This document shows, piece by piece, positions 1 to 64,000 of a DNA stretch of 64,000 bases (positions within the stretch are counted from its first letter, which is position 1; each line of letters begins with the position of its first letter). The notes beneath the pieces are model-generated. The model worked only from the letters and a program-made list of their open reading frames with translations, was not told the origin of the DNA and ran no database searches. The translations under genes and the position numbers were made by a program. Origin of the DNA: Vulcanimicrobiota bacterium (GTDB taxonomy: Bacteria; Vulcanimicrobiota; Xenobia; Xenobiales; JADMJV01). Location of the stretch: the NCBI GenBank assembly GCA_050250895.1, contig JBFWNU010000010.1, forward strand, positions 32,001-96,000, read 5' to 3'.

Positions 1-1468
1 CGACTATGGGGTGGCCGGGACCGACGACGAGACGCTCGAGGTCCAGTTGCCCGGCACCCGCCCAGGAGCCGTCGGGCGCTTGACGTTTAGTCGGGTCCAG
101 GCCGACGACCTGGGCATCCCTTGCTCCACCAACAATTTGCAGGGGAATACCTCGGTCTCTGGTGACGGGATGGTGGTGCCAACCGCTGCCGTCCACCTGG
201 TCGGGGTGGGCGAGTGCGCCGGGGTGGTGCGGCAGGTGGATGCCATCGTGAGCCTGTCGCCCTTCCCTTATGCGCTGGCCTCGGCCGGACCTGTGCTCAC
301 CCACGGCGCCATCGTGGTCAGCGGCCTCGACGAAGAACTGCGGGCTGGACCGCTGGTCACCCCTGAGCAATTGCTGCCAGCCGATCTTCATTCCAACGCG
401 CCTGGTCCGGCGGTGTCACTGGCTTCGGGCGGCCAGTTCGGCGGCGACGTGAAGGCCGTCGGCAAGGTGTCGCGCGAGCCCGGGGTGACGGTGCTGGGCC
501 AGGTCCAGAGTGAGGCTGACGAACTGGATCTTCCCAGTTTTGATTTCAGCCAGTACGATCCCCAGTTGACCGGCCGGGTCTTCACCGCCCTCCAACCCTC
601 GTATCCAGACAATCTCACCCTGACCGGCACTTCCCGGCGCCAGGGCGGGCTGACCATCAACGAAGGAGGGCTCGACCTCGAGGGTGCGATTCTCTACGTC
701 GACGGCGACTTGACCATCCGGGGCGGGTTGCGCGGCAAAGGCATCGTGTGCACCACCGGCGCGGTGACCCTGGAGGGCACCGCCGAGGTCGACCCGGAGA
801 GTTCGCTGGCTCTGCTGGCCGCGGGCGACATTACCCTCACCGGTAGCGGGCCCCACGGTTCTTACTTGCAGGGCCTGGTCTACACCGAAGGCCGGTTCGT
901 GGCCGACAGCGTGACCTTGATAGGCACTCTGGTGGCCAGCGGAGACGGCTCGGCCAACGTCGACCTGACCGATACCCGAATCTTTGGCCAAACCGACCTG
1001 TCGGTCGAGTTTGCCTTGGGCGGCGCCGCCGGCCCCCCCACTGCGCGCCCGCTACCCTCTTTCCTTCTACCCGTGCCGATTCCCAGCGGCTATAGCTCGC
1101 TGGAGGCGAGCGGTTCGGCTCTCGGCTCGGGAAGATTCCAGGTCGATTTCACTTTGCTGGGGTCCCCCAGCGTGAACCGGTCGGTCACCGTCAATCTGGG
1201 AGCGAGCGGAGGGCTCGAAGAGTTCCAGGACCAGACACGAGCCACTTTTGTCGAGCTATGGCAAGCTACCGGGGGTTCCCTTTCTGACGAGGTCGCCGAC
1301 TTCTTGCTCAAGTCGGTCTATCGAAATCTTACCCTGGATCAGTTTCGTGGCCCCAACTCAGGCGGCGAGCCTGGCCCTGGCCCCACCGTGGAGTTGATTC
1401 GCCTCGACCCTTCCAAGTTCTTGAAATTCAACGACCGGGCCCGCTTTGCGCTCTGGCGGGAGTCGTAG
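1..1468 (+). CDS. PilX/GspK-like large pilin-type protein, paralogue A (5'-truncated by window edge)
   Basis: Frame is open from base 2 (DYGVAGTDDE...). It is collinear with the next gene at an offset of 1670 nt, so the real start is upstream of the window. It has GDLTI/ILYVDG repeats and ends FALWRES. Confidence 0.75.
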   Translation, partial: DYGVAGTDDETLEVQLPGTRPGAVGRLTFSRVQADDLGIPCSTNNLQGNTSVSGDGMVVPTAAVHLVGVGECAGVVRQVDAIVSLSPFPYALASAGPVLTHGAIVVSGLDEELRAGPLVTPEQLLPADLHSNAPGPAVSLASGGQFGGDVKAVGKVSREPGVTVLGQVQSEADELDLPSFDFSQYDPQLTGRVFTALQPSYPDNLTLTGTSRRQGGLTINEGGLDLEGAILYVDGDLTIRGGLRGKGIVCTTGAVTLEGTAEVDPESSLALLAAGDITLTGSGPHGSYLQGLVYTEGRFVADSVTLIGTLVASGDGSANVDLTDTRIFGQTDLSVEFALGGAAGPPTARPLPSFLLPVPIPSGYSSLEASGSALGSGRFQVDFTLLGSPSVNRSVTVNLGASGGLEEFQDQTRATFVELWQATGGSLSDEVADFLLKSVYRNLTLDQFRGPNSGGEPGPGPTVELIRLDPSKFLKFNDRARFALWRES

Positions 1469-3174
1469 TGGGGCGAAGGAGGAAGGGTCTGAGCCTTGGC
1501 CTGGTGCTGGTCGTCACTGCCCTGGTGGTGTCCGCCGGCTTTAGCCTGGCCAGTCTCAGCGTCACCCACCTCAACCTCACTCAGCGGGCCAGTAATTCGG
1601 AACGGGCCGAGAATCTGGCTCGTTCGGCCGTGCACCTGGGAGTGGCGCGCATTCTCGAAGATGCCGAACACGACTACGGGGTGGCCGGGACCGACGACCA
1701 GACGATCGAGGTCAGGTTGCCCGGCACTCGGCCGGGAGCCGTGGGACGCCTGACTTTTAGTCGGCTCCGGTCCGACGACCTGGGCATCCCTTGCTCGACC
1801 AACAATTTGCAGGGAAATACCTCGGTCTCTGGCGACGGGATGGTGGTGCCCACCGCGGCCGTCCACCTGGTGGGGGTGGGCGAGTGTGCTGGGGTGGTGC
1901 GCCAGGTGGATGCCATCGTGAACCTGCCTGCCTTCCCCTACGCGCTGGCTTCGGCCGGACCGGTCCGCACCCACGGGGCGGTGGTGGTCAGCGGCCTCGA
2001 GGGCGAACTAGCGGAAGGCCCTCTGGTCACGCCCCCCCAGTTGTTGCCCGCCGATCTCCATTCCAACGCCCTGGGCACGGCCATCTCGCTGGCGTCCGGG
2101 AGTCAACTGGGCGGAGATGTCGAGGCCGTTGGCACCGTTTCGCGCCAGCCCGACGTGAACGTGCTGGGCTCGGTGCGCGACCACGCCGACCAGCTCGACC
2201 TGCCCAGCTTCGACTTCAGTCACTACGACCCCCAGGCCGCCGGCCGGGTCTTCACTAGCCTCGAGCCTTCCTACGCCGAAAATCTGACCCTCACCGGCTC
2301 TTCCCGGCGCGAGGGTGACCTGACCATCGATCAGGGAGGCCTCGACCTCGAGGGGGCCATCCTCTATGTCGATGGCGACCTGACCATCGCCGGCGGTCTG
2401 CGCGGCAAAGGCATCGTCTGCGCCACCGGCGCGGTCACCCTCGACGGTACCGCCCAGGTCGATCCCTCAAGCTCGTTGGCGTTACTGGCCGGGGGTGACA
2501 TCAACCTCTCCGGCAGCGGTCCCCACGGCTCGTACCTGCAGGGGCTGGTTTATACCGAGGGCCGCTTCGTGGCTGACAGCGTGACCCTGGTAGGCACTCT
2601 GGTGGCCGGCGGCGACGGCTCGGCAGATGTCGATCTGACCAACACCCGCATCTTCTCCCTGCCCGACCTGGATGTGGAGTTCGGGCTCGGTGGTGGCGGG
2701 GCTTCTTCGGGGGGCGGCTCGGGGCCGGTCACCTTTCAAATTCCCTTTACCCTGGGGCCGAGTAACTCGGGTTCGAGTCGAGCGAACTTGCAAGGCACCG
2801 TATCCCTGACCGGACCGGGGGTCTATCTCTTCAACTTTCGACTGCAGGCTTTTCAGACTGCACCCGTGGTTGTCACTCAGACCGTGACGGTCGGGTCCCA
2901 AGCGCCGTATGGGGCGATCCGCGAACAATTGCTGCCAACCGTTCAGGGTCTCTACCAGACCGCCAGCGGCCAGGCAGTCACTCGCGCCACGGATCTCAAC
3001 GAAGTGCTCGGCGAGATCTGCGAGTATGCGCTCCAGGCCAGCGGCGACGGGCCTTCTGGTCCCGGCCCCGGGACCGGTGGCGACGACCCCACCGTCGAAA
3101 TCATCCGGCTCGATCCGTCGAAGTTCCTCAAGTTCGAAGACCGGGTCCGCTTCGCGCTTTGGCGCGAATCCTAG
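1468..3174 (+). CDS. PilX/GspK-like large pilin-type protein, paralogue B
   Basis: N-terminus MGRRRKG-LSLGLVLVVTALVV resembles a class III signal lacking E5, followed by the PilX-type A..LA.SA helix. Start GTG overlaps the upstream TAG. Confidence 0.75.
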   Translation: MGRRRKGLSLGLVLVVTALVVSAGFSLASLSVTHLNLTQRASNSERAENLARSAVHLGVARILEDAEHDYGVAGTDDQTIEVRLPGTRPGAVGRLTFSRLRSDDLGIPCSTNNLQGNTSVSGDGMVVPTAAVHLVGVGECAGVVRQVDAIVNLPAFPYALASAGPVRTHGAVVVSGLEGELAEGPLVTPPQLLPADLHSNALGTAISLASGSQLGGDVEAVGTVSRQPDVNVLGSVRDHADQLDLPSFDFSHYDPQAAGRVFTSLEPSYAENLTLTGSSRREGDLTIDQGGLDLEGAILYVDGDLTIAGGLRGKGIVCATGAVTLDGTAQVDPSSSLALLAGGDINLSGSGPHGSYLQGLVYTEGRFVADSVTLVGTLVAGGDGSADVDLTNTRIFSLPDLDVEFGLGGGGASSGGGSGPVTFQIPFTLGPSNSGSSRANLQGTVSLTGPGVYLFNFRLQAFQTAPVVVTQTVTVGSQAPYGAIREQLLPTVQGLYQTASGQAVTRATDLNEVLGEICEYALQASGDGPSGPGPGTGGDDPTVEIIRLDPSKFLKFEDRVRFALWRES

Positions 3175-4256
3175 AACTGATTGACCTCGACCGAAGAGTC
3201 GCCGATCATCAGCCACTCGTCATCGAGTTCTAGTTGCAAAGGCGGGCCCGAGCTCTCGCCCAACACGTCCTCAAGGCCCTGGCGGGTGGCCAGGATCTTG
3301 AGCGAGTAATCCATCATGGCCACGGCCAATCGCTGTCCGTCAGGGGAAAAGGCCAGGTCGCGCACACCCGTAATCTCACGGCGCACATCGCCTTTGGGCA
3401 ACTGAAAGCTCTTCTGCTGGCCCGTGGTGAAGTTCCAGCGGGTGACGGTGTTGTCGATGGGCGCGGCCACGAACAACTCGTCGCTGCCCGGAGCGAAGGC
3501 CATGTGGTTGGCCTTAAAGGCCTGATGGGCCACCGTCTTCCCGGTGGCCGCCTCGAACACCACCACCTCGCGATCCAGCACCGCCGCCGCCAGACCTCGG
3601 TCCGAAGTCTCTAAGGAACCGAAGCCCCTCTCGGCAGCCAGATGGTATTTCTGCTGGCCGTCGGCCCCGAAGGCACGCACGCCATCGCCGGACTGGGTGA
3701 GCAGAGTGTCGCCAACCAGGGCGGCGGAGCCGACTAGACCGCCCAGTTCCTGGCTTTGCTCGAGGGTCACGCCGCGAGATTCCTCGAACTTCCAGACCCG
3801 GGCATGGCCGTCGCCGCCGGCCGTCACCAGACGACCTCCATCTTCCGAGAAGCGAATGTCGAGCACCGAGTACCATGCCCCGGGATAGCTGATGCTGCCG
3901 TCGGGGTGGACCGTCTCGGGTCGCTGTTCTTGAGTGTGACGAAAGCAGAAGAGAGCGTCGCCGCTGACCGCGTCCCAGATGGTGACGGCCGCTTCGTCGT
4001 CGGCCCCGGCAATCCACTTGCCGTCGGGCGAGACGGCCACTGGCCCCATCCTCACCCGTTCTTTGTGGAGGTCAAGGTCAAGAGCCGGTGCATCCCCCAG
4101 AGGGTCCCATTTCTTGACGCCGCCATCCCACTCGGAGGAGACCAGCCCCTGGCCATCGGTGCTCCAGGCCACCGTGTCGATGGGGCTGGTGTGGGGATAG
4201 TGTCTGAGTTGCCGGCCAACAGCCGGGTCGGGCAGTTGCAGGGGGTTGATTCTCAT
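3171..4256 (-). CDS. WD40/beta-propeller repeat protein
   Basis: Repeated motifs VAWSTDG, AVSPDGK..AVTIWD, FSEDGGRLVTAGGDGHARVW and LAFSPDGQRL. Confidence 0.85.
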   Translation of the reverse strand: MRINPLQLPDPAVGRQLRHYPHTSPIDTVAWSTDGQGLVSSEWDGGVKKWDPLGDAPALDLDLHKERVRMGPVAVSPDGKWIAGADDEAAVTIWDAVSGDALFCFRHTQEQRPETVHPDGSISYPGAWYSVLDIRFSEDGGRLVTAGGDGHARVWKFEESRGVTLEQSQELGGLVGSAALVGDTLLTQSGDGVRAFGADGQQKYHLAAERGFGSLETSDRGLAAAVLDREVVVFEAATGKTVAHQAFKANHMAFAPGSDELFVAAPIDNTVTRWNFTTGQQKSFQLPKGDVRREITGVRDLAFSPDGQRLAVAMMDYSLKILATRQGLEDVLGESSGPPLQLELDDEWLMIGDSSVEVNQF

Positions 4257-4300
4257 GCCAAGAGCTTGGCACGAGTCCCTTAATCGACTCTAAAAGGGGG

Positions 4301-4780
4301 CTACTCCTCGACCTTGACCTTGATCGTGGCCGACATCTCTGGCCCGTACGAGATATGGGCGTGGTTGGCGAACTGCAGGGTGAGGGTGTGCTCGCCGGGG
4401 CTCAACTCGACTTCGGTTTCGGTTTGCCCCTTGCCAAAGTGGATGTGAGACTCGTCGGCGGGCACCGGTTCGCCAGCCGGGACCGGCCCACCGTCGACCA
4501 CCAGGTGATGGTGACCCGTGTTGGGCACGTCTTCCGGGCCGGCCGGTTTGACCTCCATGCCCTCGACGCCCATCTTGACCATCACCGGTGAGGTGACGGT
4601 GGCGCCGTCTTCGGGCTCGACGAAGAAGATGCGCGAGATAGGTGGGGTAGGGGTGACCTCAGGAGTCTCGGCCCCCGCTACGGGAGAGGCCGGCGGAGCG
4701 GGAGTGGCCGTCGGTTGGGACGGCGTGCAGGCAACGGTGAAGATGGCCACCAGGGCCACAGCGACGTGTGAAAACCTCAT
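4301..4780 (-). CDS. DUF4399-family lipoprotein
   Basis: Lipobox-like TVAC; motifs GHHHLVVD, HIHFGKGQTE and LSPGEHTLTLQFA. Confidence 0.8.
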   Translation of the reverse strand: MRFSHVAVALVAIFTVACTPSQPTATPAPPASPVAGAETPEVTPTPPISRIFFVEPEDGATVTSPVMVKMGVEGMEVKPAGPEDVPNTGHHHLVVDGGPVPAGEPVPADESHIHFGKGQTETEVELSPGEHTLTLQFANHAHISYGPEMSATIKVKVEE

Positions 4781-4801
4781 GGATGCCAGTTTGGACCCCG
4801 G

Positions 4802-5533
4802 TCAGGGCAATCCTGTTTCGGGCCGAAGAAAGCCTGCCTCCTCGAGCTTCTGGGAGGCCTGCGGTCCGCGCAGAAAGTCGGCCAACGCCCGGGCTCGAGG
4901 GCTGGCCCCCTCGGGCAAGATCAGCACGTATTCGATGGGCGGGTCGAGGGGGGGAAACGTAAAGACTACCCGGGCATCGCCCTGAGCTGCGGCGTCGGAG
5001 GCATAGACCAGAGCTGCATCGGTGGCGCCTTGCAGGGTCGAAGCCAGAGCCGCTCGGGCATTGGCCGTAGGAATCAGTCGCTGACCCAGGTCCAGTCCAA
5101 CCTCTTCGAGTCCGGCCAGGGCATAGTCGCCGACCGGGGCCACCCCCGGGGTTCCGATAGCCACTCGCTCGAGTCGCAGGAGCCGCTCGGGCCAGCCATC
5201 GGACTCGGCCAACTCGGGCCGGCTCACCGCGATCACCAGCCGGTTCGAGGCGAAGGTCCAGTGCTCGCCCGGGACCACCTCGAGGGCCCGGGGGCTGGCC
5301 GAGATCAGCAGATCGGCCGGCATTCCGTGGCGCATCTGGTTGGCCAGGGTCAGCGAGGCGGCGAAGCTGAACTGAACCTCATCGTCAAAGCCCTGGACCA
5401 TCCTGGGCAGCACGTCGCCCAGGCTGGCGGCAGCAAAAACCGTCAGAGGTTTCTCTGACGGTTTCGAGCAGGCGCCTAGCAGGCTCACCAGGAGCGCCGC
5501 TAGCAAGGGCCCGACGGGCCCCAGGCGCCTCAT
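4802..5533 (-). CDS. modA: Molybdate ABC transporter substrate-binding lipoprotein
   Basis: LTVFAAASL, FSFAASLTLA.Q, FASNRLV, VAPVGDYA and ALVYASDA motifs; lipobox LGAC. Confidence 0.85.
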   Translation of the reverse strand: MRRLGPVGPLLAALLVSLLGACSKPSEKPLTVFAAASLGDVLPRMVQGFDDEVQFSFAASLTLANQMRHGMPADLLISASPRALEVVPGEHWTFASNRLVIAVSRPELAESDGWPERLLRLERVAIGTPGVAPVGDYALAGLEEVGLDLGQRLIPTANARAALASTLQGATDAALVYASDAAAQGDARVVFTFPPLDPPIEYVLILPEGASPRARALADFLRGPQASQKLEEAGFLRPETGLP

Positions 5534-7071
5534 TCGTCTTTGACCGAGGCCTCGACGGGGGACGGAATATCGGGAACGAACTCTTCAGCTGCCGGCAGGT
5601 CAGGGACCAGATCCGGCATTTGGATTTCAGGCAGACCCTCGTCAGGAGCCGGCAGTTCGGCCTCATCCTCGGGCAGTTCGGTGGTCGGCGGCGGCGGGAT
5701 ACTGGCCATGGGGCTGGGCAGCTCGGGCAGATCGCTTTCGTCGTCTTCGGTGTTGGGCACGTCCATAGGCGGCGGCTGGAAGTCGGGCAGGCTGTCTTCT
5801 TCCTGGCTGGGAATCTCGGGAGGATCAGGATACTGGGTGGAATGCACCTCGCCATTGGAAGGGCCGGGAGCCATCTTGCGGATGACCAGTTCTTGAATGC
5901 GAACCGGCGTCAACTCGGCCAGCGGGTCGAGCAGCGAACGGATGTAGTCGCGCTGGCGCTCGAGCAGAATCGAACGCAGCGAATCTTCGAGGTCTTCCAG
6001 CGAGTCGACGAAATTGAAGGTCACTTTGTCGTTGGTCTGCTGCAGGTGGTGCTTCATCAAGGTCGAGGTCTTGTCGGTCGAGAGCACGATGACGTCTTCG
6101 AGGCCGTAAGCCGCCACCTGAGCGCTGACCAGATAGGAGTCGTCGAGGGTCAGGCGGCGGTTCGACAGAACCACCAGGAAGCGTTGCTGATTGAGAGTCA
6201 GGAACACCCGGGTGGGAGTGTCGGCCGATTGGCACACCTGGATCGAATCGCTGTCGACACCCAGGTTCTTGAGGGTGCCCAGCAGCAACAGCAGCAACCA
6301 CTGGTCACTCAAGAGCAGGCTGCGGCAGAAGGGGGTGCAGCTGATCACCTCGTCGACCGTGTCCTCGGTGATGGGGGTGCCGCCGATGAAGAATTTCTGG
6401 GAGGCCTCTTCCAGGCTGGCCCGGCTGGGCACGCGCAGGATCTGCTGACCGGTCTTGCGGTCGATCACCGCATAATCCTTGCGAATGAGGTCGAGGTCCT
6501 CGAACTGGCCCAGCAAAAGGTCGGCCCGGTTGAACTCGTGCAGGTCCAGCTGGTTGAAGGGAGTCGACTCGGCCGAGGCCAGCTGGGCGAGCAATCGCCG
6601 AGACTGCTCTGACATCAATTCGCGGGCGGCCTCGAGTTCTTTCTCCGAGACATCGACGTTGGCCGGCCGGGCCCCTTCGGGAGGAGTCATCGCAGGCCCC
6701 ATCGCCTCCCAGTCCTTGTTCTGGCGGGTCAACTGCAACACGCAGTCGCGAACTTCTCCGAAGAAGTCGGCGAAGTCGGCTTCGGCCTGGTTGGAAATGG
6801 CGCCGGCTTCGAGGCAGCGATCCTGGTTGGCATACTTGATGTAGAAGATGGTGCCGGGCTCAGGCATGAAAATCTCGCCAGCGGCCAGGGAGGCATCTTC
6901 AGGAGGGGCGAACAGGGCGCGGGGTTCGCTATCGAGGCCCAGCCGCCGAAGATACTCGAGTCGGACGCCTGCCAACAGCGAGTTGAACCTTGCCTGCAGG
7001 CTTTGCTGGACTTGAACGGCCTGGTCCGAGTTGAGCTCGACGGGTAAGCGCCTTTGCAAAATCTTGAGCAT
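5530..7071 (-). CDS. Hypothetical protein with acidic Pro-rich C-terminal tail
   Basis: 513-aa ORF whose stop overlaps the modA start (ATGA); no family recognised. Confidence 0.7.
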   Translation of the reverse strand: MLKILQRRLPVELNSDQAVQVQQSLQARFNSLLAGVRLEYLRRLGLDSEPRALFAPPEDASLAAGEIFMPEPGTIFYIKYANQDRCLEAGAISNQAEADFADFFGEVRDCVLQLTRQNKDWEAMGPAMTPPEGARPANVDVSEKELEAARELMSEQSRRLLAQLASAESTPFNQLDLHEFNRADLLLGQFEDLDLIRKDYAVIDRKTGQQILRVPSRASLEEASQKFFIGGTPITEDTVDEVISCTPFCRSLLLSDQWLLLLLLGTLKNLGVDSDSIQVCQSADTPTRVFLTLNQQRFLVVLSNRRLTLDDSYLVSAQVAAYGLEDVIVLSTDKTSTLMKHHLQQTNDKVTFNFVDSLEDLEDSLRSILLERQRDYIRSLLDPLAELTPVRIQELVIRKMAPGPSNGEVHSTQYPDPPEIPSQEEDSLPDFQPPPMDVPNTEDDESDLPELPSPMASIPPPPTTELPEDEAELPAPDEGLPEIQMPDLVPDLPAAEEFVPDIPSPVEASVKDE

Positions 7072-7081
7072 CTGAGGGTGC

Positions 7082-10000
7082 GTGCCTTTTCAGGGTGTAG
7101 TATCGGAGTCGAAAAGCCTTCGACCCGGGGCCGGACTTCTCGAACGTTTCTTGAACTTCCTCCCGCACCTTTTGCGGCGGCCGAGAGGTTGCAACCAGGG
7201 ATGTCTCGTAATAGACATTTTCGGAGACGTGACTCTTTTGACCCAAACAACCGGACTTTCACCAGAGATCGACGGGCGATCCGAGCGAAAGATTCCGCTC
7301 GGGACCGGTTTGATCGTCACCTCCGGCGGGCGGGTCCTTGCGCCCGAGAAAGTCCAACTCCAGGCCCACTGTACCGGTCCCGCCGCTCGCGTGGTGGTGG
7401 CTCTTCAATTTCCTGGCGGCGACGGCTCTCAGGCTGCCTTTGTCTATCCGATTCCCGCTCAGGTCGCGGTGGCGCGTTTCGAGGCAGCTCTCGGCATCCG
7501 CCGCTACGAGGGCAAAGTCACCACCCGCGAAGCCGAGGGCACCATCGCCTTTGCCGACACCAGTTACGTCCACGAGATGCTGGCCGACGCGCAATTTCCC
7601 GTGTTGACCGTGGCCCTGGGCACGGTCAAAGCCTCTGACAAGGCCCACGTCCTACTCGAGTATTGCGTTCCCATCGAGCCGCAGGGGGGCTACTACTATC
7701 TGCGCTTTCCCATCTGTCTCGACCCGCGCTTCGGGGTGGACACCGCCACTATCCACTATAAGGTCGACGTCTTGCTCGAATCGGGGGGGTTGCTGCTCGA
7801 GCCGCCGGTGGCCACCCACCCCATTACCGTCCGGCGCCTAGAGAACGAGGACAGCCACGTTACTCTGACGGGTTCGTCGGTGCCAGATGGTGACTTCGTG
7901 CTGCGCTACCGTCTGGGCATCGCCGAGATGCCCAAGACCTGGATGCGCACCAACGGCCAGTATTTCTTGTTCGGCATCTTCCCCCCTACCTCGATGCCCG
8001 ACTCGCCCCAACGCCGGGACCTGGTCTTCGTGGTCGACGCCTCCGAAAACATGACGGGTGAACTGTTTGAAGCCGTATCCGAGGGGGTCAGCGAAGTGCT
8101 GCGCAGCCTGCGCAACAATGACCGCTTTTCGCTCGTCACCATCGGACGCGCCATCGACGGTTTCCGGGGCGGAGATTTCTACGAGATCGAAGAGGTCGAA
8201 GAGGCGGTCCAGTGGTTGCAGCGGGTGCGTCCCGCCGGTCGGGCCGACATCTTGCCTTTGCTCGAGCGCATTCTTACTCTTCCCCTCAAGGAAGGCCGGC
8301 AACTATGCGTCTTTGTCGTCGCGGCCGGCCACGTGGGCAACGAGCCCACCATTCTCAAGTCGCTCGAGTTCGATCAGAGCGATCGCCGCTTCTATACCCT
8401 GGGAGTAGGGCCGTCGGCCAACCTATCGTTCTTGCGCCGGCTTGCCCTGGTGACGCGGGGCGAGTTCGCCAGTGCTCCCCAGGGCAATTGCTCGGGTCCC
8501 CTCCAGGGACTGCTGAGCCAGACCCGCGCCTTGCTCACCGAGCTAGAGCTCGATTGCGAGGGCACCACCATTGACCCCGAGGAGCTGTGCCCCAGTCTGC
8601 TGGGGTGTCTGAGCCCCCACGGGGTCGTCGAGTGCCTCGGTCCCGGTGCCGAGGCCTCACTTCGTTTTCGCTCCAAGGACGAAACCGGAGTGGTCTTTAC
8701 CGGCTCGGTTTCGGCTTTGCCCACCGCCAACCCCGCTTTGGGGGCCGTGTGGGCCTGTCTGCGCGTGCGCGAGTTGCTCGACACCCTGGCCCTGACCACC
8801 GGCGCCCGTCGCGACGCCCTACGCCAGCGGATGATCGAGATCGCTAACCACTTCGGTATCTTGATCGAAGAAACTTCGCTAATGGTTCATGGACCGGCCG
8901 GCCCCGTGGCTCAGGCCAGTCCTTTCCCCTCAGAATGGGGAGCGGTCGAGATCCAAGAAGCTGAAGAGAGCGCCGAGCGTTCTCGAACCTCTACCGACTG
9001 GCGGCGTGGCCTGGTCAAGAAAGGGGCCGACGGTAGCCCCACCCGACCGGGACTGGTGGCTCGAGGCATGAACGCCAAAGGCGTGGCCAAAGGACCCGCC
9101 GGCAAGTTTCCGCCCAAGAAGGGCTCGACCAAACCCCAGCTACGTTGGGAGCCGTCGGCCGACGGAGAGGTCCCGGTGGTGCCGGTGCCCCGGGCCAAGC
9201 CCAAGCCCGAGCCAAAGCCCGAACCGCAGGCCTCGACGGAGCCTATCGCGGGTCCGTCGGTAGAGCCTGCCCCCGCTCCCGAACCGCCCCGGCCGGCCCC
9301 GACTCCCAAAGCGGAGCCGAAAGGGGCCGAACCCAGAGCGACCGAACCGCCGTCCGCCGAGACCCAGGTCCACACCGTGGTCGTGCCAGGGCCATCGTTG
9401 CCGGCGACTCCGGTGATCTTACCCGACACTCAGGCGCTCGCCGTCGAGGCGGCCAAAGAGCGACTCGATGCCTTCGTGCGCCAGCACGACAGCCGCCGGG
9501 TCCGAGTGGCGCTGGCTTCAGTGCTCGGAGTCAGCACGCCTCCGGCTCAGGCCAGCTCGGCTCAGCGCCGCGACTTCCTCATCCTGTGTGGTGAAAAGCT
9601 TGCCAAGCTAGGCTTCTATCAAGATGCCGTGGCTCTCTTTGGCCTTTGCCTGGCCGACGCCCCCGGCGACGAGAAAGTGCTCAAGTCGCTGGCAGAGCTA
9701 CTGCTGCATTGGGCCGATTGGCTGGCCAAGAACGATCATCTGCCCGACGCGCTGCATTTATGCCAGTTGACGCTGGAATTGGCTCCCAATAACCAACAGG
9801 CCGGCCCCAAGCGCGATCAGTTGTTGGAACTGTGGCACCAGAGGGCCGAAGAGATGACCAGGTTCCCTGCGGTGGTGCGGCCCGAGCCCCTGCCCGAGCT
9901 TCCCTCTCTCGAGCCGCCTCCCCAGCCCGAGGCCCCTCGCTCAGAAGAGCTCCCACCGTCGGTCGAGCAGCCCATTAAGCCAAAGCCCGAATCGGCCCCC

Positions 10001-10831
10001 GAGGTCAAAGTCGAGGCCAAGCCCGAGCCGTCGACCAGGCCCGCCCCTGCGTCGCCCGAGACCAAAGCCGAGGAGCCCCCCGCAGAGCCCCAAGCCGATG
10101 CCCAAACCTCCAAGGCGCCCGAGGCCAAACCTGAGCCAACCAAGCCCGAGGCGGCCAAACCTGCCAGGTCCGAGGCCGCCGAACCTGAGCCAACCAAGGC
10201 CGAGGCGGCCAAACCTGAGCCAGTCAAGGCCGAGGCGGCCAAACCTGAGCCGGCCAAGTCCGAGGCGGCCAAACCTGAGCCGGCCAAGTCCGAAGCGGCC
10301 AAGTCCGAAGCGGCCAAGCCTGAGCCAGTCAAGCCCGAGGCGGCCAAACCTGAGCCTGCCAAGTCCGAAGCGGCCAAGCCTGAGCCGTCCAAGTCCGAGG
10401 CGGCCAAGCCTGAGCCGTCCGAGCCTGCCAAGCCGGCGCCCGAACTCGAATCGACCGAGGGCGAATCCGATGATGAAGATGATGAAGATTACGAACTGTC
10501 GCTAGAAGAGGCCCAGGAATTGCTCCAGGCCATGCCATCCGATCCTTCGGGCCACAAAGCAGTCTATCGGATCCTCGGCGACGACCACAAAGGCCTGATC
10601 AATTTCTATCGCGGTTTAGTCAAACACGACGCCGACGACAACGCTCACACCCTGAGCCTGGCCCGGGCGTATGTCTACACCGATAAACACGCTGTGGCGG
10701 TAGTTCAATACCAGAAATACTTGCGGGCGGAGCCCTCGAAGAAAGTCTATTTGGAACTGGCCGACACTTATGATCATCTTGGGAAGAAGCCGCTGGCCGA
10801 TGACGCTCGTCGACGAGCGGAGGCACACTAA
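7082..10831 (+). CDS. VIT + vWA domain protein with TPR-like segments and a Pro/Lys/Glu repeat linker
   Basis: VIT-like AAFVYPIP..VAVARFEA..GIRRYEGKV; vWA RRDLVFVVDASENM; C-terminal TPR-like helices. The true start is probably downstream of 7082. Confidence 0.8.
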   Translation: MPFQGVVSESKSLRPGAGLLERFLNFLPHLLRRPRGCNQGCLVIDIFGDVTLLTQTTGLSPEIDGRSERKIPLGTGLIVTSGGRVLAPEKVQLQAHCTGPAARVVVALQFPGGDGSQAAFVYPIPAQVAVARFEAALGIRRYEGKVTTREAEGTIAFADTSYVHEMLADAQFPVLTVALGTVKASDKAHVLLEYCVPIEPQGGYYYLRFPICLDPRFGVDTATIHYKVDVLLESGGLLLEPPVATHPITVRRLENEDSHVTLTGSSVPDGDFVLRYRLGIAEMPKTWMRTNGQYFLFGIFPPTSMPDSPQRRDLVFVVDASENMTGELFEAVSEGVSEVLRSLRNNDRFSLVTIGRAIDGFRGGDFYEIEEVEEAVQWLQRVRPAGRADILPLLERILTLPLKEGRQLCVFVVAAGHVGNEPTILKSLEFDQSDRRFYTLGVGPSANLSFLRRLALVTRGEFASAPQGNCSGPLQGLLSQTRALLTELELDCEGTTIDPEELCPSLLGCLSPHGVVECLGPGAEASLRFRSKDETGVVFTGSVSALPTANPALGAVWACLRVRELLDTLALTTGARRDALRQRMIEIANHFGILIEETSLMVHGPAGPVAQASPFPSEWGAVEIQEAEESAERSRTSTDWRRGLVKKGADGSPTRPGLVARGMNAKGVAKGPAGKFPPKKGSTKPQLRWEPSADGEVPVVPVPRAKPKPEPKPEPQASTEPIAGPSVEPAPAPEPPRPAPTPKAEPKGAEPRATEPPSAETQVHTVVVPGPSLPATPVILPDTQALAVEAAKERLDAFVRQHDSRRVRVALASVLGVSTPPAQASSAQRRDFLILCGEKLAKLGFYQDAVALFGLCLADAPGDEKVLKSLAELLLHWADWLAKNDHLPDALHLCQLTLELAPNNQQAGPKRDQLLELWHQRAEEMTRFPAVVRPEPLPELPSLEPPPQPEAPRSEELPPSVEQPIKPKPESAPEVKVEAKPEPSTRPAPASPETKAEEPPAEPQADAQTSKAPEAKPEPTKPEAAKPARSEAAEPEPTKAEAAKPEPVKAEAAKPEPAKSEAAKPEPAKSEAAKSEAAKPEPVKPEAAKPEPAKSEAAKPEPSKSEAAKPEPSEPAKPAPELESTEGESDDEDDEDYELSLEEAQELLQAMPSDPSGHKAVYRILGDDHKGLINFYRGLVKHDADDNAHTLSLARAYVYTDKHAVAVVQYQKYLRAEPSKKVYLELADTYDHLGKKPLADDARRRAEAH
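10120..10432 (+). repeat. Coding tandem repeat, about 30-bp unit (EAAKPEPAKS)
   Basis: About ten imperfect copies of gaggcggccaaacctgagccggccaagtcc, in frame. Confidence 0.85.
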
Positions 10832-10843
10832 CAAGGGGGAACT

Positions 10844-11449
10844 ATGTTCGAGTTTCTGAAACGCCTGCGCCGCTCGGTGCCCGTCAAGATCGTGGGTTTC
10901 GTCAACCCCGAGGTGACCTTCACCAGCGACCAGGAGATCAATCTGGGCCGTCTGGACGTGGTGGCCGAGATCGAAGGGGAAAAGATTAGGGCTCGCCTCG
11001 ATGTCAAAGAGATCAGCGAGAATCAGTGCATGGGGATCCTGGTCGAGCCACAGGAAGCCGTACCCTTTCTTAAAGAGATCTTTCGCCCCTACTACGAGAA
11101 GCGCAACGAGCTGCGGGTCGGTCGCAACTTGCGGGTGCTATCGAAAGACATTCCGGGCTTCAAAGGCACTTCGCGTGATCTATCCGAGCACGGCATGCGG
11201 TTGGAAGTCAGCGGCCCTATCCCCATCGGAAAGCCCATCTCGTTGGCTATCGACCTCGACGACCTGGCCGGCTCGACCCTCGAACTGCACGGACAGACGC
11301 GCTGGTGCGCGCCCAAAGAGAATACGCCTTACTCGCTGGTCGGAATTCTCTTCGTCGACGTGCCACCTCAGGCTCAGAACGCCTTGCGCGCCTTTCTTAA
11401 TACTCTCATCGAGGCCGAGAAGGGCAACATGAAACTGGGCGGAGCCTAG
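10844..11449 (+). CDS. PilZ domain protein
   Basis: EKRNELR (RxxxR) and RDLSEHG (D/NxSxxG) motifs; RBS-like AAGGGGG upstream. Confidence 0.85.
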   Translation: MFEFLKRLRRSVPVKIVGFVNPEVTFTSDQEINLGRLDVVAEIEGEKIRARLDVKEISENQCMGILVEPQEAVPFLKEIFRPYYEKRNELRVGRNLRVLSKDIPGFKGTSRDLSEHGMRLEVSGPIPIGKPISLAIDLDDLAGSTLELHGQTRWCAPKENTPYSLVGILFVDVPPQAQNALRAFLNTLIEAEKGNMKLGGA

Positions 11450-11452
11450 TTA

Positions 11453-11597
11453 GGGCGTCTCAAGGATTAAGAGTTCCGGGCGCTGAGGCGCCCCTGTGGC
11501 AAGGCGCGTCTGACCGCGCATATCGGCAATGGGTAAGGGAAGCGCAACGCAGCCACAGGGAATGGATCGGATGCACCCGTTATTTCCTGACAGGCCC
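11453..11597. mobile_element. Candidate 145-bp MITE with TTA target duplication
   Basis: TTA at 11450-11452 and 11598-11600; imperfect 18-bp terminal inverted repeats (GGGCGTCTCAAGGATTAA vs GGGCCTGTCAGGAAATAA, 13/18); internal inverted repeat CCCTGTGGC/GCCACAGGG. Confidence 0.5.
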
Positions 11598-11996
11598 TTA
11601 GACGGCTTTGCGGGGTAGCGGGATGCTGGTCGGTAGCGTGCGCCGCGCTTGCTTTTGCGCCTCGCGACCACAATAGTCACTGAGCAGGCGTCGGTCTCGC
11701 TGGTTCATGGCCGAGAAGTGGAGGCCGATGACCACGGCTCCGCTCGAGCCGTTCAAGGGCGAGTCCCAGACCTTGTCGGCCAGCGCCGTCACCGGGCGCC
11801 CATCGATGTTGAGCACCACGTGAAAGTGGTTGCCGTCGGCGCCGCGATTACAGATCAAGCGTGCGCCGGTGGAGCTCAGGTTGATGGTCTGCCCCTGCAA
11901 GAGGTTCAGGTCGTCTCCGTAGAAATCGACCGAAAAGCTCTGGTTCACCCGCGGCGCGCGGCGCCGATTCTTAAGCTCTAACATCACACAACACAT
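11598..11996 (-). CDS. Stand-alone PilZ domain protein
   Basis: NRRRAPR and INLSSTG motifs; start may be 11987 or 11984. Confidence 0.85.
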   Translation of the reverse strand: MCCVMLELKNRRRAPRVNQSFSVDFYGDDLNLLQGQTINLSSTGARLICNRGADGNHFHVVLNIDGRPVTALADKVWDSPLNGSSGAVVIGLHFSAMNQRDRRLLSDYCGREAQKQARRTLPTSIPLPRKAV

Positions 11997-12143
11997 CTCC
12001 CAACATGCATCATCTCACGAGGCAGAGAGTTAAGGAAAGCCAAGAAGTGTTACATGTATGTTAATTTTATTGGAGTATCCTAAGAAAGTTGGCCTCGCCT
12101 GGCCTGGGCTGGGCCGGGGTGGGTGCACGCCGCTCGGCGTGGG

Positions 12144-13560
12144 CGGGGTTCACCCCGCGATTCTCGGGGTGAAGTGCCCGAAACGGGGTTCACCCCGCGA
12201 TTCTCGGGGTGAAGTGGCTGAGGCCGGGTTCACCCCGCGATTTCTCGGGGTGAAGTGGCTGAAACGGGGTTCACCCCGCGATTCTCGGGGTGAAGTGACC
12301 GAAGCCGTGCCGCCCGCGGCCGCCCGAGCCGCCGCACCGGCCAGACTCCCGTGCGGAAGTAGGCTCTCCCGCCGCGATTCTCGGGGTGAAGTGGCTGAAA
12401 CGGGGTTCACCCCGCTATTCTCGGGGTGAAGCGGCCGAAGCCGTTCCGCCCGCGGCCGCCGGGCCGAGCCAGCCGCACGGCCAGACTCCCGTGCGGAAGT
12501 AGGCTCTCCCGCCGCGTTTCTCGGGGTGAAGTGACCGAAGCCGTGCCGCCCGCGGCCGCCGAGGCCGAGCCGGCCGCACCGGCCAGACTCCCGTGCGGAA
12601 GTAGGCTCTCCCCGCGATTCTCGGGGTGAAGTGACCGAACTCGTGCCGCCCGCGGCCGCCGGGGCCGAGCCGCCGCACCGGCCAGACTTCCGTGCGGAAG
12701 TAGGCTCCCCCCGCTATTCTCGGTGTGAAGCGGCCGAAGCCGTTCCGCCCGCGGCCGCCGGGGCCGAGCCGCCGCACCGGCCAGACTTCCGTGCGGAAGT
12801 AGGCTCTCCCCGCGATTCTCGGGGTGAAGTGGCTGAAACGGGGTTCACCCCGCGATTCTCGGGGTGAAGTGGCTGAAGCCGTGCCGCCCGCGGCCGCCGA
12901 GGCCGAGCCGGCCGCACCGGCCAGACTCCCGTGCGGAAGTAGGCTCTCCCGCCGCGATTCTCGGGGTGAAGTGGCTGAAACGGGGTTCACCCCGCGATTC
13001 TCGGGGTGAAGTGACCGAAGCCGTGCCGCCCGCGGCCGCCCGAGCCGCCGCACCGGCCAGACTCCCGTGCGGAAGTAGGCTCTCCCGCCGCGATTCTCGG
13101 GGTGAAGTGACCGAAGCCGTTCCGCCCGCGGCCGCCGGGGCCGAGCCGGCCGCACCGGCCAGACTTCCGTGCGGAAGTAGGCTCTCCCGCCGCGATTCTC
13201 GGGGTGAAGTGACCGAGGCCGGGTTCACCCCGCGATTCTCGGGGTGAAGTGACCGAAGCCGTGCCGCCCGCGGCCGCCGGGGCCGAGCCGCCGCACCGGC
13301 CAGACTTCCGTGCGGAAGTAGGCTCCCCCCGCTATTCTCGGTGTGAAGCGGCCGAAGCCGTTCCGCCCGCGGCCGCCGGGGCCGAGCCGCCGCACCGGCC
13401 AGACTTCCGTGCGGAAGTAGGCTCTCCCGCCGCGATTCTCGGGGTGAAGCGGCCGAAGCCGTTCCGCCCGCGGCCGCCGGGGCCGAGCCGCCGCACCGCG
13501 CAGACTTCCGTGCGGAAGTAGGGTCCCCCCGCGATTTCTCGGCGGCCGCCCGAGGCCGCA
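12144..13560. repeat. Non-coding two-module palindromic tandem array (REP/BIME-like)
   Basis: 18 intact and 1 degenerate copy of the core ccgcgattctcggggtgaag, separated to give 40-41-bp or 96-102-bp units. Unit lengths break reading frames. Confidence 0.9.
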
Positions 13561-13565
13561 CCGCC

Positions 13566-15731
13566 TTAGCGCCAGATGGCGTTGCGCTTGTCCTCGGGGC
13601 GGCGCATCGGGTCGCCGGGTTGCACGCCGAAGGCGTCGAAGAACTCGGGCATGTTCGAGACGGTGCCGTTGACCCGCAGCTTGGGGTGGGGGTGGGGGTC
13701 GGTCTTGACCATCAGCTTGGCATATTCGGGGCGCACGTTCGTGGCCCAGCTCTGGGCGAAGCTCAGGAAGAAGCGCTGGTCGGGAGTGAAGCCGTCGACC
13801 ATCTCGGGCGGCTTGCCCTCGGTGGCTTTCTTGTAGGCCGCATAGGCGATCTCGAGGCCGCCCAGGTCGGCCAGGGCCTCGCCCAGGACCAACTGGCCGT
13901 CGACCGGTAGCCCTTCGACCACGTACTCGCTGAACTGGCGCTCGATGCCGCCGGCTTTGGCCTGAAAGCGGGCCAGGTCTTCGTCGCTGAACCAGTTGCG
14001 CAAGTTGCCGTCGGCGTCGAACTGGGCGCCCGAGTCGTCAAAGCCGTGGCTAAGCTCGTGGCCGATGGTGGCCCCGATGGCTCCGTAGTTCATCGCCTCG
14101 TCGAAGTCGAGGTCGAAATAGGGCGTCTGCAGGATGCCCGCCGGGAAGACGATCTCGTTGTTGGGCGGGTCGTAGTAAGCGTTGTTGGTGGAAGCTGACA
14201 TATACCACTTGTCGTGGTTGACAGGCTTGCCGATCTGGGCCAGGTCGAGGGCCTTGTGGAAGCGATCGCCGTTGCGCACGTTGGTCAGGAAGCTGTCGCG
14301 GTTGACGGCGTAGTTGGAGTAGTCCTGGGGATTTTCGGGATAGCCGATCTTGGCCCGCAGTTTGTCGACCTTGGCCAGGGCCTCTTGTTTGGTCTCGGGA
14401 CCCATCCATTCCAGGCTGCGGATCTTGTCGCGCAAGGTGTCGCCGAAAATACGCACCATGTCTTCCATCTTGGCTTTGGCCTCGGGCGAGAAGCGGCGCT
14501 CGACGAATTTCACGCCCAGGGCCTCGCCCAGGTATTCGTCGGTCTTGTCGGCAATCTGTTTGGCCCGCGGAGGTTGCTGCTCGAGGCCGCGCATGGTCTT
14601 GCCGAAGAAGTTGAAGTTTTCGTCGGCGAACTCTTTCGAGAGATAGGGGGCGGCCGCGCTCAACGTGTGCCAGCGCAGATAAGCTTTGTGCTCTTCGATC
14701 GGAGTCTCGGCCAGGATGTCGTCGAGGCGCTCGAAATATTTGGGCACCGCCACGTTCACCCAATCGGGTGCCTGGACCTTGAGATCGTGGAAATAGGCGG
14801 GAAAGCTCAGGCACGGGACAAGTTTGTCGAGTTCGGTCTGGGTGGTGGGGTGATAGAGGGTGGCCGGGTCGCGCATCTCGGCGTTGGACAGCGAGGCTTT
14901 GGCGATGGTCGTCTCGAGGCGCAAGACGGCGGCGGCCTGGCGGTCGGCCACGGCGGGCGAGTCGCCGGCCAGTTCGAACATGCGGGTGACGTGCTGACGG
15001 AAGGCTTTGACCGTCTCTTTGCTCGACTCGTCGTCTTTGACATAGTAGTCGCGATTGGGCAGGCTCAGGCCGCCCTGGCTGAATTCGCCGATCATCCGGC
15101 TCGAGTCTTTGGCGTCCTGGGCGGCGTAGAAGCTGAAATAGACCGAGTTGCCCTCGGCGTGCATGGCGGTAGCCGCCTGCTGGATATCGGCCACGTTCTT
15201 GATGGCGGCGATGCGGGCGAAATCGCTCTCGAGAGCCGAGAGGCCGGCCGCCTGGATGGCCGCCTCGTTCATTCCGGCGGCATAGAAGTCGCCCAATTTC
15301 TGCTCGTTGCTGCCCGGGGTCTGGGGGCTTGAAGAGAGTTCTTCGAGGATTGCCTTGACCACTTTCTCGTTACCCACCGTCACCTCGGCGTCGATGCCGA
15401 AACGCGAGCGGTCGGGCGGGATGGGGTGGCTGGCCAGATAGCCGCCCATGGCGAACTGATAAAAGTCGCGGGTCGGGCTGGTGGTGGGGTCGAGATTATC
15501 GCGCGAGAACGGGGGGCGTGTCTCTTCGACCTGGAGCTCTTCGAGCGGGGCGGCGGGCGCGACCAGAGCCGGGGCTGGCGCCGGAGGCGGTGTCACGGAC
15601 AGCAGCGGGCCCGAGAAGGTGAACTGGTCCTCGGGCTGGCGGTGGACCGGGTGACCGTGGCCGAGGGGGCCGTGGTGGCGGCAGGCCGGTCGCGAGAGCA
15701 AGGGACTGGTGGTCAAAGCGCTGATATTCAT
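13566..15731 (-). CDS. M13-family zinc metallopeptidase (neprilysin/PepO-like)
   Basis: NAYYDPPNNEIVFPAGILQ, IGHELSHGFD (HExxH), GEALADLGG and DPHP..RVNG motifs. Confidence 0.95.
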   Translation of the reverse strand: MNISALTTSPLLSRPACRHHGPLGHGHPVHRQPEDQFTFSGPLLSVTPPPAPAPALVAPAAPLEELQVEETRPPFSRDNLDPTTSPTRDFYQFAMGGYLASHPIPPDRSRFGIDAEVTVGNEKVVKAILEELSSSPQTPGSNEQKLGDFYAAGMNEAAIQAAGLSALESDFARIAAIKNVADIQQAATAMHAEGNSVYFSFYAAQDAKDSSRMIGEFSQGGLSLPNRDYYVKDDESSKETVKAFRQHVTRMFELAGDSPAVADRQAAAVLRLETTIAKASLSNAEMRDPATLYHPTTQTELDKLVPCLSFPAYFHDLKVQAPDWVNVAVPKYFERLDDILAETPIEEHKAYLRWHTLSAAAPYLSKEFADENFNFFGKTMRGLEQQPPRAKQIADKTDEYLGEALGVKFVERRFSPEAKAKMEDMVRIFGDTLRDKIRSLEWMGPETKQEALAKVDKLRAKIGYPENPQDYSNYAVNRDSFLTNVRNGDRFHKALDLAQIGKPVNHDKWYMSASTNNAYYDPPNNEIVFPAGILQTPYFDLDFDEAMNYGAIGATIGHELSHGFDDSGAQFDADGNLRNWFSDEDLARFQAKAGGIERQFSEYVVEGLPVDGQLVLGEALADLGGLEIAYAAYKKATEGKPPEMVDGFTPDQRFFLSFAQSWATNVRPEYAKLMVKTDPHPHPKLRVNGTVSNMPEFFDAFGVQPGDPMRRPEDKRNAIWR

Positions 15732-15808
15732 CAGGCCTATCCAACGCCCGCGGGTCGGGTCAAGTTGTAGCCAACTCGTTACAGAACGTTCGCCAGGGAG
15801 AAATCCGC

Positions 15809-17653
15809 TTGAAGGTGGAAGTTGCGGCGGTGAGGCGACTGCTCCATCGAGTCTATTATGTGATCGAGTCCCTGTTTCTGGCTCATCCCGGCTACCAACT
15901 GGTGCTGGTGGCCGTGGCGATGTTGTTGGTCTCGCTGATGGGGGGAATGGTCGTGCATTTTGTCAGCGGCGATTTCGACAGCGTCGGCCAGGCGGTGTGG
16001 TGGGCCTTTTTGCACCTGACGGACTCGGGTTACCTGGGCAACGACCAGGGTTTTGTGCGGCGGGTGGTCTCGTGCGTGCTGACGGTGCTCGGCATGGTTT
16101 TGTTCGTGGGGGCGGCGGTCGCTATCATGACCAACGGCCTGGATCGGCTGCTAAATTTTCTAGCTTCGGGCCGGAGCCCGGTCTTCGAGAAGGGTCACAT
16201 CTTGATTCTGGGCTGGAATCATCGAGTCTATGCCCTGGTGGAGGAGGTCTTTCATAGTGGACGCGCTCTCTATGGGGAGGATTGGCATCCCTCCATCGTG
16301 ATACTCTGTCCCGAGTTTCATCCCGATCTCCAGCGCGAGTTGCTGCAGAAGCTCGACCCGAAGGTGAGAAAGCAAAGCAACGTACTGGTGCGCTCGGGAA
16401 ATCCCCTCGAGGCCGAGAGCCTCGAGCGAGTCGACTTTACCCGGGCTCGTTCTATCATCTTGGTGGCCGGCAAGGCTCATCAGGACCTGTCCGATGTCAC
16501 CCTGGCCAAGACCCTCATGAGCATCAAGGCCCAGGCCGGCGAGTTGCGCCAAAATCCCAACGTGGTGGTCGAAGTGGCCAACCCCGCCAACAAGCTGTTG
16601 ACCGAGTCGGTCGGTTGGAGCGGCTCGACCGAAGCCCTGGCTTCGGGCGACTTTCTCGGCTTGATGTTCGTGCAGGCGGTGCGCCAGCCCGGCATCTCCC
16701 GCCTCTACAACCGCTTTCTGACCGACAACTTCGGTGATGCCGTGCTGCTGATCTCGGCCGAGAGCCTCGGGTTGACCGGCAAGACTTTGCGCCAGGCCAG
16801 TCTCGATGGCAAGGTGGCCATAGGCTATCTGAAAGCCGGTGGGGGACAGGAGGCCTTGCGACTGACGGCCCTCGACGACGAGCTGGCGGCCGACGACGAA
16901 GTGGTGGTGATTTCGCCCGGGGATGACCCTGGCTATCCCGCTTTGTCGACCTCGACCGCTCGGGGCAGCGAACTCAAAGTGCTGGTGCTGGGATGGAGCA
17001 ACCACTTGACCCACTTCGTGCGCGAATTGGGCCGGTATACCAGCGAAAAATACACGATCCTGCTGGCCTGCGAGAGTTGTCCTAGCCTGGGCTGGCGGCG
17101 CCTGTCGGGGCTGGCCGAGGGCCTCGAGAATGTCGAACTCAGTCGGGTCGACACCTCTTTGGGCGAGGCCGAGAGTCTGGCCAAGCTACGGCCTGGCGAC
17201 TATGACAGTGTCGTGCTCTTTGCCGACCCGCGGGCGGCCGACCCTCTGGTGGCCGATGCCGAGACGGTGGTGCGCACGGTGCTGGTTCATCGCTTGCTCG
17301 GCCGCGAGGTGGGTTTGGTGGTGGAACTCAACGATGAAGACAACCGGGCCCTGGTGGCCTACCGTGCGGCTGACATCTTCTTGACCCAGGAAGTGGTCAG
17401 CCACCTGTTGGCCCAGGTGGCTCTACGACGCAGTCTCGCCTGGATCTATGAAGAGCTCTTTACGGTGGGAGGAGCCGAGATTCATCTGGCCCCAGGTCCG
17501 AGTGGAACCTTTCGCCAGGCGGCCTCGGAGTTTCTCGACCGGGGAGCGGTGGCCATCGGCTATGAGCAGGCCGGTCGCTTTGCTCTGGTTCCCAACCCCG
17601 AAACCACCCTGCCCGAGGGGGCCAGAGTGGTGCTCATCGAGCCCGAGGGCTAG
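15809..17653 (+). CDS. CASTOR/POLLUX-related ion channel with RCK-like domains
   Basis: WWAFLHLTDSGYLGND pore-like segment, GRSPVFEKGHILILGWN, VRSGNP, and ELFTVGGAEIHL. Confidence 0.85.
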   Translation: MKVEVAAVRRLLHRVYYVIESLFLAHPGYQLVLVAVAMLLVSLMGGMVVHFVSGDFDSVGQAVWWAFLHLTDSGYLGNDQGFVRRVVSCVLTVLGMVLFVGAAVAIMTNGLDRLLNFLASGRSPVFEKGHILILGWNHRVYALVEEVFHSGRALYGEDWHPSIVILCPEFHPDLQRELLQKLDPKVRKQSNVLVRSGNPLEAESLERVDFTRARSIILVAGKAHQDLSDVTLAKTLMSIKAQAGELRQNPNVVVEVANPANKLLTESVGWSGSTEALASGDFLGLMFVQAVRQPGISRLYNRFLTDNFGDAVLLISAESLGLTGKTLRQASLDGKVAIGYLKAGGGQEALRLTALDDELAADDEVVVISPGDDPGYPALSTSTARGSELKVLVLGWSNHLTHFVRELGRYTSEKYTILLACESCPSLGWRRLSGLAEGLENVELSRVDTSLGEAESLAKLRPGDYDSVVLFADPRAADPLVADAETVVRTVLVHRLLGREVGLVVELNDEDNRALVAYRAADIFLTQEVVSHLLAQVALRRSLAWIYEELFTVGGAEIHLAPGPSGTFRQAASEFLDRGAVAIGYEQAGRFALVPNPETTLPEGARVVLIEPEG

Positions 17654-17880
17654 TTGACCGACGGCAGGCTGTGGTAGGGTGGCAGCCCGTTGGGTGTGAT
17701 ACCTTCGAGTTCGATCAAGAGTTCTTCAAGCTCTTCGGTGATGCTGGCCACCTGGGCCGCCCGGTCGGCTGAATAGACGGCCGCGCGTGAGGCCGCCACT
17801 CGCACTTTGATCAGCGCCTCACCCAATAACGCCTTGAGTTCGCCATCCCAGAGTTGTTGATAATCGATATATTCTTTCAT
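17650..17880 (-). CDS. Small hypothetical protein
   Basis: 76-aa ORF preceded by TG-T-TAGACT 7 nt before ATG; its stop overlaps the convergent gene. Confidence 0.6.
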   Translation of the reverse strand: MKEYIDYQQLWDGELKALLGEALIKVRVAASRAAVYSADRAAQVASITEELEELLIELEGITPNGLPPYHSLPSVN

Positions 17881-18053
17881 AGCCCCGAGTCTAACAGCCT
17901 TTCAGGAAACCCGATGTAACCTTGCCCACGAAGTGGGATACTTCACAGTTCAACCTGTGCCGGTCGCCAGGGTAGCGCTCGTGTTCCATCCACTTCCTGG
18001 GGGAAGAGGGTCCGGCTGACGCAGCCGACCCGGCCCGGGAAGGCGTCTCCTCG

Positions 18054-19322
18054 ATGCTCTTTGCGCGGCGGTTGCCGGGGCGGCGACTGCTGGGGCTGGA
18101 TTGGGCGCCAGGGTCCCAACTCCCGGACTGCGAATTTGGTCTTGTGGGCAGCTTGTTTGGCAAACGAAAGGCGCGCTTCGGCCGGGCGGCCACGGAGCGC
18201 TTCCGCCAGGCGTTCCCTCAGAGCGAACCGCGGCTTGACGAGAAGGCTTTTGTCATCGACTTCTTTCACGAGGGCAACGCCGGCACGCTCCAACTCGACT
18301 CGTTCTATGGCCAGCTCGACCAGCATTCGCAGACCCAGGTGCTCGACCGTCTGGTGGCCGCACTAAGCGATTCCTTTGGCGGCCTGCCCGCCTTGTTTGA
18401 TGAAGCTCGCAAGTCGCTGTTGCCCCGCCTCACCTCGCGCGTTTTTCTGGAAGAGCTGCGGTTGAATCAACGACCGGCGCCCTTCCGGCTGGTGGGCGAT
18501 CGGCTGGTCGCCCTACTCGCTCTGGACCGGCCGACTTCGGTGGCCTACATCGATCAACAGCAACTGGAGAAATGGCACGTCCAGGTGGAGGAGACCTTCG
18601 AACTAGCTCTGCGCAATCTGGGCACCCGCAGCCCCCGGCCGCTATTTGAACGGTTGGCCGACGGTCTGTTCCAGTCGCCACGCCAAGATAGCTGGGACGC
18701 CAGCACCCTGCTGCTCTATCATCAGCAGCCCGAGCCGCCGAAGCTCGAGGGCGAGCCGGTAGTGTTGGTGGCCAATGCCGATGTCTTGTTGCTCACGGGT
18801 AGCCAGAATCGGGCTGGGCTCGAGTATCTGCTCGACGAAGGTGAAGCCTGTCTCGAGGCGCCCCGCCCCATCTGCGCCACTCCTTTGAGCGGACCTGACT
18901 GGAAGCCGTTACGATTGAGCCCCGAACACCCTCTGTATGCTCGCTGGCGCAGGCTGTTTTGTCAGAGCCAGGCCCTGGCTTATGCCGAGCAACGGGCCGT
19001 GCTCGAGCGCGCCTTCGACCAACGAGGCGAGGATGTCTGGGTGGGCAACTACGGCCTGATTTCGGCTCCTGAGCGACCCGAGACAACCCTGAGCTGGACC
19101 GTCTGGCCTCAGGATGTGGTCGGCCTGATGCCTCACACCGACCTGCTGGGGGTGGTGGCAGACGACCAGCAGTCTCCCGAACTGTATGACTTCGAATCGG
19201 TCCTAAAAGCAGTCGGCGACCGCCTCGAACTGGTGCCCGAGTGCTGGCCGCCGCGCTATCGCTTTACGGGCTTTCCCACCGAGGAAGAACGCAAGCGGTT
19301 CGTGGGTCGCGAGCCGGATTAG
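18054..19322 (+). CDS. DUF1444/YtpQ-like protein
   Basis: LALDRPTSVAYI..QQLEKWHV..EETFELALRNL and DSWDASTLL motifs; true start probably near 18145. Confidence 0.6.
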   Translation: MLFARRLPGRRLLGLDWAPGSQLPDCEFGLVGSLFGKRKARFGRAATERFRQAFPQSEPRLDEKAFVIDFFHEGNAGTLQLDSFYGQLDQHSQTQVLDRLVAALSDSFGGLPALFDEARKSLLPRLTSRVFLEELRLNQRPAPFRLVGDRLVALLALDRPTSVAYIDQQQLEKWHVQVEETFELALRNLGTRSPRPLFERLADGLFQSPRQDSWDASTLLLYHQQPEPPKLEGEPVVLVANADVLLLTGSQNRAGLEYLLDEGEACLEAPRPICATPLSGPDWKPLRLSPEHPLYARWRRLFCQSQALAYAEQRAVLERAFDQRGEDVWVGNYGLISAPERPETTLSWTVWPQDVVGLMPHTDLLGVVADDQQSPELYDFESVLKAVGDRLELVPECWPPRYRFTGFPTEEERKRFVGREPD

Positions 19323-19771
19323 GCGTGGCGAGCTTTCTCTTCCATGTCGTTGCGCCAGGTGCCGAGCATACCCAGGGCGGCCCCGCAACCGACCACCAGA
19401 CCAACGCGCAGCGGGGTGGGAGCGGCGTGCGCCGAAGCGGTCAGGGCTCCCAGAATGGTGGGCCAGATGGCCGTGCGAATGGCCTCGGCGTTGCTCACTC
19501 CCAGGCCTTTGTAGAAACCGGCCGTGAGGGCGCCGCCAGCAATGGCGCCGGGATAGCTCAAGGCCATGCCGCCGATCTGAGGCAGCGAGAACCCGACCAC
19601 GCCGAGCACGGCGCCCTGGGCGTAGCGAGGGAGGCTGCCGAGGGCTCTGGCCAGAGGCGGACGGTCGTCGATTTCGACCTTATCTTGAGGCTCGGGGTTG
19701 GGACCGGGCTGCGGGCCCGGGGCCGAGCTGGCTCGGCGGTTGAGTTGGGGGATAGCCGGTGTAATCTGCAT
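19319..19771 (-). CDS. Small membrane protein with low-complexity N-terminal leader
   Basis: AGGAG RBS; Gly/Ala-rich hydrophobic segments following MQITPAIP...PQDKVEI. Confidence 0.7.
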   Translation of the reverse strand: MQITPAIPQLNRRASSAPGPQPGPNPEPQDKVEIDDRPPLARALGSLPRYAQGAVLGVVGFSLPQIGGMALSYPGAIAGGALTAGFYKGLGVSNAEAIRTAIWPTILGALTASAHAAPTPLRVGLVVGCGAALGMLGTWRNDMEEKARHA

Positions 19772-20019
19772 CGTTTGCTCCTGTAGTCCTTCACGTTAGA
19801 CAATACCAGGTAGCGGCCCCGGATCGGTTGCCAAACCGTTGCCAGTCGGTCAGCCGACGGAGTAGGTCACCGCTTGGTCGCTCTGGGCCATACCGTGCCA
19901 GCCGTGCTCCATCGCCCGCGACGACTCGAGCAGGCTTCGCGACCCGGGCTGGGGCGGGCGACTTCGACCTGCTCTGGCGCTAGGCGCCGAGGAGCAAGCC
20001 TGAGCCTCGCAGAACACGA

Positions 20020-21084
20020 ATGCCAATGGCACGAGGTCTGTCCGGCAAGGCGCTGTCTCAAGAACTGGCGATTTTTTACCGTTGCCTTTCGGTATTGCTC
20101 AATTCTGGTGTCCAGATTCTGCGCTCGCTCGAGGCCGGGGCGCAACAGTGCAGCATCCCGCCGCTGGCCGCGGCTATCGGGTCGGCCCGGGGAGCAGTCG
20201 CGTCGGGTAAACGGCTCTCGGTGGCCCTGACCGGCTTCCCGTCCTTCTTCACCACTCTCCAGGTGAGAATGATCGCGGTCGGCGAGAATACCGGCGGTTT
20301 ACACGTCATCCTCGAGCGGTTGGCCGAGCAAGCCGAGAAAAGCGTGGCTCTGCGCCAGAAAGTCGCTTCGGCCCTGACCTATCCGCTGCTGGTCCTGGGC
20401 CTGGCCCTGTTGCTGTTGTTGGCCGCCCCGGCTCTGGTCTTCAAAGACTTGCTGCGCCTGTTTAGTGAATTGGGCGTCGAGCTGCCCTGGACGACCCGAC
20501 TGATGCTGTTTGCCGCCAATCTCTTGTCAGGGCCGTGGCCCTATCTGCTGCTCGTGCTGATCGGCCTGCTCGGTTGGTATGGCTATGGTCAGATCGAGCA
20601 ACACCCTGGCCTCAAAGCCCGGTGGGAAGCTTTCCTACTGGCTGTGCCGGGGCTGGGCACGGCCTTCAGAATGGCCGCTACGGCCGAGTTCTGCGGTGCT
20701 CTCGCCTTGTGTTATTCCAGCGGTCTGCCGGTGGTGCAGGCGGTCACGCTGTGCGCGGGTGCGACCGGTTCGGTGCTGATGGAACAGGCCGGCCAGCTGG
20801 CCCGCCAGAGCCTATTGGAGGGCGAGACCCTATATGAGAGCCTGCGCGCGAGTCAGCTGCTCACCCCGGTCTTGTTAGGGCTGTTGGCGGCCGGCGAAGA
20901 GTCGGGCCAGGTGGCGAGTTCGCTAGAAGACGTGGCCGAGATGGCCGAGGCCAATCTCGAGGTGGCGGTGGAACGGGCCACAGCCCTGCTCGAGCCGCTG
21001 GTCTTGCTCGTAATCGGTGGGGTGGTCGGCTTCATGGTGATAGCCACCCTTTCACCCCTGGCCCGCGTGTTGCAAGTGCTATGA
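20020..21084 (+). CDS. Type II secretion F / PilC-family platform protein
   Basis: LSVLLNSGV.ILRSL, MIAVGENTGGL, SALTYP, AGEESGQV and ALLEPLVLLVIG motifs. Confidence 0.92.
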   Translation: MPMARGLSGKALSQELAIFYRCLSVLLNSGVQILRSLEAGAQQCSIPPLAAAIGSARGAVASGKRLSVALTGFPSFFTTLQVRMIAVGENTGGLHVILERLAEQAEKSVALRQKVASALTYPLLVLGLALLLLLAAPALVFKDLLRLFSELGVELPWTTRLMLFAANLLSGPWPYLLLVLIGLLGWYGYGQIEQHPGLKARWEAFLLAVPGLGTAFRMAATAEFCGALALCYSSGLPVVQAVTLCAGATGSVLMEQAGQLARQSLLEGETLYESLRASQLLTPVLLGLLAAGEESGQVASSLEDVAEMAEANLEVAVERATALLEPLVLLVIGGVVGFMVIATLSPLARVLQVL

Positions 21085-21089
21085 TGCGC

Positions 21090-21095
21090 TATAAT
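21090..21095 (+). promoter_or_regulatory. -10 box (TATAAT) 6 nt before ATG 21102, leaderless-type promoter
   Basis: Sequence TATAAT-ggtggg-ATG. Confidence 0.6.
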
Positions 21096-21101
21096 GGTGG
21101 G

Positions 21102-22898
21102 ATGAGGCGACGAGGATCGGTGCTGGGCACCGTCATCATGGTGATCGGGGTGGCCCTTATGGCCGCCCTGGTGGTATCGGGCGCCAGCACGTTTCATCTG
21201 CAGGCCTCCCAACGTATCGTCAACTCGCAAACGGCGGCCAACCTGGCCGAGTCGGCCATTCATCAGGCCCTCGCCGCCCTTCAGGACGATCCCGAAAGCC
21301 TTCCCGAGGTGGATCTCTCTGGTCTTCCCGGCCTGCCCGACGGCGCCTTTGCTCGGGTGACCTTCGATCGGAGTAGCCCGTTCTTCTCCACTAACAACTT
21401 CAAAGGGGGCTCGCCCAACGGTTGGAACGGCCGTCAAGTGCCCGTAGGCAAGATCCACGTGGTGGCGGTGGCCGGCTGCAACGGGGTCGAGCGCCACATC
21501 GAGACGCTGCTGCATCTGCCCACTTACCCGGCCGCGATTGCGGTGTCGGGTCAGTTGACCCTCAAGAACACCCTGGTAGCCGGCCTGGGCGAGGCCGCTG
21601 TGACCATGAGCGGCGGCCAGATCACTTATGATGAAGACGATCTGAAGCCGGGCGATGTGGCTACCAATAACGGCAACGCCAGCGATTCTCTGGTCTTGGA
21701 TGCGGGCAGCCTGGTGAAAGGCAACGCCCAGGCCCGAGGCGGCATCCAGCGGCTGGGAACCTCGGTAGTGGAGGGGGAGGTCCGCAGTCCCTGGACCGAC
21801 TTCGCCAAGCTGCCCGACATCAAGATTTCTGACTATGATCCGCGCACCCGCACCGACACTTACTTCGACACGCTGGTCCCGCCCCCGGGGGGATTCGGAG
21901 GGCTTGACCTGACCGGAGTCTCCCTGGTGGAAGGAGATCTGGTGGTGACCGGGCCCGCGCGGCTGGACAACGCCGTCCTTTTCGTGGATGGAACGCTTCG
22001 ACTCGAAGGGGGGCTGAGCGGAAGCGGGGCCGTGTTCGTCGCCGGCCCGGCCGACATCAAAGGTGGGGTCAATCTCCAGACGGACGACTCGGTGGCGCTG
22101 CTGGCTAACGGCGATGTTCGCGTCTGGGGCGACGACCGTCTCACGAACGTCTTCCAGGGGACTGTCTACTGCAAGAGTTCGGTCAGCATTGAACGGGTCA
22201 CGCTGGTGGGCACCTTCATCCAGGACAGTGACGATCCCGGCAAAACCACGACGGTCATCGATTCTAACCTGTTCTATAGCGCCGCCGGAGCCAATCCCAG
22301 GTTTGTGTGGCCGATCAGCCTGACCGTACCGAACCTCTCCCCAGACGTGGCGGTCACCGGGGGAAGCAATCCCGACGGCACGGACCAGCCCATTTCTGCG
22401 TTTGGGAAGGACAAGGATGGAGACGGCGTCGGCGATTCTTGGAATGCAGCCAACATCTTTCTTGACCCACCCCTCGGCCCGGGAGCCAATAGCTGGGCCA
22501 GTACCGACGTCTGCTTGATCGAGATTCTCGAGATCGACAACCAGCAGATCTTCAGGGTTCGCAGTTGGGGGCGAGATTACGATGGAAACCCGGTCTACAA
22601 TCCCGACGGCTCCCCGGCGTTCGGCACGTTCAGCTATACCGGAGAGGCCGAGTTTCTGCAAAACTATCCCAACGATATGGTCTATGGCCCCGGGGGCTCG
22701 GGCGGCTACACCGAGTTCACCACCGATGATGTGGTGCCTACTCCCGAACAGGTCCGGGCTGCCCTCGAGAGCACACTGGCCAAGGTCAAAGCCCGAACGG
22801 GCGAACCCGGCAGCTGGAGTGTCTATCTCTCTTTTGACCCCAACGAGTTTCTGGCCCGCGACGACACCCTGCGCGTCCTGATGTGGCGCGAATTCTAG
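21102..22898 (+). CDS. PilX/GspK-like large pilin-type protein, paralogue C
   Basis: MRRRG-SVLGTVIMVIGV N-terminus, AANLAESAI helix, STNNF, same central repeats as paralogues A/B, tail FDPNEFL...LMWREF. Confidence 0.75.
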   Translation: MRRRGSVLGTVIMVIGVALMAALVVSGASTFHLQASQRIVNSQTAANLAESAIHQALAALQDDPESLPEVDLSGLPGLPDGAFARVTFDRSSPFFSTNNFKGGSPNGWNGRQVPVGKIHVVAVAGCNGVERHIETLLHLPTYPAAIAVSGQLTLKNTLVAGLGEAAVTMSGGQITYDEDDLKPGDVATNNGNASDSLVLDAGSLVKGNAQARGGIQRLGTSVVEGEVRSPWTDFAKLPDIKISDYDPRTRTDTYFDTLVPPPGGFGGLDLTGVSLVEGDLVVTGPARLDNAVLFVDGTLRLEGGLSGSGAVFVAGPADIKGGVNLQTDDSVALLANGDVRVWGDDRLTNVFQGTVYCKSSVSIERVTLVGTFIQDSDDPGKTTTVIDSNLFYSAAGANPRFVWPISLTVPNLSPDVAVTGGSNPDGTDQPISAFGKDKDGDGVGDSWNAANIFLDPPLGPGANSWASTDVCLIEILEIDNQQIFRVRSWGRDYDGNPVYNPDGSPAFGTFSYTGEAEFLQNYPNDMVYGPGGSGGYTEFTTDDVVPTPEQVRAALESTLAKVKARTGEPGSWSVYLSFDPNEFLARDDTLRVLMWREF

Positions 22899-24169
22899 CC
22901 GAGGGCCCGGCGCAGGGCGGCGAAGGCCTCTTGCAGATCGTCGAATCGTTCTGGGGGTGTTTTGGCCAGCATCTTCCGGAGCACCCCATCGACCTCGGCG
23001 GGTAGTTCGGGGCGCCAGTTGCTGAGCGGGGGCGGCTCTTCGCTGACGTGTTTCATAACCGTCTCGATGGCGTTTTCAGGGCTGTAGAACGGCGGCTCGC
23101 CGGCCAGCATCTCGAAGGTCATAATGCCCAGGGCATACTGGTCCGAGGCCGGTGACGTGCCGGCCCCGGTCACCTGTTCCGGCGCCATATAGGCCGGAGT
23201 TCCAAAGATACTGCCGGTGCGGGTGATGGTGGTCGAGTCATTCTTGCGAGCCAGGCCGAAGTCGGCCACTTTGATCGACTGCTCGGGCGTCACCAGCACG
23301 TTTTCGGGCTTGAGGTCGCGATGGACGATGCCGCGCGAGTGGGCGAAGGCCACCCCCTCCACGATCGGTTTTAGCAGGGCCAGCACCGTGGCCGGCTCGA
23401 GCTTGCGACCGTCGATCTCTTCGCGCAGGGTCTGGCCCTCGACCAACTCCATCACCATGAAGTAGCGCCCGTTGAAACTGTCGAAGTCGTAAAGATTGAC
23501 GATGTTGGGATGCTGCAGCTCGCGACAGATTTTGACCTCGCGGCGAAACCGGTCCATAAACTCGCCGTCTTCGCCGCTGTCGTCGTGAAGGAGTTTGAGG
23601 GCATACTCGTCCTGGGGCCGGTCGACCGGAGTGACCCGGTAGACGGTGGCCATACCTCCGCGCCCCAGCCGCTCGAGCAGCAGATAGTTGCCGATATGTT
23701 TGCCCACCTGATCATCGTTGGAGGGCACGATGCGCGATTCGAAGTCGACGACCTTCTGGGCTTCTCGTCTGGCTTTGGAGCGCACACTCAGGCCCCACAC
23801 TCCGCCCCCCAGCAAGAATCCCAACAGGGTCAGTGGCACCGGCGTCAACAGCGGGATCAGTGGGTTGACCGGGGTTAGCCGAAACGGCTCGCCGGCCGGC
23901 CATTCGTAACCCTCGCCGCGTCGAGCCAGCGTGACCATGGCGGGGGCGTCCTGATAACCCCATTTCTTGATGACTACGCGAAAGCTCTGTCCCCGGGGTC
24001 TCGTCATGGCGAAGACCCTACCCGAGGGTCCCAGTAATTGGGGCACGGGGTCGCTGGTAACGTGATAGACGCTGGCCCCCGACGGGCTGGTCTTGAAAAG
24101 TACGTCCACGACTTCCTCGGCGAAGGCTGGGGAAGAAAGGACGAGCAGCCATAGGACCAGTCGCTTCAT
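22895..24169 (-). CDS. Membrane-anchored Hanks-type Ser/Thr protein kinase
   Basis: Signal peptide MKRLVLWLLV..AFA, PEGA-like segment, TM helix, and intact LGRGGMATVY, YALK, HRDLKPEN, DFG and APE motifs. ATGA overlap with the upstream pilin gene. Confidence 0.93.
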   Translation of the reverse strand: MKRLVLWLLVLSSPAFAEEVVDVLFKTSPSGASVYHVTSDPVPQLLGPSGRVFAMTRPRGQSFRVVIKKWGYQDAPAMVTLARRGEGYEWPAGEPFRLTPVNPLIPLLTPVPLTLLGFLLGGGVWGLSVRSKARREAQKVVDFESRIVPSNDDQVGKHIGNYLLLERLGRGGMATVYRVTPVDRPQDEYALKLLHDDSGEDGEFMDRFRREVKICRELQHPNIVNLYDFDSFNGRYFMVMELVEGQTLREEIDGRKLEPATVLALLKPIVEGVAFAHSRGIVHRDLKPENVLVTPEQSIKVADFGLARKNDSTTITRTGSIFGTPAYMAPEQVTGAGTSPASDQYALGIMTFEMLAGEPPFYSPENAIETVMKHVSEEPPPLSNWRPELPAEVDGVLRKMLAKTPPERFDDLQEAFAALRRALG

Positions 24170-24576
24170 CGTTTGAGATCGGCCAGCCGTAACTCTTGAG
24201 TGAGGGCCTGGGAGCCGCTGCGGTCGTTCCATTGGATGGTCAGGCGCAGGCGCACCAGGTGGTCGGTCGGGATGCCGGGCACGGCTTCGATGGTCAGGTG
24301 AGGCTCGAGCACCGTGCTATCCTCGCAGGTGTAGCGGGCCAGGGGAAGGGCCCCTGGCGTATCGGCGTCGTAGCTGCCCGGGACGAGATCGACGAAAGGA
24401 GCGGCCCGGGCGGCCTCGAGGATCGATTCGGCCAGGGCGGCCGCATCCAAACGATGCTCGGCTTTGCGCACTCCGATCATGGTGGCCGGGAAAATATTGA
24501 GCATGAACAAGAACACCAGGGCCAGCAGCGAGGCTCCCAGCACGACTTCCATGAGGTTTACGCCGCGATTTTTCAT
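24166..24576 (-). CDS. Prepilin-type minor pilin (PilV/GspI-like)
   Basis: MKNRG-VNLMEVVLG class III signal with E5. Confidence 0.8.
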   Translation of the reverse strand: MKNRGVNLMEVVLGASLLALVFLFMLNIFPATMIGVRKAEHRLDAAALAESILEAARAAPFVDLVPGSYDADTPGALPLARYTCEDSTVLEPHLTIEAVPGIPTDHLVRLRLTIQWNDRSGSQALTQELRLADLKR

Positions 24577-25196
24577 CGTTGTTCTCGGGTGAAGGCGGTG
24601 CGGGAATAGACGACCCGCTCGGCCTGCTGGCGACCTCCAGCGATGGTCTTTTCCATCACCAACTCAAAGCGAATAGGCATCTTCATGAGCAGGTCGTCGC
24701 CACTTTGCAGAATGGAAAACGAGGTCACGTCGCGGGCCAGCACCGACACCGGGGCGGGACGACTGACGATGTCGGCCAGTTCATCGGGGGTCAGTTTCTT
24801 GGGCTTGGAGCGGCGAGTCTGGGCCGGGGTCGGGGCCGGGTCGCCGGGCGGCCACTGGCGCCGCAGCAACTGGCCTCTGGCTCGGTCGAAGTAGAAAATC
24901 ACGTAGGACTCGGACCAGATCAAGTCTCCGTTGGGACGGACCTCTTCGAGAGGATTGACAGCCACGCAGACGGGGTCAGTCGAGCGCAGCGACAGCCCGG
25001 CCGGAGAGGTGCTCTCGGCTTCGCGCACCAGGCGCGAGAGAGCGATGACAGCCCGCTGGTCGAGTTCTACGCGGGTGGCTGAGCGGGTCGAGGCGCGCAG
25101 AGCCGGCATCAGGTACCCGGCGGCCAGCCCCAACACCAGCAAGGCCAGGGTTGCCGCAATGACGATTTCGGCCAGCGTGAAGGCTCGACGAATCAT
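24573..25196 (-). CDS. Prepilin-type minor pilin (PilW/GspJ-like)
   Basis: MIRRA-FTLAEIVIA; preceded by TG-G-TATACT-N6-ATG. Confidence 0.82.
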   Translation of the reverse strand: MIRRAFTLAEIVIAATLALLVLGLAAGYLMPALRASTRSATRVELDQRAVIALSRLVREAESTSPAGLSLRSTDPVCVAVNPLEEVRPNGDLIWSESYVIFYFDRARGQLLRRQWPPGDPAPTPAQTRRSKPKKLTPDELADIVSRPAPVSVLARDVTSFSILQSGDDLLMKMPIRFELVMEKTIAGGRQQAERVVYSRTAFTREQR

Positions 25197-25234
25197 CCCC
25201 GAAGTATACCATAAGGCCGAGTCGAGCGCCCGGC

Positions 25235-26731
25235 TTAGACGTGGCTTACTTCGAGTTCGCCCGTGGCGCAGCGCACCGCCCCCCACAGGCGAGTCGTGGC
25301 CTGGGCCGACGGCATGTCGACCACCTCGAAGCCATACTCACGGTAGACCGCGCGGGCCACTTCATCCAGGCTGACTCCGTAAACCGGCATGTAGACCCGC
25401 CTTACCCCGTCGTAACACTCCATCAAGACGTTGTTGTAGGTCAGATAGGGTGTGAGCAAGCCTACTCCCGCCAGGTTGGGCAGGCGCACCACCCGCAAGC
25501 CCAATCCTCGAAGTTTCTCGGCGGCACGCTCATAGCTTTCGGCTAGACCGGCCGATTTGGTGGCTTCGACCAGCGGCTTGAACTCGGGCCCGACCATAGC
25601 CATCGAACTCTTGGGGTCGGCCACCGCCACCGTGTCGTCATCGAGAAACGTAAAGCCCAGGTCGAGGTGAAAGTCGGGCTGAGGCTCGATGACGATGGCT
25701 TCACGGCCCAGAATCTTGCCGAAGCGGTCGACCACCTCCGCCTTGGAGAGGCCGAGGTTGGTCATGGTGCGAGCCACCGAATGCCCACCCACCAGCACCT
25801 GGCGACCACTGGCCACCACGTCGCCGCCCTCGAACGACAAGCAAGACCGACGCACCAGCAAATCGGGCAAGACCTCTTGCAGGCGCGCCGGTGCCGCCCC
25901 GCTGCCCTGCACCACCACCCGATTGAGAGCCGGGTCCACCTGGCCATCGCCGCGAAAGGTGCGGGGCAGCAGTAATACCGCTCGACCGTCGGCGGTGCGG
26001 GTCAACAGGGCTCCGTCGCGAGCCCACATGGTGAGGGGAGAGTAGAGCCGCTCGGCCGTTGAAAAGAGCACCATCGGGTGGATGTGCACGCGCTCGGGGC
26101 GGGGCACCGACCATTTGGCCAGCAAGCGCCGCAACTCGTCGCCGCTCTGGCCCTCGGCCACCACATGCACCACCACCTCGGCCGAAAGACGGGTGAGAAG
26201 ATCGTGAAAGAGCTGCCTCTGGGCCGACAGGGCCGGCTCGACGAAGGTCTCGGGCCACTGCAGTCGCAGCGCTCGGATGCGACCCTGGTTCGAGGCCACC
26301 ACTTCGAGCGGGCCCAACTCTTCGACCTTTTCGCTCACTTCGTAGGCGGGCCGCGGTCGCACCGGAGTCCGGTTGGGATTCTTGGGGACCTGCCAGCCTT
26401 TGGTCGTGGGCCGAGCGTCCCACTCGCTCTGCTCTTCTTGGGGCAGTAGTCCAAAGGCCATCTGGCCGGCTGCCTGGCGGCCCACCCGCCGGCTTAGCTC
26501 GCCCCAGGCGGTCAGGTTCCCCTCAAGGGTTGGCGGCCAGGGGCGCGGCGACTCGATGGCCAGGCGGGCCAGACCTCGTTGGGGCATTTGTTGACCGGGC
26601 TCTTTGACACTTCCGAATTCGACCCGGTCGGCGCTGCCAGCCGGCTTGCCAGCGGCGGGTTTGCTGACCCTATCGGTAGGACCGAGCGGATACGACTCGA
26701 GCGGAAATCCCGCCGGCGGCAAAGGTTGCAT
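25235..26731 (-). CDS. Amidinotransferase / peptidyl-arginine-deiminase superfamily enzyme
   Basis: MWARD, FEGGD, FHLD, TYNN and GAVRC motifs in the order typical of the pentein superfamily. Confidence 0.7.
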   Translation of the reverse strand: MQPLPPAGFPLESYPLGPTDRVSKPAAGKPAGSADRVEFGSVKEPGQQMPQRGLARLAIESPRPWPPTLEGNLTAWGELSRRVGRQAAGQMAFGLLPQEEQSEWDARPTTKGWQVPKNPNRTPVRPRPAYEVSEKVEELGPLEVVASNQGRIRALRLQWPETFVEPALSAQRQLFHDLLTRLSAEVVVHVVAEGQSGDELRRLLAKWSVPRPERVHIHPMVLFSTAERLYSPLTMWARDGALLTRTADGRAVLLLPRTFRGDGQVDPALNRVVVQGSGAAPARLQEVLPDLLVRRSCLSFEGGDVVASGRQVLVGGHSVARTMTNLGLSKAEVVDRFGKILGREAIVIEPQPDFHLDLGFTFLDDDTVAVADPKSSMAMVGPEFKPLVEATKSAGLAESYERAAEKLRGLGLRVVRLPNLAGVGLLTPYLTYNNVLMECYDGVRRVYMPVYGVSLDEVARAVYREYGFEVVDMPSAQATTRLWGAVRCATGELEVSHV

Positions 26732-26947
26732 GTCCCCATCCTAGGCAATTGGGCCGGTCGTGGTCAATTACGCGAGACTGAGCAATTCTGTAACATTCGG
26801 TTCTGTTTCTGCAATACACATCGATGTTGCCAAAGCTTTTCGAAAAGGTAACGATCTGGCGAGGCCATTGAACCAGGTTTTGTCGTGTCCTACACTGGCA
26901 TGGGGCTAGCTCAAATACAAAACAGGCAGTCCCGAAAGAGGTAGTGT

Positions 26948-28681
26948 GTGGCGGTAATTTCCAGCATTAGTCCCTTCGAGACACGGGGACCTGTCTTTCC
27001 CGTGGCCAACGTGGGTGCCCCGGTTCTCGGTCAGACCAACATCCCGACCGACCCGAATCAGCTCGTTTCGGCCATTCTGCAGGTTCTCCAGCAGCTGGCC
27101 CAGGGCTTTAGCAACTTTGCCGGTGGCGATCAGCAACAGCCTGGGCAACAGCCCGGCGAGCAGGCTCAGCAGCCAGCGGCCGCTCCCATCTCCGCCCCGG
27201 CTGCCCCGGTCGAGCCGAGCAACGAAGGCCGCACAGGCTCGGGTGGCCGCGGCCGGGGGCGCTTCTCGGCTCAGGCCGAGAACGACGTTCCCAACGGACG
27301 CTCGGGCAACGCGGGCAACGCTGGCAATGCCGAGGGTGCTTACGGGGGCGGCGCAGGTGGCGGGGCCGCGGGCAACGCTGGTAATGCGGCTAACGCCGGT
27401 CAAGCCGGAGGCGGAGGACAATGTCCTCATAAAGCTGGTAACGGCGGACAGGCTGGCAACGCCGGTAACGGCGGACAGGCTGGTAACGCCGGTAACGGCG
27501 GACAGGCTGGTAACGCCGGTAACGGCGGACAGGCTGGTAACGGGGGACAGGCTGGCAACGCCGGAGCCGCAGGCGAAGCCGGAGCGGCTGGTGCCTACGG
27601 TGGCGGAGGCGGGGGCGGTGTCACCGGCCAGGCCGGGGCAGCCGGCAACGGCAACGCAGCAGCCGGCGCGGTGGGCCAGGCCGGCAACGGGGGGGCCGCT
27701 GGCAATGCCAATGCCCACATCTACTCGGTAGACTCCATCACTCCGGCTTCCGGGCCGCAAGGCACGACGCCCACCAATCCCTTTGGCACGATCGCTTCGC
27801 CGGGCACGCCTACCTTTGGCGAGACCCAGGGCAAGTCGAATTCGGCCGTGGGAACCGCTCCGGCCAATGGGTTCGACTATCGCGAACTCGATATCACCCA
27901 GCGCACCGAACTCAGCGGACTGAGCGACCGCGAGCGCGCCAATATGCATCTGTGGGGCATTCAGGTCACTTCGGCTGGCAAGAATGGTGGCGGAGTCTAT
28001 TTCAACGTGCTGCAGAACCCCGACCAGTTCCAGCCGGCCGAGGTGGCGCTGGCCCAGGAGTTCTATCAGAAAGAGATGGCCACTTACGGCGGCGTGACCG
28101 GGGCCATGCTCGACCAGGGCTTCTTCGACCTCTATCAGGACATGACCGGAGTCGACGTTTCCCAACGCTACGCCAACCGTCCGATGGAGTTTGCCACGGG
28201 GCCGGTCGATATGAACAAGCGCCTCACCGGCGACAACGGGTTTTCGCAATTCGACAACGCGGCCCTGCGGCTGTGGGGTCACGATACCCTCGACAACGGC
28301 TTGCTGGACGGGTCGGTGGTCGAGTTCACCCTCAACAGCCCCAACTCGGCGCTCGATGACAACCTCAACCAGGGCGATCTGCGGGCCCTGCTGGCCGCCG
28401 ACCTTGCCGACAACGGCCAACGCGACGGCACGGCCCTCGAGGCCGCCTTCGTCGATTCGCTCGATAGGATCTATCTCAACGGTCCTGGCGGCAGCCAGCA
28501 GAACACCCTCTCGCGGGCCGGCCTGGCCTCGAACCAGGTCGACAGCGTTTTGCAGCAGATGGCCAACAACCCCAACCTTCCGGGCATTCCGCCCGGGGTC
28601 GATATCACCAACATGGCCAATATCGGACGCTGCCCGGTGCTCGGTGGCATGGTGACCCAGCAGGGCGGCATCTCCTTCTAG
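26948..28681 (+). CDS. Gly/Ala/Asn-rich protein with repeat region and globular C-terminal domain
   Basis: 577-aa ORF, RBS GAGGT, (AGNGGQAGN)n repeats; no family recognised. Confidence 0.75.
   Translation: MAVISSISPFETRGPVFPVANVGAPVLGQTNIPTDPNQLVSAILQVLQQLAQGFSNFAGGDQQQPGQQPGEQAQQPAAAPISAPAAPVEPSNEGRTGSGGRGRGRFSAQAENDVPNGRSGNAGNAGNAEGAYGGGAGGGAAGNAGNAANAGQAGGGGQCPHKAGNGGQAGNAGNGGQAGNAGNGGQAGNAGNGGQAGNGGQAGNAGAAGEAGAAGAYGGGGGGGVTGQAGAAGNGNAAAGAVGQAGNGGAAGNANAHIYSVDSITPASGPQGTTPTNPFGTIASPGTPTFGETQGKSNSAVGTAPANGFDYRELDITQRTELSGLSDRERANMHLWGIQVTSAGKNGGGVYFNVLQNPDQFQPAEVALAQEFYQKEMATYGGVTGAMLDQGFFDLYQDMTGVDVSQRYANRPMEFATGPVDMNKRLTGDNGFSQFDNAALRLWGHDTLDNGLLDGSVVEFTLNSPNSALDDNLNQGDLRALLAADLADNGQRDGTALEAAFVDSLDRIYLNGPGGSQQNTLSRAGLASNQVDSVLQQMANNPNLPGIPPGVDITNMANIGRCPVLGGMVTQQGGISF
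27434..27562 (+). repeat. 27-bp coding tandem repeat (AGNGGQAGN)
   Basis: About 4-5 copies of ggtaacggcggacaggctgg(c/t)aacgcc. Confidence 0.85.
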
Positions 28682-28713
28682 GCCTTGACCTCCACGACCT
28701 CGAAGTCGGGGTC

Positions 28714-30051
28714 GTGGAGTTGGAGGAGTTTCTACAATCCAATCTCGAGGCCGGTTGGCACGAGTCGACGGGTGTCTTTACTACCAATCTCGAGGCTCTC
28801 CATCGCAAGATGGGCGAGCAGTATAACGCCGATCCCACCTTCTACCTCAAAAAGCTGGTCCAGGTCGGCGTGAGTAGCCAGGCCCGCCGTATCCGCGTCT
28901 GGCCGGGAACTTTCTCCAGCACGGTCACCCTGGAGGAACCGGCTGGCCTATTTCCCCTCGCTCTAGAGTCGGTCCTCGACGGGTTGCTCGACCCCACCGC
29001 CCTCGAACCGGGGCCGTTGCGCCACCTGGTGATGGCCATCTTCTCGGCTCGGGCCAAGAACATCAAGTGGCTGGAGTGTCGCTGGAGCGACGGCGAAACC
29101 GCCCGGGCCCTGACCGTCACGCCCGACCAATGCAAGAGCTATGAGCTTCAGCACTCCAGCCGTCGCTTTCTCCACTTTCGCCGGGGTCATCGTCGGGCCA
29201 ACTTCTGGCAGAACTTCAACGACGCTTCCACCCACGAGACTCCCGACCTCGCCCACCGCTGTCAGTTCTCGCCGATCCCGGTCCAGTTGAGGAAATGGCC
29301 GGTCAAGCCGGGGCGGTGGGGTAGCTTCGACCTGCATGGCGACGAGGAGTGCCTGGCTGCCTTCACTTCGGTCGAGTCGTGGTCGGAGCATCGGGGGTTC
29401 CCGCCCTTTCCCAGGGCTCGCAGGGTGGTGGGAGAGGGGCCGGCCAGCAAGAGCCTGCGATGGCAGGTTTCTTTTTGCGGCCAACAACAGCGTGCGGGAC
29501 CCCCTACCAATATTTTGGTCTTTACCCACGACAATCCGGCTACCGTTCGTTTTATCCTCGACGGAGTACTCAGCGATTCTCGACCCTGGCCAGGGGGGCC
29601 GCCGGGCTTCGAGGGGGTGGTGGAGGGCGCCGGCCTGGCCACCGACCTGAGTGAGTTCGCCATGCTCGACAGCGATTCTCTAGCCGAACGACTCGAGCGA
29701 CTCGACCAGGACCTGGTTACCTTCGCTCGCGTGCTCGAGCCATACCTGGGCTCTCTCACACCGTCCCTCAAGACGCGCATCGGCGTCTGGCTCGGGGCCG
29801 CAGTCGTGGGATTCACTGCGACTGCTCTGTCGCCGTTCCTCATCGTTCCCAGCGGGTTGTTGGCCGCCTACGGATTCAGTCGCTTTGCCCGGAGCCAACT
29901 GGCCGACCGGATGCGCCAGGACCTGATGGACTCCAGGCTCGAGTCTCCGTCAAAGGTTTTCGACCAGTCTAACCATAGGCAACATGGTGGCTATAATCAA
30001 GACCGCGAAAATACACCCCATGACGAACAACGTCAGGGGTTCGGCCAGTGA
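28714..30051 (+). CDS. Hypothetical protein with possible degenerate GHKL/HSP90-like N-domain and C-terminal TM helices
   Basis: DPTFYLKKLVQVGV resembles the ELxxNxxDA helix region; two hydrophobic helices near the C-terminus; overlaps the convergent gene by 102 nt. Confidence 0.55.
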   Translation: MELEEFLQSNLEAGWHESTGVFTTNLEALHRKMGEQYNADPTFYLKKLVQVGVSSQARRIRVWPGTFSSTVTLEEPAGLFPLALESVLDGLLDPTALEPGPLRHLVMAIFSARAKNIKWLECRWSDGETARALTVTPDQCKSYELQHSSRRFLHFRRGHRRANFWQNFNDASTHETPDLAHRCQFSPIPVQLRKWPVKPGRWGSFDLHGDEECLAAFTSVESWSEHRGFPPFPRARRVVGEGPASKSLRWQVSFCGQQQRAGPPTNILVFTHDNPATVRFILDGVLSDSRPWPGGPPGFEGVVEGAGLATDLSEFAMLDSDSLAERLERLDQDLVTFARVLEPYLGSLTPSLKTRIGVWLGAAVVGFTATALSPFLIVPSGLLAAYGFSRFARSQLADRMRQDLMDSRLESPSKVFDQSNHRQHGGYNQDRENTPHDEQRQGFGQ

Positions 30052-30960
30052 AGTCAACACTTCGAGGCTATGCTCGACGGCTTGCTCGAAGGCCACCCCG
30101 GCCCGGAGCAGAATCTCGGACAGTTTGCCGCTCTCTTCGCCTACCGCCACCAGCGAGACCAGCAAAGGATCGACCACTGCCATGACCCCGAGCGCTTCGG
30201 AGACGGTGGCGCCGTCCTGCAGGGCCTGGGTGGCTCTGGCGATACCCTCCTCCCACAGGGGATTGGCGGTGGCTGCGGCGGCCAGCGGCAGGGCCTGCAG
30301 GGCAGGGACTCCGACCATCAGCTGCAGACCCAGAGCGTCGCAGAAGCGGGCTTGAGATACCTGGCGCACCACCGGGCCAACCACTGGCAGGCCGTCGAGC
30401 AAGCCAAAGACCTTCAGCCGAAACGAGGGCACCTGCCATAACTGGTGTGCGGTCCCGAGACCGGCCACTCCCAGGACTGCCAGGCCCACCACGAAGACCG
30501 GGTTGCGCAACAGCCCCGCCAGCTTGATCACCACCTGAGTCAGCAGCGGTGGAGGCTCGGGCGACGAGGCTAGAATCCCCAGCATTCCTTCGAGCACCAG
30601 CGGGGGCAAAATCAGCAGGGCGAGGGTCGCCACCACGAAGAGGATAGCCGGATAGGTCAGGCGCGAGCGCAGCCGGCCGCGCAAAGCCTCGTTTTTCTCG
30701 TCATAGTCGGCCAGGCGGTCGAGCAGTCTGACCAATCCCCCCGTCATTTCGCCAACCTTCAACAAAGCACGATGGAGCGGTCCGAAGAGATCCGGGTGGG
30801 AGGCGACGGTCGCCGAAAAGGTGTGTCCTTTTTGCAGCTGCAAAGCCATGGATTCGACCCGAGCTTGCTCGTTCTCAGGAAGCTGTTCGGCCAGAATGCC
30901 GAGCGCACGATGAAGAGGGATGCCGGCTCCTACCATCGTGGCCAGGGACCGCATCATCAC
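29950..30960 (-). CDS. Second type II secretion F / PilC-family protein
   Basis: LATMVGAGIPL..AL, VGEMTGGL, RLTYP, VGEESGKL and SLAEP motifs. Confidence 0.9.
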   Translation of the reverse strand: MMMRSLATMVGAGIPLHRALGILAEQLPENEQARVESMALQLQKGHTFSATVASHPDLFGPLHRALLKVGEMTGGLVRLLDRLADYDEKNEALRGRLRSRLTYPAILFVVATLALLILPPLVLEGMLGILASSPEPPPLLTQVVIKLAGLLRNPVFVVGLAVLGVAGLGTAHQLWQVPSFRLKVFGLLDGLPVVGPVVRQVSQARFCDALGLQLMVGVPALQALPLAAAATANPLWEEGIARATQALQDGATVSEALGVMAVVDPLLVSLVAVGEESGKLSEILLRAGVAFEQAVEHSLEVLTSLAEPLTLFVMGCIFAVLIIATMLPMVRLVENL

Positions 30961-31127
30961 CAGTCTCGCCTGTGGGCCGCTCAGTTGCCCAACCCAATTG
31001 CCCGAGTCAGCATTTGGACTTACTCCGACGAGACCTGTGCCCGCCCCTTCCCGGTCCGACGGCGGTTCCCCATTTCCACCCCTGGCCGCTCGCGGGAGAA
31101 TCCGAACGGGGAACGAAAAGTCGACCC

Positions 31128-32465
31128 ATGAAGAGATGGATTCTGCTTGCGCTTTTGCTGACTCTGGTCAGCTGGCCCGATACCCCACCCGCCGAACTGC
31201 TGGCCGCCTGGCCCGCCTCGCCGCCGACCGCCGACGGGACGAGACTGCAAGGCGAACTGGTGGTGCAGATGGTGGAGGGGGCGAGCTGGCGTCAGGCGCG
31301 CCAACTGGGGCTAGACCATCATCTTGAGGTCCACTACGCGTCGCCGCCGGCGGTGGCCTGGGGTTTGCTGGTCGTGCGCGTCGACGAGGGCCGGCTCGCG
31401 GCCACCATGGCCCGGCTCGAGGGCGATCCGCGAGTGTCGTCGGTCAGCCCCAATACCATCTATGCGGCGCTGGCCAACGAAGATCCGTTTCCCAATGACC
31501 CCCGCTATCAAGAACAGTGGCACATGCAGGCTATCGACGTCGAGAAGGCCTGGCAGACCACCCGAGGCAAGGGGGCGGTGGTGGCCGTGGTCGACACGGG
31601 CGTGGCCTATCGCGATTGGAAGAAGTTTCGCCAGGTCGAGGACCTCAAGCAGACCAGCTTTGCGGTCGGCTACGACTTCGTCAACCGGCGCCCCGAGGCC
31701 CTCGATGACAACGGGCACGGCACCCACGTGGCCGGGACGGTGGCTCAGTCGACCCACAACGGGGTGGGCGTGGCCGGGGTCGCCTTCGAAGCCACGATCA
31801 TGCCGGTCAAAGTGCTCAACGCCCGGGGCAGCGGCTCGTTGGCCGATGTCGCCAGCGGCATTCGTTTTGCGGCCGACCAGGGGGCAAACGTGGTCACCCT
31901 TTGTCTGGGCGCCCGAGGACGCGACCGGGTGCTTCACGAGGCTTGCATCTATGCGCGCGGCAAGGGGACGACCCTGGTGGCCGCGGCCGGCAACACCGGT
32001 GGGCGATCGGTCAATTTTCCGGCCGGCTTCGACGAGTGCCTGGCTATCGCGGCCACCGACCAAGACAATAACCTGGCCAGCTATAGCGCTCGGGGTCCAG
32101 AGGTCGACCTGGCCGGACCCGGCGGCGACCAGCGGCGTCACGGGACGAGCGGGGGGATTCTTCAGAACACCTTGCCACGCGACGGCCAGAACTATCTCTT
32201 CTATTCGGGCACCTCGATGGCTACCGCCCATGCCGGCGGGGTGGCCGCGCTGGTGGTCGCCTGTGGCGTAACCGAGCCTGCCCAGGTCGAAAAAGTGCTG
32301 CGCGGCAGTACCCGGCCGATCGATGACCCGGATGGCGGGGCCGGACTTCTCGACGCTGGTCGGGCCGTCGCCGCGGCTCGGCAGCAGGTTCGATTGCCCC
32401 TCTGGATGGGCTGGTGGATCTGTCTGGGTGTGTATGTCTATCAGCGTCGTCGCTCTAGAGGGTAG
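31128..32465 (+). CDS. Secreted S8 (subtilisin-like) serine peptidase
   Basis: Signal peptide MKRWILLALLL; intact VVDTG, HGTHVAG, AAAGN and SGTSMA motifs; C-terminal hydrophobic plus basic tail. Confidence 0.93.
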   Translation: MKRWILLALLLTLVSWPDTPPAELLAAWPASPPTADGTRLQGELVVQMVEGASWRQARQLGLDHHLEVHYASPPAVAWGLLVVRVDEGRLAATMARLEGDPRVSSVSPNTIYAALANEDPFPNDPRYQEQWHMQAIDVEKAWQTTRGKGAVVAVVDTGVAYRDWKKFRQVEDLKQTSFAVGYDFVNRRPEALDDNGHGTHVAGTVAQSTHNGVGVAGVAFEATIMPVKVLNARGSGSLADVASGIRFAADQGANVVTLCLGARGRDRVLHEACIYARGKGTTLVAAAGNTGGRSVNFPAGFDECLAIAATDQDNNLASYSARGPEVDLAGPGGDQRRHGTSGGILQNTLPRDGQNYLFYSGTSMATAHAGGVAALVVACGVTEPAQVEKVLRGSTRPIDDPDGGAGLLDAGRAVAAARQQVRLPLWMGWWICLGVYVYQRRRSRG

Positions 32466-32493
32466 GCGGTTAGGGGCACGAAGGGCATTGACC

Positions 32494-33309
32494 ATGCGCT
32501 GGGGACTCCTGTTTTGTTTACTGGTTTGTTGGGCCCTTCCGGCTGCGGCCGAATTGGCCGGGCGCAAGGTCGTGCTGGTGGTGACCAGGCACCGGCAAGA
32601 CCCCGACATGGTCAAGCTCGAGGAGTATCTTACCAATCTGCGGTCGGACCTCGGGCTGGGCCGGGCTCAGATGCCCCTGGTGTTCATGGGGTTCGAAGAT
32701 TCGTCAGCCGAAGCCGGCTATTTTCAGCGTCTGGGCTTTAAGAGTCAGGACGCTCCGGTAATGTGTGTGGCCGAATGGGGTGACCCCGAACGGTTCGGGC
32801 CTAAGCGGGTGGTTGACGAAGCCATCATGCGCCGGGTCGAGGCCGACGCAACCGGCGACATCGTGGGGGTGGTTCGCCAATGGCTCGAGATGGAGGGCTA
32901 TGCCGACAAGGTCTCGATGTTGCCGGTCACCGGTCCCACTCTCGAGCCCCAGGGCCGCCTGCAGGTCTCTGACCTGCGCTTCGAGGCCAATGGCAAGCCG
33001 TTGTTCTTGCTCAACGCTCGAGTCCGGCTCAAGAATGTCGGCGAACACGCCGTTACCGGGGTGAAGGTCGAGTTTCTATGCCGCACTCGAGGGACCGCCG
33101 GTTGGCGCTCGCTCGGGGTGCAAGAGATCGACCGCATCCCGGGTGGTTATGCTGTGGCCCGTGATCTGGTGGGGGATACCCGCCAGTTGGGTTTGCTGGA
33201 CGCGAATCAGGCTATCCAGCCCTGTGATTATAGAGTACGAGTGGTCTACGGTGATGAGAGCCTCATTGAGGAAGGCAGCTTTCAGCCGCGCGAACTACAG
33301 GACCAGTAA
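32494..33309 (+). CDS. Exported hypothetical protein with Ig/CARDB-like C-terminal part
   Basis: Signal peptide MRWGLLFCLL..PAAA; VRLKNVG..VKVEF segment; lies directly upstream of the ATPase gene. Confidence 0.7.
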   Translation: MRWGLLFCLLVCWALPAAAELAGRKVVLVVTRHRQDPDMVKLEEYLTNLRSDLGLGRAQMPLVFMGFEDSSAEAGYFQRLGFKSQDAPVMCVAEWGDPERFGPKRVVDEAIMRRVEADATGDIVGVVRQWLEMEGYADKVSMLPVTGPTLEPQGRLQVSDLRFEANGKPLFLLNARVRLKNVGEHAVTGVKVEFLCRTRGTAGWRSLGVQEIDRIPGGYAVARDLVGDTRQLGLLDANQAIQPCDYRVRVVYGDESLIEEGSFQPRELQDQ

Positions 33310-33318
33310 GGAAGGCCG

Positions 33319-36300
33319 TTGATGATGGTAGTTGAACCAAGTGGATTTAGCGAGAGACTATTGCTGGTGCTGACCAGTCGGGGTTTGCTCGATAGTGGCC
33401 AAGCCGAAGAGCTGTTAGAGGATTCTCGCAAGCGTCGCATCCTGGTGGAGCAGATTTTGATCGAGCGTCAACTGCTCAACCGCGTGCAACTCACCGACGC
33501 CCTGGCCGAGAGCTATGACCTGCCCCCCTTCCACCTGGGTCGCGCCCCCATCAACCCGCAAGCGGTCGCTCTGGTCCCGGCCGACAAGGCTATCGAGCAC
33601 CAGATCGTGCCGGTCGGTTTCGCTGGCGAGTCGCTGGTGCTGGCATCGTGCCAACCCGGCACGGATTTTGTTCGCTCCTTTCTAGAGGAGTTGACCGGTC
33701 GCAAGATCCGCTACGTGATTTCTGACCGGATTTCGCTGGGCCGAGCTCTGGCTCAATATCCCGGGCGCAAGCCGGCCACCACTCCCGTGGGCCGCGAGAC
33801 CAAGGATATGGTCGGCGACATGCCGATCCCCGAGGACTCTGGAGAGGAAGAAGCCGTCTCCATCTCTCAACCCGAGTGGCAGTCGGCCGAGGAGCCCGAG
33901 CCCGAGGTCGTCCCCGAGCCGGAGTTTGCAGCTGAACCCGAACCCGAGCCCGAACTCGAACTCGAACTCGAACCGATTGCGATGCCCGAGGAAGACTCCG
34001 AAGAGGTCATCGACTGGCCTGTTCGGCCCGTATTGCAAGAGCCTGAAGAGTCCCTTTCGTGGGAGCCGGAACCGTCGGCTGAACCCGAGCCCGACTTGAG
34101 TCTCGGCTCGTGGGAGGTGGATTCGGGCGAAGACCTTGGCGAACACGAGCTCGACCTCTCGTCGCTGGATAGGGATTTCTCGGACATCGACGCGATGCTG
34201 GCCGACGCTCCCGAGCTCGAGACTCCCGCCACCGAGCCCGAGCCTGCCCCCGAGCCGCCTTTCGAGCCCGAACCCGAGGCGGTCGAAGTCGCCAGCGACG
34301 AGCCCGCGTTTGCCGCCCCCAGCCGCCTGCGTCGCGAGAGCGCCTCGGGTCGACCGTTGTCGACACCGGCGGTGACGCTCGACGATTTCGCCCCCGAGCC
34401 GGTGCAGGCGCTGCCTGCCCTCGAGGAGGCGTCGCCCTTGCTGGCCGGTCGCTATGAACTCGGCGGTTCGCTGATGGAGTGTCGTTTCTCGACGCTATTC
34501 CAGGCTACCGACCGCGTGCTCAACCAACCGGTGGTGCTGCGTAAGCTCGAAGGCAGCTTTCCGTTTTTATCGGCTCAGGATGGGCAACAGCCGGTGCATC
34601 GCCAGGCTCGGCTGCAGATTCTACGGGAGGGCCGCACCCTCAATCGGCTACGCCACCGTAATCTGCCCCGAGTGATGGGCACCTTCGAAGCCGGCAACGA
34701 TGTTTATCTGGTGCTCGACGAAATCCGCGGCAAGAGCCTCAGCGAGATGATGGAGGCCAACCCGGGCCCCCTCCCCGTCGAGTTGCTGCGCCGCTACACC
34801 AAGCAACTTCTCGGCGTGCTGCGCTATCTGCACGAGGGAGACCCGCCCATCATTCATCGTGATCTGCGTCCCGACACGGTGCTGGTGACGCCGCACGGTC
34901 TGCTCAAAGTGGGCGAATTCGGGTTGGCCAAGATGCTCGAAGAAGGGGCCAAATCGACCGGCACCGCCTTCCGCTCCCACGGCGACCCCAGTTTCGCTGC
35001 CCCCGAGCAATTGATGGGAGATGCCAGCAACACTCGCAACGACCTCTATTCGGCCGGAACCATCCTTTACTACCTGGCCACCGGGGTCCGGCCTCCCGAT
35101 TCCAAGCAGCGACTTTACAACCAGGCCGCCATGCCGCCCCTGGCCGAGCTTCGGCCCGATTGTCCGCCAGAATTGTCTCAAGTGATCGAGGCTCTGGCCT
35201 GTCCCGATTCCGAAGGCCGCCCCGCCTCGGCTCGCCAGGCTCTCGAGATGCTCGACGATAAACCGCGCGTGACCAGTATGCCCAGCATCCTCATCGAGAT
35301 GGAGGAAGAAGCCGGCGCCATCGCTCCCACCGGCCGGGACGACGAGTTCGTCAACGAGAGCCCGAGTGAGCCCGAAGATGGCGAGGGTGATGATGCTCCC
35401 GAGCGCCGCTCCACCATCAAGAAGTTCTCGATGTGGCGCCTGCTATTCGGCAAGAAGGACGACGAGCATCTTCCCGAAGCGCAAAGCGCCCCGGCGGAGG
35501 CGCACATCGCCACCTTTCCCTTCGTCGACCTCAAGGAGATGCCCATCAGCCGCGAAGTGGGTACCACCCTTTCCGAGGGCCTGTGTCGCACTATCCAGGG
35601 AGTCTGCATCGGAAAGGTCAGCGACCGGGACATTACGGTGGCCTGCAAGGACCCCTCCGACGTCCACATCTATGACAACATCGCCATGTCCACCGGCAAT
35701 GCCTTTCAGACGACCCTGGTGCGGGCCGACAAGGGCATGATCGATCATGCGATCGAGTTCATCTTCCGCAGCGAACACCTCGGAGCCGACTCCAGTTGGG
35801 GTAAGTTCCTCGAGCAAAAGTCGCTCGATAGCGAAGTGCTCGAGACCATGAGTCAGAGCGCTGCCGTCAACTTCGGTGACGAAGCTCTTGAAGGGCCCAT
35901 CGTCGAGGCCGTCGACCGGCTCATCAAAGAGGCGATCTCGGCCGGGGCCAGCGACATTCATCTCGAGCCCTTCGAGACTGGAATGGACGTGCGTTATCGC
36001 ATTGACGGCGTGTTGCGCCAGGTGAATCGATTCTCGCCCAGCGACATGGGCGGGGTGGTCAAGCGTATCAAGGTGCTCGGCAACATGGACATCGCCCAGG
36101 AGCGGATCACTCAGGGCGGCCGCATCTCGCTGCGGGTCGGCACTCGTGAGTTCGACCTGCGCGTGAGTATCGTGCCGGTGCCGGTGGGCGAGAGCGTGGT
36201 CATGCGTGTGCTCAAGAAGGGCGCTTTCACCATGACCCTGAACGATCTCGGTTTTGAGCCGGCTCGCGAGAACAAGTTTCGCGAGATTCTCTCGCAGCCG

Positions 36301-37062
36301 TACGGCATGATCCTGGTCTGCGGTCCCACCGGTTCTGGTAAGAGTACTACGCTCTATGCCAGCCTCAAAGAGATCGCCCGGCCCGACCGCAAGCTGCTTA
36401 CCGTCGAGGACCCCATCGAGTACCAGATGCCAGGTATCATCCAGGTGCAGGTCAACAACGCGCCCAGGGAAGACGAGAAGAAGGTGACCTTCTCGAGGGC
36501 CCTGCGCGAGTTCTTGCGGCAGGACCCGGATGTCATCCTGGTGGGTGAGATTCGTGACCAGGAGACGGCCGAGATCGGTATCCAGGCTGCCCTCACCGGC
36601 CACTTGCTGCTCTCGACCATTCACACCAACGACTCGGTGGGTATCGTGGCCCGCCTGCGCGACATGCAGTGCGAACCGTTCTTGATCGGCTCGGTGCTCT
36701 TGGGCGGTTTGGCCCAACGTCTGGCCCGTCGCATCTGCCCGCACTGCCGCGAAGAGGTGGCCGTGCCGATCGAGTTCGTCGAACTCTTCCACAAGGAAGG
36801 CTACAGCCATCCCAAGATGTTCCGCGGTCGCGGCTGCCGCGATTGCCACCAGACCGGCTCGCGAGGCCGGGTGGGTCTCTATGAGTTGCTTGAGGTGACC
36901 CCCGAGATCCGAGCTTTGATCAACCGCTCGGCCCTCGAGGAAGAGATCCGTCAGGTCGCCCTGGCCCAGGGCTTCAAGCCGCTCTTGAGCGACGGTATCG
37001 AGAAGGTCCAGCGCGGAGAGGTGTCTCTAGAAGAGGTCCTGCGCGTGTGTAAGACGGTCTAG
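33319..37062 (+). CDS. GspE/PilB-family secretion ATPase fused with a Ser/Thr kinase-like domain
   Basis: N-terminal MshEN/T2SSE_N-like domain; kinase fold (HRDLRPD, EFG, APEQ); ASDIHLEP, Walker A GPTGSGKS, TVEDPIEY, RQDPDVILVGEIRD, TGHLLLSTIH and CPHC..CRDC motifs. Confidence 0.93.
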   Translation: MMMVVEPSGFSERLLLVLTSRGLLDSGQAEELLEDSRKRRILVEQILIERQLLNRVQLTDALAESYDLPPFHLGRAPINPQAVALVPADKAIEHQIVPVGFAGESLVLASCQPGTDFVRSFLEELTGRKIRYVISDRISLGRALAQYPGRKPATTPVGRETKDMVGDMPIPEDSGEEEAVSISQPEWQSAEEPEPEVVPEPEFAAEPEPEPELELELEPIAMPEEDSEEVIDWPVRPVLQEPEESLSWEPEPSAEPEPDLSLGSWEVDSGEDLGEHELDLSSLDRDFSDIDAMLADAPELETPATEPEPAPEPPFEPEPEAVEVASDEPAFAAPSRLRRESASGRPLSTPAVTLDDFAPEPVQALPALEEASPLLAGRYELGGSLMECRFSTLFQATDRVLNQPVVLRKLEGSFPFLSAQDGQQPVHRQARLQILREGRTLNRLRHRNLPRVMGTFEAGNDVYLVLDEIRGKSLSEMMEANPGPLPVELLRRYTKQLLGVLRYLHEGDPPIIHRDLRPDTVLVTPHGLLKVGEFGLAKMLEEGAKSTGTAFRSHGDPSFAAPEQLMGDASNTRNDLYSAGTILYYLATGVRPPDSKQRLYNQAAMPPLAELRPDCPPELSQVIEALACPDSEGRPASARQALEMLDDKPRVTSMPSILIEMEEEAGAIAPTGRDDEFVNESPSEPEDGEGDDAPERRSTIKKFSMWRLLFGKKDDEHLPEAQSAPAEAHIATFPFVDLKEMPISREVGTTLSEGLCRTIQGVCIGKVSDRDITVACKDPSDVHIYDNIAMSTGNAFQTTLVRADKGMIDHAIEFIFRSEHLGADSSWGKFLEQKSLDSEVLETMSQSAAVNFGDEALEGPIVEAVDRLIKEAISAGASDIHLEPFETGMDVRYRIDGVLRQVNRFSPSDMGGVVKRIKVLGNMDIAQERITQGGRISLRVGTREFDLRVSIVPVPVGESVVMRVLKKGAFTMTLNDLGFEPARENKFREILSQPYGMILVCGPTGSGKSTTLYASLKEIARPDRKLLTVEDPIEYQMPGIIQVQVNNAPREDEKKVTFSRALREFLRQDPDVILVGEIRDQETAEIGIQAALTGHLLLSTIHTNDSVGIVARLRDMQCEPFLIGSVLLGGLAQRLARRICPHCREEVAVPIEFVELFHKEGYSHPKMFRGRGCRDCHQTGSRGRVGLYELLEVTPEIRALINRSALEEEIRQVALAQGFKPLLSDGIEKVQRGEVSLEEVLRVCKTV

Positions 37063-38576
37063 CGGCCTTCGAAATAGGCTTGATATTTGGTCCACGAGTA
37101 GCGGGCTACCTGGCGACCCAACTCGAGGCCGGCGCGGTTGTCGGCCTGGATGTGATAGCCTCCCAGGACCCTCGAGATGCCGGCCATTTCGGCCGTTTTC
37201 GAGAAGGTCGGCATGCGCAGGGCCACCTCGCAACTGAGGTCGTCGGCCGCCGCCTGGGCATCGGTCTGCTGGATTTGGGCGCAGGTAAAGCCTTCTTCGG
37301 TCAGGCTGCCAGCGGTGCGTTCGGCTACGAACTGATAGCGGTCGCTACCGGTGAAAAGTTTGAGCATCTCGGCGCAGGCCCCGCTGACGGTACTATGGCC
37401 CGAGGTGTAGCCGGGAAAAGGCGGGGTGACGAAAGTGGCCGGCGAGTAAGGGTGCCACTCCTCGGCCGGGATCTCTTTGACCCCCTGCCCGGGGCCGGCC
37501 CAGCCACGGATCTGCTGGCCTTTGTAGTAGTGACGGATCAGCGTCCAGGGGCGCGAGCTATCATAGTAGCGCTTGGCGTCCCACGAGGCGATGAAAGCAT
37601 CCATGGCGGTGTTGCCCACACAAAAGAACAGCTTCACGTCCTGGTCCAGGTTATGATGGTCGCGGCGCGACACATCCTGAGCAAAGCGTAGCCAATGACC
37701 CGACTGGGCGGTCGACCGCGGCCCGTCGCGCATGAATTCGACCAGAGCCTTCTCTTCGACGGTAAGATTGGCGTTCATGTGGATGCATTCGTCCACCTCG
37801 CGCTTGAGCTCATCAGAGCCCACTCGGGGCGGCGGTCCGGGGCGAAACTGATCGGCCCGTTCGAGGGCCAGCGGGCGGACCCGATACCAGTGGGGCGTGA
37901 GAAAGCCGGGATAGAAATAGCCGCCTTTACCGTCGGAGAAGGGTAGCGGCTGCCAGCAATCGGGGTCGAGGATGCGGTCGGTGGGATTGACCGGCCGGTA
38001 CATGGTGTAGTCTGAATACGGCTTGCCGTTGCTGCCCAGCTCGTCGCCCAGCTGGTTGGCGCCGTCATGGTGGCGGTAATCCAGCACCGCCAGGGCGGCT
38101 CGGTTGCCAATTCCTACCGGTGTCGCCGGGTCGAGGTCGGCGTCGTCGGGGTCGAACCCGCGCTCGACCATCTGGCTACGGATGTAATCAGAGGAAGAGG
38201 GAAACTGATCGAGCAGGGTCCGATAGGTCGCATAGGCGATGGCCCTCTCCTTGTTGGCCTGGGTGCGCTCGAGCGAGGGACGCCGCAGGGTCGGGTCAAG
38301 CCGGGTGGGTCTGGCTCTCTCGTCATAGAGCGCCCAGGCGTCGTAGGCTGCCGTCAGAGGAATGGCCATCTGGCGGGACAGGATGGTGGGACGGGCGCCG
38401 AAACGCTCGACATCCCGGGCCGACACCTCGAGGATGGTGTCGAGCCACAGATAAGCCGCCGACACCCGGGACTTGTCGATCCGGCCCGGAGAGTGCTTTT
38501 GAAAGGGCGAAGCGGGCGCTGCCCCGACCGGAGTCAGCAGACCCAGCAACAAGCCCAGTAGTAAGAAACGGTCCAT
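37059..38576 (-). CDS. Exported vanadium-haloperoxidase/PAP2-superfamily protein
   Basis: WDAKRYYDSSRP, TPPFPGYTSGHS and SRVLGGYH motifs; signal peptide MDRFLLLGLLLG. Confidence 0.85.
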   Translation of the reverse strand: MDRFLLLGLLLGLLTPVGAAPASPFQKHSPGRIDKSRVSAAYLWLDTILEVSARDVERFGARPTILSRQMAIPLTAAYDAWALYDERARPTRLDPTLRRPSLERTQANKERAIAYATYRTLLDQFPSSSDYIRSQMVERGFDPDDADLDPATPVGIGNRAALAVLDYRHHDGANQLGDELGSNGKPYSDYTMYRPVNPTDRILDPDCWQPLPFSDGKGGYFYPGFLTPHWYRVRPLALERADQFRPGPPPRVGSDELKREVDECIHMNANLTVEEKALVEFMRDGPRSTAQSGHWLRFAQDVSRRDHHNLDQDVKLFFCVGNTAMDAFIASWDAKRYYDSSRPWTLIRHYYKGQQIRGWAGPGQGVKEIPAEEWHPYSPATFVTPPFPGYTSGHSTVSGACAEMLKLFTGSDRYQFVAERTAGSLTEEGFTCAQIQQTDAQAAADDLSCEVALRMPTFSKTAEMAGISRVLGGYHIQADNRAGLELGRQVARYSWTKYQAYFEGR

Positions 38577-38639
38577 CACACGACCCCCTTGAGCAGGCTC
38601 TTTCTTGATCTTGGGCCAAAATTCTTGTAAGACCGTCTC

Positions 38640-39395
38640 ATGACTCAGTTTTGCGACCACTTCGGGGGGCACGCAGCCGACTATCTTCGCTTTCGGCCGG
38701 GTTACCCGACCGATCTCCTCGACCAGCTGGCCGACCTGGCACCCCACCACCGGCTAGCCTGGGACTGCGGGACAGGCAGCGGTCAGCTAGCGCGGGCCCT
38801 GGCCCGGTCCTTTCGGGCTGTCTGGGCCAGTGATGCTAGCGCCGCCCAGATCGACGCGGCCCCGTCCCACCCGGGGGTTAGCTATCATTGGGGACCGGCC
38901 CATCAGAGCGGCCTCGAAGCCGGCTCGGTGGCCCTGGTGACGGCGGCCGCCGCCGTTCACTGGTTCGACATTCCGGCCTTCTACGCCGAAGTGCGGCGGG
39001 TGCTCTCGCCCGGGGGGGTGTTGGCCGTTTTCACCTACGCCCCCGATTTGCTCGAGCCCGCCGCCAGCGGCCGCGTGATCCATCAGCTGTCCGAGGGCCT
39101 GTTGGCTCAAGATTGGCCGGAAGGGTTCGACTGGGTGCGAGGCGGCTACCGCGAGCTGCCCTTTCCCTTCGACGAAATCGAGCTGGCTCCGATGGACCTG
39201 CATCTCGACTGGACCCTCGACGACCTGCTGGGTTGGATCTCGACCTGGTCGGGCATCCATCGCTATCGAGTTCGGACCGGTCACGAGCCGATGCAGGGCT
39301 TGCGGGACCGGCTGCTCGCGACCTGGCCCCGGGCCGACGGCGCCGTGACGCCCGTCGTGTTGCCCCTCTACTGGCGGGTGGGGCGACAGACCTAG
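38640..39395 (+). CDS. Class I SAM-dependent methyltransferase
   Basis: Y..FRPGYP, AWDCGTGSGQ and AAVHWFD motifs. Confidence 0.92.
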   Translation: MTQFCDHFGGHAADYLRFRPGYPTDLLDQLADLAPHHRLAWDCGTGSGQLARALARSFRAVWASDASAAQIDAAPSHPGVSYHWGPAHQSGLEAGSVALVTAAAAVHWFDIPAFYAEVRRVLSPGGVLAVFTYAPDLLEPAASGRVIHQLSEGLLAQDWPEGFDWVRGGYRELPFPFDEIELAPMDLHLDWTLDDLLGWISTWSGIHRYRVRTGHEPMQGLRDRLLATWPRADGAVTPVVLPLYWRVGRQT

Positions 39396-40801
39396 TAGCC
39401 GCGATTTTTCTTGCTCTTGAGCAAGCTCAAGAGGGCGTCGTCTTCGTTGGGAATGTGCTTTTGGACCAGGGCCTCGAGTTCGCAGATTCGCTGCACGTTG
39501 CTGCGGTGCTGAGTCTCGGCGGCCCGCACCTGCGCCTGAGCCATCTCCAATGAGCGCTTGGCGTCAAAAAGCTGGGACTCGAGGTCTTTGGCGCGCTTTT
39601 CGTGATAGGTGACTTTGCCCTCGACCCCCTCCATCAAGGCGGCCGCCTCGCGGCGCCGGGTCTCTTCGTCGGCCTTCATTCGCTCGGCCGCCGTCAGGGC
39701 CAGTTTGGCGTGCTCCATGCGCTCATCGGCTTTGGCCGCGTGGGACTCGGCCACCCGCACCCGCTCGTCTGCCTCGCGTTTGACCTTGCTCACTTCCTGA
39801 CGGGAGCGGTCCACCATCTTCTCCATCTTGTCGATGAGGCGCTCGGTCACCTGGCGTGACTCTTCCATCTCTTCGGCAGCCAGCTCGAGGGCCGAGACCC
39901 GTGCCCGAACGCTCTTGAGTTCGGTCTCGACCTTGGCCAACTGGGCACGGGAGGCACGTTCGGCTTCGCGAGCCAGCTCGGCGTCCTCTTCGGCCTCAGA
40001 GCAGCGGGCCTCGGCCTCTTCAAGAAACTCTTCGATCTCGCCGGCTCGGGCGCTAGCCTCTTGGGCCCGCTCGAGGGCCTCCTTGAGGCGGCCTTCATAC
40101 CCTTCGATTCTGGCTTCGGACTGCTCGGCCCGGGCGATCGCTTCGAAGATTCTCTCCTCAGCCTTCTCCGAGCGCGTTACGGCTTTCTCGGCCAGGTTTT
40201 CGGCCTGCCGGGTTCGGGCCAGCGCCTGCTCGACCCGGGCTTCCGCCGCTTCCGCCTGGGCCAGGGCGGCCTGCACCAATTCTTGCTGGCTGTCGGCCTC
40301 TTCGAGCCTGGCTTCGGCCTGTTGGGCGCGGGCATCGGCTTTGGCCGCGCGCTGGCGCATCTTTTCCAGCTCGTGCTCGAGTTCGCTCAGTCTCTTTGCC
40401 TGCTCGGGGCTGGCTTCGACGACGGCAGTCACCCCTTCTTCGCGAAACCATAGAGTGGCCGGCTCATCGCGCCAGGTCATGGCTTGGCGGTGAGACTCGA
40501 GCAAGGCCTTGAACTCATCGGGCAAAGGCAGACCCAACAGCTTCTTCTCTTCGCAGTCGAGCAACTTCAGGGCGGGTTCGTTGACAAAGAGCACGCAGCC
40601 ATCAGCGTCGGCCACCAGGGTGGGTCGCATCCAGGCGTTGACCAGCACCGCCATGTCGGCGGCCAGGGGTCGGGCCACCTTCTTGGGTTTGACCCGGGCC
40701 GCCTTACTCTTGGTGGTTTTCTTGGCAGCCGGTTTGGCCGTAGTCGCTTCGGTGGATTTGGTCTTGCGCTTGGCAGTAGTGGTCTTTGCTTTCTTGGCCA
40801 T
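39392..40801 (-). CDS. PAS-like domain plus long coiled-coil protein with Lys/Ala-rich N-terminus
   Basis: LVADADGCVLFVNEPALKLL (PAS-like) followed by about 330 aa of E/A/R-rich heptads. Confidence 0.75.
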   Translation of the reverse strand: MAKKAKTTTAKRKTKSTEATTAKPAAKKTTKSKAARVKPKKVARPLAADMAVLVNAWMRPTLVADADGCVLFVNEPALKLLDCEEKKLLGLPLPDEFKALLESHRQAMTWRDEPATLWFREEGVTAVVEASPEQAKRLSELEHELEKMRQRAAKADARAQQAEARLEEADSQQELVQAALAQAEAAEARVEQALARTRQAENLAEKAVTRSEKAEERIFEAIARAEQSEARIEGYEGRLKEALERAQEASARAGEIEEFLEEAEARCSEAEEDAELAREAERASRAQLAKVETELKSVRARVSALELAAEEMEESRQVTERLIDKMEKMVDRSRQEVSKVKREADERVRVAESHAAKADERMEHAKLALTAAERMKADEETRRREAAALMEGVEGKVTYHEKRAKDLESQLFDAKRSLEMAQAQVRAAETQHRSNVQRICELEALVQKHIPNEDDALLSLLKSKKNRGY

Positions 40802-40900
40802 GAAACACCCTCTCCCTGGAGAGAAAAAATTCGGTCTTTCAGGGTGGGGCGCCTGCCTCGGCGCCAGGCCAAATCGCCTTCGAACGTCGGTTCGGGGTCG

Positions 40901-43168
40901 CTAAGCGCCAGGGTTGCCGGTGATTACGACATTGTCGATATAGACGCCGTCGCGGTGGCGCGAGTCGTCGGATAGAAACCGGAATCTCAGCTTGATCTCC
41001 TGGCCGTCATAGTCCGACAGGTCGATCTTCTGGTGAGCCCAATCTTTTTCGCCGTCGAGGGTGGCCACGGCGCGCCAGGCGGTCCGCCACCACTTCTTGC
41101 CATAGACCTCGACCTTGCACTTGTCATAGCCGTCTTCGGTATCGACCTTCGAGTCGAAGTGCAACTCGGCGCCTTTCCAGTGAGTCAGATCGACCGGCTT
41201 GGAAGTGAGCGACTGATCGCGTCCCGGGCCGTAGTCGCCGCCGGGACTGTCAGTATAGACCTGGCCACGTCCGGGTGAATCGACCCTGGCCCACTCGCCC
41301 TGGGCACCCCACTGGCCGGTATCGGCGTCCATCGAGTCTTCGAAGGCCACGGGGCGACCCGGAACCGAGGTCGAGGTTGTGGCCGCCACCGAACGGTTGC
41401 CCACATTGTCGAGGCTCTGCAAAGCGAAATGCAGCTCGCGATCGGCGCCCGAGGGCGGAAAAGAGATGGCCACACTCTCGCTGTGACCGGATGGCCCGGG
41501 CCGCCCGATGCCCACCGGGGTGGCCTGGGAAAACGGGATCTGCCCCTGGCCCTCGCCGATGGGGCCAGGAGCGTAGCGCAGGTCGTAAGAGGTCGACTGA
41601 CCTTCGGTGCCGTCATCGCCGGTGGCTTTCCAGGCGAGGGTGACCTTCTCGCCATCGGTCTGCTCGACCCGAAACGACAGGGGCGAATCGGGGGCGATCT
41701 GGTCGTCTTCGAGGGCTCCGAAGGCGTTCAGGCGGCCCCCGCTGGCCAGTTGATCGCCGTAACGGGGGATCGGGTCGACCCCGGTCAGAATGCGATTCTT
41801 GATGGCCTGATTGTCGACGCCCGGATAGCGCGCCGCGATCAGGGCGGCCACGCCGGCCACATGGGGGGCGGCCATGGCCGTTCCCTCTTTGCTGCCGAAC
41901 TGGCCGCCTGGCAGGGTCGAGTAGATGTCGGTGCCGGGGGCGCACAGGTCGACGCTCTCGGCCCCGCGGTTGGTGAAGCCGGGCAAACGGTCGTTGCGGT
42001 CCGAGGCGGCCACCGCCAAAACGTTGTCAAGGTTGAAGCTGGCCGGATAGACCGACTTGCGGTCGTTGTCGTAGCCGTCATCGCCGGCGGCACACACGTG
42101 GAGTGCGCTCGACGAGCGCATCACGTCGGCCAGGGCCTGGTTGTACTTGTAACCGCCCCACGAATTGTTGGTGATGCGAGCCCCGTTCTGCTCAGCGTAG
42201 AGAAGGGCTTTCATGGCGTCGACGGTGGTGCCGCCGCGACCCGAGCCGAGGAACTTCAGGCCCATGATGCGGCCCTCCCAGTTGACTCCCGTCACACCCT
42301 GGCGGTTGTTGCCCTCGGCCGCGATGATGCCAGCGGCGTGGGTGCCGTAGCCGTTGTCGTCGTTGGGATCCCCGCTGTTGGAGACGAAGTTGGCGCCGTG
42401 CAGATCGTCGTCGTAGCCATTGCCGTCGTCGTCCCACTGGTTGTCGGCCACTTCGCGCGGGTTGGTCCACAGGTTGTTGACCAGGTCGGGGTGGTGCCAG
42501 TCGATGCCGGTATCGAGCACGGCCACGATGGGGCCGTCTTCGCGCCGTCCGGTCGACAGCGACCAGGCGCGGGTGGCGTCGATATCAGCGCCGCTACGGC
42601 CGCCATCCTGGCCGTCGTTTTTCATGTTCCACTGCGATTCGAGCAGGTCGTCGGGTTCGAGCCCTTCGTTGGGGGCCGGGGCCGGACGTACCGGCGGCAA
42701 GGCTTCACCGGCTTGGTCGCCGGCCGGGTCGTGGCTAAAAGAATGGACGATGTCGTTGGACTCGGCGTAGGCCACGCGGGGATCGCGACCGAGCACGGCC
42801 AGGCCTTCGGCGGTCGACAGGCGCGGGCCCAACTCGAGCACGGCCAGCTTGCCACCCAGACGCTCGGCCATGGCGCCCGGCGCGTCAAAGCAATGCATCA
42901 CCTTGGATTGATAGTCCTCGGCCAGTTGGCCCAGCGACTCGGCGCTCAGGCCGCCTTCGAGCTTGACGATGACCTGGCCGGGCACGAACTCGCCGGGGAT
43001 CAGTTTCTCCGCCAGCGAAGCTGCCTCTTTGCGGGCGCCGTCGACGGCCGCGTCTAAATCAAAGGGAGCCGACCGGCTCAGCCCATCCGTAGGGCTGACC
43101 TCGGGTTGCCTGGCCGCCGCCACGGGCGCGGCGACGGGCATTCTCTGCACAAAACTCTGGATGACCAC
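40901..43168 (-). CDS. S8 subtilase homologue with substituted catalytic residues, FN3-like and C-terminal beta-sandwich domains
   Basis: VLDTGID is present, but the sequence has YGTHAAG, CAAGD and EGTAMAAPH in place of HGTHVAG, AAGN and SGTSMA. Confidence 0.85.
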   Translation of the reverse strand: MVIQSFVQRMPVAAPVAAARQPEVSPTDGLSRSAPFDLDAAVDGARKEAASLAEKLIPGEFVPGQVIVKLEGGLSAESLGQLAEDYQSKVMHCFDAPGAMAERLGGKLAVLELGPRLSTAEGLAVLGRDPRVAYAESNDIVHSFSHDPAGDQAGEALPPVRPAPAPNEGLEPDDLLESQWNMKNDGQDGGRSGADIDATRAWSLSTGRREDGPIVAVLDTGIDWHHPDLVNNLWTNPREVADNQWDDDGNGYDDDLHGANFVSNSGDPNDDNGYGTHAAGIIAAEGNNRQGVTGVNWEGRIMGLKFLGSGRGGTTVDAMKALLYAEQNGARITNNSWGGYKYNQALADVMRSSSALHVCAAGDDGYDNDRKSVYPASFNLDNVLAVAASDRNDRLPGFTNRGAESVDLCAPGTDIYSTLPGGQFGSKEGTAMAAPHVAGVAALIAARYPGVDNQAIKNRILTGVDPIPRYGDQLASGGRLNAFGALEDDQIAPDSPLSFRVEQTDGEKVTLAWKATGDDGTEGQSTSYDLRYAPGPIGEGQGQIPFSQATPVGIGRPGPSGHSESVAISFPPSGADRELHFALQSLDNVGNRSVAATTSTSVPGRPVAFEDSMDADTGQWGAQGEWARVDSPGRGQVYTDSPGGDYGPGRDQSLTSKPVDLTHWKGAELHFDSKVDTEDGYDKCKVEVYGKKWWRTAWRAVATLDGEKDWAHQKIDLSDYDGQEIKLRFRFLSDDSRHRDGVYIDNVVITGNPGA

Positions 43169-43209
43169 CCAGAGAGACTATCCGAGTCCCTGCCCGAAGA
43201 TCTCAACAA

Positions 43210-43872
43210 ATCTTGAACATCCGGCCAGGCTTGCGATAGTGATCAAGCTTGGCTCGCCTATTCTTCCGACTCGCGCAGCAGGTCGTCGAACAGGGGTAAG
43301 GTATCGGGCGCATGCTTGGCCAGGTAGCGACGAACCTCGCGGGCCCTGGCGGTCCGCTTCAACAACTCGACGATGTCCAAGAGGTCTTTTCGCCTTCTGG
43401 CTACTAGTTTCATGTAGATGAGTGGGGCGAGAGGGACGACGGTCACTCCCTGACTATGGTGCGCTTCGTCCAAGGCGGCCTCGAGATGGTCCCCAAGCGA
43501 TGCGGCGCTAAGATAGTCGATCCTGATCCCGTCGACCTCGATGGGCACGCCCGGCTTGAAAGTCACCAGTAGACCGACTTTCTCGAACGCCTCCTCTCCG
43601 ACCAGAAAGTCCACGTCGTCGGTGGCCCGAACGTAGCCGTGCGCTCCCACGGCCAGACCTCCGGCCAGGGCAAAGCGAATACCCAGATGGTCAAGCTGCG
43701 CCGCGGTTTGGAGGGCTGCCTCGCGCACCTGGGCCGAGACGAAATGAAGGACTCTTTCTAGGTCCATTGAGTCCCATGGACGACGTGGTATCTGAGCATA
43801 GGAGAGTTCCATTCCTGATGCTTCCACCTTATCACATCGGGGCAAGTCCGACCGCATCTTGAACATCCGGCC
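43210..43872. repeat. 17-bp perfect direct repeat ATCTTGAACATCCGGCC at 43210-43226 and 43856-43872
   Basis: Both copies read directly; each is followed by GC(T/C)TGCGATAG. Confidence 0.8.
43258..43812 (-). CDS. Pol-beta-superfamily nucleotidyltransferase domain protein
   Basis: FALAGGLAV.AHGYVRATDDVDFLV and LIYMKL..RRKDLLD motifs; start uncertain. Confidence 0.8.
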   Translation of the reverse strand: MELSYAQIPRRPWDSMDLERVLHFVSAQVREAALQTAAQLDHLGIRFALAGGLAVGAHGYVRATDDVDFLVGEEAFEKVGLLVTFKPGVPIEVDGIRIDYLSAASLGDHLEAALDEAHHSQGVTVVPLAPLIYMKLVARRRKDLLDIVELLKRTARAREVRRYLAKHAPDTLPLFDDLLRESEE

Positions 43873-43997
43873 TTCTGCGCGGCCGTGGGCACGGCCGATC
43901 CGGTTGCCTGCGATAGCGGGCTCAAATACCTGCGGGGCGACCTCTACCGGGATGACTAGCGGTAGGGGCTAGCGGGCTTGCTCACGAAAACTCCCTG

Positions 43998-44555
43998 GTG
44001 GCAGGCCAGCCCCAGTCGAGCTTTCAAACTCCGGAGGAGTACCTTCGGGCGGAGCGTCTTGCTCAATCCCGCAATGAGTTCCTCGACGGCCAGGTACTCG
44101 CGATGTCAGGAGCAAGTCTTTCTCACAACGCCCTGGTAGCCAACCTCATCATGGAACTCGGGCCCCAACTGCGACCCAAAGGATGCCAAATTTATCCCAG
44201 TGACCTCAAAGTGCAGCAAGGCTCTCGGTTTTTCTATCCTGATGTCTCGGTGATTTGTGGCCAGCCCGAGTTCCACGACGATGAAAAGGATGTGGTGTTG
44301 AACCCGGCCTTGCTGGTGGAAGTGCTCTCGCCGTCAACCGAGAAATACGACAAGGGTGTCAAGTTTCTCACCTATCAGCAGATTCCGTCTCTCCAGGAAT
44401 ATCTGTTGGTTCATCAGGATCTCGTGCTGGTCGAGATCTATCGGCGTCACTCAGCAGGCTCGTGGCTCTACTCGAGGGTCGACGGGCCCGAGGGCGCCCT
44501 TGAGGTGTTGGGAGTGCAACTCTCGCTAACCGCCCTCTACGCCGGTATTCATTGA
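43998..44555 (+). CDS. Uma2/DUF820-family putative endonuclease
   Basis: [28 protein letters not shown] and [10 protein letters not shown] motifs. Confidence 0.92.
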
Positions 44556-45590
44556 AGAAAAGTGGGCTCGGGTCCGGTTGGCCAGGGCGACGAGGCTGAG
44601 CATCACGGGGACCTCCACCAGGACGCCTACCACGGTCGCCAGAGCTGCGCCGGACTGCAGTCCGAATAGGCTAATCGCCACAGCTACAGCCAGTTCGAAG
44701 AAGTTGGAAGTGCCGATCAGCGCCGCCGGGGCCGCTACCTCGTGTGGCAGTTTCCACAGGTACGACCAACCATAGGCAAGTAGAAAGATGCCGTAACTCT
44801 GAAGCACCAGGGGAATGGCGATGAGGGCGATGACGCCGGGCTGATCCAGTATGGTCTGGGCCTGGAAGCCAAAGAGCAAGACAACGGTGGCCAACAGACC
44901 AAGAATGGAGAACGGCTTCATCTTACCGGTGAGGTGGGCTACCGCTTCAGGATTTCCGGTGTCGACGATCCGCCTGGTGAGGTAGCCGGCCGTAAGGGGA
45001 ACGATCACGTAGAGCACGACCGATAGGAAGAGAGTCTTCCAGGGCACGACCACATCGGTCACGCCTAATAGGAAAGCCGCGATGGGAGCGAAGGCGAAGA
45101 CCATGATGATATCGTTGATGGAAACCTGAACCAGAGTGTAATTGGCGTCACCTCTGACGAGCTGGCTCCACACGAAGACCATCGCAGTGCACGGAGCAAC
45201 GCCGAGAAGAATCATTCCTGCGACGTATTCTCTCCCGTTCTCAGGAGAGACCATGCCTGTGAACAGGTGGTCAAAGAAGAGCACCCCCAGGGCCGCCATC
45301 GTGAAGGGCTTGATTAGCCAGTTGACTACCAGAGTTACACAGAGCCCCTTCGGCTTGCTGGCAGCGTCCTTAAGCGAAGCGAAGTCGACATTCACCATCA
45401 TCGGGTAGATCATGACCCATATGAAGGCCGCCACTACCAGGTTCACGTTGGCATATTCGAGGCCAGCGACGAATTGGAACAGTTTGGGGGCAAGCGATCC
45501 CAGTCCGAGCCCCGAGAGGATGCTCAAGGCTACCCAGATGGAGAGGTATTTTTCGAAAAGACCAAGAGGTGCGCGTTGCTGGGTCATCAC
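44526..45590 (-). CDS. acr3: ACR3-family arsenite efflux transporter
   Basis: [35 protein letters not shown] and [10 protein letters not shown] motifs; GTGA overlap with arsC. Confidence 0.95.
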
Positions 45591-46072
45591 GACGCTCCCC
45601 CGGGATTGGAGCGGGAGGCCTTGACATCCGCTGAGGCGTGTTCCTCCGTTCCACCCTCGAGGCACTCGGGCAGCGTTTGCACGAACGCCCGGATCTCGTC
45701 ACGCACTCGTCGATAGTGGTCCAGAGCCTCGTCTTCGTCGGCGGCGGTTTCGGCCAGGCGGGGCGGATCGTCGAAGCCGTGATGGATTAATCTCCCTTGT
45801 CCCAAGAAGAGAGGGCAAGTTTCGCGAGCGTTCCCGCAGACGGTGACGACATAATCGAATTCCTGCTCTTCGAACTCCTCCACCGTCTTGGACCATTGAC
45901 TGCTGATGTCAACGCCCACTTCCTTCATGACCTGAACTGCTCTCGGGTTCAAGCCTTGGGCCAGGATGCCGGCCGAGTAGGCATCGAATTGGTCGGACCG
46001 AAGGGCTCGTGCCCAGCCCTCGGCCATCTGGCTGCGACAAGAGTTTCCAGTGCAGAGAAAGAGGATTCGCAT
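45587..46072 (-). CDS. arsC: Arsenate reductase, thioredoxin/LMW-PTP type
   Basis: [22 protein letters not shown] and FDDP motifs. Confidence 0.95.
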
Positions 46073-46081
46073 GGCGCTCGC

Positions 46082-47008
46082 TTACTTGATGGCAAAGACC
46101 TTGACCGAGGCCGCGTAGGCGTTGACATCGTACCGCCGCAGCAGCTCGCCGAGGTCTTGATGCATCGGCTTGCGGCTGGGGTTCGGCGAGCAACAGGCCT
46201 CCGAGTCCTGCGGGGCCGGTGAGCAACAGCTTGATTCCTCAGGTGCGGGCGAGCAACAGGCACCCGAACTCGCGGGGGCCGGCGAGCAACAGGCGGCCGC
46301 GCCTTCGGCCTGAGCGTAGGCCATCAGGTCGGCGCCGCTGTCGATGATAGCGACTTCTGAGAAGCCCGCTTCCCTCAGGCCCTGTTCATACTCCTGGATG
46401 GTCACGGCCCCGGCGATACAGCCGACCAGCGCGGCCGCGTTCTGGGCTAACTCGTCGGGCAATTCCTGTTTAAGAGCAATGTCCGAGATGGCCACCCGGC
46501 CGCCGGGCTTGAGCACCCGATGCATCTCCTGAAAGACCTTCCGTTTGTCCGGGGCGAGGTTGATCACGCAATTGCTGATGACTACATCGGCGCTGGCGTC
46601 GGAGAGGGGCAGGTCGTCGATCTGGCCTTCGAGGAATTCCACATTCTGATAGCCCCCTTTGACGGCGTTGGCCCGGGCCAGTTCGAGCATTTGGGGGGTC
46701 ATGTCGATGCCGATGGCCTTGCCCGTCGGGCCCACCTGAGCGGCGGCCAGAAAGACGTCGAGGCCGCCGCCAGAGCCGAGGTCGACCACGACCTCGCCGG
46801 GTTTAAGATGGGCCGTGGCCAGGGGATTTCCGCAGGAGAGTCCCATGTTGGCCTCGGCAGGGATCGATTCCAGTTCCTCGGCGCTGTAACCGAAGGCCTG
46901 AGCCACGGCCTGGATGCCGGCGTTCTGGCCAGACAAGCCGCTTTCGGCGGTTTCTCCGTATTTCTGCTGGATCAGCTCGGTGATGCTCTTCATCGGATGG
47001 GTCTCCAT
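46082..47008 (-). CDS. arsM: Arsenite S-adenosylmethyltransferase
   Basis: [23 protein letters not shown] and GCIAGA motifs; start may be 46993. Confidence 0.95.
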
Positions 47009-47024
47009 TTCGTTGAATTACGAT

Positions 47025-47357
47025 TTAAAGGGCGGATACGAGCGCCCTCAGTCGGCGTAAGGTCCTCGGGTTAAGGCAGTAACAAACCCGCGGTCCGTCG
47101 ATGGTTCCCTGCACCAGGCCGGCGTCTTTCAACACTTTGAGATGCTGGGATACAGTGGATTGGGCCAGGGGCAGTTCCTCGACGATGTCTCCGCAGATGC
47201 AGCTCGTGCGTCGGCAAAGCAGGCGCAGGATCTGGATTCGGGCTGGATGTCCGAGCGCTTTGGCCAGGCCCGCGAGTTCTTCGTCGGCGTCCGGACCTTC
47301 GATGGGGCGAAGGTCCGGAGAAGAATCATCGGGGATAGGGCAGCAGGTCTCTTTCAT
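47025..47357 (-). CDS. arsR: ArsR/SmtB-family repressor
   Basis: [33 protein letters not shown] and PRVCYC motifs; N-terminal CC pair. Confidence 0.93.
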
Positions 47358-47375
47358 CGTTTTTTTACGATAAAG
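47351..47375. promoter_or_regulatory. Candidate ArsR operator (ATCGT-N6-ACGAT) overlapping the arsR start
   Basis: Inverted repeat CTTT-c-ATCGT-tttttt-ACGAT-AAAG in an otherwise GC-rich context. Confidence 0.6.
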
Positions 47376-47442
47376 GATGGGTGCCGCGCTGTCAAGCTCG
47401 GGCTCGACAGGGTTCCTCCGGTCTCCTCAGGAAAGTCCGGCC

Positions 47443-48303
47443 ATGGCAGCTCCTGACCTCGACCAGATGTGGGTTCGCCTCGATGGCCAGAACCTTCCCA
47501 TGCAACAGGCCACCGTGCCTGTCAGTGACCACGGTTTTCTCTACGGCGATAGCGTCTATGAGACGCTGCGCAGCTTCGGCGGCCGGGTCTTCGAGCTAGA
47601 CGCTCACCTGGCCCGACTGCGCCGTTCGGCCGCCGGTCTCTACCTGACTGTGCCCTGGAGCGATGAGCATCTGAGCGCTGAGCTCGAAGCCCTGCGGTCG
47701 GCCCTGCCCCAGGGCGACCACTATCTGCGCATGCTGGTGACCCGCGGCAGCGGGCGCGTCGGCTACGCCTTCAATCCCGACCAGCAGCCACGCCTGGTCA
47801 TTCTGGGTGGCCCCATCGACAACTTCGTGGTGCGAGGGCTCTCGGCCACCATCGTGCCCATCCGCCGGTTGGCCCGCGAAACCGTCAGTCCGGCGCTCAA
47901 GACCAGCAACCTGCTCAATCTGCGGCTGGCCTTTTTGCAGGCCCAGCAGGCGGGCTTCGACGAGGCCATCCTGCTCAATCCCCAGGGCCAATTGACCGAA
48001 GCCTCGACCAGCAACTTCTTCGCGGTCATCGCCGGTCGGTTGTTCACTCCGGCCCTGGAAGCCGGGATCCTGGAGGGCATCACTCGCCGGGTTATTCTCG
48101 AGTTGGCCGCCGAACTCGGGCTGGCCGTGGACGAAGGCTTCTTGACGCTCGAGCAGCTGCCCACTTTAGATGAAGCGTTCCTCACCAGCACCACCCGCTC
48201 GCTCGCTCCCCTGGCCTGTCTTGACGACCATCGGATGCCGGCCCCGGGGCCGGTCACGGGCCGCCTCATCGAGGCCTTCCGGGCGCGGGCCGGCGGACTC
48301 TAG
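47443..48303 (+). CDS. Class IV PLP-dependent aminotransferase (BCAT/D-AAT/ADC-lyase family)
   Basis: DHGFLYGDSVYETLR, LKTSN, TEASTSNFF and ILEGITR motifs. Confidence 0.92.
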   Translation: MAAPDLDQMWVRLDGQNLPMQQATVPVSDHGFLYGDSVYETLRSFGGRVFELDAHLARLRRSAAGLYLTVPWSDEHLSAELEALRSALPQGDHYLRMLVTRGSGRVGYAFNPDQQPRLVILGGPIDNFVVRGLSATIVPIRRLARETVSPALKTSNLLNLRLAFLQAQQAGFDEAILLNPQGQLTEASTSNFFAVIAGRLFTPALEAGILEGITRRVILELAAELGLAVDEGFLTLEQLPTLDEAFLTSTTRSLAPLACLDDHRMPAPGPVTGRLIEAFRARAGGL

Positions 48304-49007
48304 GAGAGCGCTTCGTGGCAGGCTCTGGCTAGTAAGTCGGCCACCCCGAGTTCGTTGGCCCAACCTTCGAGATAATCCCGGTCCAGCGTCTCTCGCGTCA
48401 TCAGGACGGTCAGAATGTCACGCCACTGCCGATCGGAGGTTTCGCCGCCCAGACGGTACCATTCCAGCTTCACCAGAACGATGTCTTCGGCAGAGGCCAC
48501 CTGGAATTGGTGAGCCCCCTGAACGACGGTCTGTTTGCGGGCAAAGCGAGACGTCTCGAAAGCCCTCTCTCGCGACACCATCAGGTCGATCTTGAAGCCC
48601 GTTTCGAGATGAATCAAGTTGGCGCAACTTCTGCGCTCCACCGCTTCGTGAAGCCCCGTCTGCCTGGCGTAGAAGTCACCTTCGAGTTGGCGACAAAGTA
48701 GCGCGACATGCTCTCGCTTGAGTCGGACCACGATGTCTACATCCTGGGTGAAACGGGGTTCACCATGAATCGTGCTGGCGATCGAGCCGCCCAGAAAATA
48801 CTCGATGCCGTGGGCCTCCAACACTCGAGTCACCAGAGATGCGATGGCGAAGGGGTCCATTTGCGCCAATTCCGAGTTCTTGGTAGCGAAGCCTGCCTGG
48901 ATCGAGGAGCGGGTGATCTCCAGTTTGCGGGCAGCCGTCAGCTTTCTCCAGATGCCGATTTGAACCGCCTGGGCTTCCGGGCTGGTGTCTAACGAAAGAG
49001 GCTTCAC
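48300..49007 (-). CDS. Nucleotidyltransferase-domain protein with a small fused N-terminal helical module
   Basis: DTSPEAQAVQIGIWRKLT..RKLE N-module, then YFLGGSIAS..HGEPRFTQDVD and KLEWYRLGG..SDRQWRD; TACACT-N6-GTG upstream. Confidence 0.78.
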   Translation of the reverse strand: MKPLSLDTSPEAQAVQIGIWRKLTAARKLEITRSSIQAGFATKNSELAQMDPFAIASLVTRVLEAHGIEYFLGGSIASTIHGEPRFTQDVDIVVRLKREHVALLCRQLEGDFYARQTGLHEAVERRSCANLIHLETGFKIDLMVSRERAFETSRFARKQTVVQGAHQFQVASAEDIVLVKLEWYRLGGETSDRQWRDILTVLMTRETLDRDYLEGWANELGVADLLARACHEALS

Positions 49008-49060
49008 CAGGCTAGTGTATGCAATCTTGGCACCCCTGCCAAGCCGTGGCGCAGGACGAA

Positions 49061-49891
49061 GTGGGCACCGACGCCGAAAGCTCGGCCATCAGCCACGTTC
49101 TCGTCAAGAAGCTTTCTATCCCACCGGGTCGCTATCGCCTCGAGTCCTACCACCTGGGTGCCAGTATCGATCTCAAAAAGCTGGCCCGCGGTCTCGAAGG
49201 CACCCTCGGTCCGGCTCGCACCCACGCCATCTTTGAAAGACCCGGGGTGGTGGTGTGGGTATTTCCCTTTGGCTCGGTGGTCATCTTGTTCCGCGAGGCC
49301 GGCGGCCAGGTCGATCCCATCCTGACCGAGGTGGCTCCCTATGTCGAAGACAAAGACGAAGTGGTCAACGACAACTATGAGGTCGAGATCGGCGGTGACG
49401 ACCGGGTCGAGTTCGGCCGCGTTACCGTGTCTTCGCCTGACAAACTGGGCGTTGCGACCTTGATGCTGGCCCAGTCGACCAGCCTCGAGCATTACGAACA
49501 ACTGGCTGACGAACTGATGGGCAAAGCCGCTCATATCACCGACTCCATGGCCGAGGGCAAACCTCCCTCGGTCAACGCCCGCGAGATGCTTCGCTTTATC
49601 GGTCTGGGTCTGGCGGCCAGACGCGAACTGGTGAGTCACCTCTCCATCCTCGATCCGCCCGAGGCCACCTGGGAAGACCTTCAAATCGAGCGACTGTATG
49701 AATCACTGCGGGTCAATTTCGACCTGCAGAGCCGCTTTCGCTCGCTGGAATACAAGCTGGGGCTGGTCAAGGAGACGGCTCAGGTGGTCATCGATCTGTC
49801 TGAGTCTCGGCGTTTCACCATTCTCGAGATCATCATCATTCTGTTGATTGCGGTGGAGATTCTTCTTTATCTGCCTTCCTTCCTCAAGTAA
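49061..49891 (+). CDS. RMD1/DUF155-family protein
   Basis: FPFGSVV, LAQSTSLEHYE, ILDPPEATWE and ILEIIIILLIAVEI motifs. Confidence 0.85.
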   Translation: MGTDAESSAISHVLVKKLSIPPGRYRLESYHLGASIDLKKLARGLEGTLGPARTHAIFERPGVVVWVFPFGSVVILFREAGGQVDPILTEVAPYVEDKDEVVNDNYEVEIGGDDRVEFGRVTVSSPDKLGVATLMLAQSTSLEHYEQLADELMGKAAHITDSMAEGKPPSVNAREMLRFIGLGLAARRELVSHLSILDPPEATWEDLQIERLYESLRVNFDLQSRFRSLEYKLGLVKETAQVVIDLSESRRFTILEIIIILLIAVEILLYLPSFLK

Positions 49892-49927
49892 TTCTCGGAC
49901 CGTCCGATAAGGGGGCCGGAGGATGAT

Positions 49928-51046
49928 ATGTGGAGTGTCTTGCGCAAACCTGACGAGGCCGAGAGCGACGAGTTCGCGGCTCTAGAGACTGCCCGTCGTG
50001 CCGACTTTCTTCAGAGGGCCGTGCGGGGGCTGATGATCCTGGTCAAGGATTTCACCTTCGACCTGTCCGAACTCCAGGCCGAGCGGGTCCGCGGCCAGAT
50101 CGACGATTTCCTCGAAAAGTTGGGTGGCGAGTATCCACTCCCTCGCCTCGAGGACCGCTACAAGACCTGCGAGTTGTCGATTCACGAGTTCGCTCAGCAC
50201 GAACGCAGCTACCTGGTTGAACGAGAGCAAGAGTTCCGCGAGATCATCGAGACCCTGTGTGACGGGCTGCTCAAAGCCGGCGCCGAGAACCGTACCTTCT
50301 GCGAATCGATGGAGCAGTATGGGCAGGAGCTAGAGCAAGCCGCCAGACTTGACGACCTGCGCAAGATCAAGCAGGTGCTCAGCACCCAGGTCGCCTCGCT
50401 CAAAAAGGACATCAAGGCCAAGCGCCGCCGTGACGCCAAAGAACTCGAGAAACTGCAGACCAAGATGGAGCGACTGCACCTGGAGTTGCGCGACGCCGTC
50501 GACGCTTCGCTGATGGACCCTTTGACCGGTGTCGGCAACCGGCGCGCCTTCGACTCCGAGTTGGCCCGCCGGCTCGAGCGAGGGGTCATCCAGTGGCGCA
50601 ACTTCGCCCTCATCATCGTCGATGTCGACAATTTCAAGAAGATCAACGATAGCTACGGCCATCTGGCCGGTGACCGCGTGCTCTCCATTCTGGGCGAGCG
50701 ATTCAAGAGCAGCGTCCGCAGCGAGGACATGGTGGCTCGCTACGGAGGAGAAGAATTAGTCATCATCCTGGAGGGAGCCAACCTGCGCGCGGCCATGCGA
50801 CGAGCCCGCGAACTGGTTCGCTCCATCGACCGGCTGAGCTTTAGTCTTGACTCGGGCCAGGAGATCACGGTGACCATCAGCGCCGGGGTCGCCGCCGCTC
50901 GGCCCGACGACAGTGCCGGTGCCTTTTTGGACCGAGCCGACCAGGCGCTCTATCTGGCCAAACAGTGGGGCAAGAATCAGGCCGTGGGCGAGCATCGGCT
51001 GCAGGGACGCTCGGCCCTGGGCGCCCTGGCCCATCTGCTGATCTGA
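49928..51046 (+). CDS. Diguanylate cyclase with coiled-coil N-terminus
   Basis: DPLTGVGNRR, DVDNFKKINDSYGH and RSED (I-site) preceding ARYGGEEL. Confidence 0.92.
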   Translation: MWSVLRKPDEAESDEFAALETARRADFLQRAVRGLMILVKDFTFDLSELQAERVRGQIDDFLEKLGGEYPLPRLEDRYKTCELSIHEFAQHERSYLVEREQEFREIIETLCDGLLKAGAENRTFCESMEQYGQELEQAARLDDLRKIKQVLSTQVASLKKDIKAKRRRDAKELEKLQTKMERLHLELRDAVDASLMDPLTGVGNRRAFDSELARRLERGVIQWRNFALIIVDVDNFKKINDSYGHLAGDRVLSILGERFKSSVRSEDMVARYGGEELVIILEGANLRAAMRRARELVRSIDRLSFSLDSGQEITVTISAGVAAARPDDSAGAFLDRADQALYLAKQWGKNQAVGEHRLQGRSALGALAHLLI

Positions 51047-51090
51047 GCCTGAAGATGAGCCGAGCGTGAGCCCTGCGTGCGCGTTCCCGC

Positions 51091-51588
51091 TTAAAGGCTC
51101 CCGCGGTCCTCGAAGCGCACGAAGTGGCCGGCGACGATGTCGAACTCGGCATACATCACTCGTGAGGCATAAGGGTCACCACGCGGTCCCACCAGGCCGA
51201 TGGTCGTGATGCGGTAAAGTCCATAGCGGACCGGGTTGTCGTCGCCTTGCACGAAGACCTCGCGCTCGAGCTGGTAGTCGACAAAGACGGTGTAGCCGAG
51301 CTGATCGGCCGGAGGAGTGGCGTTGGGGTCGCGCAGATCCTCGGCGTAGCTAAAGATGAACTGGTTCTTGTCCTTATTGCGCTTGGGGGGAAAGCGCACA
51401 TCCTTGGCCAGTTTGACCCGGGCGTCTTCCATTCCGGCCAGCGCCAGGGCTTTGGCCTGGCTGGCCTGCACTACTCGCTGCGAAGATCGGTATTTGGCCG
51501 CCTGGCTGCCGAGCAAGCCGAGCCCCGCCACCAGCACCACGGCCAGGATCAGCAGGCACATGACCAGCATGAAGCCTTTCTTCTTCAA
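51091..51588 (-). CDS. PilX-like minor pilin
   Basis: (M)KKKG-FMLVMCLLIL lacking E5; AKALALAGMEDA helix; TTG start overlaps the upstream TGA. Confidence 0.78.
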   Translation of the reverse strand: MKKKGFMLVMCLLILAVVLVAGLGLLGSQAAKYRSSQRVVQASQAKALALAGMEDARVKLAKDVRFPPKRNKDKNQFIFSYAEDLRDPNATPPADQLGYTVFVDYQLEREVFVQGDDNPVRYGLYRITTIGLVGPRGDPYASRVMYAEFDIVAGHFVRFEDRGSL

Positions 51589-52163
51589 GGGTACACTCCC
51601 ATGCAGGTGACCGTCGAGGTCACGCTGAGGACCGGGCCGTTGGGCGGCGCCACCCCGATGGAAAGGTCGATGATGCCGGGTTGCTCGGCGGCGGCCGGCT
51701 GGCTCGAGGTCAGGCCTACGATGCCCTCTACGACCAGATGTTGCGACCCTCCGTTGATGGAGCGGAAAAGGTTGTTGCCGTTGGACCAGTAGCGAATCTG
51801 CAGTCGCGAGCCGGCCGGATAGGGGTAGCCTCCGGGGATGGTCGGTGTCCACAATGGCGGAGGGTCGGCGGGCGGAACCGGCAGGAGGGCCTCGTCGAAC
51901 GGCTGGGTGGGGTCGATCTTGGTGAAGGTGATGCCGGTTCCCAGGGCGTCGATACTGATGGCCTCGCGTAGCTCACAGCTTACCCGGTCGAGCGCCTGCT
52001 GGGCCGCGATATAAGAGCGCTCGCGCATTTCGCTGTAGCGTAGAACCCGGTTGGCCCCCCCCAGGAGGTTAGCCATAATCCCCAGCACCAATCCCACCAG
52101 AAAGACCGTGATGATGACTTCGGCTAGGGAAAAGCCTAGAACAGAGTGAGGACGGGTGACCAT
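51585..52163 (-). CDS. PilW-like minor pilin
   Basis: LG-FSLAEVIITVFLVGLVLG prepilin motif. Confidence 0.82.
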   Translation of the reverse strand: MVTRPHSVLGFSLAEVIITVFLVGLVLGIMANLLGGANRVLRYSEMRERSYIAAQQALDRVSCELREAISIDALGTGITFTKIDPTQPFDEALLPVPPADPPPLWTPTIPGGYPYPAGSRLQIRYWSNGNNLFRSINGGSQHLVVEGIVGLTSSQPAAAEQPGIIDLSIGVAPPNGPVLSVTSTVTCMGVYP

Positions 52164-53002
52164 TTCACCACCTCCTCTCCACCGATGCGGGCGCGTACAC
52201 CGACCCTGACTTTGCCGGGGGCGGTGGTCACCGAGGCCGGGTTGGTCGGGTCGTACTGGACCTCATTCTTGAAAGTGGCGGTGTTCGAGGCGGCGGGGTC
52301 GTAGTCGAGGGTCCCGTTGGCCGTTCCGTCGGCTTCGATGTACCAGGTGAAACTGGCGTCCTCGACTGGCTGACCGGTGGTGTCGCTCAGGGTCACCTGG
52401 AAGTCGCGGGTCGAGCCCGGAGCCAGATCGGTAAGGGCCGGCAGCATGACGAGGTTCATGGAGGAAGGATCGGGTAGGATCCGGCGGACGGGGTCGCCCA
52501 CCAGGCTCACCAGCGCCATGCGCTGGGTCACGGACGGACCCCAGGTGACCGTGACTTCGATTCGGCGGGTCGAGCCGTCAAAGCTCTTGATAGGGTCGGC
52601 GGCGGTCGGAGGGTCGACCAGGGTCTCGTCGTCCTGAGCCGAGAAGCGGACCGACTCGAACTGCGACGACGGTGCGAAAAGCTGGTGGCGGGTGGCCGCC
52701 ACCGTGACGCTGTAGTTGGGATAGTCGGCGTCGGTGGTGGTGACACCATCGTACGTGGCCCAGGAGGCGTCGTCGGCGAATCGAGCGGTGCCGCCGGTGC
52801 CGTGGGTGCGGCGCGACCATGAGCGGATCTCTTCGAGCTTGCGCTCGGCCACCAGGACGGCGATGTGCTTTTCTTCGACCACGCGGGAGTGGCGCAGGGC
52901 GGTATGATATAGCGCTGCGATGACGATGAAGCCCGCCGTCAGCAAGAAAATCGCGATGATCGTCTCGAGTAGCGCCAGGGCTCGGTGGGGGCGCACGATC
53001 AT
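52136..53002 (-). CDS. PilV-like minor pilin with C-terminal Ig-like segment
   Basis: HRA-LALLETIIAIFLL; AERKLEEIR helix. Confidence 0.78.
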   Translation of the reverse strand: MIVRPHRALALLETIIAIFLLTAGFIVIAALYHTALRHSRVVEEKHIAVLVAERKLEEIRSWSRRTHGTGGTARFADDASWATYDGVTTTDADYPNYSVTVAATRHQLFAPSSQFESVRFSAQDDETLVDPPTAADPIKSFDGSTRRIEVTVTWGPSVTQRMALVSLVGDPVRRILPDPSSMNLVMLPALTDLAPGSTRDFQVTLSDTTGQPVEDASFTWYIEADGTANGTLDYDPAASNTATFKNEVQYDPTNPASVTTAPGKVRVGVRARIGGEEVVKWSPVLTLF

Positions 53003-55077
53003 GGTAGCGGCGTTCTCTGACGAATCCAGTTCGGGTTTCGATTGTTACCGGTGGTGGTGAGTTGAATCATGCCGGTGCGCGGGTTCCAGTTGGTGGCGTC
53101 GCAGATGAAAAGCTGCCACGTGCCGGACTGGTCGGTGCAATACAGCACCTTGTCGCCGCGGGGCGAGACCGAGACCAGGGCGTCGTTAATACCAGTCGAG
53201 GTCGATTTGTCGGCGGGACCAGACACCTGGGGTCCCGTGGCCGGGTCAACGCCCGAGAGCGGCAATCGCGCCAGATACGGGTTGGTGATGTTGCCGACCA
53301 CGAAGTAGATGTAGTTGCCCTGCAAGGACATGGTCGCGGCTTTCACCTTTTCGTCTGGCGGGGTCGGAATGGGGTCGATGATTTCCAGGGGCATCTTGAC
53401 CGGCGTAATCGCGCTGGTGGCGGGGTTGAAGTCGATGCGGTAGCAGTAGATTTTGAGCGTGTTAAAGTCGTCGAAAAAGACGAACTTGCCGTTGTGGCTC
53501 CAGCCTACCCGACCCATATTACAGGGCGCGGCGTCGGCGACCTTGGTAGGGTTCGAGCCATCGGTGCTGCAGACGAAGACCTCGGCGCCTCGTCGATAGG
53601 CGATCATCTGGCCGGTGGGGTTGATCTGGGCCTCGTCCACGGCGCCGATGGGCAACAACGTCTCTTGACTGGTGTCGGTTTGCATGATGAACAAGGCGCC
53701 GCTGCGGATAAAGCAAACCTGGCGTCCGTCGGCCGAGGCCGAGGGGAAGACTTCGTCTTGCGGAGAATTGACCAACTCTTCTTCGTGGGTGCCGTCGGCC
53801 CACATGGAGAAGATATCCCAGTTGCCGTTGCGGTCGGACTGGAAGATGATCTCGCCGGGGGGGCTGACGATGACTCGGGGGGGCGGGCCGCTGATGGCGG
53901 CGTGTACGGTGGCGGCGGCGTCGGTCACATCGAGGGCCAGGGAATACTCGTCACCCGGGTTGGCCGTGGTCGGGGGCGTCCAGGTCCAAACCGAGCGCCA
54001 CAGGTCTTCTTCTCCGGCGTCGACCACGCCATCGCTGTCGCGGTCATACCAAGGGTAGAAAGTCATGCGCTCGCGGGCCACCGCTCCGGGGGCCGGCGGC
54101 GGAACCGAGAACCGGCCTTTGAAGGCCGCGCCGGGTTGAGTCAGGGGGTTGTCGTCCCAGCCCGTATAGAGTTGGATACCGTCGGGGGCTCGGGCGAAGA
54201 CCTCGAAGGTCAAATACTCGCCATAGCTGAGGGTGTAGACATCGGGGGGATTGTCAGGGTCGGGGTCAGGAGTGATTCGGGTGTCGACGATCTGGGGCAC
54301 CAGGGGCAGCGCGCCAGGCGCCAGCACCGGCGGATTGGTAAGCCCGCCGATGAAGCGCGACGAACCGATGGCCACGCCAGCGCCCGAATAACCCACCAGT
54401 CCGGGCGAGACCGTCACCGACCCGCTGGCGTCTAGAGTTACCGTGTAGCATTCGCCGGCGGCGCTCAGAGCGCGATAGGCCGGGGGAGTGCTCATGAAGC
54501 TGGTTCCGCCGCCGGGAGCGGCGGCTGGGTTCGAGACGGTGCCGGCCGCCACCAGGATGTGATAGGCCTGATCGAAGGCCGGCAGGTCATTAGAGACGAC
54601 CTGCCCGTTGGGAGTGAACACGAAATGATAGTCGCTGCTATAGGCTGCTGGCAGCCAGTCGTCGAGGTACTGGGCCCAGGCCGTCGCTTTCGAGCCGGGC
54701 AGGGAGGCATTCTTGATGGTGGCGCTGGTAGTGGGCCAGGTGCCCACGAAGATTTGGGTGCCCGGGTATTCGGTGTCGTAGCGAACCGACCGGGAGACAT
54801 GGGGGGCGGCCTCTCCGTCGAGGGAATAGAACGAGGCAGCGGCGGGGCTGGGAATCGAGACCGAGATGGCCCGCTGTTGGGCGATGGCTTGCTGGCGAAC
54901 CTGTCGCAGTTCGGCCGCCAGCACCGTGGCCAGGGCGCGGGCGTTGCCTCTTCCGAGAGTAGGTCGCATGGCCAACAAGCCCAGGCCGGCGATGACGGAT
55001 AACAGGGCGATACCAATGAGTATTTCTATGAGGGTAAACCCCGCGCCCCGTCGGTGAGTCTTGAGCATGCTTCCCAT
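52999..55077 (-). CDS. FimU/GspH-like pilin fused to a TolB/PD40-like beta-propeller
   Basis: AG-FTLIEILIGIALL; ELRQVRQQAI; FVFTPNG; IIFQSDRNGNWDIFSM, VSVSPRGDKV and QLTTTGNNRNPNW motifs; start 55077 or 55068. Confidence 0.82.
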   Translation of the reverse strand: MGSMLKTHRRGAGFTLIEILIGIALLSVIAGLGLLAMRPTLGRGNARALATVLAAELRQVRQQAIAQQRAISVSIPSPAAASFYSLDGEAAPHVSRSVRYDTEYPGTQIFVGTWPTTSATIKNASLPGSKATAWAQYLDDWLPAAYSSDYHFVFTPNGQVVSNDLPAFDQAYHILVAAGTVSNPAAAPGGGTSFMSTPPAYRALSAAGECYTVTLDASGSVTVSPGLVGYSGAGVAIGSSRFIGGLTNPPVLAPGALPLVPQIVDTRITPDPDPDNPPDVYTLSYGEYLTFEVFARAPDGIQLYTGWDDNPLTQPGAAFKGRFSVPPPAPGAVARERMTFYPWYDRDSDGVVDAGEEDLWRSVWTWTPPTTANPGDEYSLALDVTDAAATVHAAISGPPPRVIVSPPGEIIFQSDRNGNWDIFSMWADGTHEEELVNSPQDEVFPSASADGRQVCFIRSGALFIMQTDTSQETLLPIGAVDEAQINPTGQMIAYRRGAEVFVCSTDGSNPTKVADAAPCNMGRVGWSHNGKFVFFDDFNTLKIYCYRIDFNPATSAITPVKMPLEIIDPIPTPPDEKVKAATMSLQGNYIYFVVGNITNPYLARLPLSGVDPATGPQVSGPADKSTSTGINDALVSVSPRGDKVLYCTDQSGTWQLFICDATNWNPRTGMIQLTTTGNNRNPNWIRQRTPLP

Positions 55078-55084
55078 CCCGCTT

Positions 55085-55109
55085 TTACAAATCTGTTACA
55101 ATAGTAGCA
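55085..55109 (-). promoter_or_regulatory. Extended -10 (TG-C-TACTAT) followed by a TTGTAA direct repeat with 11-bp period
   Basis: Plus strand has TTACAA at 55085-55090 and 55096-55101 and ATAGTA at 55101-55106. Confidence 0.45.
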
Positions 55110-55220
55110 GGCCTCTGGCCGGGCTACAAGTTCTGGGCACCTTATCAAGCGAAAATTGCTCAAAACTTGGAATGGACCGCCCCAAGTTTCAGCGCTGTAT
55201 CCGGAATGTGATCAGTTTGG

Positions 55221-56177
55221 TTGCGGGAATCCGGTAACACCCCGGCAAAATTGGCGCCCGTGTCGAAGTCTTCGGGAAAAGGTCCCTGGTTGTCGCTCAT
55301 CGTGGGCGTGGCCGCCGTTTCTTCAGCGGCTGTGCTGATCAAGCTGTGTCGGGTGCCCGCCCTGACCATCGCCGCCTATCGCCTGGGCCTTTCCGCTCCG
55401 GTCTTCTGGTTGCTGTGCTGGCCTAAAGGGGCTCCCTGGAAGGGCCTCAGTCTTGCCGAGTTGCGCCTGGTCGTGGTGAGCGGCTTCTGTTTGGGGATGC
55501 ACTTCGCCACCTGGATCGCCTCCCTGGATTACACCTCGGTGGCCAGTTCGGTGGTGCTGGTCACTCTCAACCCGGTGTTCGTGGGCCTGGGAACCGTGCT
55601 CTTCTTGCGTGAGCCGGTTTCGCCGCGACTGTGGGTCGGCACGGCGCTCGCCGCTGGCGGCAGCCTGGTCATCGCCCTGTCGGATCGCAGCGGAGGGGGC
55701 GCCAATCCCCTCCTGGGTGATGCCCTGGCCCTGGTCGGAGCCGTCTGCATGTCGGCCTACATGCTGTTGGGTCGAAGCCTCCGCGACCGCCTCGACACGC
55801 TGGCCTACGTGGCTCTGGTATACGGGGTGGCGGCGGTGGTGCTGATGGCAGGCTGCCTGCTCACCGCCAGCCCGATGGCTGGCTTTCGCCCGTTTGACTG
55901 GTTGCTCTTGCTGGCGCTGGCAGCCATTCCTCAGGCCGTGGGCCACACCCTGATCAACTGGTCGCTGCGGGCGCTTGGGGCCACCGTGGTGGCGGTCGCC
56001 ATTTTGGGCGAACCCATCGGAGCCGGCCTGTTGGCCTATCAGTTTCTGGGCGAACCGGTTGGGCCGCTCCAGCTGGTGGGCTGCGCCTTCATTTTGGTCG
56101 GGGTGGCGATCGCTGCCAAAACAAGCCTTCCTCGTCAGAAGGGAGGCGAGCGAGAGGCTGGGAACTTTTCGGCATGA
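55221..56177 (+). CDS. DMT/EamA-family transporter
   Basis: About ten TM helices; HFATWIASLDYTSVA, GDALAL and GHTLINWSL motifs; start uncertain. Confidence 0.92.
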   Translation: MRESGNTPAKLAPVSKSSGKGPWLSLIVGVAAVSSAAVLIKLCRVPALTIAAYRLGLSAPVFWLLCWPKGAPWKGLSLAELRLVVVSGFCLGMHFATWIASLDYTSVASSVVLVTLNPVFVGLGTVLFLREPVSPRLWVGTALAAGGSLVIALSDRSGGGANPLLGDALALVGAVCMSAYMLLGRSLRDRLDTLAYVALVYGVAAVVLMAGCLLTASPMAGFRPFDWLLLLALAAIPQAVGHTLINWSLRALGATVVAVAILGEPIGAGLLAYQFLGEPVGPLQLVGCAFILVGVAIAAKTSLPRQKGGEREAGNFSA

Positions 56178-56728
56178 AAGCGTATGTGGCCGGCCTTCTA
56201 GGGCTGGCGCTCTGTTGGACGAGCGGTTGCGCGCGACACCTCGAGCGGGCCGACACCCCTCCGCTGGTGGCCAAAGCCTCACCCCGAGCGGAATCGGGTC
56301 CCACCTGCGTCGGAGACCTCTGCCTCGAGGACCCCGCCGAAGAGGTCTTGCGGGCTCTGGGCCAACCGGCCTCCAAGACCGAGCCGGTGCTCGAGGCAGC
56401 TACCGGAGAGACCATTGAGGATTGGCTCTATCCCCCACGAGGCTTGTCCCTGACCATGGCCAACTCCGAGGACCGCCCCGGCCAGCGTCTTTATCGACTG
56501 AGCTTGAGTGCTCCCTGTGATTGGTCGGCCTACGGTGGGATCCGTATCGGTGAAGGTCGTCAGAAAGTGGCTTCGATGCTGGCCAGCCTGAAAGGACGCG
56601 AGGGGGTCTCGGTGGACGAGTCCGAGCAAGCCGTCGGCGTGCTCTGGGAGGACAGCTATACTCAACTGACCGTCATTTTCGAGTCTGACAAGGTTCACCA
56701 GATCTATCTCGGCCCGGGCCCCGAGTGA
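56174..56728 (+). CDS. Hypothetical lipoprotein
   Basis: Signal peptide with TSGC lipobox; ATGA overlap with the upstream gene. Confidence 0.7.
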   Translation: MKAYVAGLLGLALCWTSGCARHLERADTPPLVAKASPRAESGPTCVGDLCLEDPAEEVLRALGQPASKTEPVLEAATGETIEDWLYPPRGLSLTMANSEDRPGQRLYRLSLSAPCDWSAYGGIRIGEGRQKVASMLASLKGREGVSVDESEQAVGVLWEDSYTQLTVIFESDKVHQIYLGPGPE

Positions 56729-56766
56729 AGGATTGACTCCGACGGCGACGGGGAAGAACTCCACTT

Positions 56767-57315
56767 ATGAAGAAGATCATACTCGGTATCCTGCTCCTGG
56801 TGGGACTGGTGGTGGGCTCGGTGGTGGTGGCGGCCTTGATGCAGCCGCCCGAATATCACGTCGAACGGTCGATAAAGATCGCCGCGCCTCCAGCCGAGGT
56901 CTATGCCGTGATCGCTGACCTGGACCGTTACGGAGAGTGGTCCCCCTGGGAGAGCCTCGACCCTAAAATGAAAAAGACCATCCAGGGCGAGCCCGGTCAG
57001 GTCGGAACCAGCTATGCCTGGTCGGGCAATAGCAAGGTGGGCGAAGGCAAGATGACCATTCGCCAGGCGATCGAAGGCGAGCGTATCGATCTCGACCTGG
57101 AGTTTCTCAAGCCCTTTGCCTCGAGCTGCCAGGTAGCCTGGGTGCTGGCCCCCGACGGAGAGGGCACCCGCATGACCTGGAGCATGGACGGACGCAACGA
57201 CGGCCTTGTTCCCCGGGTTTTCGGGCTACTCATGGATATGGACGGGATGATTGGCAAGGACTTTCAATCCGGCCTCGAGCGCCTCAAGACGATCTGCGAG
57301 CAGCCTAGAGCTTGA
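56767..57315 (+). CDS. SRPBCC/polyketide-cyclase-like protein
   Basis: VERSIKIAAPPAEVY, WSPW..LDP and IGKDFQSGLERLK motifs. Confidence 0.92.
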   Translation: MKKIILGILLLVGLVVGSVVVAALMQPPEYHVERSIKIAAPPAEVYAVIADLDRYGEWSPWESLDPKMKKTIQGEPGQVGTSYAWSGNSKVGEGKMTIRQAIEGERIDLDLEFLKPFASSCQVAWVLAPDGEGTRMTWSMDGRNDGLVPRVFGLLMDMDGMIGKDFQSGLERLKTICEQPRA

Positions 57316-57802
57316 GCGAGTCGAGGAAGTGCGTGGTATCGGCGGCGCTGGCCATCGCATCGAGGACCACCAGCTGGTGCTCTACCATCACCAGCAGAGC
57401 TTTCCCCTGGCGGGCTTGCTTCTTGTAGGCCAGGCGGCGGGCTTTGTGCCCCTGATACTCCACGTCGGCGCGCGAGGTCTGGACGCCCCCCGACTCGCGT
57501 AGAAAGGCTTCCGTGGCCTGGTCGAGGATGGCCCCGGTCCCGCCGGCGAAGAGGATGGCAGTGCCAGGGAGTTCGGTGGAACTAAGGGTGAAGCTGCCCC
57601 GCTTGTTGTCGACCTGATACCGTTTTTCGATGACCGAACCGGCCGGAGTGTCGGTTTTGTGCTGACTGAGCACCGGATGGCCAGGCATGCTGGCTTGAAA
57701 GCGAGCTTCTTTGACGACTTGCCAGACAGACTGTGCACTGACGGCTGACACGACGAGAGCGAACAGGCTTAGCCCGAGTAGGCCACGACAGAGACGGTTC
57801 AT
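57305..57802 (-). CDS. Exported hypothetical protein
   Basis: Signal peptide MNRLCRGLLGLSLFALVVSAVSA; TG-C-TATGGT-N6-ATG upstream. Confidence 0.7.
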   Translation of the reverse strand: MNRLCRGLLGLSLFALVVSAVSAQSVWQVVKEARFQASMPGHPVLSQHKTDTPAGSVIEKRYQVDNKRGSFTLSSTELPGTAILFAGGTGAILDQATEAFLRESGGVQTSRADVEYQGHKARRLAYKKQARQGKALLVMVEHQLVVLDAMASAADTTHFLDSLKL

Positions 57803-57909
57803 GGTCCAACCATAGCAGAGCGCGGCGGCTGGACACGTCATCCCCGTCGCCCCCACGGGGGCATCCCACGGGATAGAGAATCTCACTCAAGCCGGGGCGG
57901 CGGCCAGGA

Positions 57910-58167
57910 TTAGTCGCGTCGCATGGCTTTGGCCAGGGCTGCTAGCGGCAGTCCGATCAGAAGCCCCAGGGCCAGGCTGCTGGCCGCCTGCTTGGAGGTG
58001 CGGACCAGTTCCGCTCCGGGGCGAGGTGCCGGCGCCTTTATTGGTGGCTCGGGGTCAACCGACCGGGTGTAGCCGTCTGCGGGCACGGGGGTGGGGTCGG
58101 CGCCGATAGCCGGGCGCAGGCCCTGGGCTCTGGCGGTGGGGGGAAAGAAGTTGGGTCTCACGAGCAT
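57910..58167 (-). CDS. Small protein with low-complexity leader and one C-terminal TM helix
   Basis: 85-aa ORF; TAGGCT-N6-ATG upstream. Confidence 0.6.
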   Translation of the reverse strand: MLVRPNFFPPTARAQGLRPAIGADPTPVPADGYTRSVDPEPPIKAPAPRPGAELVRTSKQAASSLALGLLIGLPLAALAKAMRRD

Positions 58168-58269
58168 AAGGTTAGCCTAGCTCAGGGACCTGAAAACTAT
58201 CTGAACATCGCTTTCCAGGAAATTTCAGAGCCTGCAGATAGACTGAAAAAAACGCATTCGGAGAATGAA

Positions 58270-58713
58270 ATGATCCACGCCACCAATGTTTCTTCGCTGT
58301 CCTACACTCGCGCCCTGAGCGCCTATCGTGCCGCCAGCCCCGAGGCTGACTCGACTCCCCAGCTTCCCCTCGACGGGGTGACCATCTCCGCTCAGGCCCA
58401 GGCCCGCCCCCATCGCAGCGGTCTGGCCGGCGTTTCGAAATTTGTAGCCCTGGCACTGTGCGCCGGCGCCATGCTGGGGGCCGCCGGGTGCGCCAGCACC
58501 GGCCCCATGGCCGGGCAGCACCAGCCCGCCAACCCCTATCGTCAAGCCGGGCGCGACCTTCACGAGGTCGGCCAGCAGGGCAAAGAGGTCGGCCAGGCCA
58601 TCGGGCGCAAAGGCGCCGAGGTCGGCCGCGAAGTGGGCGAGCAAGGCAAGAAGTTTGGCCTGGGCGTGCGCGATGCCGCCGTCGAGTTCTGGAAGGGCCT
58701 CAAGGGCGAGTAG
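58270..58713 (+). CDS. Small protein with N-terminal leader, internal lipoprotein-like signal and amphipathic repeats
   Basis: GGAG RBS; KFVALALCAGAMLGAAGC; repeated EVG.. units. Confidence 0.7.
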   Translation: MIHATNVSSLSYTRALSAYRAASPEADSTPQLPLDGVTISAQAQARPHRSGLAGVSKFVALALCAGAMLGAAGCASTGPMAGQHQPANPYRQAGRDLHEVGQQGKEVGQAIGRKGAEVGREVGEQGKKFGLGVRDAAVEFWKGLKGE

Positions 58714-59287
58714 TCACTCGCCGGCCATCATAGCTCAAGTTTTCCGTGGCCCCGGGAGGCGAGGTGGCGATCTGCTCGTCGGCCGGATAGAGCGCCACTC
58801 GCGTTACCGAGCGGTCGGTCCCCGGTCCACTCGTGCCCACCGCGAAAGAGACCGGGCCCTCGGCCGTTTCAAGGCGCACAATCGAGCCGGTATTACCTTG
58901 TGGCCGTGGCATGCCATCCATGAGCATTTGCCCATTCTTGACCTCCAGCCGGTGGGGGCGTCCGTCTGTTCCGCAATAGTTGATGCGGGCCGTGCCGTCG
59001 GGCGCCCACTCCACCTGGCCTCCTGGAAACTCACTAATTTGTCCGCGCTGCAACTCGCGGGGATAGTTCTTTGGCTGGCCGCCGTCGAGCCCGAAGTTGG
59101 CCGCCAGGGCCGCTCCTCGCTCGACGGCTACGAAGGCGACAAAGCGGTCTTCGAGGTCCAGGGCAGTGTGCACCCTCCGGCGTCCCTGGCAGCCTGACCC
59201 AACCGGAGACCGGGCCGACTGCGAGCAGGCTTGGCGTGACGGGGGATGGCCGAGGGGAATGGCGCAGAAGCGAAAGTTGATGAGCAT
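58700..59287 (-). CDS. Hypothetical protein
   Basis: Strong RBS GGAGGA before ATG 59287. Confidence 0.6.
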   Translation of the reverse strand: MLINFRFCAIPLGHPPSRQACSQSARSPVGSGCQGRRRVHTALDLEDRFVAFVAVERGAALAANFGLDGGQPKNYPRELQRGQISEFPGGQVEWAPDGTARINYCGTDGRPHRLEVKNGQMLMDGMPRPQGNTGSIVRLETAEGPVSFAVGTSGPGTDRSVTRVALYPADEQIATSPPGATENLSYDGRRVTTRP

Positions 59288-59472
59288 GGGGTGGTCCTCC
59301 TTCTGGTTGCGGGCGCCTTTTGGCGTCGCCGATGGGTCAAGCATAGGGCAGACGTTCGGACGGGCCTTTTGCCGTCTGGTTAAATGGATGTGTCGAAAGT
59401 GTTGAAAAATTATGAACATGCACTCGAGAGGCCCTCGGGCTCGGCCGGTAGAACCTCGCACATCGATGGGAA

Positions 59473-62400
59473 TTGGCTTTGGATAGGCTTGCGCCCGAGG
59501 AACTGCGCGAAAAAGTTGCGCAGGCGGTGCTGGTCAAGATATTGCGGGGACTTCGTCCGCAATGTGCTGCCGTGCTTTTCCCTGAGGCGGAGGGTCTTCG
59601 CGTTTGGGCCGCGCGGGGGGTTAAGTCGCCTTCAGCCCTGGCTCAGGATCTGACCGTTCTGGAAGTGCTGAAGACCAAGCACTCCATTACCCGCGAGCGG
59701 GGCTACTGCTCCATCATGTGCGTGCCCCTGCTCGACTGGGGCCAGGGGGTCGAGGCGCTCTTCTATGCCCAATCCGCCTCGGGGCGCTTCTTTCAGCAGC
59801 GCGAGATGGATTGGCTCGATGCCCTGGCTTCCAAAGCGCGCGAGAAGCTTTGGGGTCCCGAGCCGCCCGAACCGGCCGAGGGTGATACCCCGGGTCGTTC
59901 GCTGACCGACGCCGCCCAGGAGGTTCTCGACACGGTCGTCGAGGTGCTCTCGCCTGAGCGGGCCGCAATCTTCTTTCAGGAGCCGCCCAACGAGGAACTG
60001 GCCGTGCTGGCCAGCCACCAACTACCCCGGGAGAATTTTCTGACCGAGGCTCCGGTAAGTTTCGCTTTGCTCGAGTCTCTGTGGGAGAAGGGTGAGCCCG
60101 TCAATATCGTCGACGCTCAGCAACACGAGTTGGCGGATCTCGAGGGAATCAAGGAGCATGGTATCCGCTCGGTGGCAGCCTGCCCGCTGTTTGATCAGGA
60201 AAACAAGGTTCGCGGTCTGCTCTATCTAGACAGTTGCCAGGAGGCGGGGCTCTTTCGTAGCCGAGAACTCAACCTGTTGCGCCAGCTAGGAGAGAAGCTG
60301 GCTAACGAGTGGCCAGCGGCCCTGGCGGTGCATAAGCCCAGTGAAGAAGACTGGAGCGCCGTGCTCGACTCGCTCTCGAAGACCAAGTCCAACCGCCAGA
60401 TTTCGGGCTGGGAGGTGCTGTTGGAGTCGTTGGCTCGCAACGACGGCGAAGCGCACGACGTCTCACGCCCCACCGAAGAACTGGCTCGGCCCATCGAGCT
60501 CGAGGCGTTCATTCCCCGCTTTTCAGAGCCCGACGACGACAATCTCATCTTCGAGTTCGACGAGGCCGAAAGCGACGAAGAACTGGTGGACCTGCCCGAA
60601 GTGGTGCCCGTGCCGCGAGTGGAGAAGATCAAGGCTCGTCCCGAACCAGAGTGGATCGAAGAAACCCCCGCGGCTCCGGGCGCCGACCCGCCACCGGCCC
60701 TGGAACTCGTCACCATCAACAAGCTCTTCCGGGGCAAGGCGCTCTTCCAGCGGTCGCTGCGAGGACGCAAGGGCCCAGGCCCGAGATCCGAAGCCGGCGA
60801 CGAGGAAGTAGCCGCCTCTGAGGAGCTGCCGACCTCGGAGCCCGACGCCTACGCCCCTGCCAGTGAACCCGAGCAGCCGGCCGAGACGCCTCTGGGGGCC
60901 CCGACGGTCGTCTTCGGAAGCGAGACCATGAGGCTCGGCATGGCCCCTGCCGAGGGCTGGCAGCCGGCTCAGACCTCGTGGGAGGCGCCGAGCCCTGCAG
61001 AGCAGGCTGAGGAGTGGGGGCCGTGGGTCAATATGGCCATGGCCGCCGAGCCCACCTTCACCTCGACCGAGGAACAGCCCGACGAGGAGTCCTTCGATGA
61101 GGCTCTGTTGGACGACTATCCGGAGGAGTTTGATCTGCAGGCCCCCGCCGGGGAGCCCGACAGGCCCGAGGCAGAATCACCGAGCGAGTCGGCTTCCGCC
61201 GCCTGGGTTGACGAACCCCAGCCAGCCTGGCCCGTCGCCGAGCCGGTCTGGCCCGCCTCGGACTGGCCGGCAGAGGGGGAAGCGGCGGCGGCCGGGCCCG
61301 GGCTCGAGCCGCGGATCGAGCTGGAGCCTCCACCCGAGTTCGTCGAGAGAGCGGCCCCCGACCTCAAGGCCGAGCCTGAGGAGTGGGCGGCCGAGCCCGA
61401 GGTTGAAGAGGCCGAACCTGAGGAGTGGGCGGCCGAGCCCGAGGTCGAGCAGGTCGAGGCCGCGCCTGAGGAGTGGGCGGCCGAGCCCGAGGTCGGGCAG
61501 GTCGAGGCCGAGCCTGAGGAGTGGTCGGCCGAACCCGAGGTCGAAGAGGTGGAGCCTGAGGAATGGTCGGCCGAGCCCGACGTTGATGAGATCGATTCTG
61601 AGGCCGAGGAGGGGGCGGCCCAGCCTGAGGCGGAGCGAGTCGAGGCTGAACCGGAAGAGTTGACGGCTGAGCCCGAGGACGACGAGGCCGAGCCCGAGGT
61701 TGAGCAGGTGGAGGCTGAGCCGCAAGAGTGGGCGGCCGAGGCCGAGGCTGAACCGGAAGAGCTGACGACTGAGCCCGAGGCCGAGGCTGAACCGGAAGAG
61801 CTGGCGACTGAGCCCGAGTCCGAGGCTGAACCGGAAGAGCTGACCACTGAGCCCAAGTCCGAGGCTGAACCGGAAGAGCTGACCACTGAGCCGGAGTCCG
61901 AGGCTGAACCGGAAGAGCTGACCACTGAGCCGGAGGCCGAAGCTGAACCGGAAGAGCTGACCACTGAGCCGGAGGCCGAGTCTGAACCGGAAGAGCTGAC
62001 CATCGAACCCCAGGCCGAGCCTGAGGCCGAGGAGTTCGCGCCCGTGTTCCAAGAGGAGTTCGGTTTCGTCCCGGACTCCGACGAGATGGCCGTCGAAGCT
62101 GACCCCGAGCCCCCAGCCGAGCCGAACGACGAGTCCTTCGAGGCCGAACCCGAGCCGTTTTCCGGGCCCGTGCGAACCTCGGGTCAGAACGATGACGGCT
62201 GGGAGTCGCAAGAGCCGGCCGTCGAGATGCTGGTCGAAGAGACGCGGGCCATGGCCTTCGACTCGATGGAGTTGGCCGTCGAGCCCACGATGGAAGAGGG
62301 CATCCGCCTGGTCGTTCCTGTTCCGGTCGCTCCACCCCCGACTCCCTCGCTGTTCGAGCGCATCTTGCGTTGGATCGGCCTCAAGTCGACCCCTGAGGGC

Positions 62401-62709
62401 CCGGTGCCGGTACCCGTGCGCATCAACGGCCGAGTATTGGTCGAGAGACCGCTAGCCGGCCGCGTGGGGCCCACGGAGATCGTCTTGCACTTTCCTCAGG
62501 CCCGACTTCGCATGGTGCTCGAACTCGAGCATGGCCAGACCGAGTATGATTTCTCGGCCAATTTCAGTCCTGACCGAGTGCCTGCCACGGCCTCACTGAC
62601 TCTTCGCAAGGCAGGCTATCACCCCGTCAAATTGACGGGCATTCGCCTGGTCGACGGCCAGGCCCAGGTACCCGAAGTGACGCTCCTTCCCGAGGAGCAG
62701 GAGCGGTAG
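59473..62709 (+). CDS. Tandem GAF-domain protein with long acidic repeat region
   Basis: SIMCVPL..LFYA and IRSVAACPL..GLLYLD GAF motifs; Glu/Pro-rich repeats; C-terminal beta-rich domain. Confidence 0.8.
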   Translation: MALDRLAPEELREKVAQAVLVKILRGLRPQCAAVLFPEAEGLRVWAARGVKSPSALAQDLTVLEVLKTKHSITRERGYCSIMCVPLLDWGQGVEALFYAQSASGRFFQQREMDWLDALASKAREKLWGPEPPEPAEGDTPGRSLTDAAQEVLDTVVEVLSPERAAIFFQEPPNEELAVLASHQLPRENFLTEAPVSFALLESLWEKGEPVNIVDAQQHELADLEGIKEHGIRSVAACPLFDQENKVRGLLYLDSCQEAGLFRSRELNLLRQLGEKLANEWPAALAVHKPSEEDWSAVLDSLSKTKSNRQISGWEVLLESLARNDGEAHDVSRPTEELARPIELEAFIPRFSEPDDDNLIFEFDEAESDEELVDLPEVVPVPRVEKIKARPEPEWIEETPAAPGADPPPALELVTINKLFRGKALFQRSLRGRKGPGPRSEAGDEEVAASEELPTSEPDAYAPASEPEQPAETPLGAPTVVFGSETMRLGMAPAEGWQPAQTSWEAPSPAEQAEEWGPWVNMAMAAEPTFTSTEEQPDEESFDEALLDDYPEEFDLQAPAGEPDRPEAESPSESASAAWVDEPQPAWPVAEPVWPASDWPAEGEAAAAGPGLEPRIELEPPPEFVERAAPDLKAEPEEWAAEPEVEEAEPEEWAAEPEVEQVEAAPEEWAAEPEVGQVEAEPEEWSAEPEVEEVEPEEWSAEPDVDEIDSEAEEGAAQPEAERVEAEPEELTAEPEDDEAEPEVEQVEAEPQEWAAEAEAEPEELTTEPEAEAEPEELATEPESEAEPEELTTEPKSEAEPEELTTEPESEAEPEELTTEPEAEAEPEELTTEPEAESEPEELTIEPQAEPEAEEFAPVFQEEFGFVPDSDEMAVEADPEPPAEPNDESFEAEPEPFSGPVRTSGQNDDGWESQEPAVEMLVEETRAMAFDSMELAVEPTMEEGIRLVVPVPVAPPPTPSLFERILRWIGLKSTPEGPVPVPVRINGRVLVERPLAGRVGPTEIVLHFPQARLRMVLELEHGQTEYDFSANFSPDRVPATASLTLRKAGYHPVKLTGIRLVDGQAQVPEVTLLPEEQER
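61369..62010 (+). repeat. Coding tandem repeats (EPEEWAAEPEV units, then about 7 x 39-bp EAEPEELTTEPEA/S)
   Basis: gaggctgaaccggaagagctgaccactgagccggagtcc repeated from 61744. Confidence 0.85.
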
Positions 62710-62829
62710 ACTCCCCACCATGGAAAGGGCCTTGCGTTCGTGAAGTCCGCTCGTGCTCACCGGCCTGGCGACTTGCAACTGGAAGACCCTTCAGGAGGAA
62801 CCGGGATAGGGCTTGCCAAACGGCTGGGC

Positions 62830-64000
62830 ATGCATCGAAAAATCCTGCTTTTGCTAGCTTTGATTACTGTGACTGGACCGGCTCTGGCCCAGGGCATTCG
62901 CGTCGAACTCGATGGGCGGATGCTCAGCTTCGACCAGCCTCCGGCCATGATTGACGGGCGTTTGATGGTGCCCCTGCGTGGCATCTTCGAGGCTCTTGCG
63001 GCCGAGGTGCTCTATGACGGACCGACGCGAACCATCAAAGCCACCAAGGGCAGTACCGTGGTCGAACTCACCCTCGGCAGCCAGGCCGCTAAGGTCAACG
63101 GCAACAACGTCTATCTCGACGTGCCGGCCGGCACCCTGGGCGGTCGCACGATGGTTCCTTTGCGCTTCGTCTCCGAAGCTCTTGGCGCCGAGGTCAAATG
63201 GGACGGACTGACCAAGACCGTGCGCATCGCCGGCAGCGGCGGGGTGGTGGATAGCCCGGCTCCGCCTCCCACCAGCGGCGGGGAGCGTCCTGCGATTCAG
63301 TCGGTCATCCACACCGCCACCTCGACTCTGGCGCCCGGCCAGAGCTTTGACGTGGTCATTCTGGGCGACCCGGGTTGCCGGGCTCGCTTCGAGATCGTGG
63401 GCGCCATCCGCAGCGTGACCGTGCCCGAAGTGCGCAGTGGTCGCTACGAGACCCGCTACACGATCCCCAACGGCTTGCAAGTCGAGGGCGGGGTGCTGAT
63501 CGGCTATCTCACCAAGAATGGCCTCGAGACCGCCTCTGAAGCCAACCGCACCGTGACCATCCGGGGAGCGGCCGCGCCCCAACCGGCGGCCGACTGGGAG
63601 GTCTCCCCCGCTCCCAACTCCACCGTCAGCGAGACCCGCCCCACGATTACCGTAAACCCCCCGGGACGGGGCCGGCCGGACAACGTTCGCCTCTATGTCG
63701 ACGGTATCGATTTCTCTAACCAGGTGGACCGCCGTCGCCGCATCACCTGGACCCCGACCTACGATCTCAATCCCGGGACCCATCAGGTCGAAGTGGTGGT
63801 GGGCGACAACAATAGTCCTGAGCCTCAGACCTACACCTGGAGCTTCACTATCGGGGCCCCCACCACCGGCACGACCAATTTCTTCCCCACCAACGGTTCC
63901 ACCGTCACCGAGTCGCGGCCCCAGATCGGAGCCTCCTTCTCCACCGCCGTCAACAACCCGCGCCTGATCATCGACGGCGGTGATTTCACCGGCTCCTCGG
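62830..64000 (+). CDS. Copper-amine-oxidase N-terminal (stalk) domain exported protein, 3'-truncated
   Basis: Absent from the ORF track because there is no stop in the window. Translates MHRKILLLLALITVTGPALAQ..GRLMVPLRGIFEAL..GRTMVPLRFVSEALGAEVKWD. Confidence 0.88.
   Translation, partial: MHRKILLLLALITVTGPALAQGIRVELDGRMLSFDQPPAMIDGRLMVPLRGIFEALAAEVLYDGPTRTIKATKGSTVVELTLGSQAAKVNGNNVYLDVPAGTLGGRTMVPLRFVSEALGAEVKWDGLTKTVRIAGSGGVVDSPAPPPTSGGERPAIQSVIHTATSTLAPGQSFDVVILGDPGCRARFEIVGAIRSVTVPEVRSGRYETRYTIPNGLQVEGGVLIGYLTKNGLETASEANRTVTIRGAAAPQPAADWEVSPAPNSTVSETRPTITVNPPGRGRPDNVRLYVDGIDFSNQVDRRRRITWTPTYDLNPGTHQVEVVVGDNNSPEPQTYTWSFTIGAPTTGTTNFFPTNGSTVTESRPQIGASFSTAVNNPRLIIDGGDFTGSS

Follow-up and report, generated by a model that had tools for sequence, protein, structure and literature searches.

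A two-part N-terminal leader, almost certainly a genuine, lineage-specific functional address tag, is carried by unrelated proteins encoded both within the 64,000-nucleotide stretch of DNA analysed here (the window) and far beyond it. Its first block consists of Met, a polar or basic residue and an Ile or Val at position 3 (M-[KQRN]-I/V). This is followed by a spacer of ∼25 residues, rich in Pro, Ala, Thr, Ser and Arg, nearly devoid of acidic or large hydrophobic residues and predicted to be disordered, and then by the second block, P-x-D-x-[F/V]-x-[L/I/P]-S, whose Asp lies at residues 21–35. A weight matrix for the two blocks, refined by iteration over the genome and used with a threshold score of 13.4, detects the leader in 271 of the 8237 called genes, or up to 405 when alternative starts are counted (3–5% of the genome), compared with ∼5 of 8237 shuffled N-termini and ∼3 of 4711 stretches starting at an internal Met. 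With separate halves for training and testing, there were 215 real matches (97 + 118) against two (0 + 2) among shuffled sequences. The shared two-part leader suggested by an earlier, sequence-only reading of the window is thus confirmed, and its proposed lineage specificity also held: among the genomes searched, leader-bearing ones belong only to the Xenobia-type branch of Eremiobacterota.

The two blocks occur together and at a fixed spacing. When the N-box was scored on residues 2–9 only and the second motif was scanned over residues 7–125, proteins with a strong N-box (n = 218) had a motif Asp at residues 21–35 in 39 cases per 100, compared with 0–2.3 in the other bins, and proteins with a negative N-box gave 0.1–0.5 per 100 in each bin. 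The loose core [PA]-x-D-x-hydrophobic, originally put forward as the N-terminal mark, does not by itself hold up (1.02-fold, no N-terminal enrichment). The tighter motif D-x-V-x-[ILFV]-S is 2.2-fold enriched at residues 6–80 (101 matches), with the full leader layout present in ∼40 of the 101. Residues 2–12 lack Asp and Glu in 90% of carriers versus 36% of other proteins, and position 3 or 4 is aliphatic or Pro in 93% versus 63%, figures which are partly circular because the leader model selects for these traits. Leu, Val and Ile are depleted in the leaders, Arg is weakly preferred at positions 14–16, and the twin-Arg consensus is absent. A hydrophobic stretch lies inside the leader in just three of the 271 carriers, as expected if the leader is not a Sec signal.

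The ten open reading frames singled out by the sequence-only reading are all present in the window at the positions it gave, and independent gene calls picked the same starts for the named examples. Five of the seven said to carry the full leader pass the genome-wide model. On the minus strand these are the M13 peptidase (gene 13566–15731; leader, aa 1–42, at 15606–15731; MNIS..., Asp35 motif DQFTFS; score 32.8), a 150-aa Gly/Ala-rich membrane protein with no Pfam family match (19319–19771; leader, aa 1–37, at 19661–19771; MQIT..., Asp30 motif DKVEID; score 33.8), an S8 subtilase homologue (40901–43168; leader, aa 1–35, at 43064–43168; VVIQ..., Asp28 motif DGLSRS; score 26.4) and an 85-aa protein with a hydrophobic segment at its C-terminus (57910–58167; leader, aa 1–38, at 58054–58167; MLVR..., Asp31 motif DGYTRS; score 21.8). 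The fifth, on the plus strand, is a 147-aa protein (58270–58713; leader, aa 1–42, at 58270–58395; MIHA..., Asp35 motif DGVTIS; score 18.0) in which the leader is followed by a lipoprotein-type signal (…LALCAGAMLGAAGC). The leader of the 150-aa protein was also recovered by profile A1 at G000:C10:51667-51771. In an AlphaFold2 model of the M13 peptidase (25 homologues), residues 1–71 have pLDDT <50 and no secondary structure, and the remainder is above 90.

The S8 homologue has a GTG start, and its leader precedes a fervidolysin-type prodomain, an S8 domain and a MAM-like domain (Pfam). It was rightly called dead: the catalytic Ser is replaced by Ala (GTAMAAPHVAG), with Asp, His and Asn kept; it has 15 leader-bearing paralogues. 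The two remaining examples fail the model, namely the PAD-like enzyme (25235–26731; score 5.8, N-box negative) and the gene at 58700–59287, which, like the gene at 26948–28681, scores below 5. Consistent with its description as having only the first part, the WD40 protein (3171–4256, minus strand; Pfam WD40; MRINPLQLP...) shows the first block alone and scores 11.1, below the 13.4 threshold. The S8 paralogue at 31128–32465 (plus strand) was correctly set apart as a contrast case, since it begins with an ordinary hydrophobic signal peptide.

The called starts of the carriers are supported, because they show an excess of ATG (81% versus 63% of all calls) and of Shine-Dalgarno-like sites (48% versus 33%) as well as a characteristic promoter spacing. 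A −10-like box at −12 to −7 precedes about a fifth of carriers but only 4.1% of other genes, and in 22 carriers, including the window gene 57910–58167, the −10 box lies exactly 6 nt ahead of the start codon. A promoter of the form TTTCAG-N9-12-TANNNT is found ahead of 125 genes, of which 45 are carriers where 6.1 would be expected, and its pairing with the leader recurs in the genome of another family (L055). Two such promoter-like sites lie in the window. TTTCAG-N10-TAGGCT (58174–58195, minus strand) ends 6 nt before the ATG of 57910–58167, a leaderless-type arrangement; TTTCAG-N10-TAGACT (58223–58244, plus strand) lies 25 nt before the ATG of 58270–58713. The carrier promoter is absent from the flagellin, FlgM and FlgK genes, and the sigma-28-type GCCGAT was not enriched in the carrier promoter analysis.

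It had been predicted that homologues would have a Sec signal in place of the leader, and this is what we see for both M13 and S8. Among the best 120 homologues of the window M13 peptidase, the leader model accepts 13 and a further eight look leader-like by eye; in 96, the conserved start of the mature domain is immediately preceded by a hydrophobic signal. The M13 homologues with Sec or lipoprotein signals are the more distant ones, and the same is true for S8. In an alignment of the 21 leader-type M13 orthologues, the first ∼110 columns conserve just M-x-[IV] and [DE]-x-[FVY]; in leader-type orthologues at 45–64% identity both blocks are kept and the spacer is not. Eight of the 21 S8 homologue loci of genome G054 pass the leader model, genomes G007, G016 and G035 each have S8 homologues with Sec or lipoprotein signals, and in other families of the phylum the S8 homologues carry Sec or lipoprotein signals. 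The exchange is also seen among paralogues in this genome, with two leaders and one signal peptide for M13, and one leader, one lipoprotein signal and one protein with neither for FKBP. The leader resembles Sec, lipoprotein and Tat signal peptides in its position in the protein and in being interchangeable with them among homologues, but differs in lacking their hydrophobic core and twin-Arg consensus. Because it occupies the signal-peptide place of the M13 and S8 homologues, it most likely acts as a Sec-independent export or targeting signal.

By blastp of their mature parts, the carriers form 199 clusters, 173 of them singletons, and so represent about 200 unrelated families. This agrees with the earlier description of a leader on unrelated hydrolases and small membrane proteins. 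Pfam matches were found for 31 of 80 sampled carriers, many of them cofactor enzymes of usually cytoplasmic families; the cytoplasmic families include aconitase, P450, FAD oxidases, flavin reductase, RNase II and AMP-binding proteins. Cofactor enzymes would be hard to pass through a channel that requires its cargo to be unfolded. Where a cytoplasmic-type enzyme bears the leader, it is in most cases an extra copy (leaderless paralogues: CheB-like, seven; RNase II, one; cytidine deaminase, two; flavin reductase, two; P450, three), although for five cytoplasmic-family carriers a leaderless copy was not found in this genome. A hydrophobic segment occurs within 45 residues after the motif in 98 of the 271 carriers, with a lipobox-like Cys in 21 of those; 51 have a segment only much later and 122 have none anywhere. 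Neither the cytoplasmic-family carriers nor the post-leader membrane segments had been foreseen by the earlier reading. Small acidic chaperone-like genes are not in excess beside carriers (11.0% versus 11.3%), and no neighbouring gene family is enriched there (best uncorrected p 7.5e-3).

The layout of the leader invites comparison with flagellar and type III secretion signals. According to Bryant et al. (2022, PMC8983047), the early flagellar substrates FlgD, FlgE and FlgG of Salmonella need small non-polar residues at positions 2–5 and a second motif at least 19–30 residues downstream, with the spacing being critical. The leader, with Ile/Val at position 3 and Asp at 21–35, is likewise extreme N-terminal, unstructured and in two parts. 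However, the gate-recognition motif described there for the FlgD type is F/Y-x-x-x-hydrophobic rather than P-x-D-x-[F/V]-x-[L/I/P]-S (PMC8983047), and hundreds of non-flagellar proteins carry the leader, whereas the cell's own rod and hook proteins do not. FlgM provides a second parallel. In model bacteria it starts with M-x-I and has a D-x-V-x-L-S-type motif. The FlgM of this genome, the one FlgM-family gene above cut-off, has a leader-like layout in its N-terminal half (PF04316, TIGR03824): M-T-V, ∼35 disordered Ser-rich residues and S-S-V-E-V-S where the FlgM domain begins. FlgM is described as a substrate of the flagellar export gate and has been employed as a tag for secretion (PMC3372961, PMC3595227). 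The proposed flagellar/type III resemblance thus holds for the two-part layout but not at the level of family models, since none of 12 leaders matches TIGR03824 even at E ≤ 10 (true FlgM, 8e-15). Furthermore, the carriers have no sigma-28-binding helices, and what follows their leaders is a range of unrelated domains.

The injectisome effectors of Pseudomonas syringae share a promoter, the Hrp-box. The carriers are likewise a large, dispersed, co-regulated repertoire with a common promoter, albeit of another sequence. Schechter et al. (2012, PMC3338616) describe an aliphatic residue or Pro at position 3 or 4 and an absence of acidic residues from the first 12 positions for these type III substrates, traits found in 93% and 90% of carriers, respectively, together with Ser enrichment in 40%; unlike those patterns, the leader has a true consensus as well as a second motif that is locked in position. 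Flagellar machines are described as exporting non-flagellar proteins by means of N-terminal sequences in Campylobacter jejuni (PMC5223770, PMC2764114) and Lysobacter enzymogenes (PMC7688988). The set considered here would comprise 270–400 candidate substrates with a consensus. To our knowledge, the sets in those two bacteria are small, and no consensus tag has been reported for them. As the sequence-only reading had advised, we looked for flagellar export genes: the genome has two sets, and eight further genes encode only the FlhA C-terminal domain (Pfam scans of six of these showed fusions to FlhB_C, to an HTH domain and to FliG_N, one of each). The rod, hook, junction, filament and cap proteins of both sets are negative by the leader model, and no injectisome needle family was found in the genome in a search with a weak control. 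In the phylum sample, 80 of 81 genomes have FlhA, among them 22 of the 23 in a family without any leader match; presence of the flagellar gate therefore does not track that of the leader.

The leader may instead serve a non-flagellar machine. Xenobia-type Eremiobacterota would then have a Sec-independent pathway not yet described, which might involve either the numerous type II/type IV-filament-like gene sets or the regulon's long YidD-domain proteins. The replacement of signal peptides in M13 and S8 would fit such a machine equally well, as would the lack of co-variation with the flagellar gate and the flagellar proteins that have neither leader nor carrier promoter; pseudopilin, GspF-like and ATPase genes are interleaved with the carriers in the window, and two of the four long YidD-domain genes have the regulon promoter. 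We nevertheless consider this rather unlikely, given that no candidate machine gene is enriched beside carriers and nothing positive links another system to the leader. We also know of no type II system whose substrates arrive other than by Sec or Tat, which counts against type II as the machine. Somewhat less credence still is given to a cytoplasmic docking or control tail that docks co-regulated proteins onto one shared partner (a scaffold, the membrane, a protease adaptor or a soluble FlhA_C/FlhB_C protein), the leader of membrane proteins remaining on the cytoplasmic side. Such a tail would suit the many carriers of cytoplasmic enzyme families, some without a second copy, the 98 with a membrane segment right after the leader, the common promoter class, as one programme would predict, and the soluble fusions of docking domains. 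It leaves unexplained why the leader takes the exact position of the Sec signal in M13 and S8 homologues, and it would strand, without another export signal, hydrolases that are extracytoplasmic in other bacteria: the carriers include subtilases with a prodomain, clostripain-type and PG-binding wall hydrolases, LysM proteins and BamB-like propellers.

The 98 carriers with a nearby hydrophobic segment, and the 21 with a lipobox-like Cys (e.g. 58270–58713), could also suggest an N-terminal extension of Sec or lipoprotein signals, resembling the extended region of autotransporters and tuning Sec export. This is very improbable, as the 122 carriers without a segment and the 51 with only a late one speak against it, and the M13 and S8 carriers have no hydrophobic segment before the mature domain. 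That the pattern is an artefact, of low-complexity Pro/Ala-rich sequence, over-extended starts or nucleotide selection at the 5′ ends of leaderless mRNAs, is scarcely credible. The spacer is indeed of low complexity, the gene caller used here was crude, and the −10-like box so close to the start in about a fifth of carriers means that 5′-end constraints could favour M-[KQN]-I codons. However, the shuffled and internal-Met controls almost never pass, the second motif is position-locked to the N-terminus, orthologues keep both blocks but not the spacer, and the starts are independently backed.

On balance, we lean slightly towards a two-part tag with Sec-independent routing, in which a flagellar-type gate is the most likely reader. 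The leader would then send co-regulated accessory proteins (hydrolases, extra enzyme copies and small Gly-rich membrane proteins) elsewhere than the Sec periplasmic route does. The N-terminal Ile/Val would provide the gate-opening hydrophobic signal of the flagellar-type gate, and the second motif, ∼25–30 residues behind it, would be a docking motif. The assignment to a flagellar-type type III export gate, argued by analogy, is itself tentative and rather less than probable: as the canonical flagellar proteins are leaderless and neither a chaperone nor a linked machine gene turned up, we only infer the machine. The interpretation first offered is thus partly supported: the lineage-specific non-Sec leader, the replacement of signal peptides and the type III-like layout stand, export itself and delivery to other cells are hypothetical, and the flagellar connection is weakened by those leaderless flagellar proteins. 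A literature search found no paper on the leader. Its presence on several hundred unrelated proteins, in the position of a signal peptide, points to an undescribed export address.

The genome to which the window belongs (9.5 Mb, 63% G+C, 17 contigs) was annotated with our own dicodon log-odds gene caller, which placed 8237 genes covering 90% of the sequence. For the proteins named in the sequence-only reading of the window, this independent caller picked the same starts. The loose core proposed in that reading, [PA]-x-D-x-hydrophobic, shows no enrichment at N-termini when taken alone (1.02-fold). The motif D-x-V-x-[ILFV]-S is 2.2-fold enriched there, and about 40 of its 101 N-terminal matches have one layout: M-x-I, then roughly 25–30 residues rich in Pro, Ala, Ser, Thr and Arg, then the motif. 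An iterated profile HMM of this whole leader was abandoned because the variable spacer held it at 28–29 matches, and we therefore used a two-block weight matrix, scoring residues 2–19 and a freely placed 12-residue motif box with its Asp at residues 19–64. The matrix converged on 271 leader-bearing genes (carriers); at the same threshold, shuffling left ∼5 passing N-termini among 8237, and stretches that begin with an internal Met gave 3 among 4711. Training on one half of the proteins and testing on the other gave, at a score of 14, 97 and 118 real matches against 0 and 2 shuffled ones. Up to 134 more genes are gained when other start codons in frame are permitted, their leader having been clipped by the caller.

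The leader begins at Met1 in every case and is about 40 residues long. Its consensus is M-[K/Q/R/N/I]-I/V-x-[P/S/N]-[F/…], with Ile contributing 4.0 bits and Val 1.6 bits at position 3, followed by a Pro/Thr/Ala/Arg-rich spacer, also rich in Ser, and P-x-D-[Q/K/S/T/R]-[F/V]-[S/E/T/Q]-[P/L/I]-S. The spacing was also measured outside the limits of the search, by scoring the N-box on residues 2–9 only and scanning for the motif over residues 7–125. The N-box was passed by 218 of 6909 proteins, against 14 when shuffled. Per 100 of these 218 proteins, the motif Asp fell 6.0 times at residues 21–25, 20.2 times at 26–30 and 12.8 times at 31–35, with 0–2.3 in each remaining bin, while proteins with a negative N-box gave 0.1–0.5 motifs per 100 across all bins. 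Since the peak at 21–35 is confined to proteins with a strong N-box, the two blocks of the leader are coupled at a fixed distance.

The proposal that several unrelated window proteins share such a leader held for the M13 peptidase (13566-15731, −), the S8 homologue (40901-43168, −) and the genes at 19319-19771 (−), 57910-58167 (−) and 58270-58713 (+). It failed for the PAD-like enzyme (25235-26731; score 5.8, N-box negative) and for the gene at 58700-59287, which scored below 5, as did that at 26948-28681. The WD40 protein (3171-4256, −) has the first block alone, scoring 11.1 against the threshold of 13.4. Downstream of its leader, 58270-58713 encodes a complete lipoprotein-type signal (…SKFVALALCAGAMLGAAGC), which an in-frame Val codon immediately precedes, and it is conceivable that this gene has two alternative starts with different addresses.

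Comparison with homologues indicates that in M13 and S8, the two families followed, the leader stands in for a signal peptide. Among the best 120 of 7245 M13 matches, 13 pass the leader model, and 8 more have what looks by eye like a leader. In 96 the N-terminus is hydrophobic and ends just before the conserved G-F-D-x-x-N-L-D at which the mature domain starts; the remaining 3 are of other types. The 21 leader-type sequences are 45–64% identical, and their first ∼110 columns conserve only M-x-[I/V] and [D/E]-x-[F/V/Y]. The AlphaFold2 model of the window M13 peptidase gives residues 1–71 a pLDDT of 24–34 and no secondary structure, with the rest above 90. For S8, 8 of 21 loci in G054, a genome of the same order, pass the leader model; G007, G016 and G035, from other families of the phylum, each have S8 homologues with plain Sec or lipoprotein signals, and two of these three also have leader-like variants below the threshold. 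Different addresses likewise occur among paralogues of one family inside the genome itself. The window S8 homologue keeps its Asp, His and Asn, with the catalytic Ser replaced by Ala (GTAMAAPHVAG). It is one of 15 S8 paralogues that combine the leader with a MAM-like C-terminal domain.

The called starts of the carriers are supported by their start codons and upstream sites. Carriers begin with ATG in 81% of cases (63% of all calls), have a Shine-Dalgarno-like site in 48% (33% of all calls) and have a −10-like TANNNT at −12 to −7 in 20.7% (4.1% of other genes). The element TTTCAG-N9-12-TANNNT, often in the form TTTCAGG-N9-CTAGACT, lies within 150 nt 5' of 125 genes. Carriers account for 45 of these, against an expectation of 6.1 (p = 8e-28). 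For 44 genes, 22 carriers and 22 others, the 3' end of the element lies exactly 6 nt ahead of the start codon, a spacing that has the geometry of leaderless transcripts and implies leaderless mRNAs. Window sites lie at 58174-58195 (−), 6 nt before the ATG of 57910-58167; at 58223-58244 (+), 25 nt before the start of 58270-58713; and at 17900-17922 (+). Many of the non-carriers with this promoter likewise start M-x-I/V, and the first block plus promoter therefore mark a somewhat larger set. In G054, which represents another family, TTTCAG-N10-TATCCT-N7-ATG precedes a leader gene beginning M-R-I-L-P. A housekeeping-type TTGACA-N16-18-TANNNT precedes 79 genes, none of them carriers. We rejected a sigma-28-type promoter for the carriers: neither GCCGAT nor CCGATA is enriched upstream of them, and flagellin, FlgM and FlgK are absent from the 125 promoter-bearing genes. 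As a separate observation, the genome encodes, besides one ordinary short YidD, four long proteins (open frames of 291–608 aa) with an N-terminal YidD domain, at C1:1908120-1908305 (+), C1:328411-328581 (−), C12:106211-106378 (+) and C4:731089-731262 (+), and two YidD-like genes of matching size have the carrier-type promoter 8 nt before the start.

The leader is a property of a lineage. Close homologues of the FlhB and M13 proteins of this genome are labelled Candidatus Eremiobacterota, Candidatus Xenobium sp. and UBP9, and Candidatus Xenobium is placed in class Candidatus Xenobia, phylum Vulcanimicrobiota. A profile built from 39 leaders of the genome, which will miss diverged forms, recovers 55 sites in the genome itself and matches 19 of 81 genomes in the phylum sample. 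These include 6 of 8 in the window's own family, all three in the sister family (6–12 sites each) and all three in one genus of a third family. Further sampled genomes give scattered single weak matches, and the profile finds none in the 23 genomes of the largest family of the other branch.

The mature parts of the 271 carriers are diverse, forming 199 blastp clusters of which 173 are singletons; S8 subtilases, with 15 members, make up the largest, ahead of PG-binding proteins (8), acyltransferases (7) and lipid desaturases (6). Of 80 carriers compared with Pfam at 1e-5, 26 representing clusters and 54 drawn at random from the singletons, 31 matched a family and 49 did not. Extracytoplasmic types comprise MAM-like, PG_binding_1+Hydrolase_2, clostripain C11, M36, M13, alpha-amylase, GDSL lipase, LysM, BamB-like propellers, PD40 and VWA. 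Usually cytoplasmic families are present as well: RNase II, AMP-binding, P450, PI3/PI4-kinase-like, M20, FKBP, cytidine deaminase, amine oxidase, glycerol-3-phosphate oxidase type, PHB depolymerase, CheB methylesterase, the aconitase family, PTP-like phytase, animal haem peroxidase, flavin reductase, acyltransferase, lipid desaturase and M48. The latter are mostly divergent extra copies, with leaderless paralogues also in the genome; no second copy was found there for the aconitase-family, AMP-binding, M20, amine oxidase and PHB depolymerase carriers. Carriers are dispersed, yet form 40 adjacent pairs where 20 ± 4.7 are expected by chance.

Most known classes of N-terminal signal can be set aside. 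That the leader is non-Sec was borne out: a hydrophobic stretch, such as Sec and lipoprotein signals have in their first ∼30 residues, lies within it in only 3 of 271 carriers. A Tat signal was rejected too, as there is neither a twin-arginine consensus nor a hydrophobic region; Arg reaches just 1.0–1.4 bits at positions 14–16, and the stretch that follows is Pro/Ala-rich and depleted in Leu, Val and Ile (the genome has one TatC gene). Lacking both a hydrophobic core and a twin-Arg consensus, the leader is therefore not recognized by Sec or Tat in any way known. An extended signal peptide region always precedes a canonical signal peptide; here a hydrophobic segment follows within 45 residues in 98 of the 271 carriers (with a lipobox-like Cys in 21), only later in 51 and not at all in 122. 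The double-glycine leaders of peptidase-ABC exporters do not fit, there being no Gly-Gly column and post-motif positions favouring Gln, Ser, Gly or Asn and then Pro, and encapsulin and microcompartment tags were rejected because of the breadth of the cargo. Type III systems are, to our knowledge, the sole readers of uncleaved, disordered, polar N-termini. The closest known counterparts are the two-part signal of early flagellar substrates, the N-terminal half of FlgM, and sets of effectors that have an N-terminal pattern and a promoter in common. FlgM of this genome is built on the same plan as the leader, and it is the one gene over the cut-off in a whole-genome scan for the FlgM family (PF04316/TIGR03824); none of 12 leaders matches that family at E ≤ 10, where true FlgM scores 8e-15. 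According to PMC3338616, Pseudomonas syringae effectors have an aliphatic residue or Pro at position 3 or 4 and no acidic residue in the first 12, and these N-terminal rules, together with a Ser content of 10% or more over the first 50 residues, are descriptive and not sufficient. For carriers and other proteins respectively, the position 3/4 rule holds in 93% and 63% and the absence of acidic residues in 90% and 36%, figures that are partly built into the model; the Ser rule holds in 40% and 17%.

Could a flagellar-type gate read the leader? According to PMC8983047, early flagellar substrates of Salmonella need small non-polar residues at positions 2–5, and a docking motif must follow these at a distance of at least 19–30 residues. 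The leader shares this layout: an extreme N-terminus predicted to be disordered (residues 1–71 of the window M13 peptidase), a non-polar Ile or Val at position 3, and a second motif downstream, with Asp at 21–35 in 39 of every 100 proteins whose N-box is strong. The motif and the carriers differ, the leader having P-x-D-x-[F/V]-x-[L/I/P]-S in place of the FlgD-type gate-recognition motif that docks on the C-terminal domain of FlhB (FlhB_C). The search for export genes, which the sequence-only reading had called for, found two flagellar-type sets, at C1:1458-1476 kb (FlgB to FlhA) and C1:584-594 kb (FlhA, FlhB, FliR, FliQ fusion, FlgC, FliF, FliG, FliH), with a third block near the latter at C1:545-566 kb (FliM, FliN, FliW, FlgL, FlgK, FlgM, FlgF, FlgG, FlgA, FlgH, FlgI). 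Eight more genes encode only the cytoplasmic C-terminal domain of FlhA (FlhA_C), at C1:2013805-2014935 (−), C1:2473655-2476609 (+), C1:1126937-1128199 (−), C6:529281-530642 (−), C7:121829-122929 (−), C7:117220-118743 (−), C1:2008491-2009819 (+) and C8:31611-33212 (+). Pfam scans of six of them showed three fusions, one each to an XRE-type HTH, FliG_N and an FlhB_C-like domain; in these proteins the two domains by which export substrates are recognized, FlhA_C and FlhB_C, occur in soluble form. A carrier or leader-like gene lies within a few genes of 3 of the 8 paralogues, which by a rough estimate is not above chance.

The genome's own FlgB, FlgC, FlgF, FlgG, FlgK, FlgL, FliE, FliK, flagellin and FliD homologues are negative in the leader model, and a wall hydrolase in the FlgJ position adjoining flgI was dismissed as a carrier, reaching just 10.7 with an internal start. 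Small acidic neighbours, a chaperone signature, are no more frequent beside carriers (11.0% versus 11.3%), and no family is significantly enriched among 1320 flanking genes. The injectisome needle family PF09392 gave no match, in a search whose control set also contained no positive. FlhA occurs in 80 of the 81 sampled genomes and does not co-vary with the leader, so that a phyletic link between the two is uninformative; one family with ∼12 FHIPEP matches per genome has the leader in none of five. Cofactor enzymes would be odd cargo for an unfolding channel, unless refolded in a target cell. Against a flagellar-type gate, then, the axial proteins lack the leader, the leaders do not match FlgM, FlhA does not co-vary, flagellar genes lack the carrier promoter, no chaperone or linked gene stands out and the cargo includes cofactor enzymes. 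We consider it probable, and no more, that the leader is an export or targeting signal replacing Sec, and reading by a flagellar-type gate, argued by analogy, a possibility that we would sooner bet against.

Some further features may be recorded alongside. Two full-length FlhA/FlhB/FliR/FliQ/FliF/FliG/FliH sets are present in the genome, and many of the 81 sampled genomes have two full-length FlhA matches; FHIPEP matches number 5–15 in large genomes of the phylum and 1–3 in small ones. One gene of the flagellar late-gene block (C1:554283-555470, −), adjacent to fliW, joins a CsrA domain to a histidine-kinase core (HisKA + HATPase_c). The window is also dense in type II/type IV-filament-like genes interleaved with carriers, as judged by eye from N-termini (1-3174, 20026-25196, 29950-30936, 33361-37062 and 51091-55068), among them genes with prepilin-type N-termini, two GspF-like genes and a 1233-aa ATPase-like gene.

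Consensus protein-sorting signals are few (Sec, Tat, the lipobox, prepilin and C-terminal sorting tags), and each opened a pathway. Here a new consensus tag marks 3–5% of a 9.5-Mb genome, substitutes for Sec signals in well-known secreted families and has its own promoter class. If it is of type III type, it would be the first such signal with a true sequence consensus, and proteins would leave the cell in large numbers through the flagellar gate or a derivative in an uncultured phylum; otherwise there is a new export route to be discovered. The model allows the candidate secretome or effector set of the lineage to be read directly from metagenomes, and it also corrects annotation, since the carriers would be labelled cytoplasmic by standard signal-peptide tools. 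We found no description of such a leader in the literature on Eremiobacterota/Xenobia flagella and secretion, including the portions available to us of PMC9259500 and PMC11484240, whose supplements may list secretion systems. A predatory habit has been proposed for large-genome marine Eremiobacterota (PMC9259500). The most far-reaching reading, which we regard as speculative and rather unlikely, is that Xenobia-type Eremiobacterota have an undescribed delivery programme, in which an N-terminal address and a promoter class on 300–400 accessory proteins would direct their export, without Sec, into or onto other cells. The cargo would be proteases, wall hydrolases, lipases, eukaryote-like kinases and phosphatases, oxidases, peroxidases, deaminases and small Gly-rich membrane-inserting proteins; the machine would be a flagellum-derived gate aided by the soluble FlhA_C/FlhB_C paralogues, or wholly new; and the dedicated promoter class would often yield leaderless mRNAs. 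If true, this uncultured phylum, free-living and possibly predatory, would have an effector repertoire as large as those of Legionella or Chlamydia.
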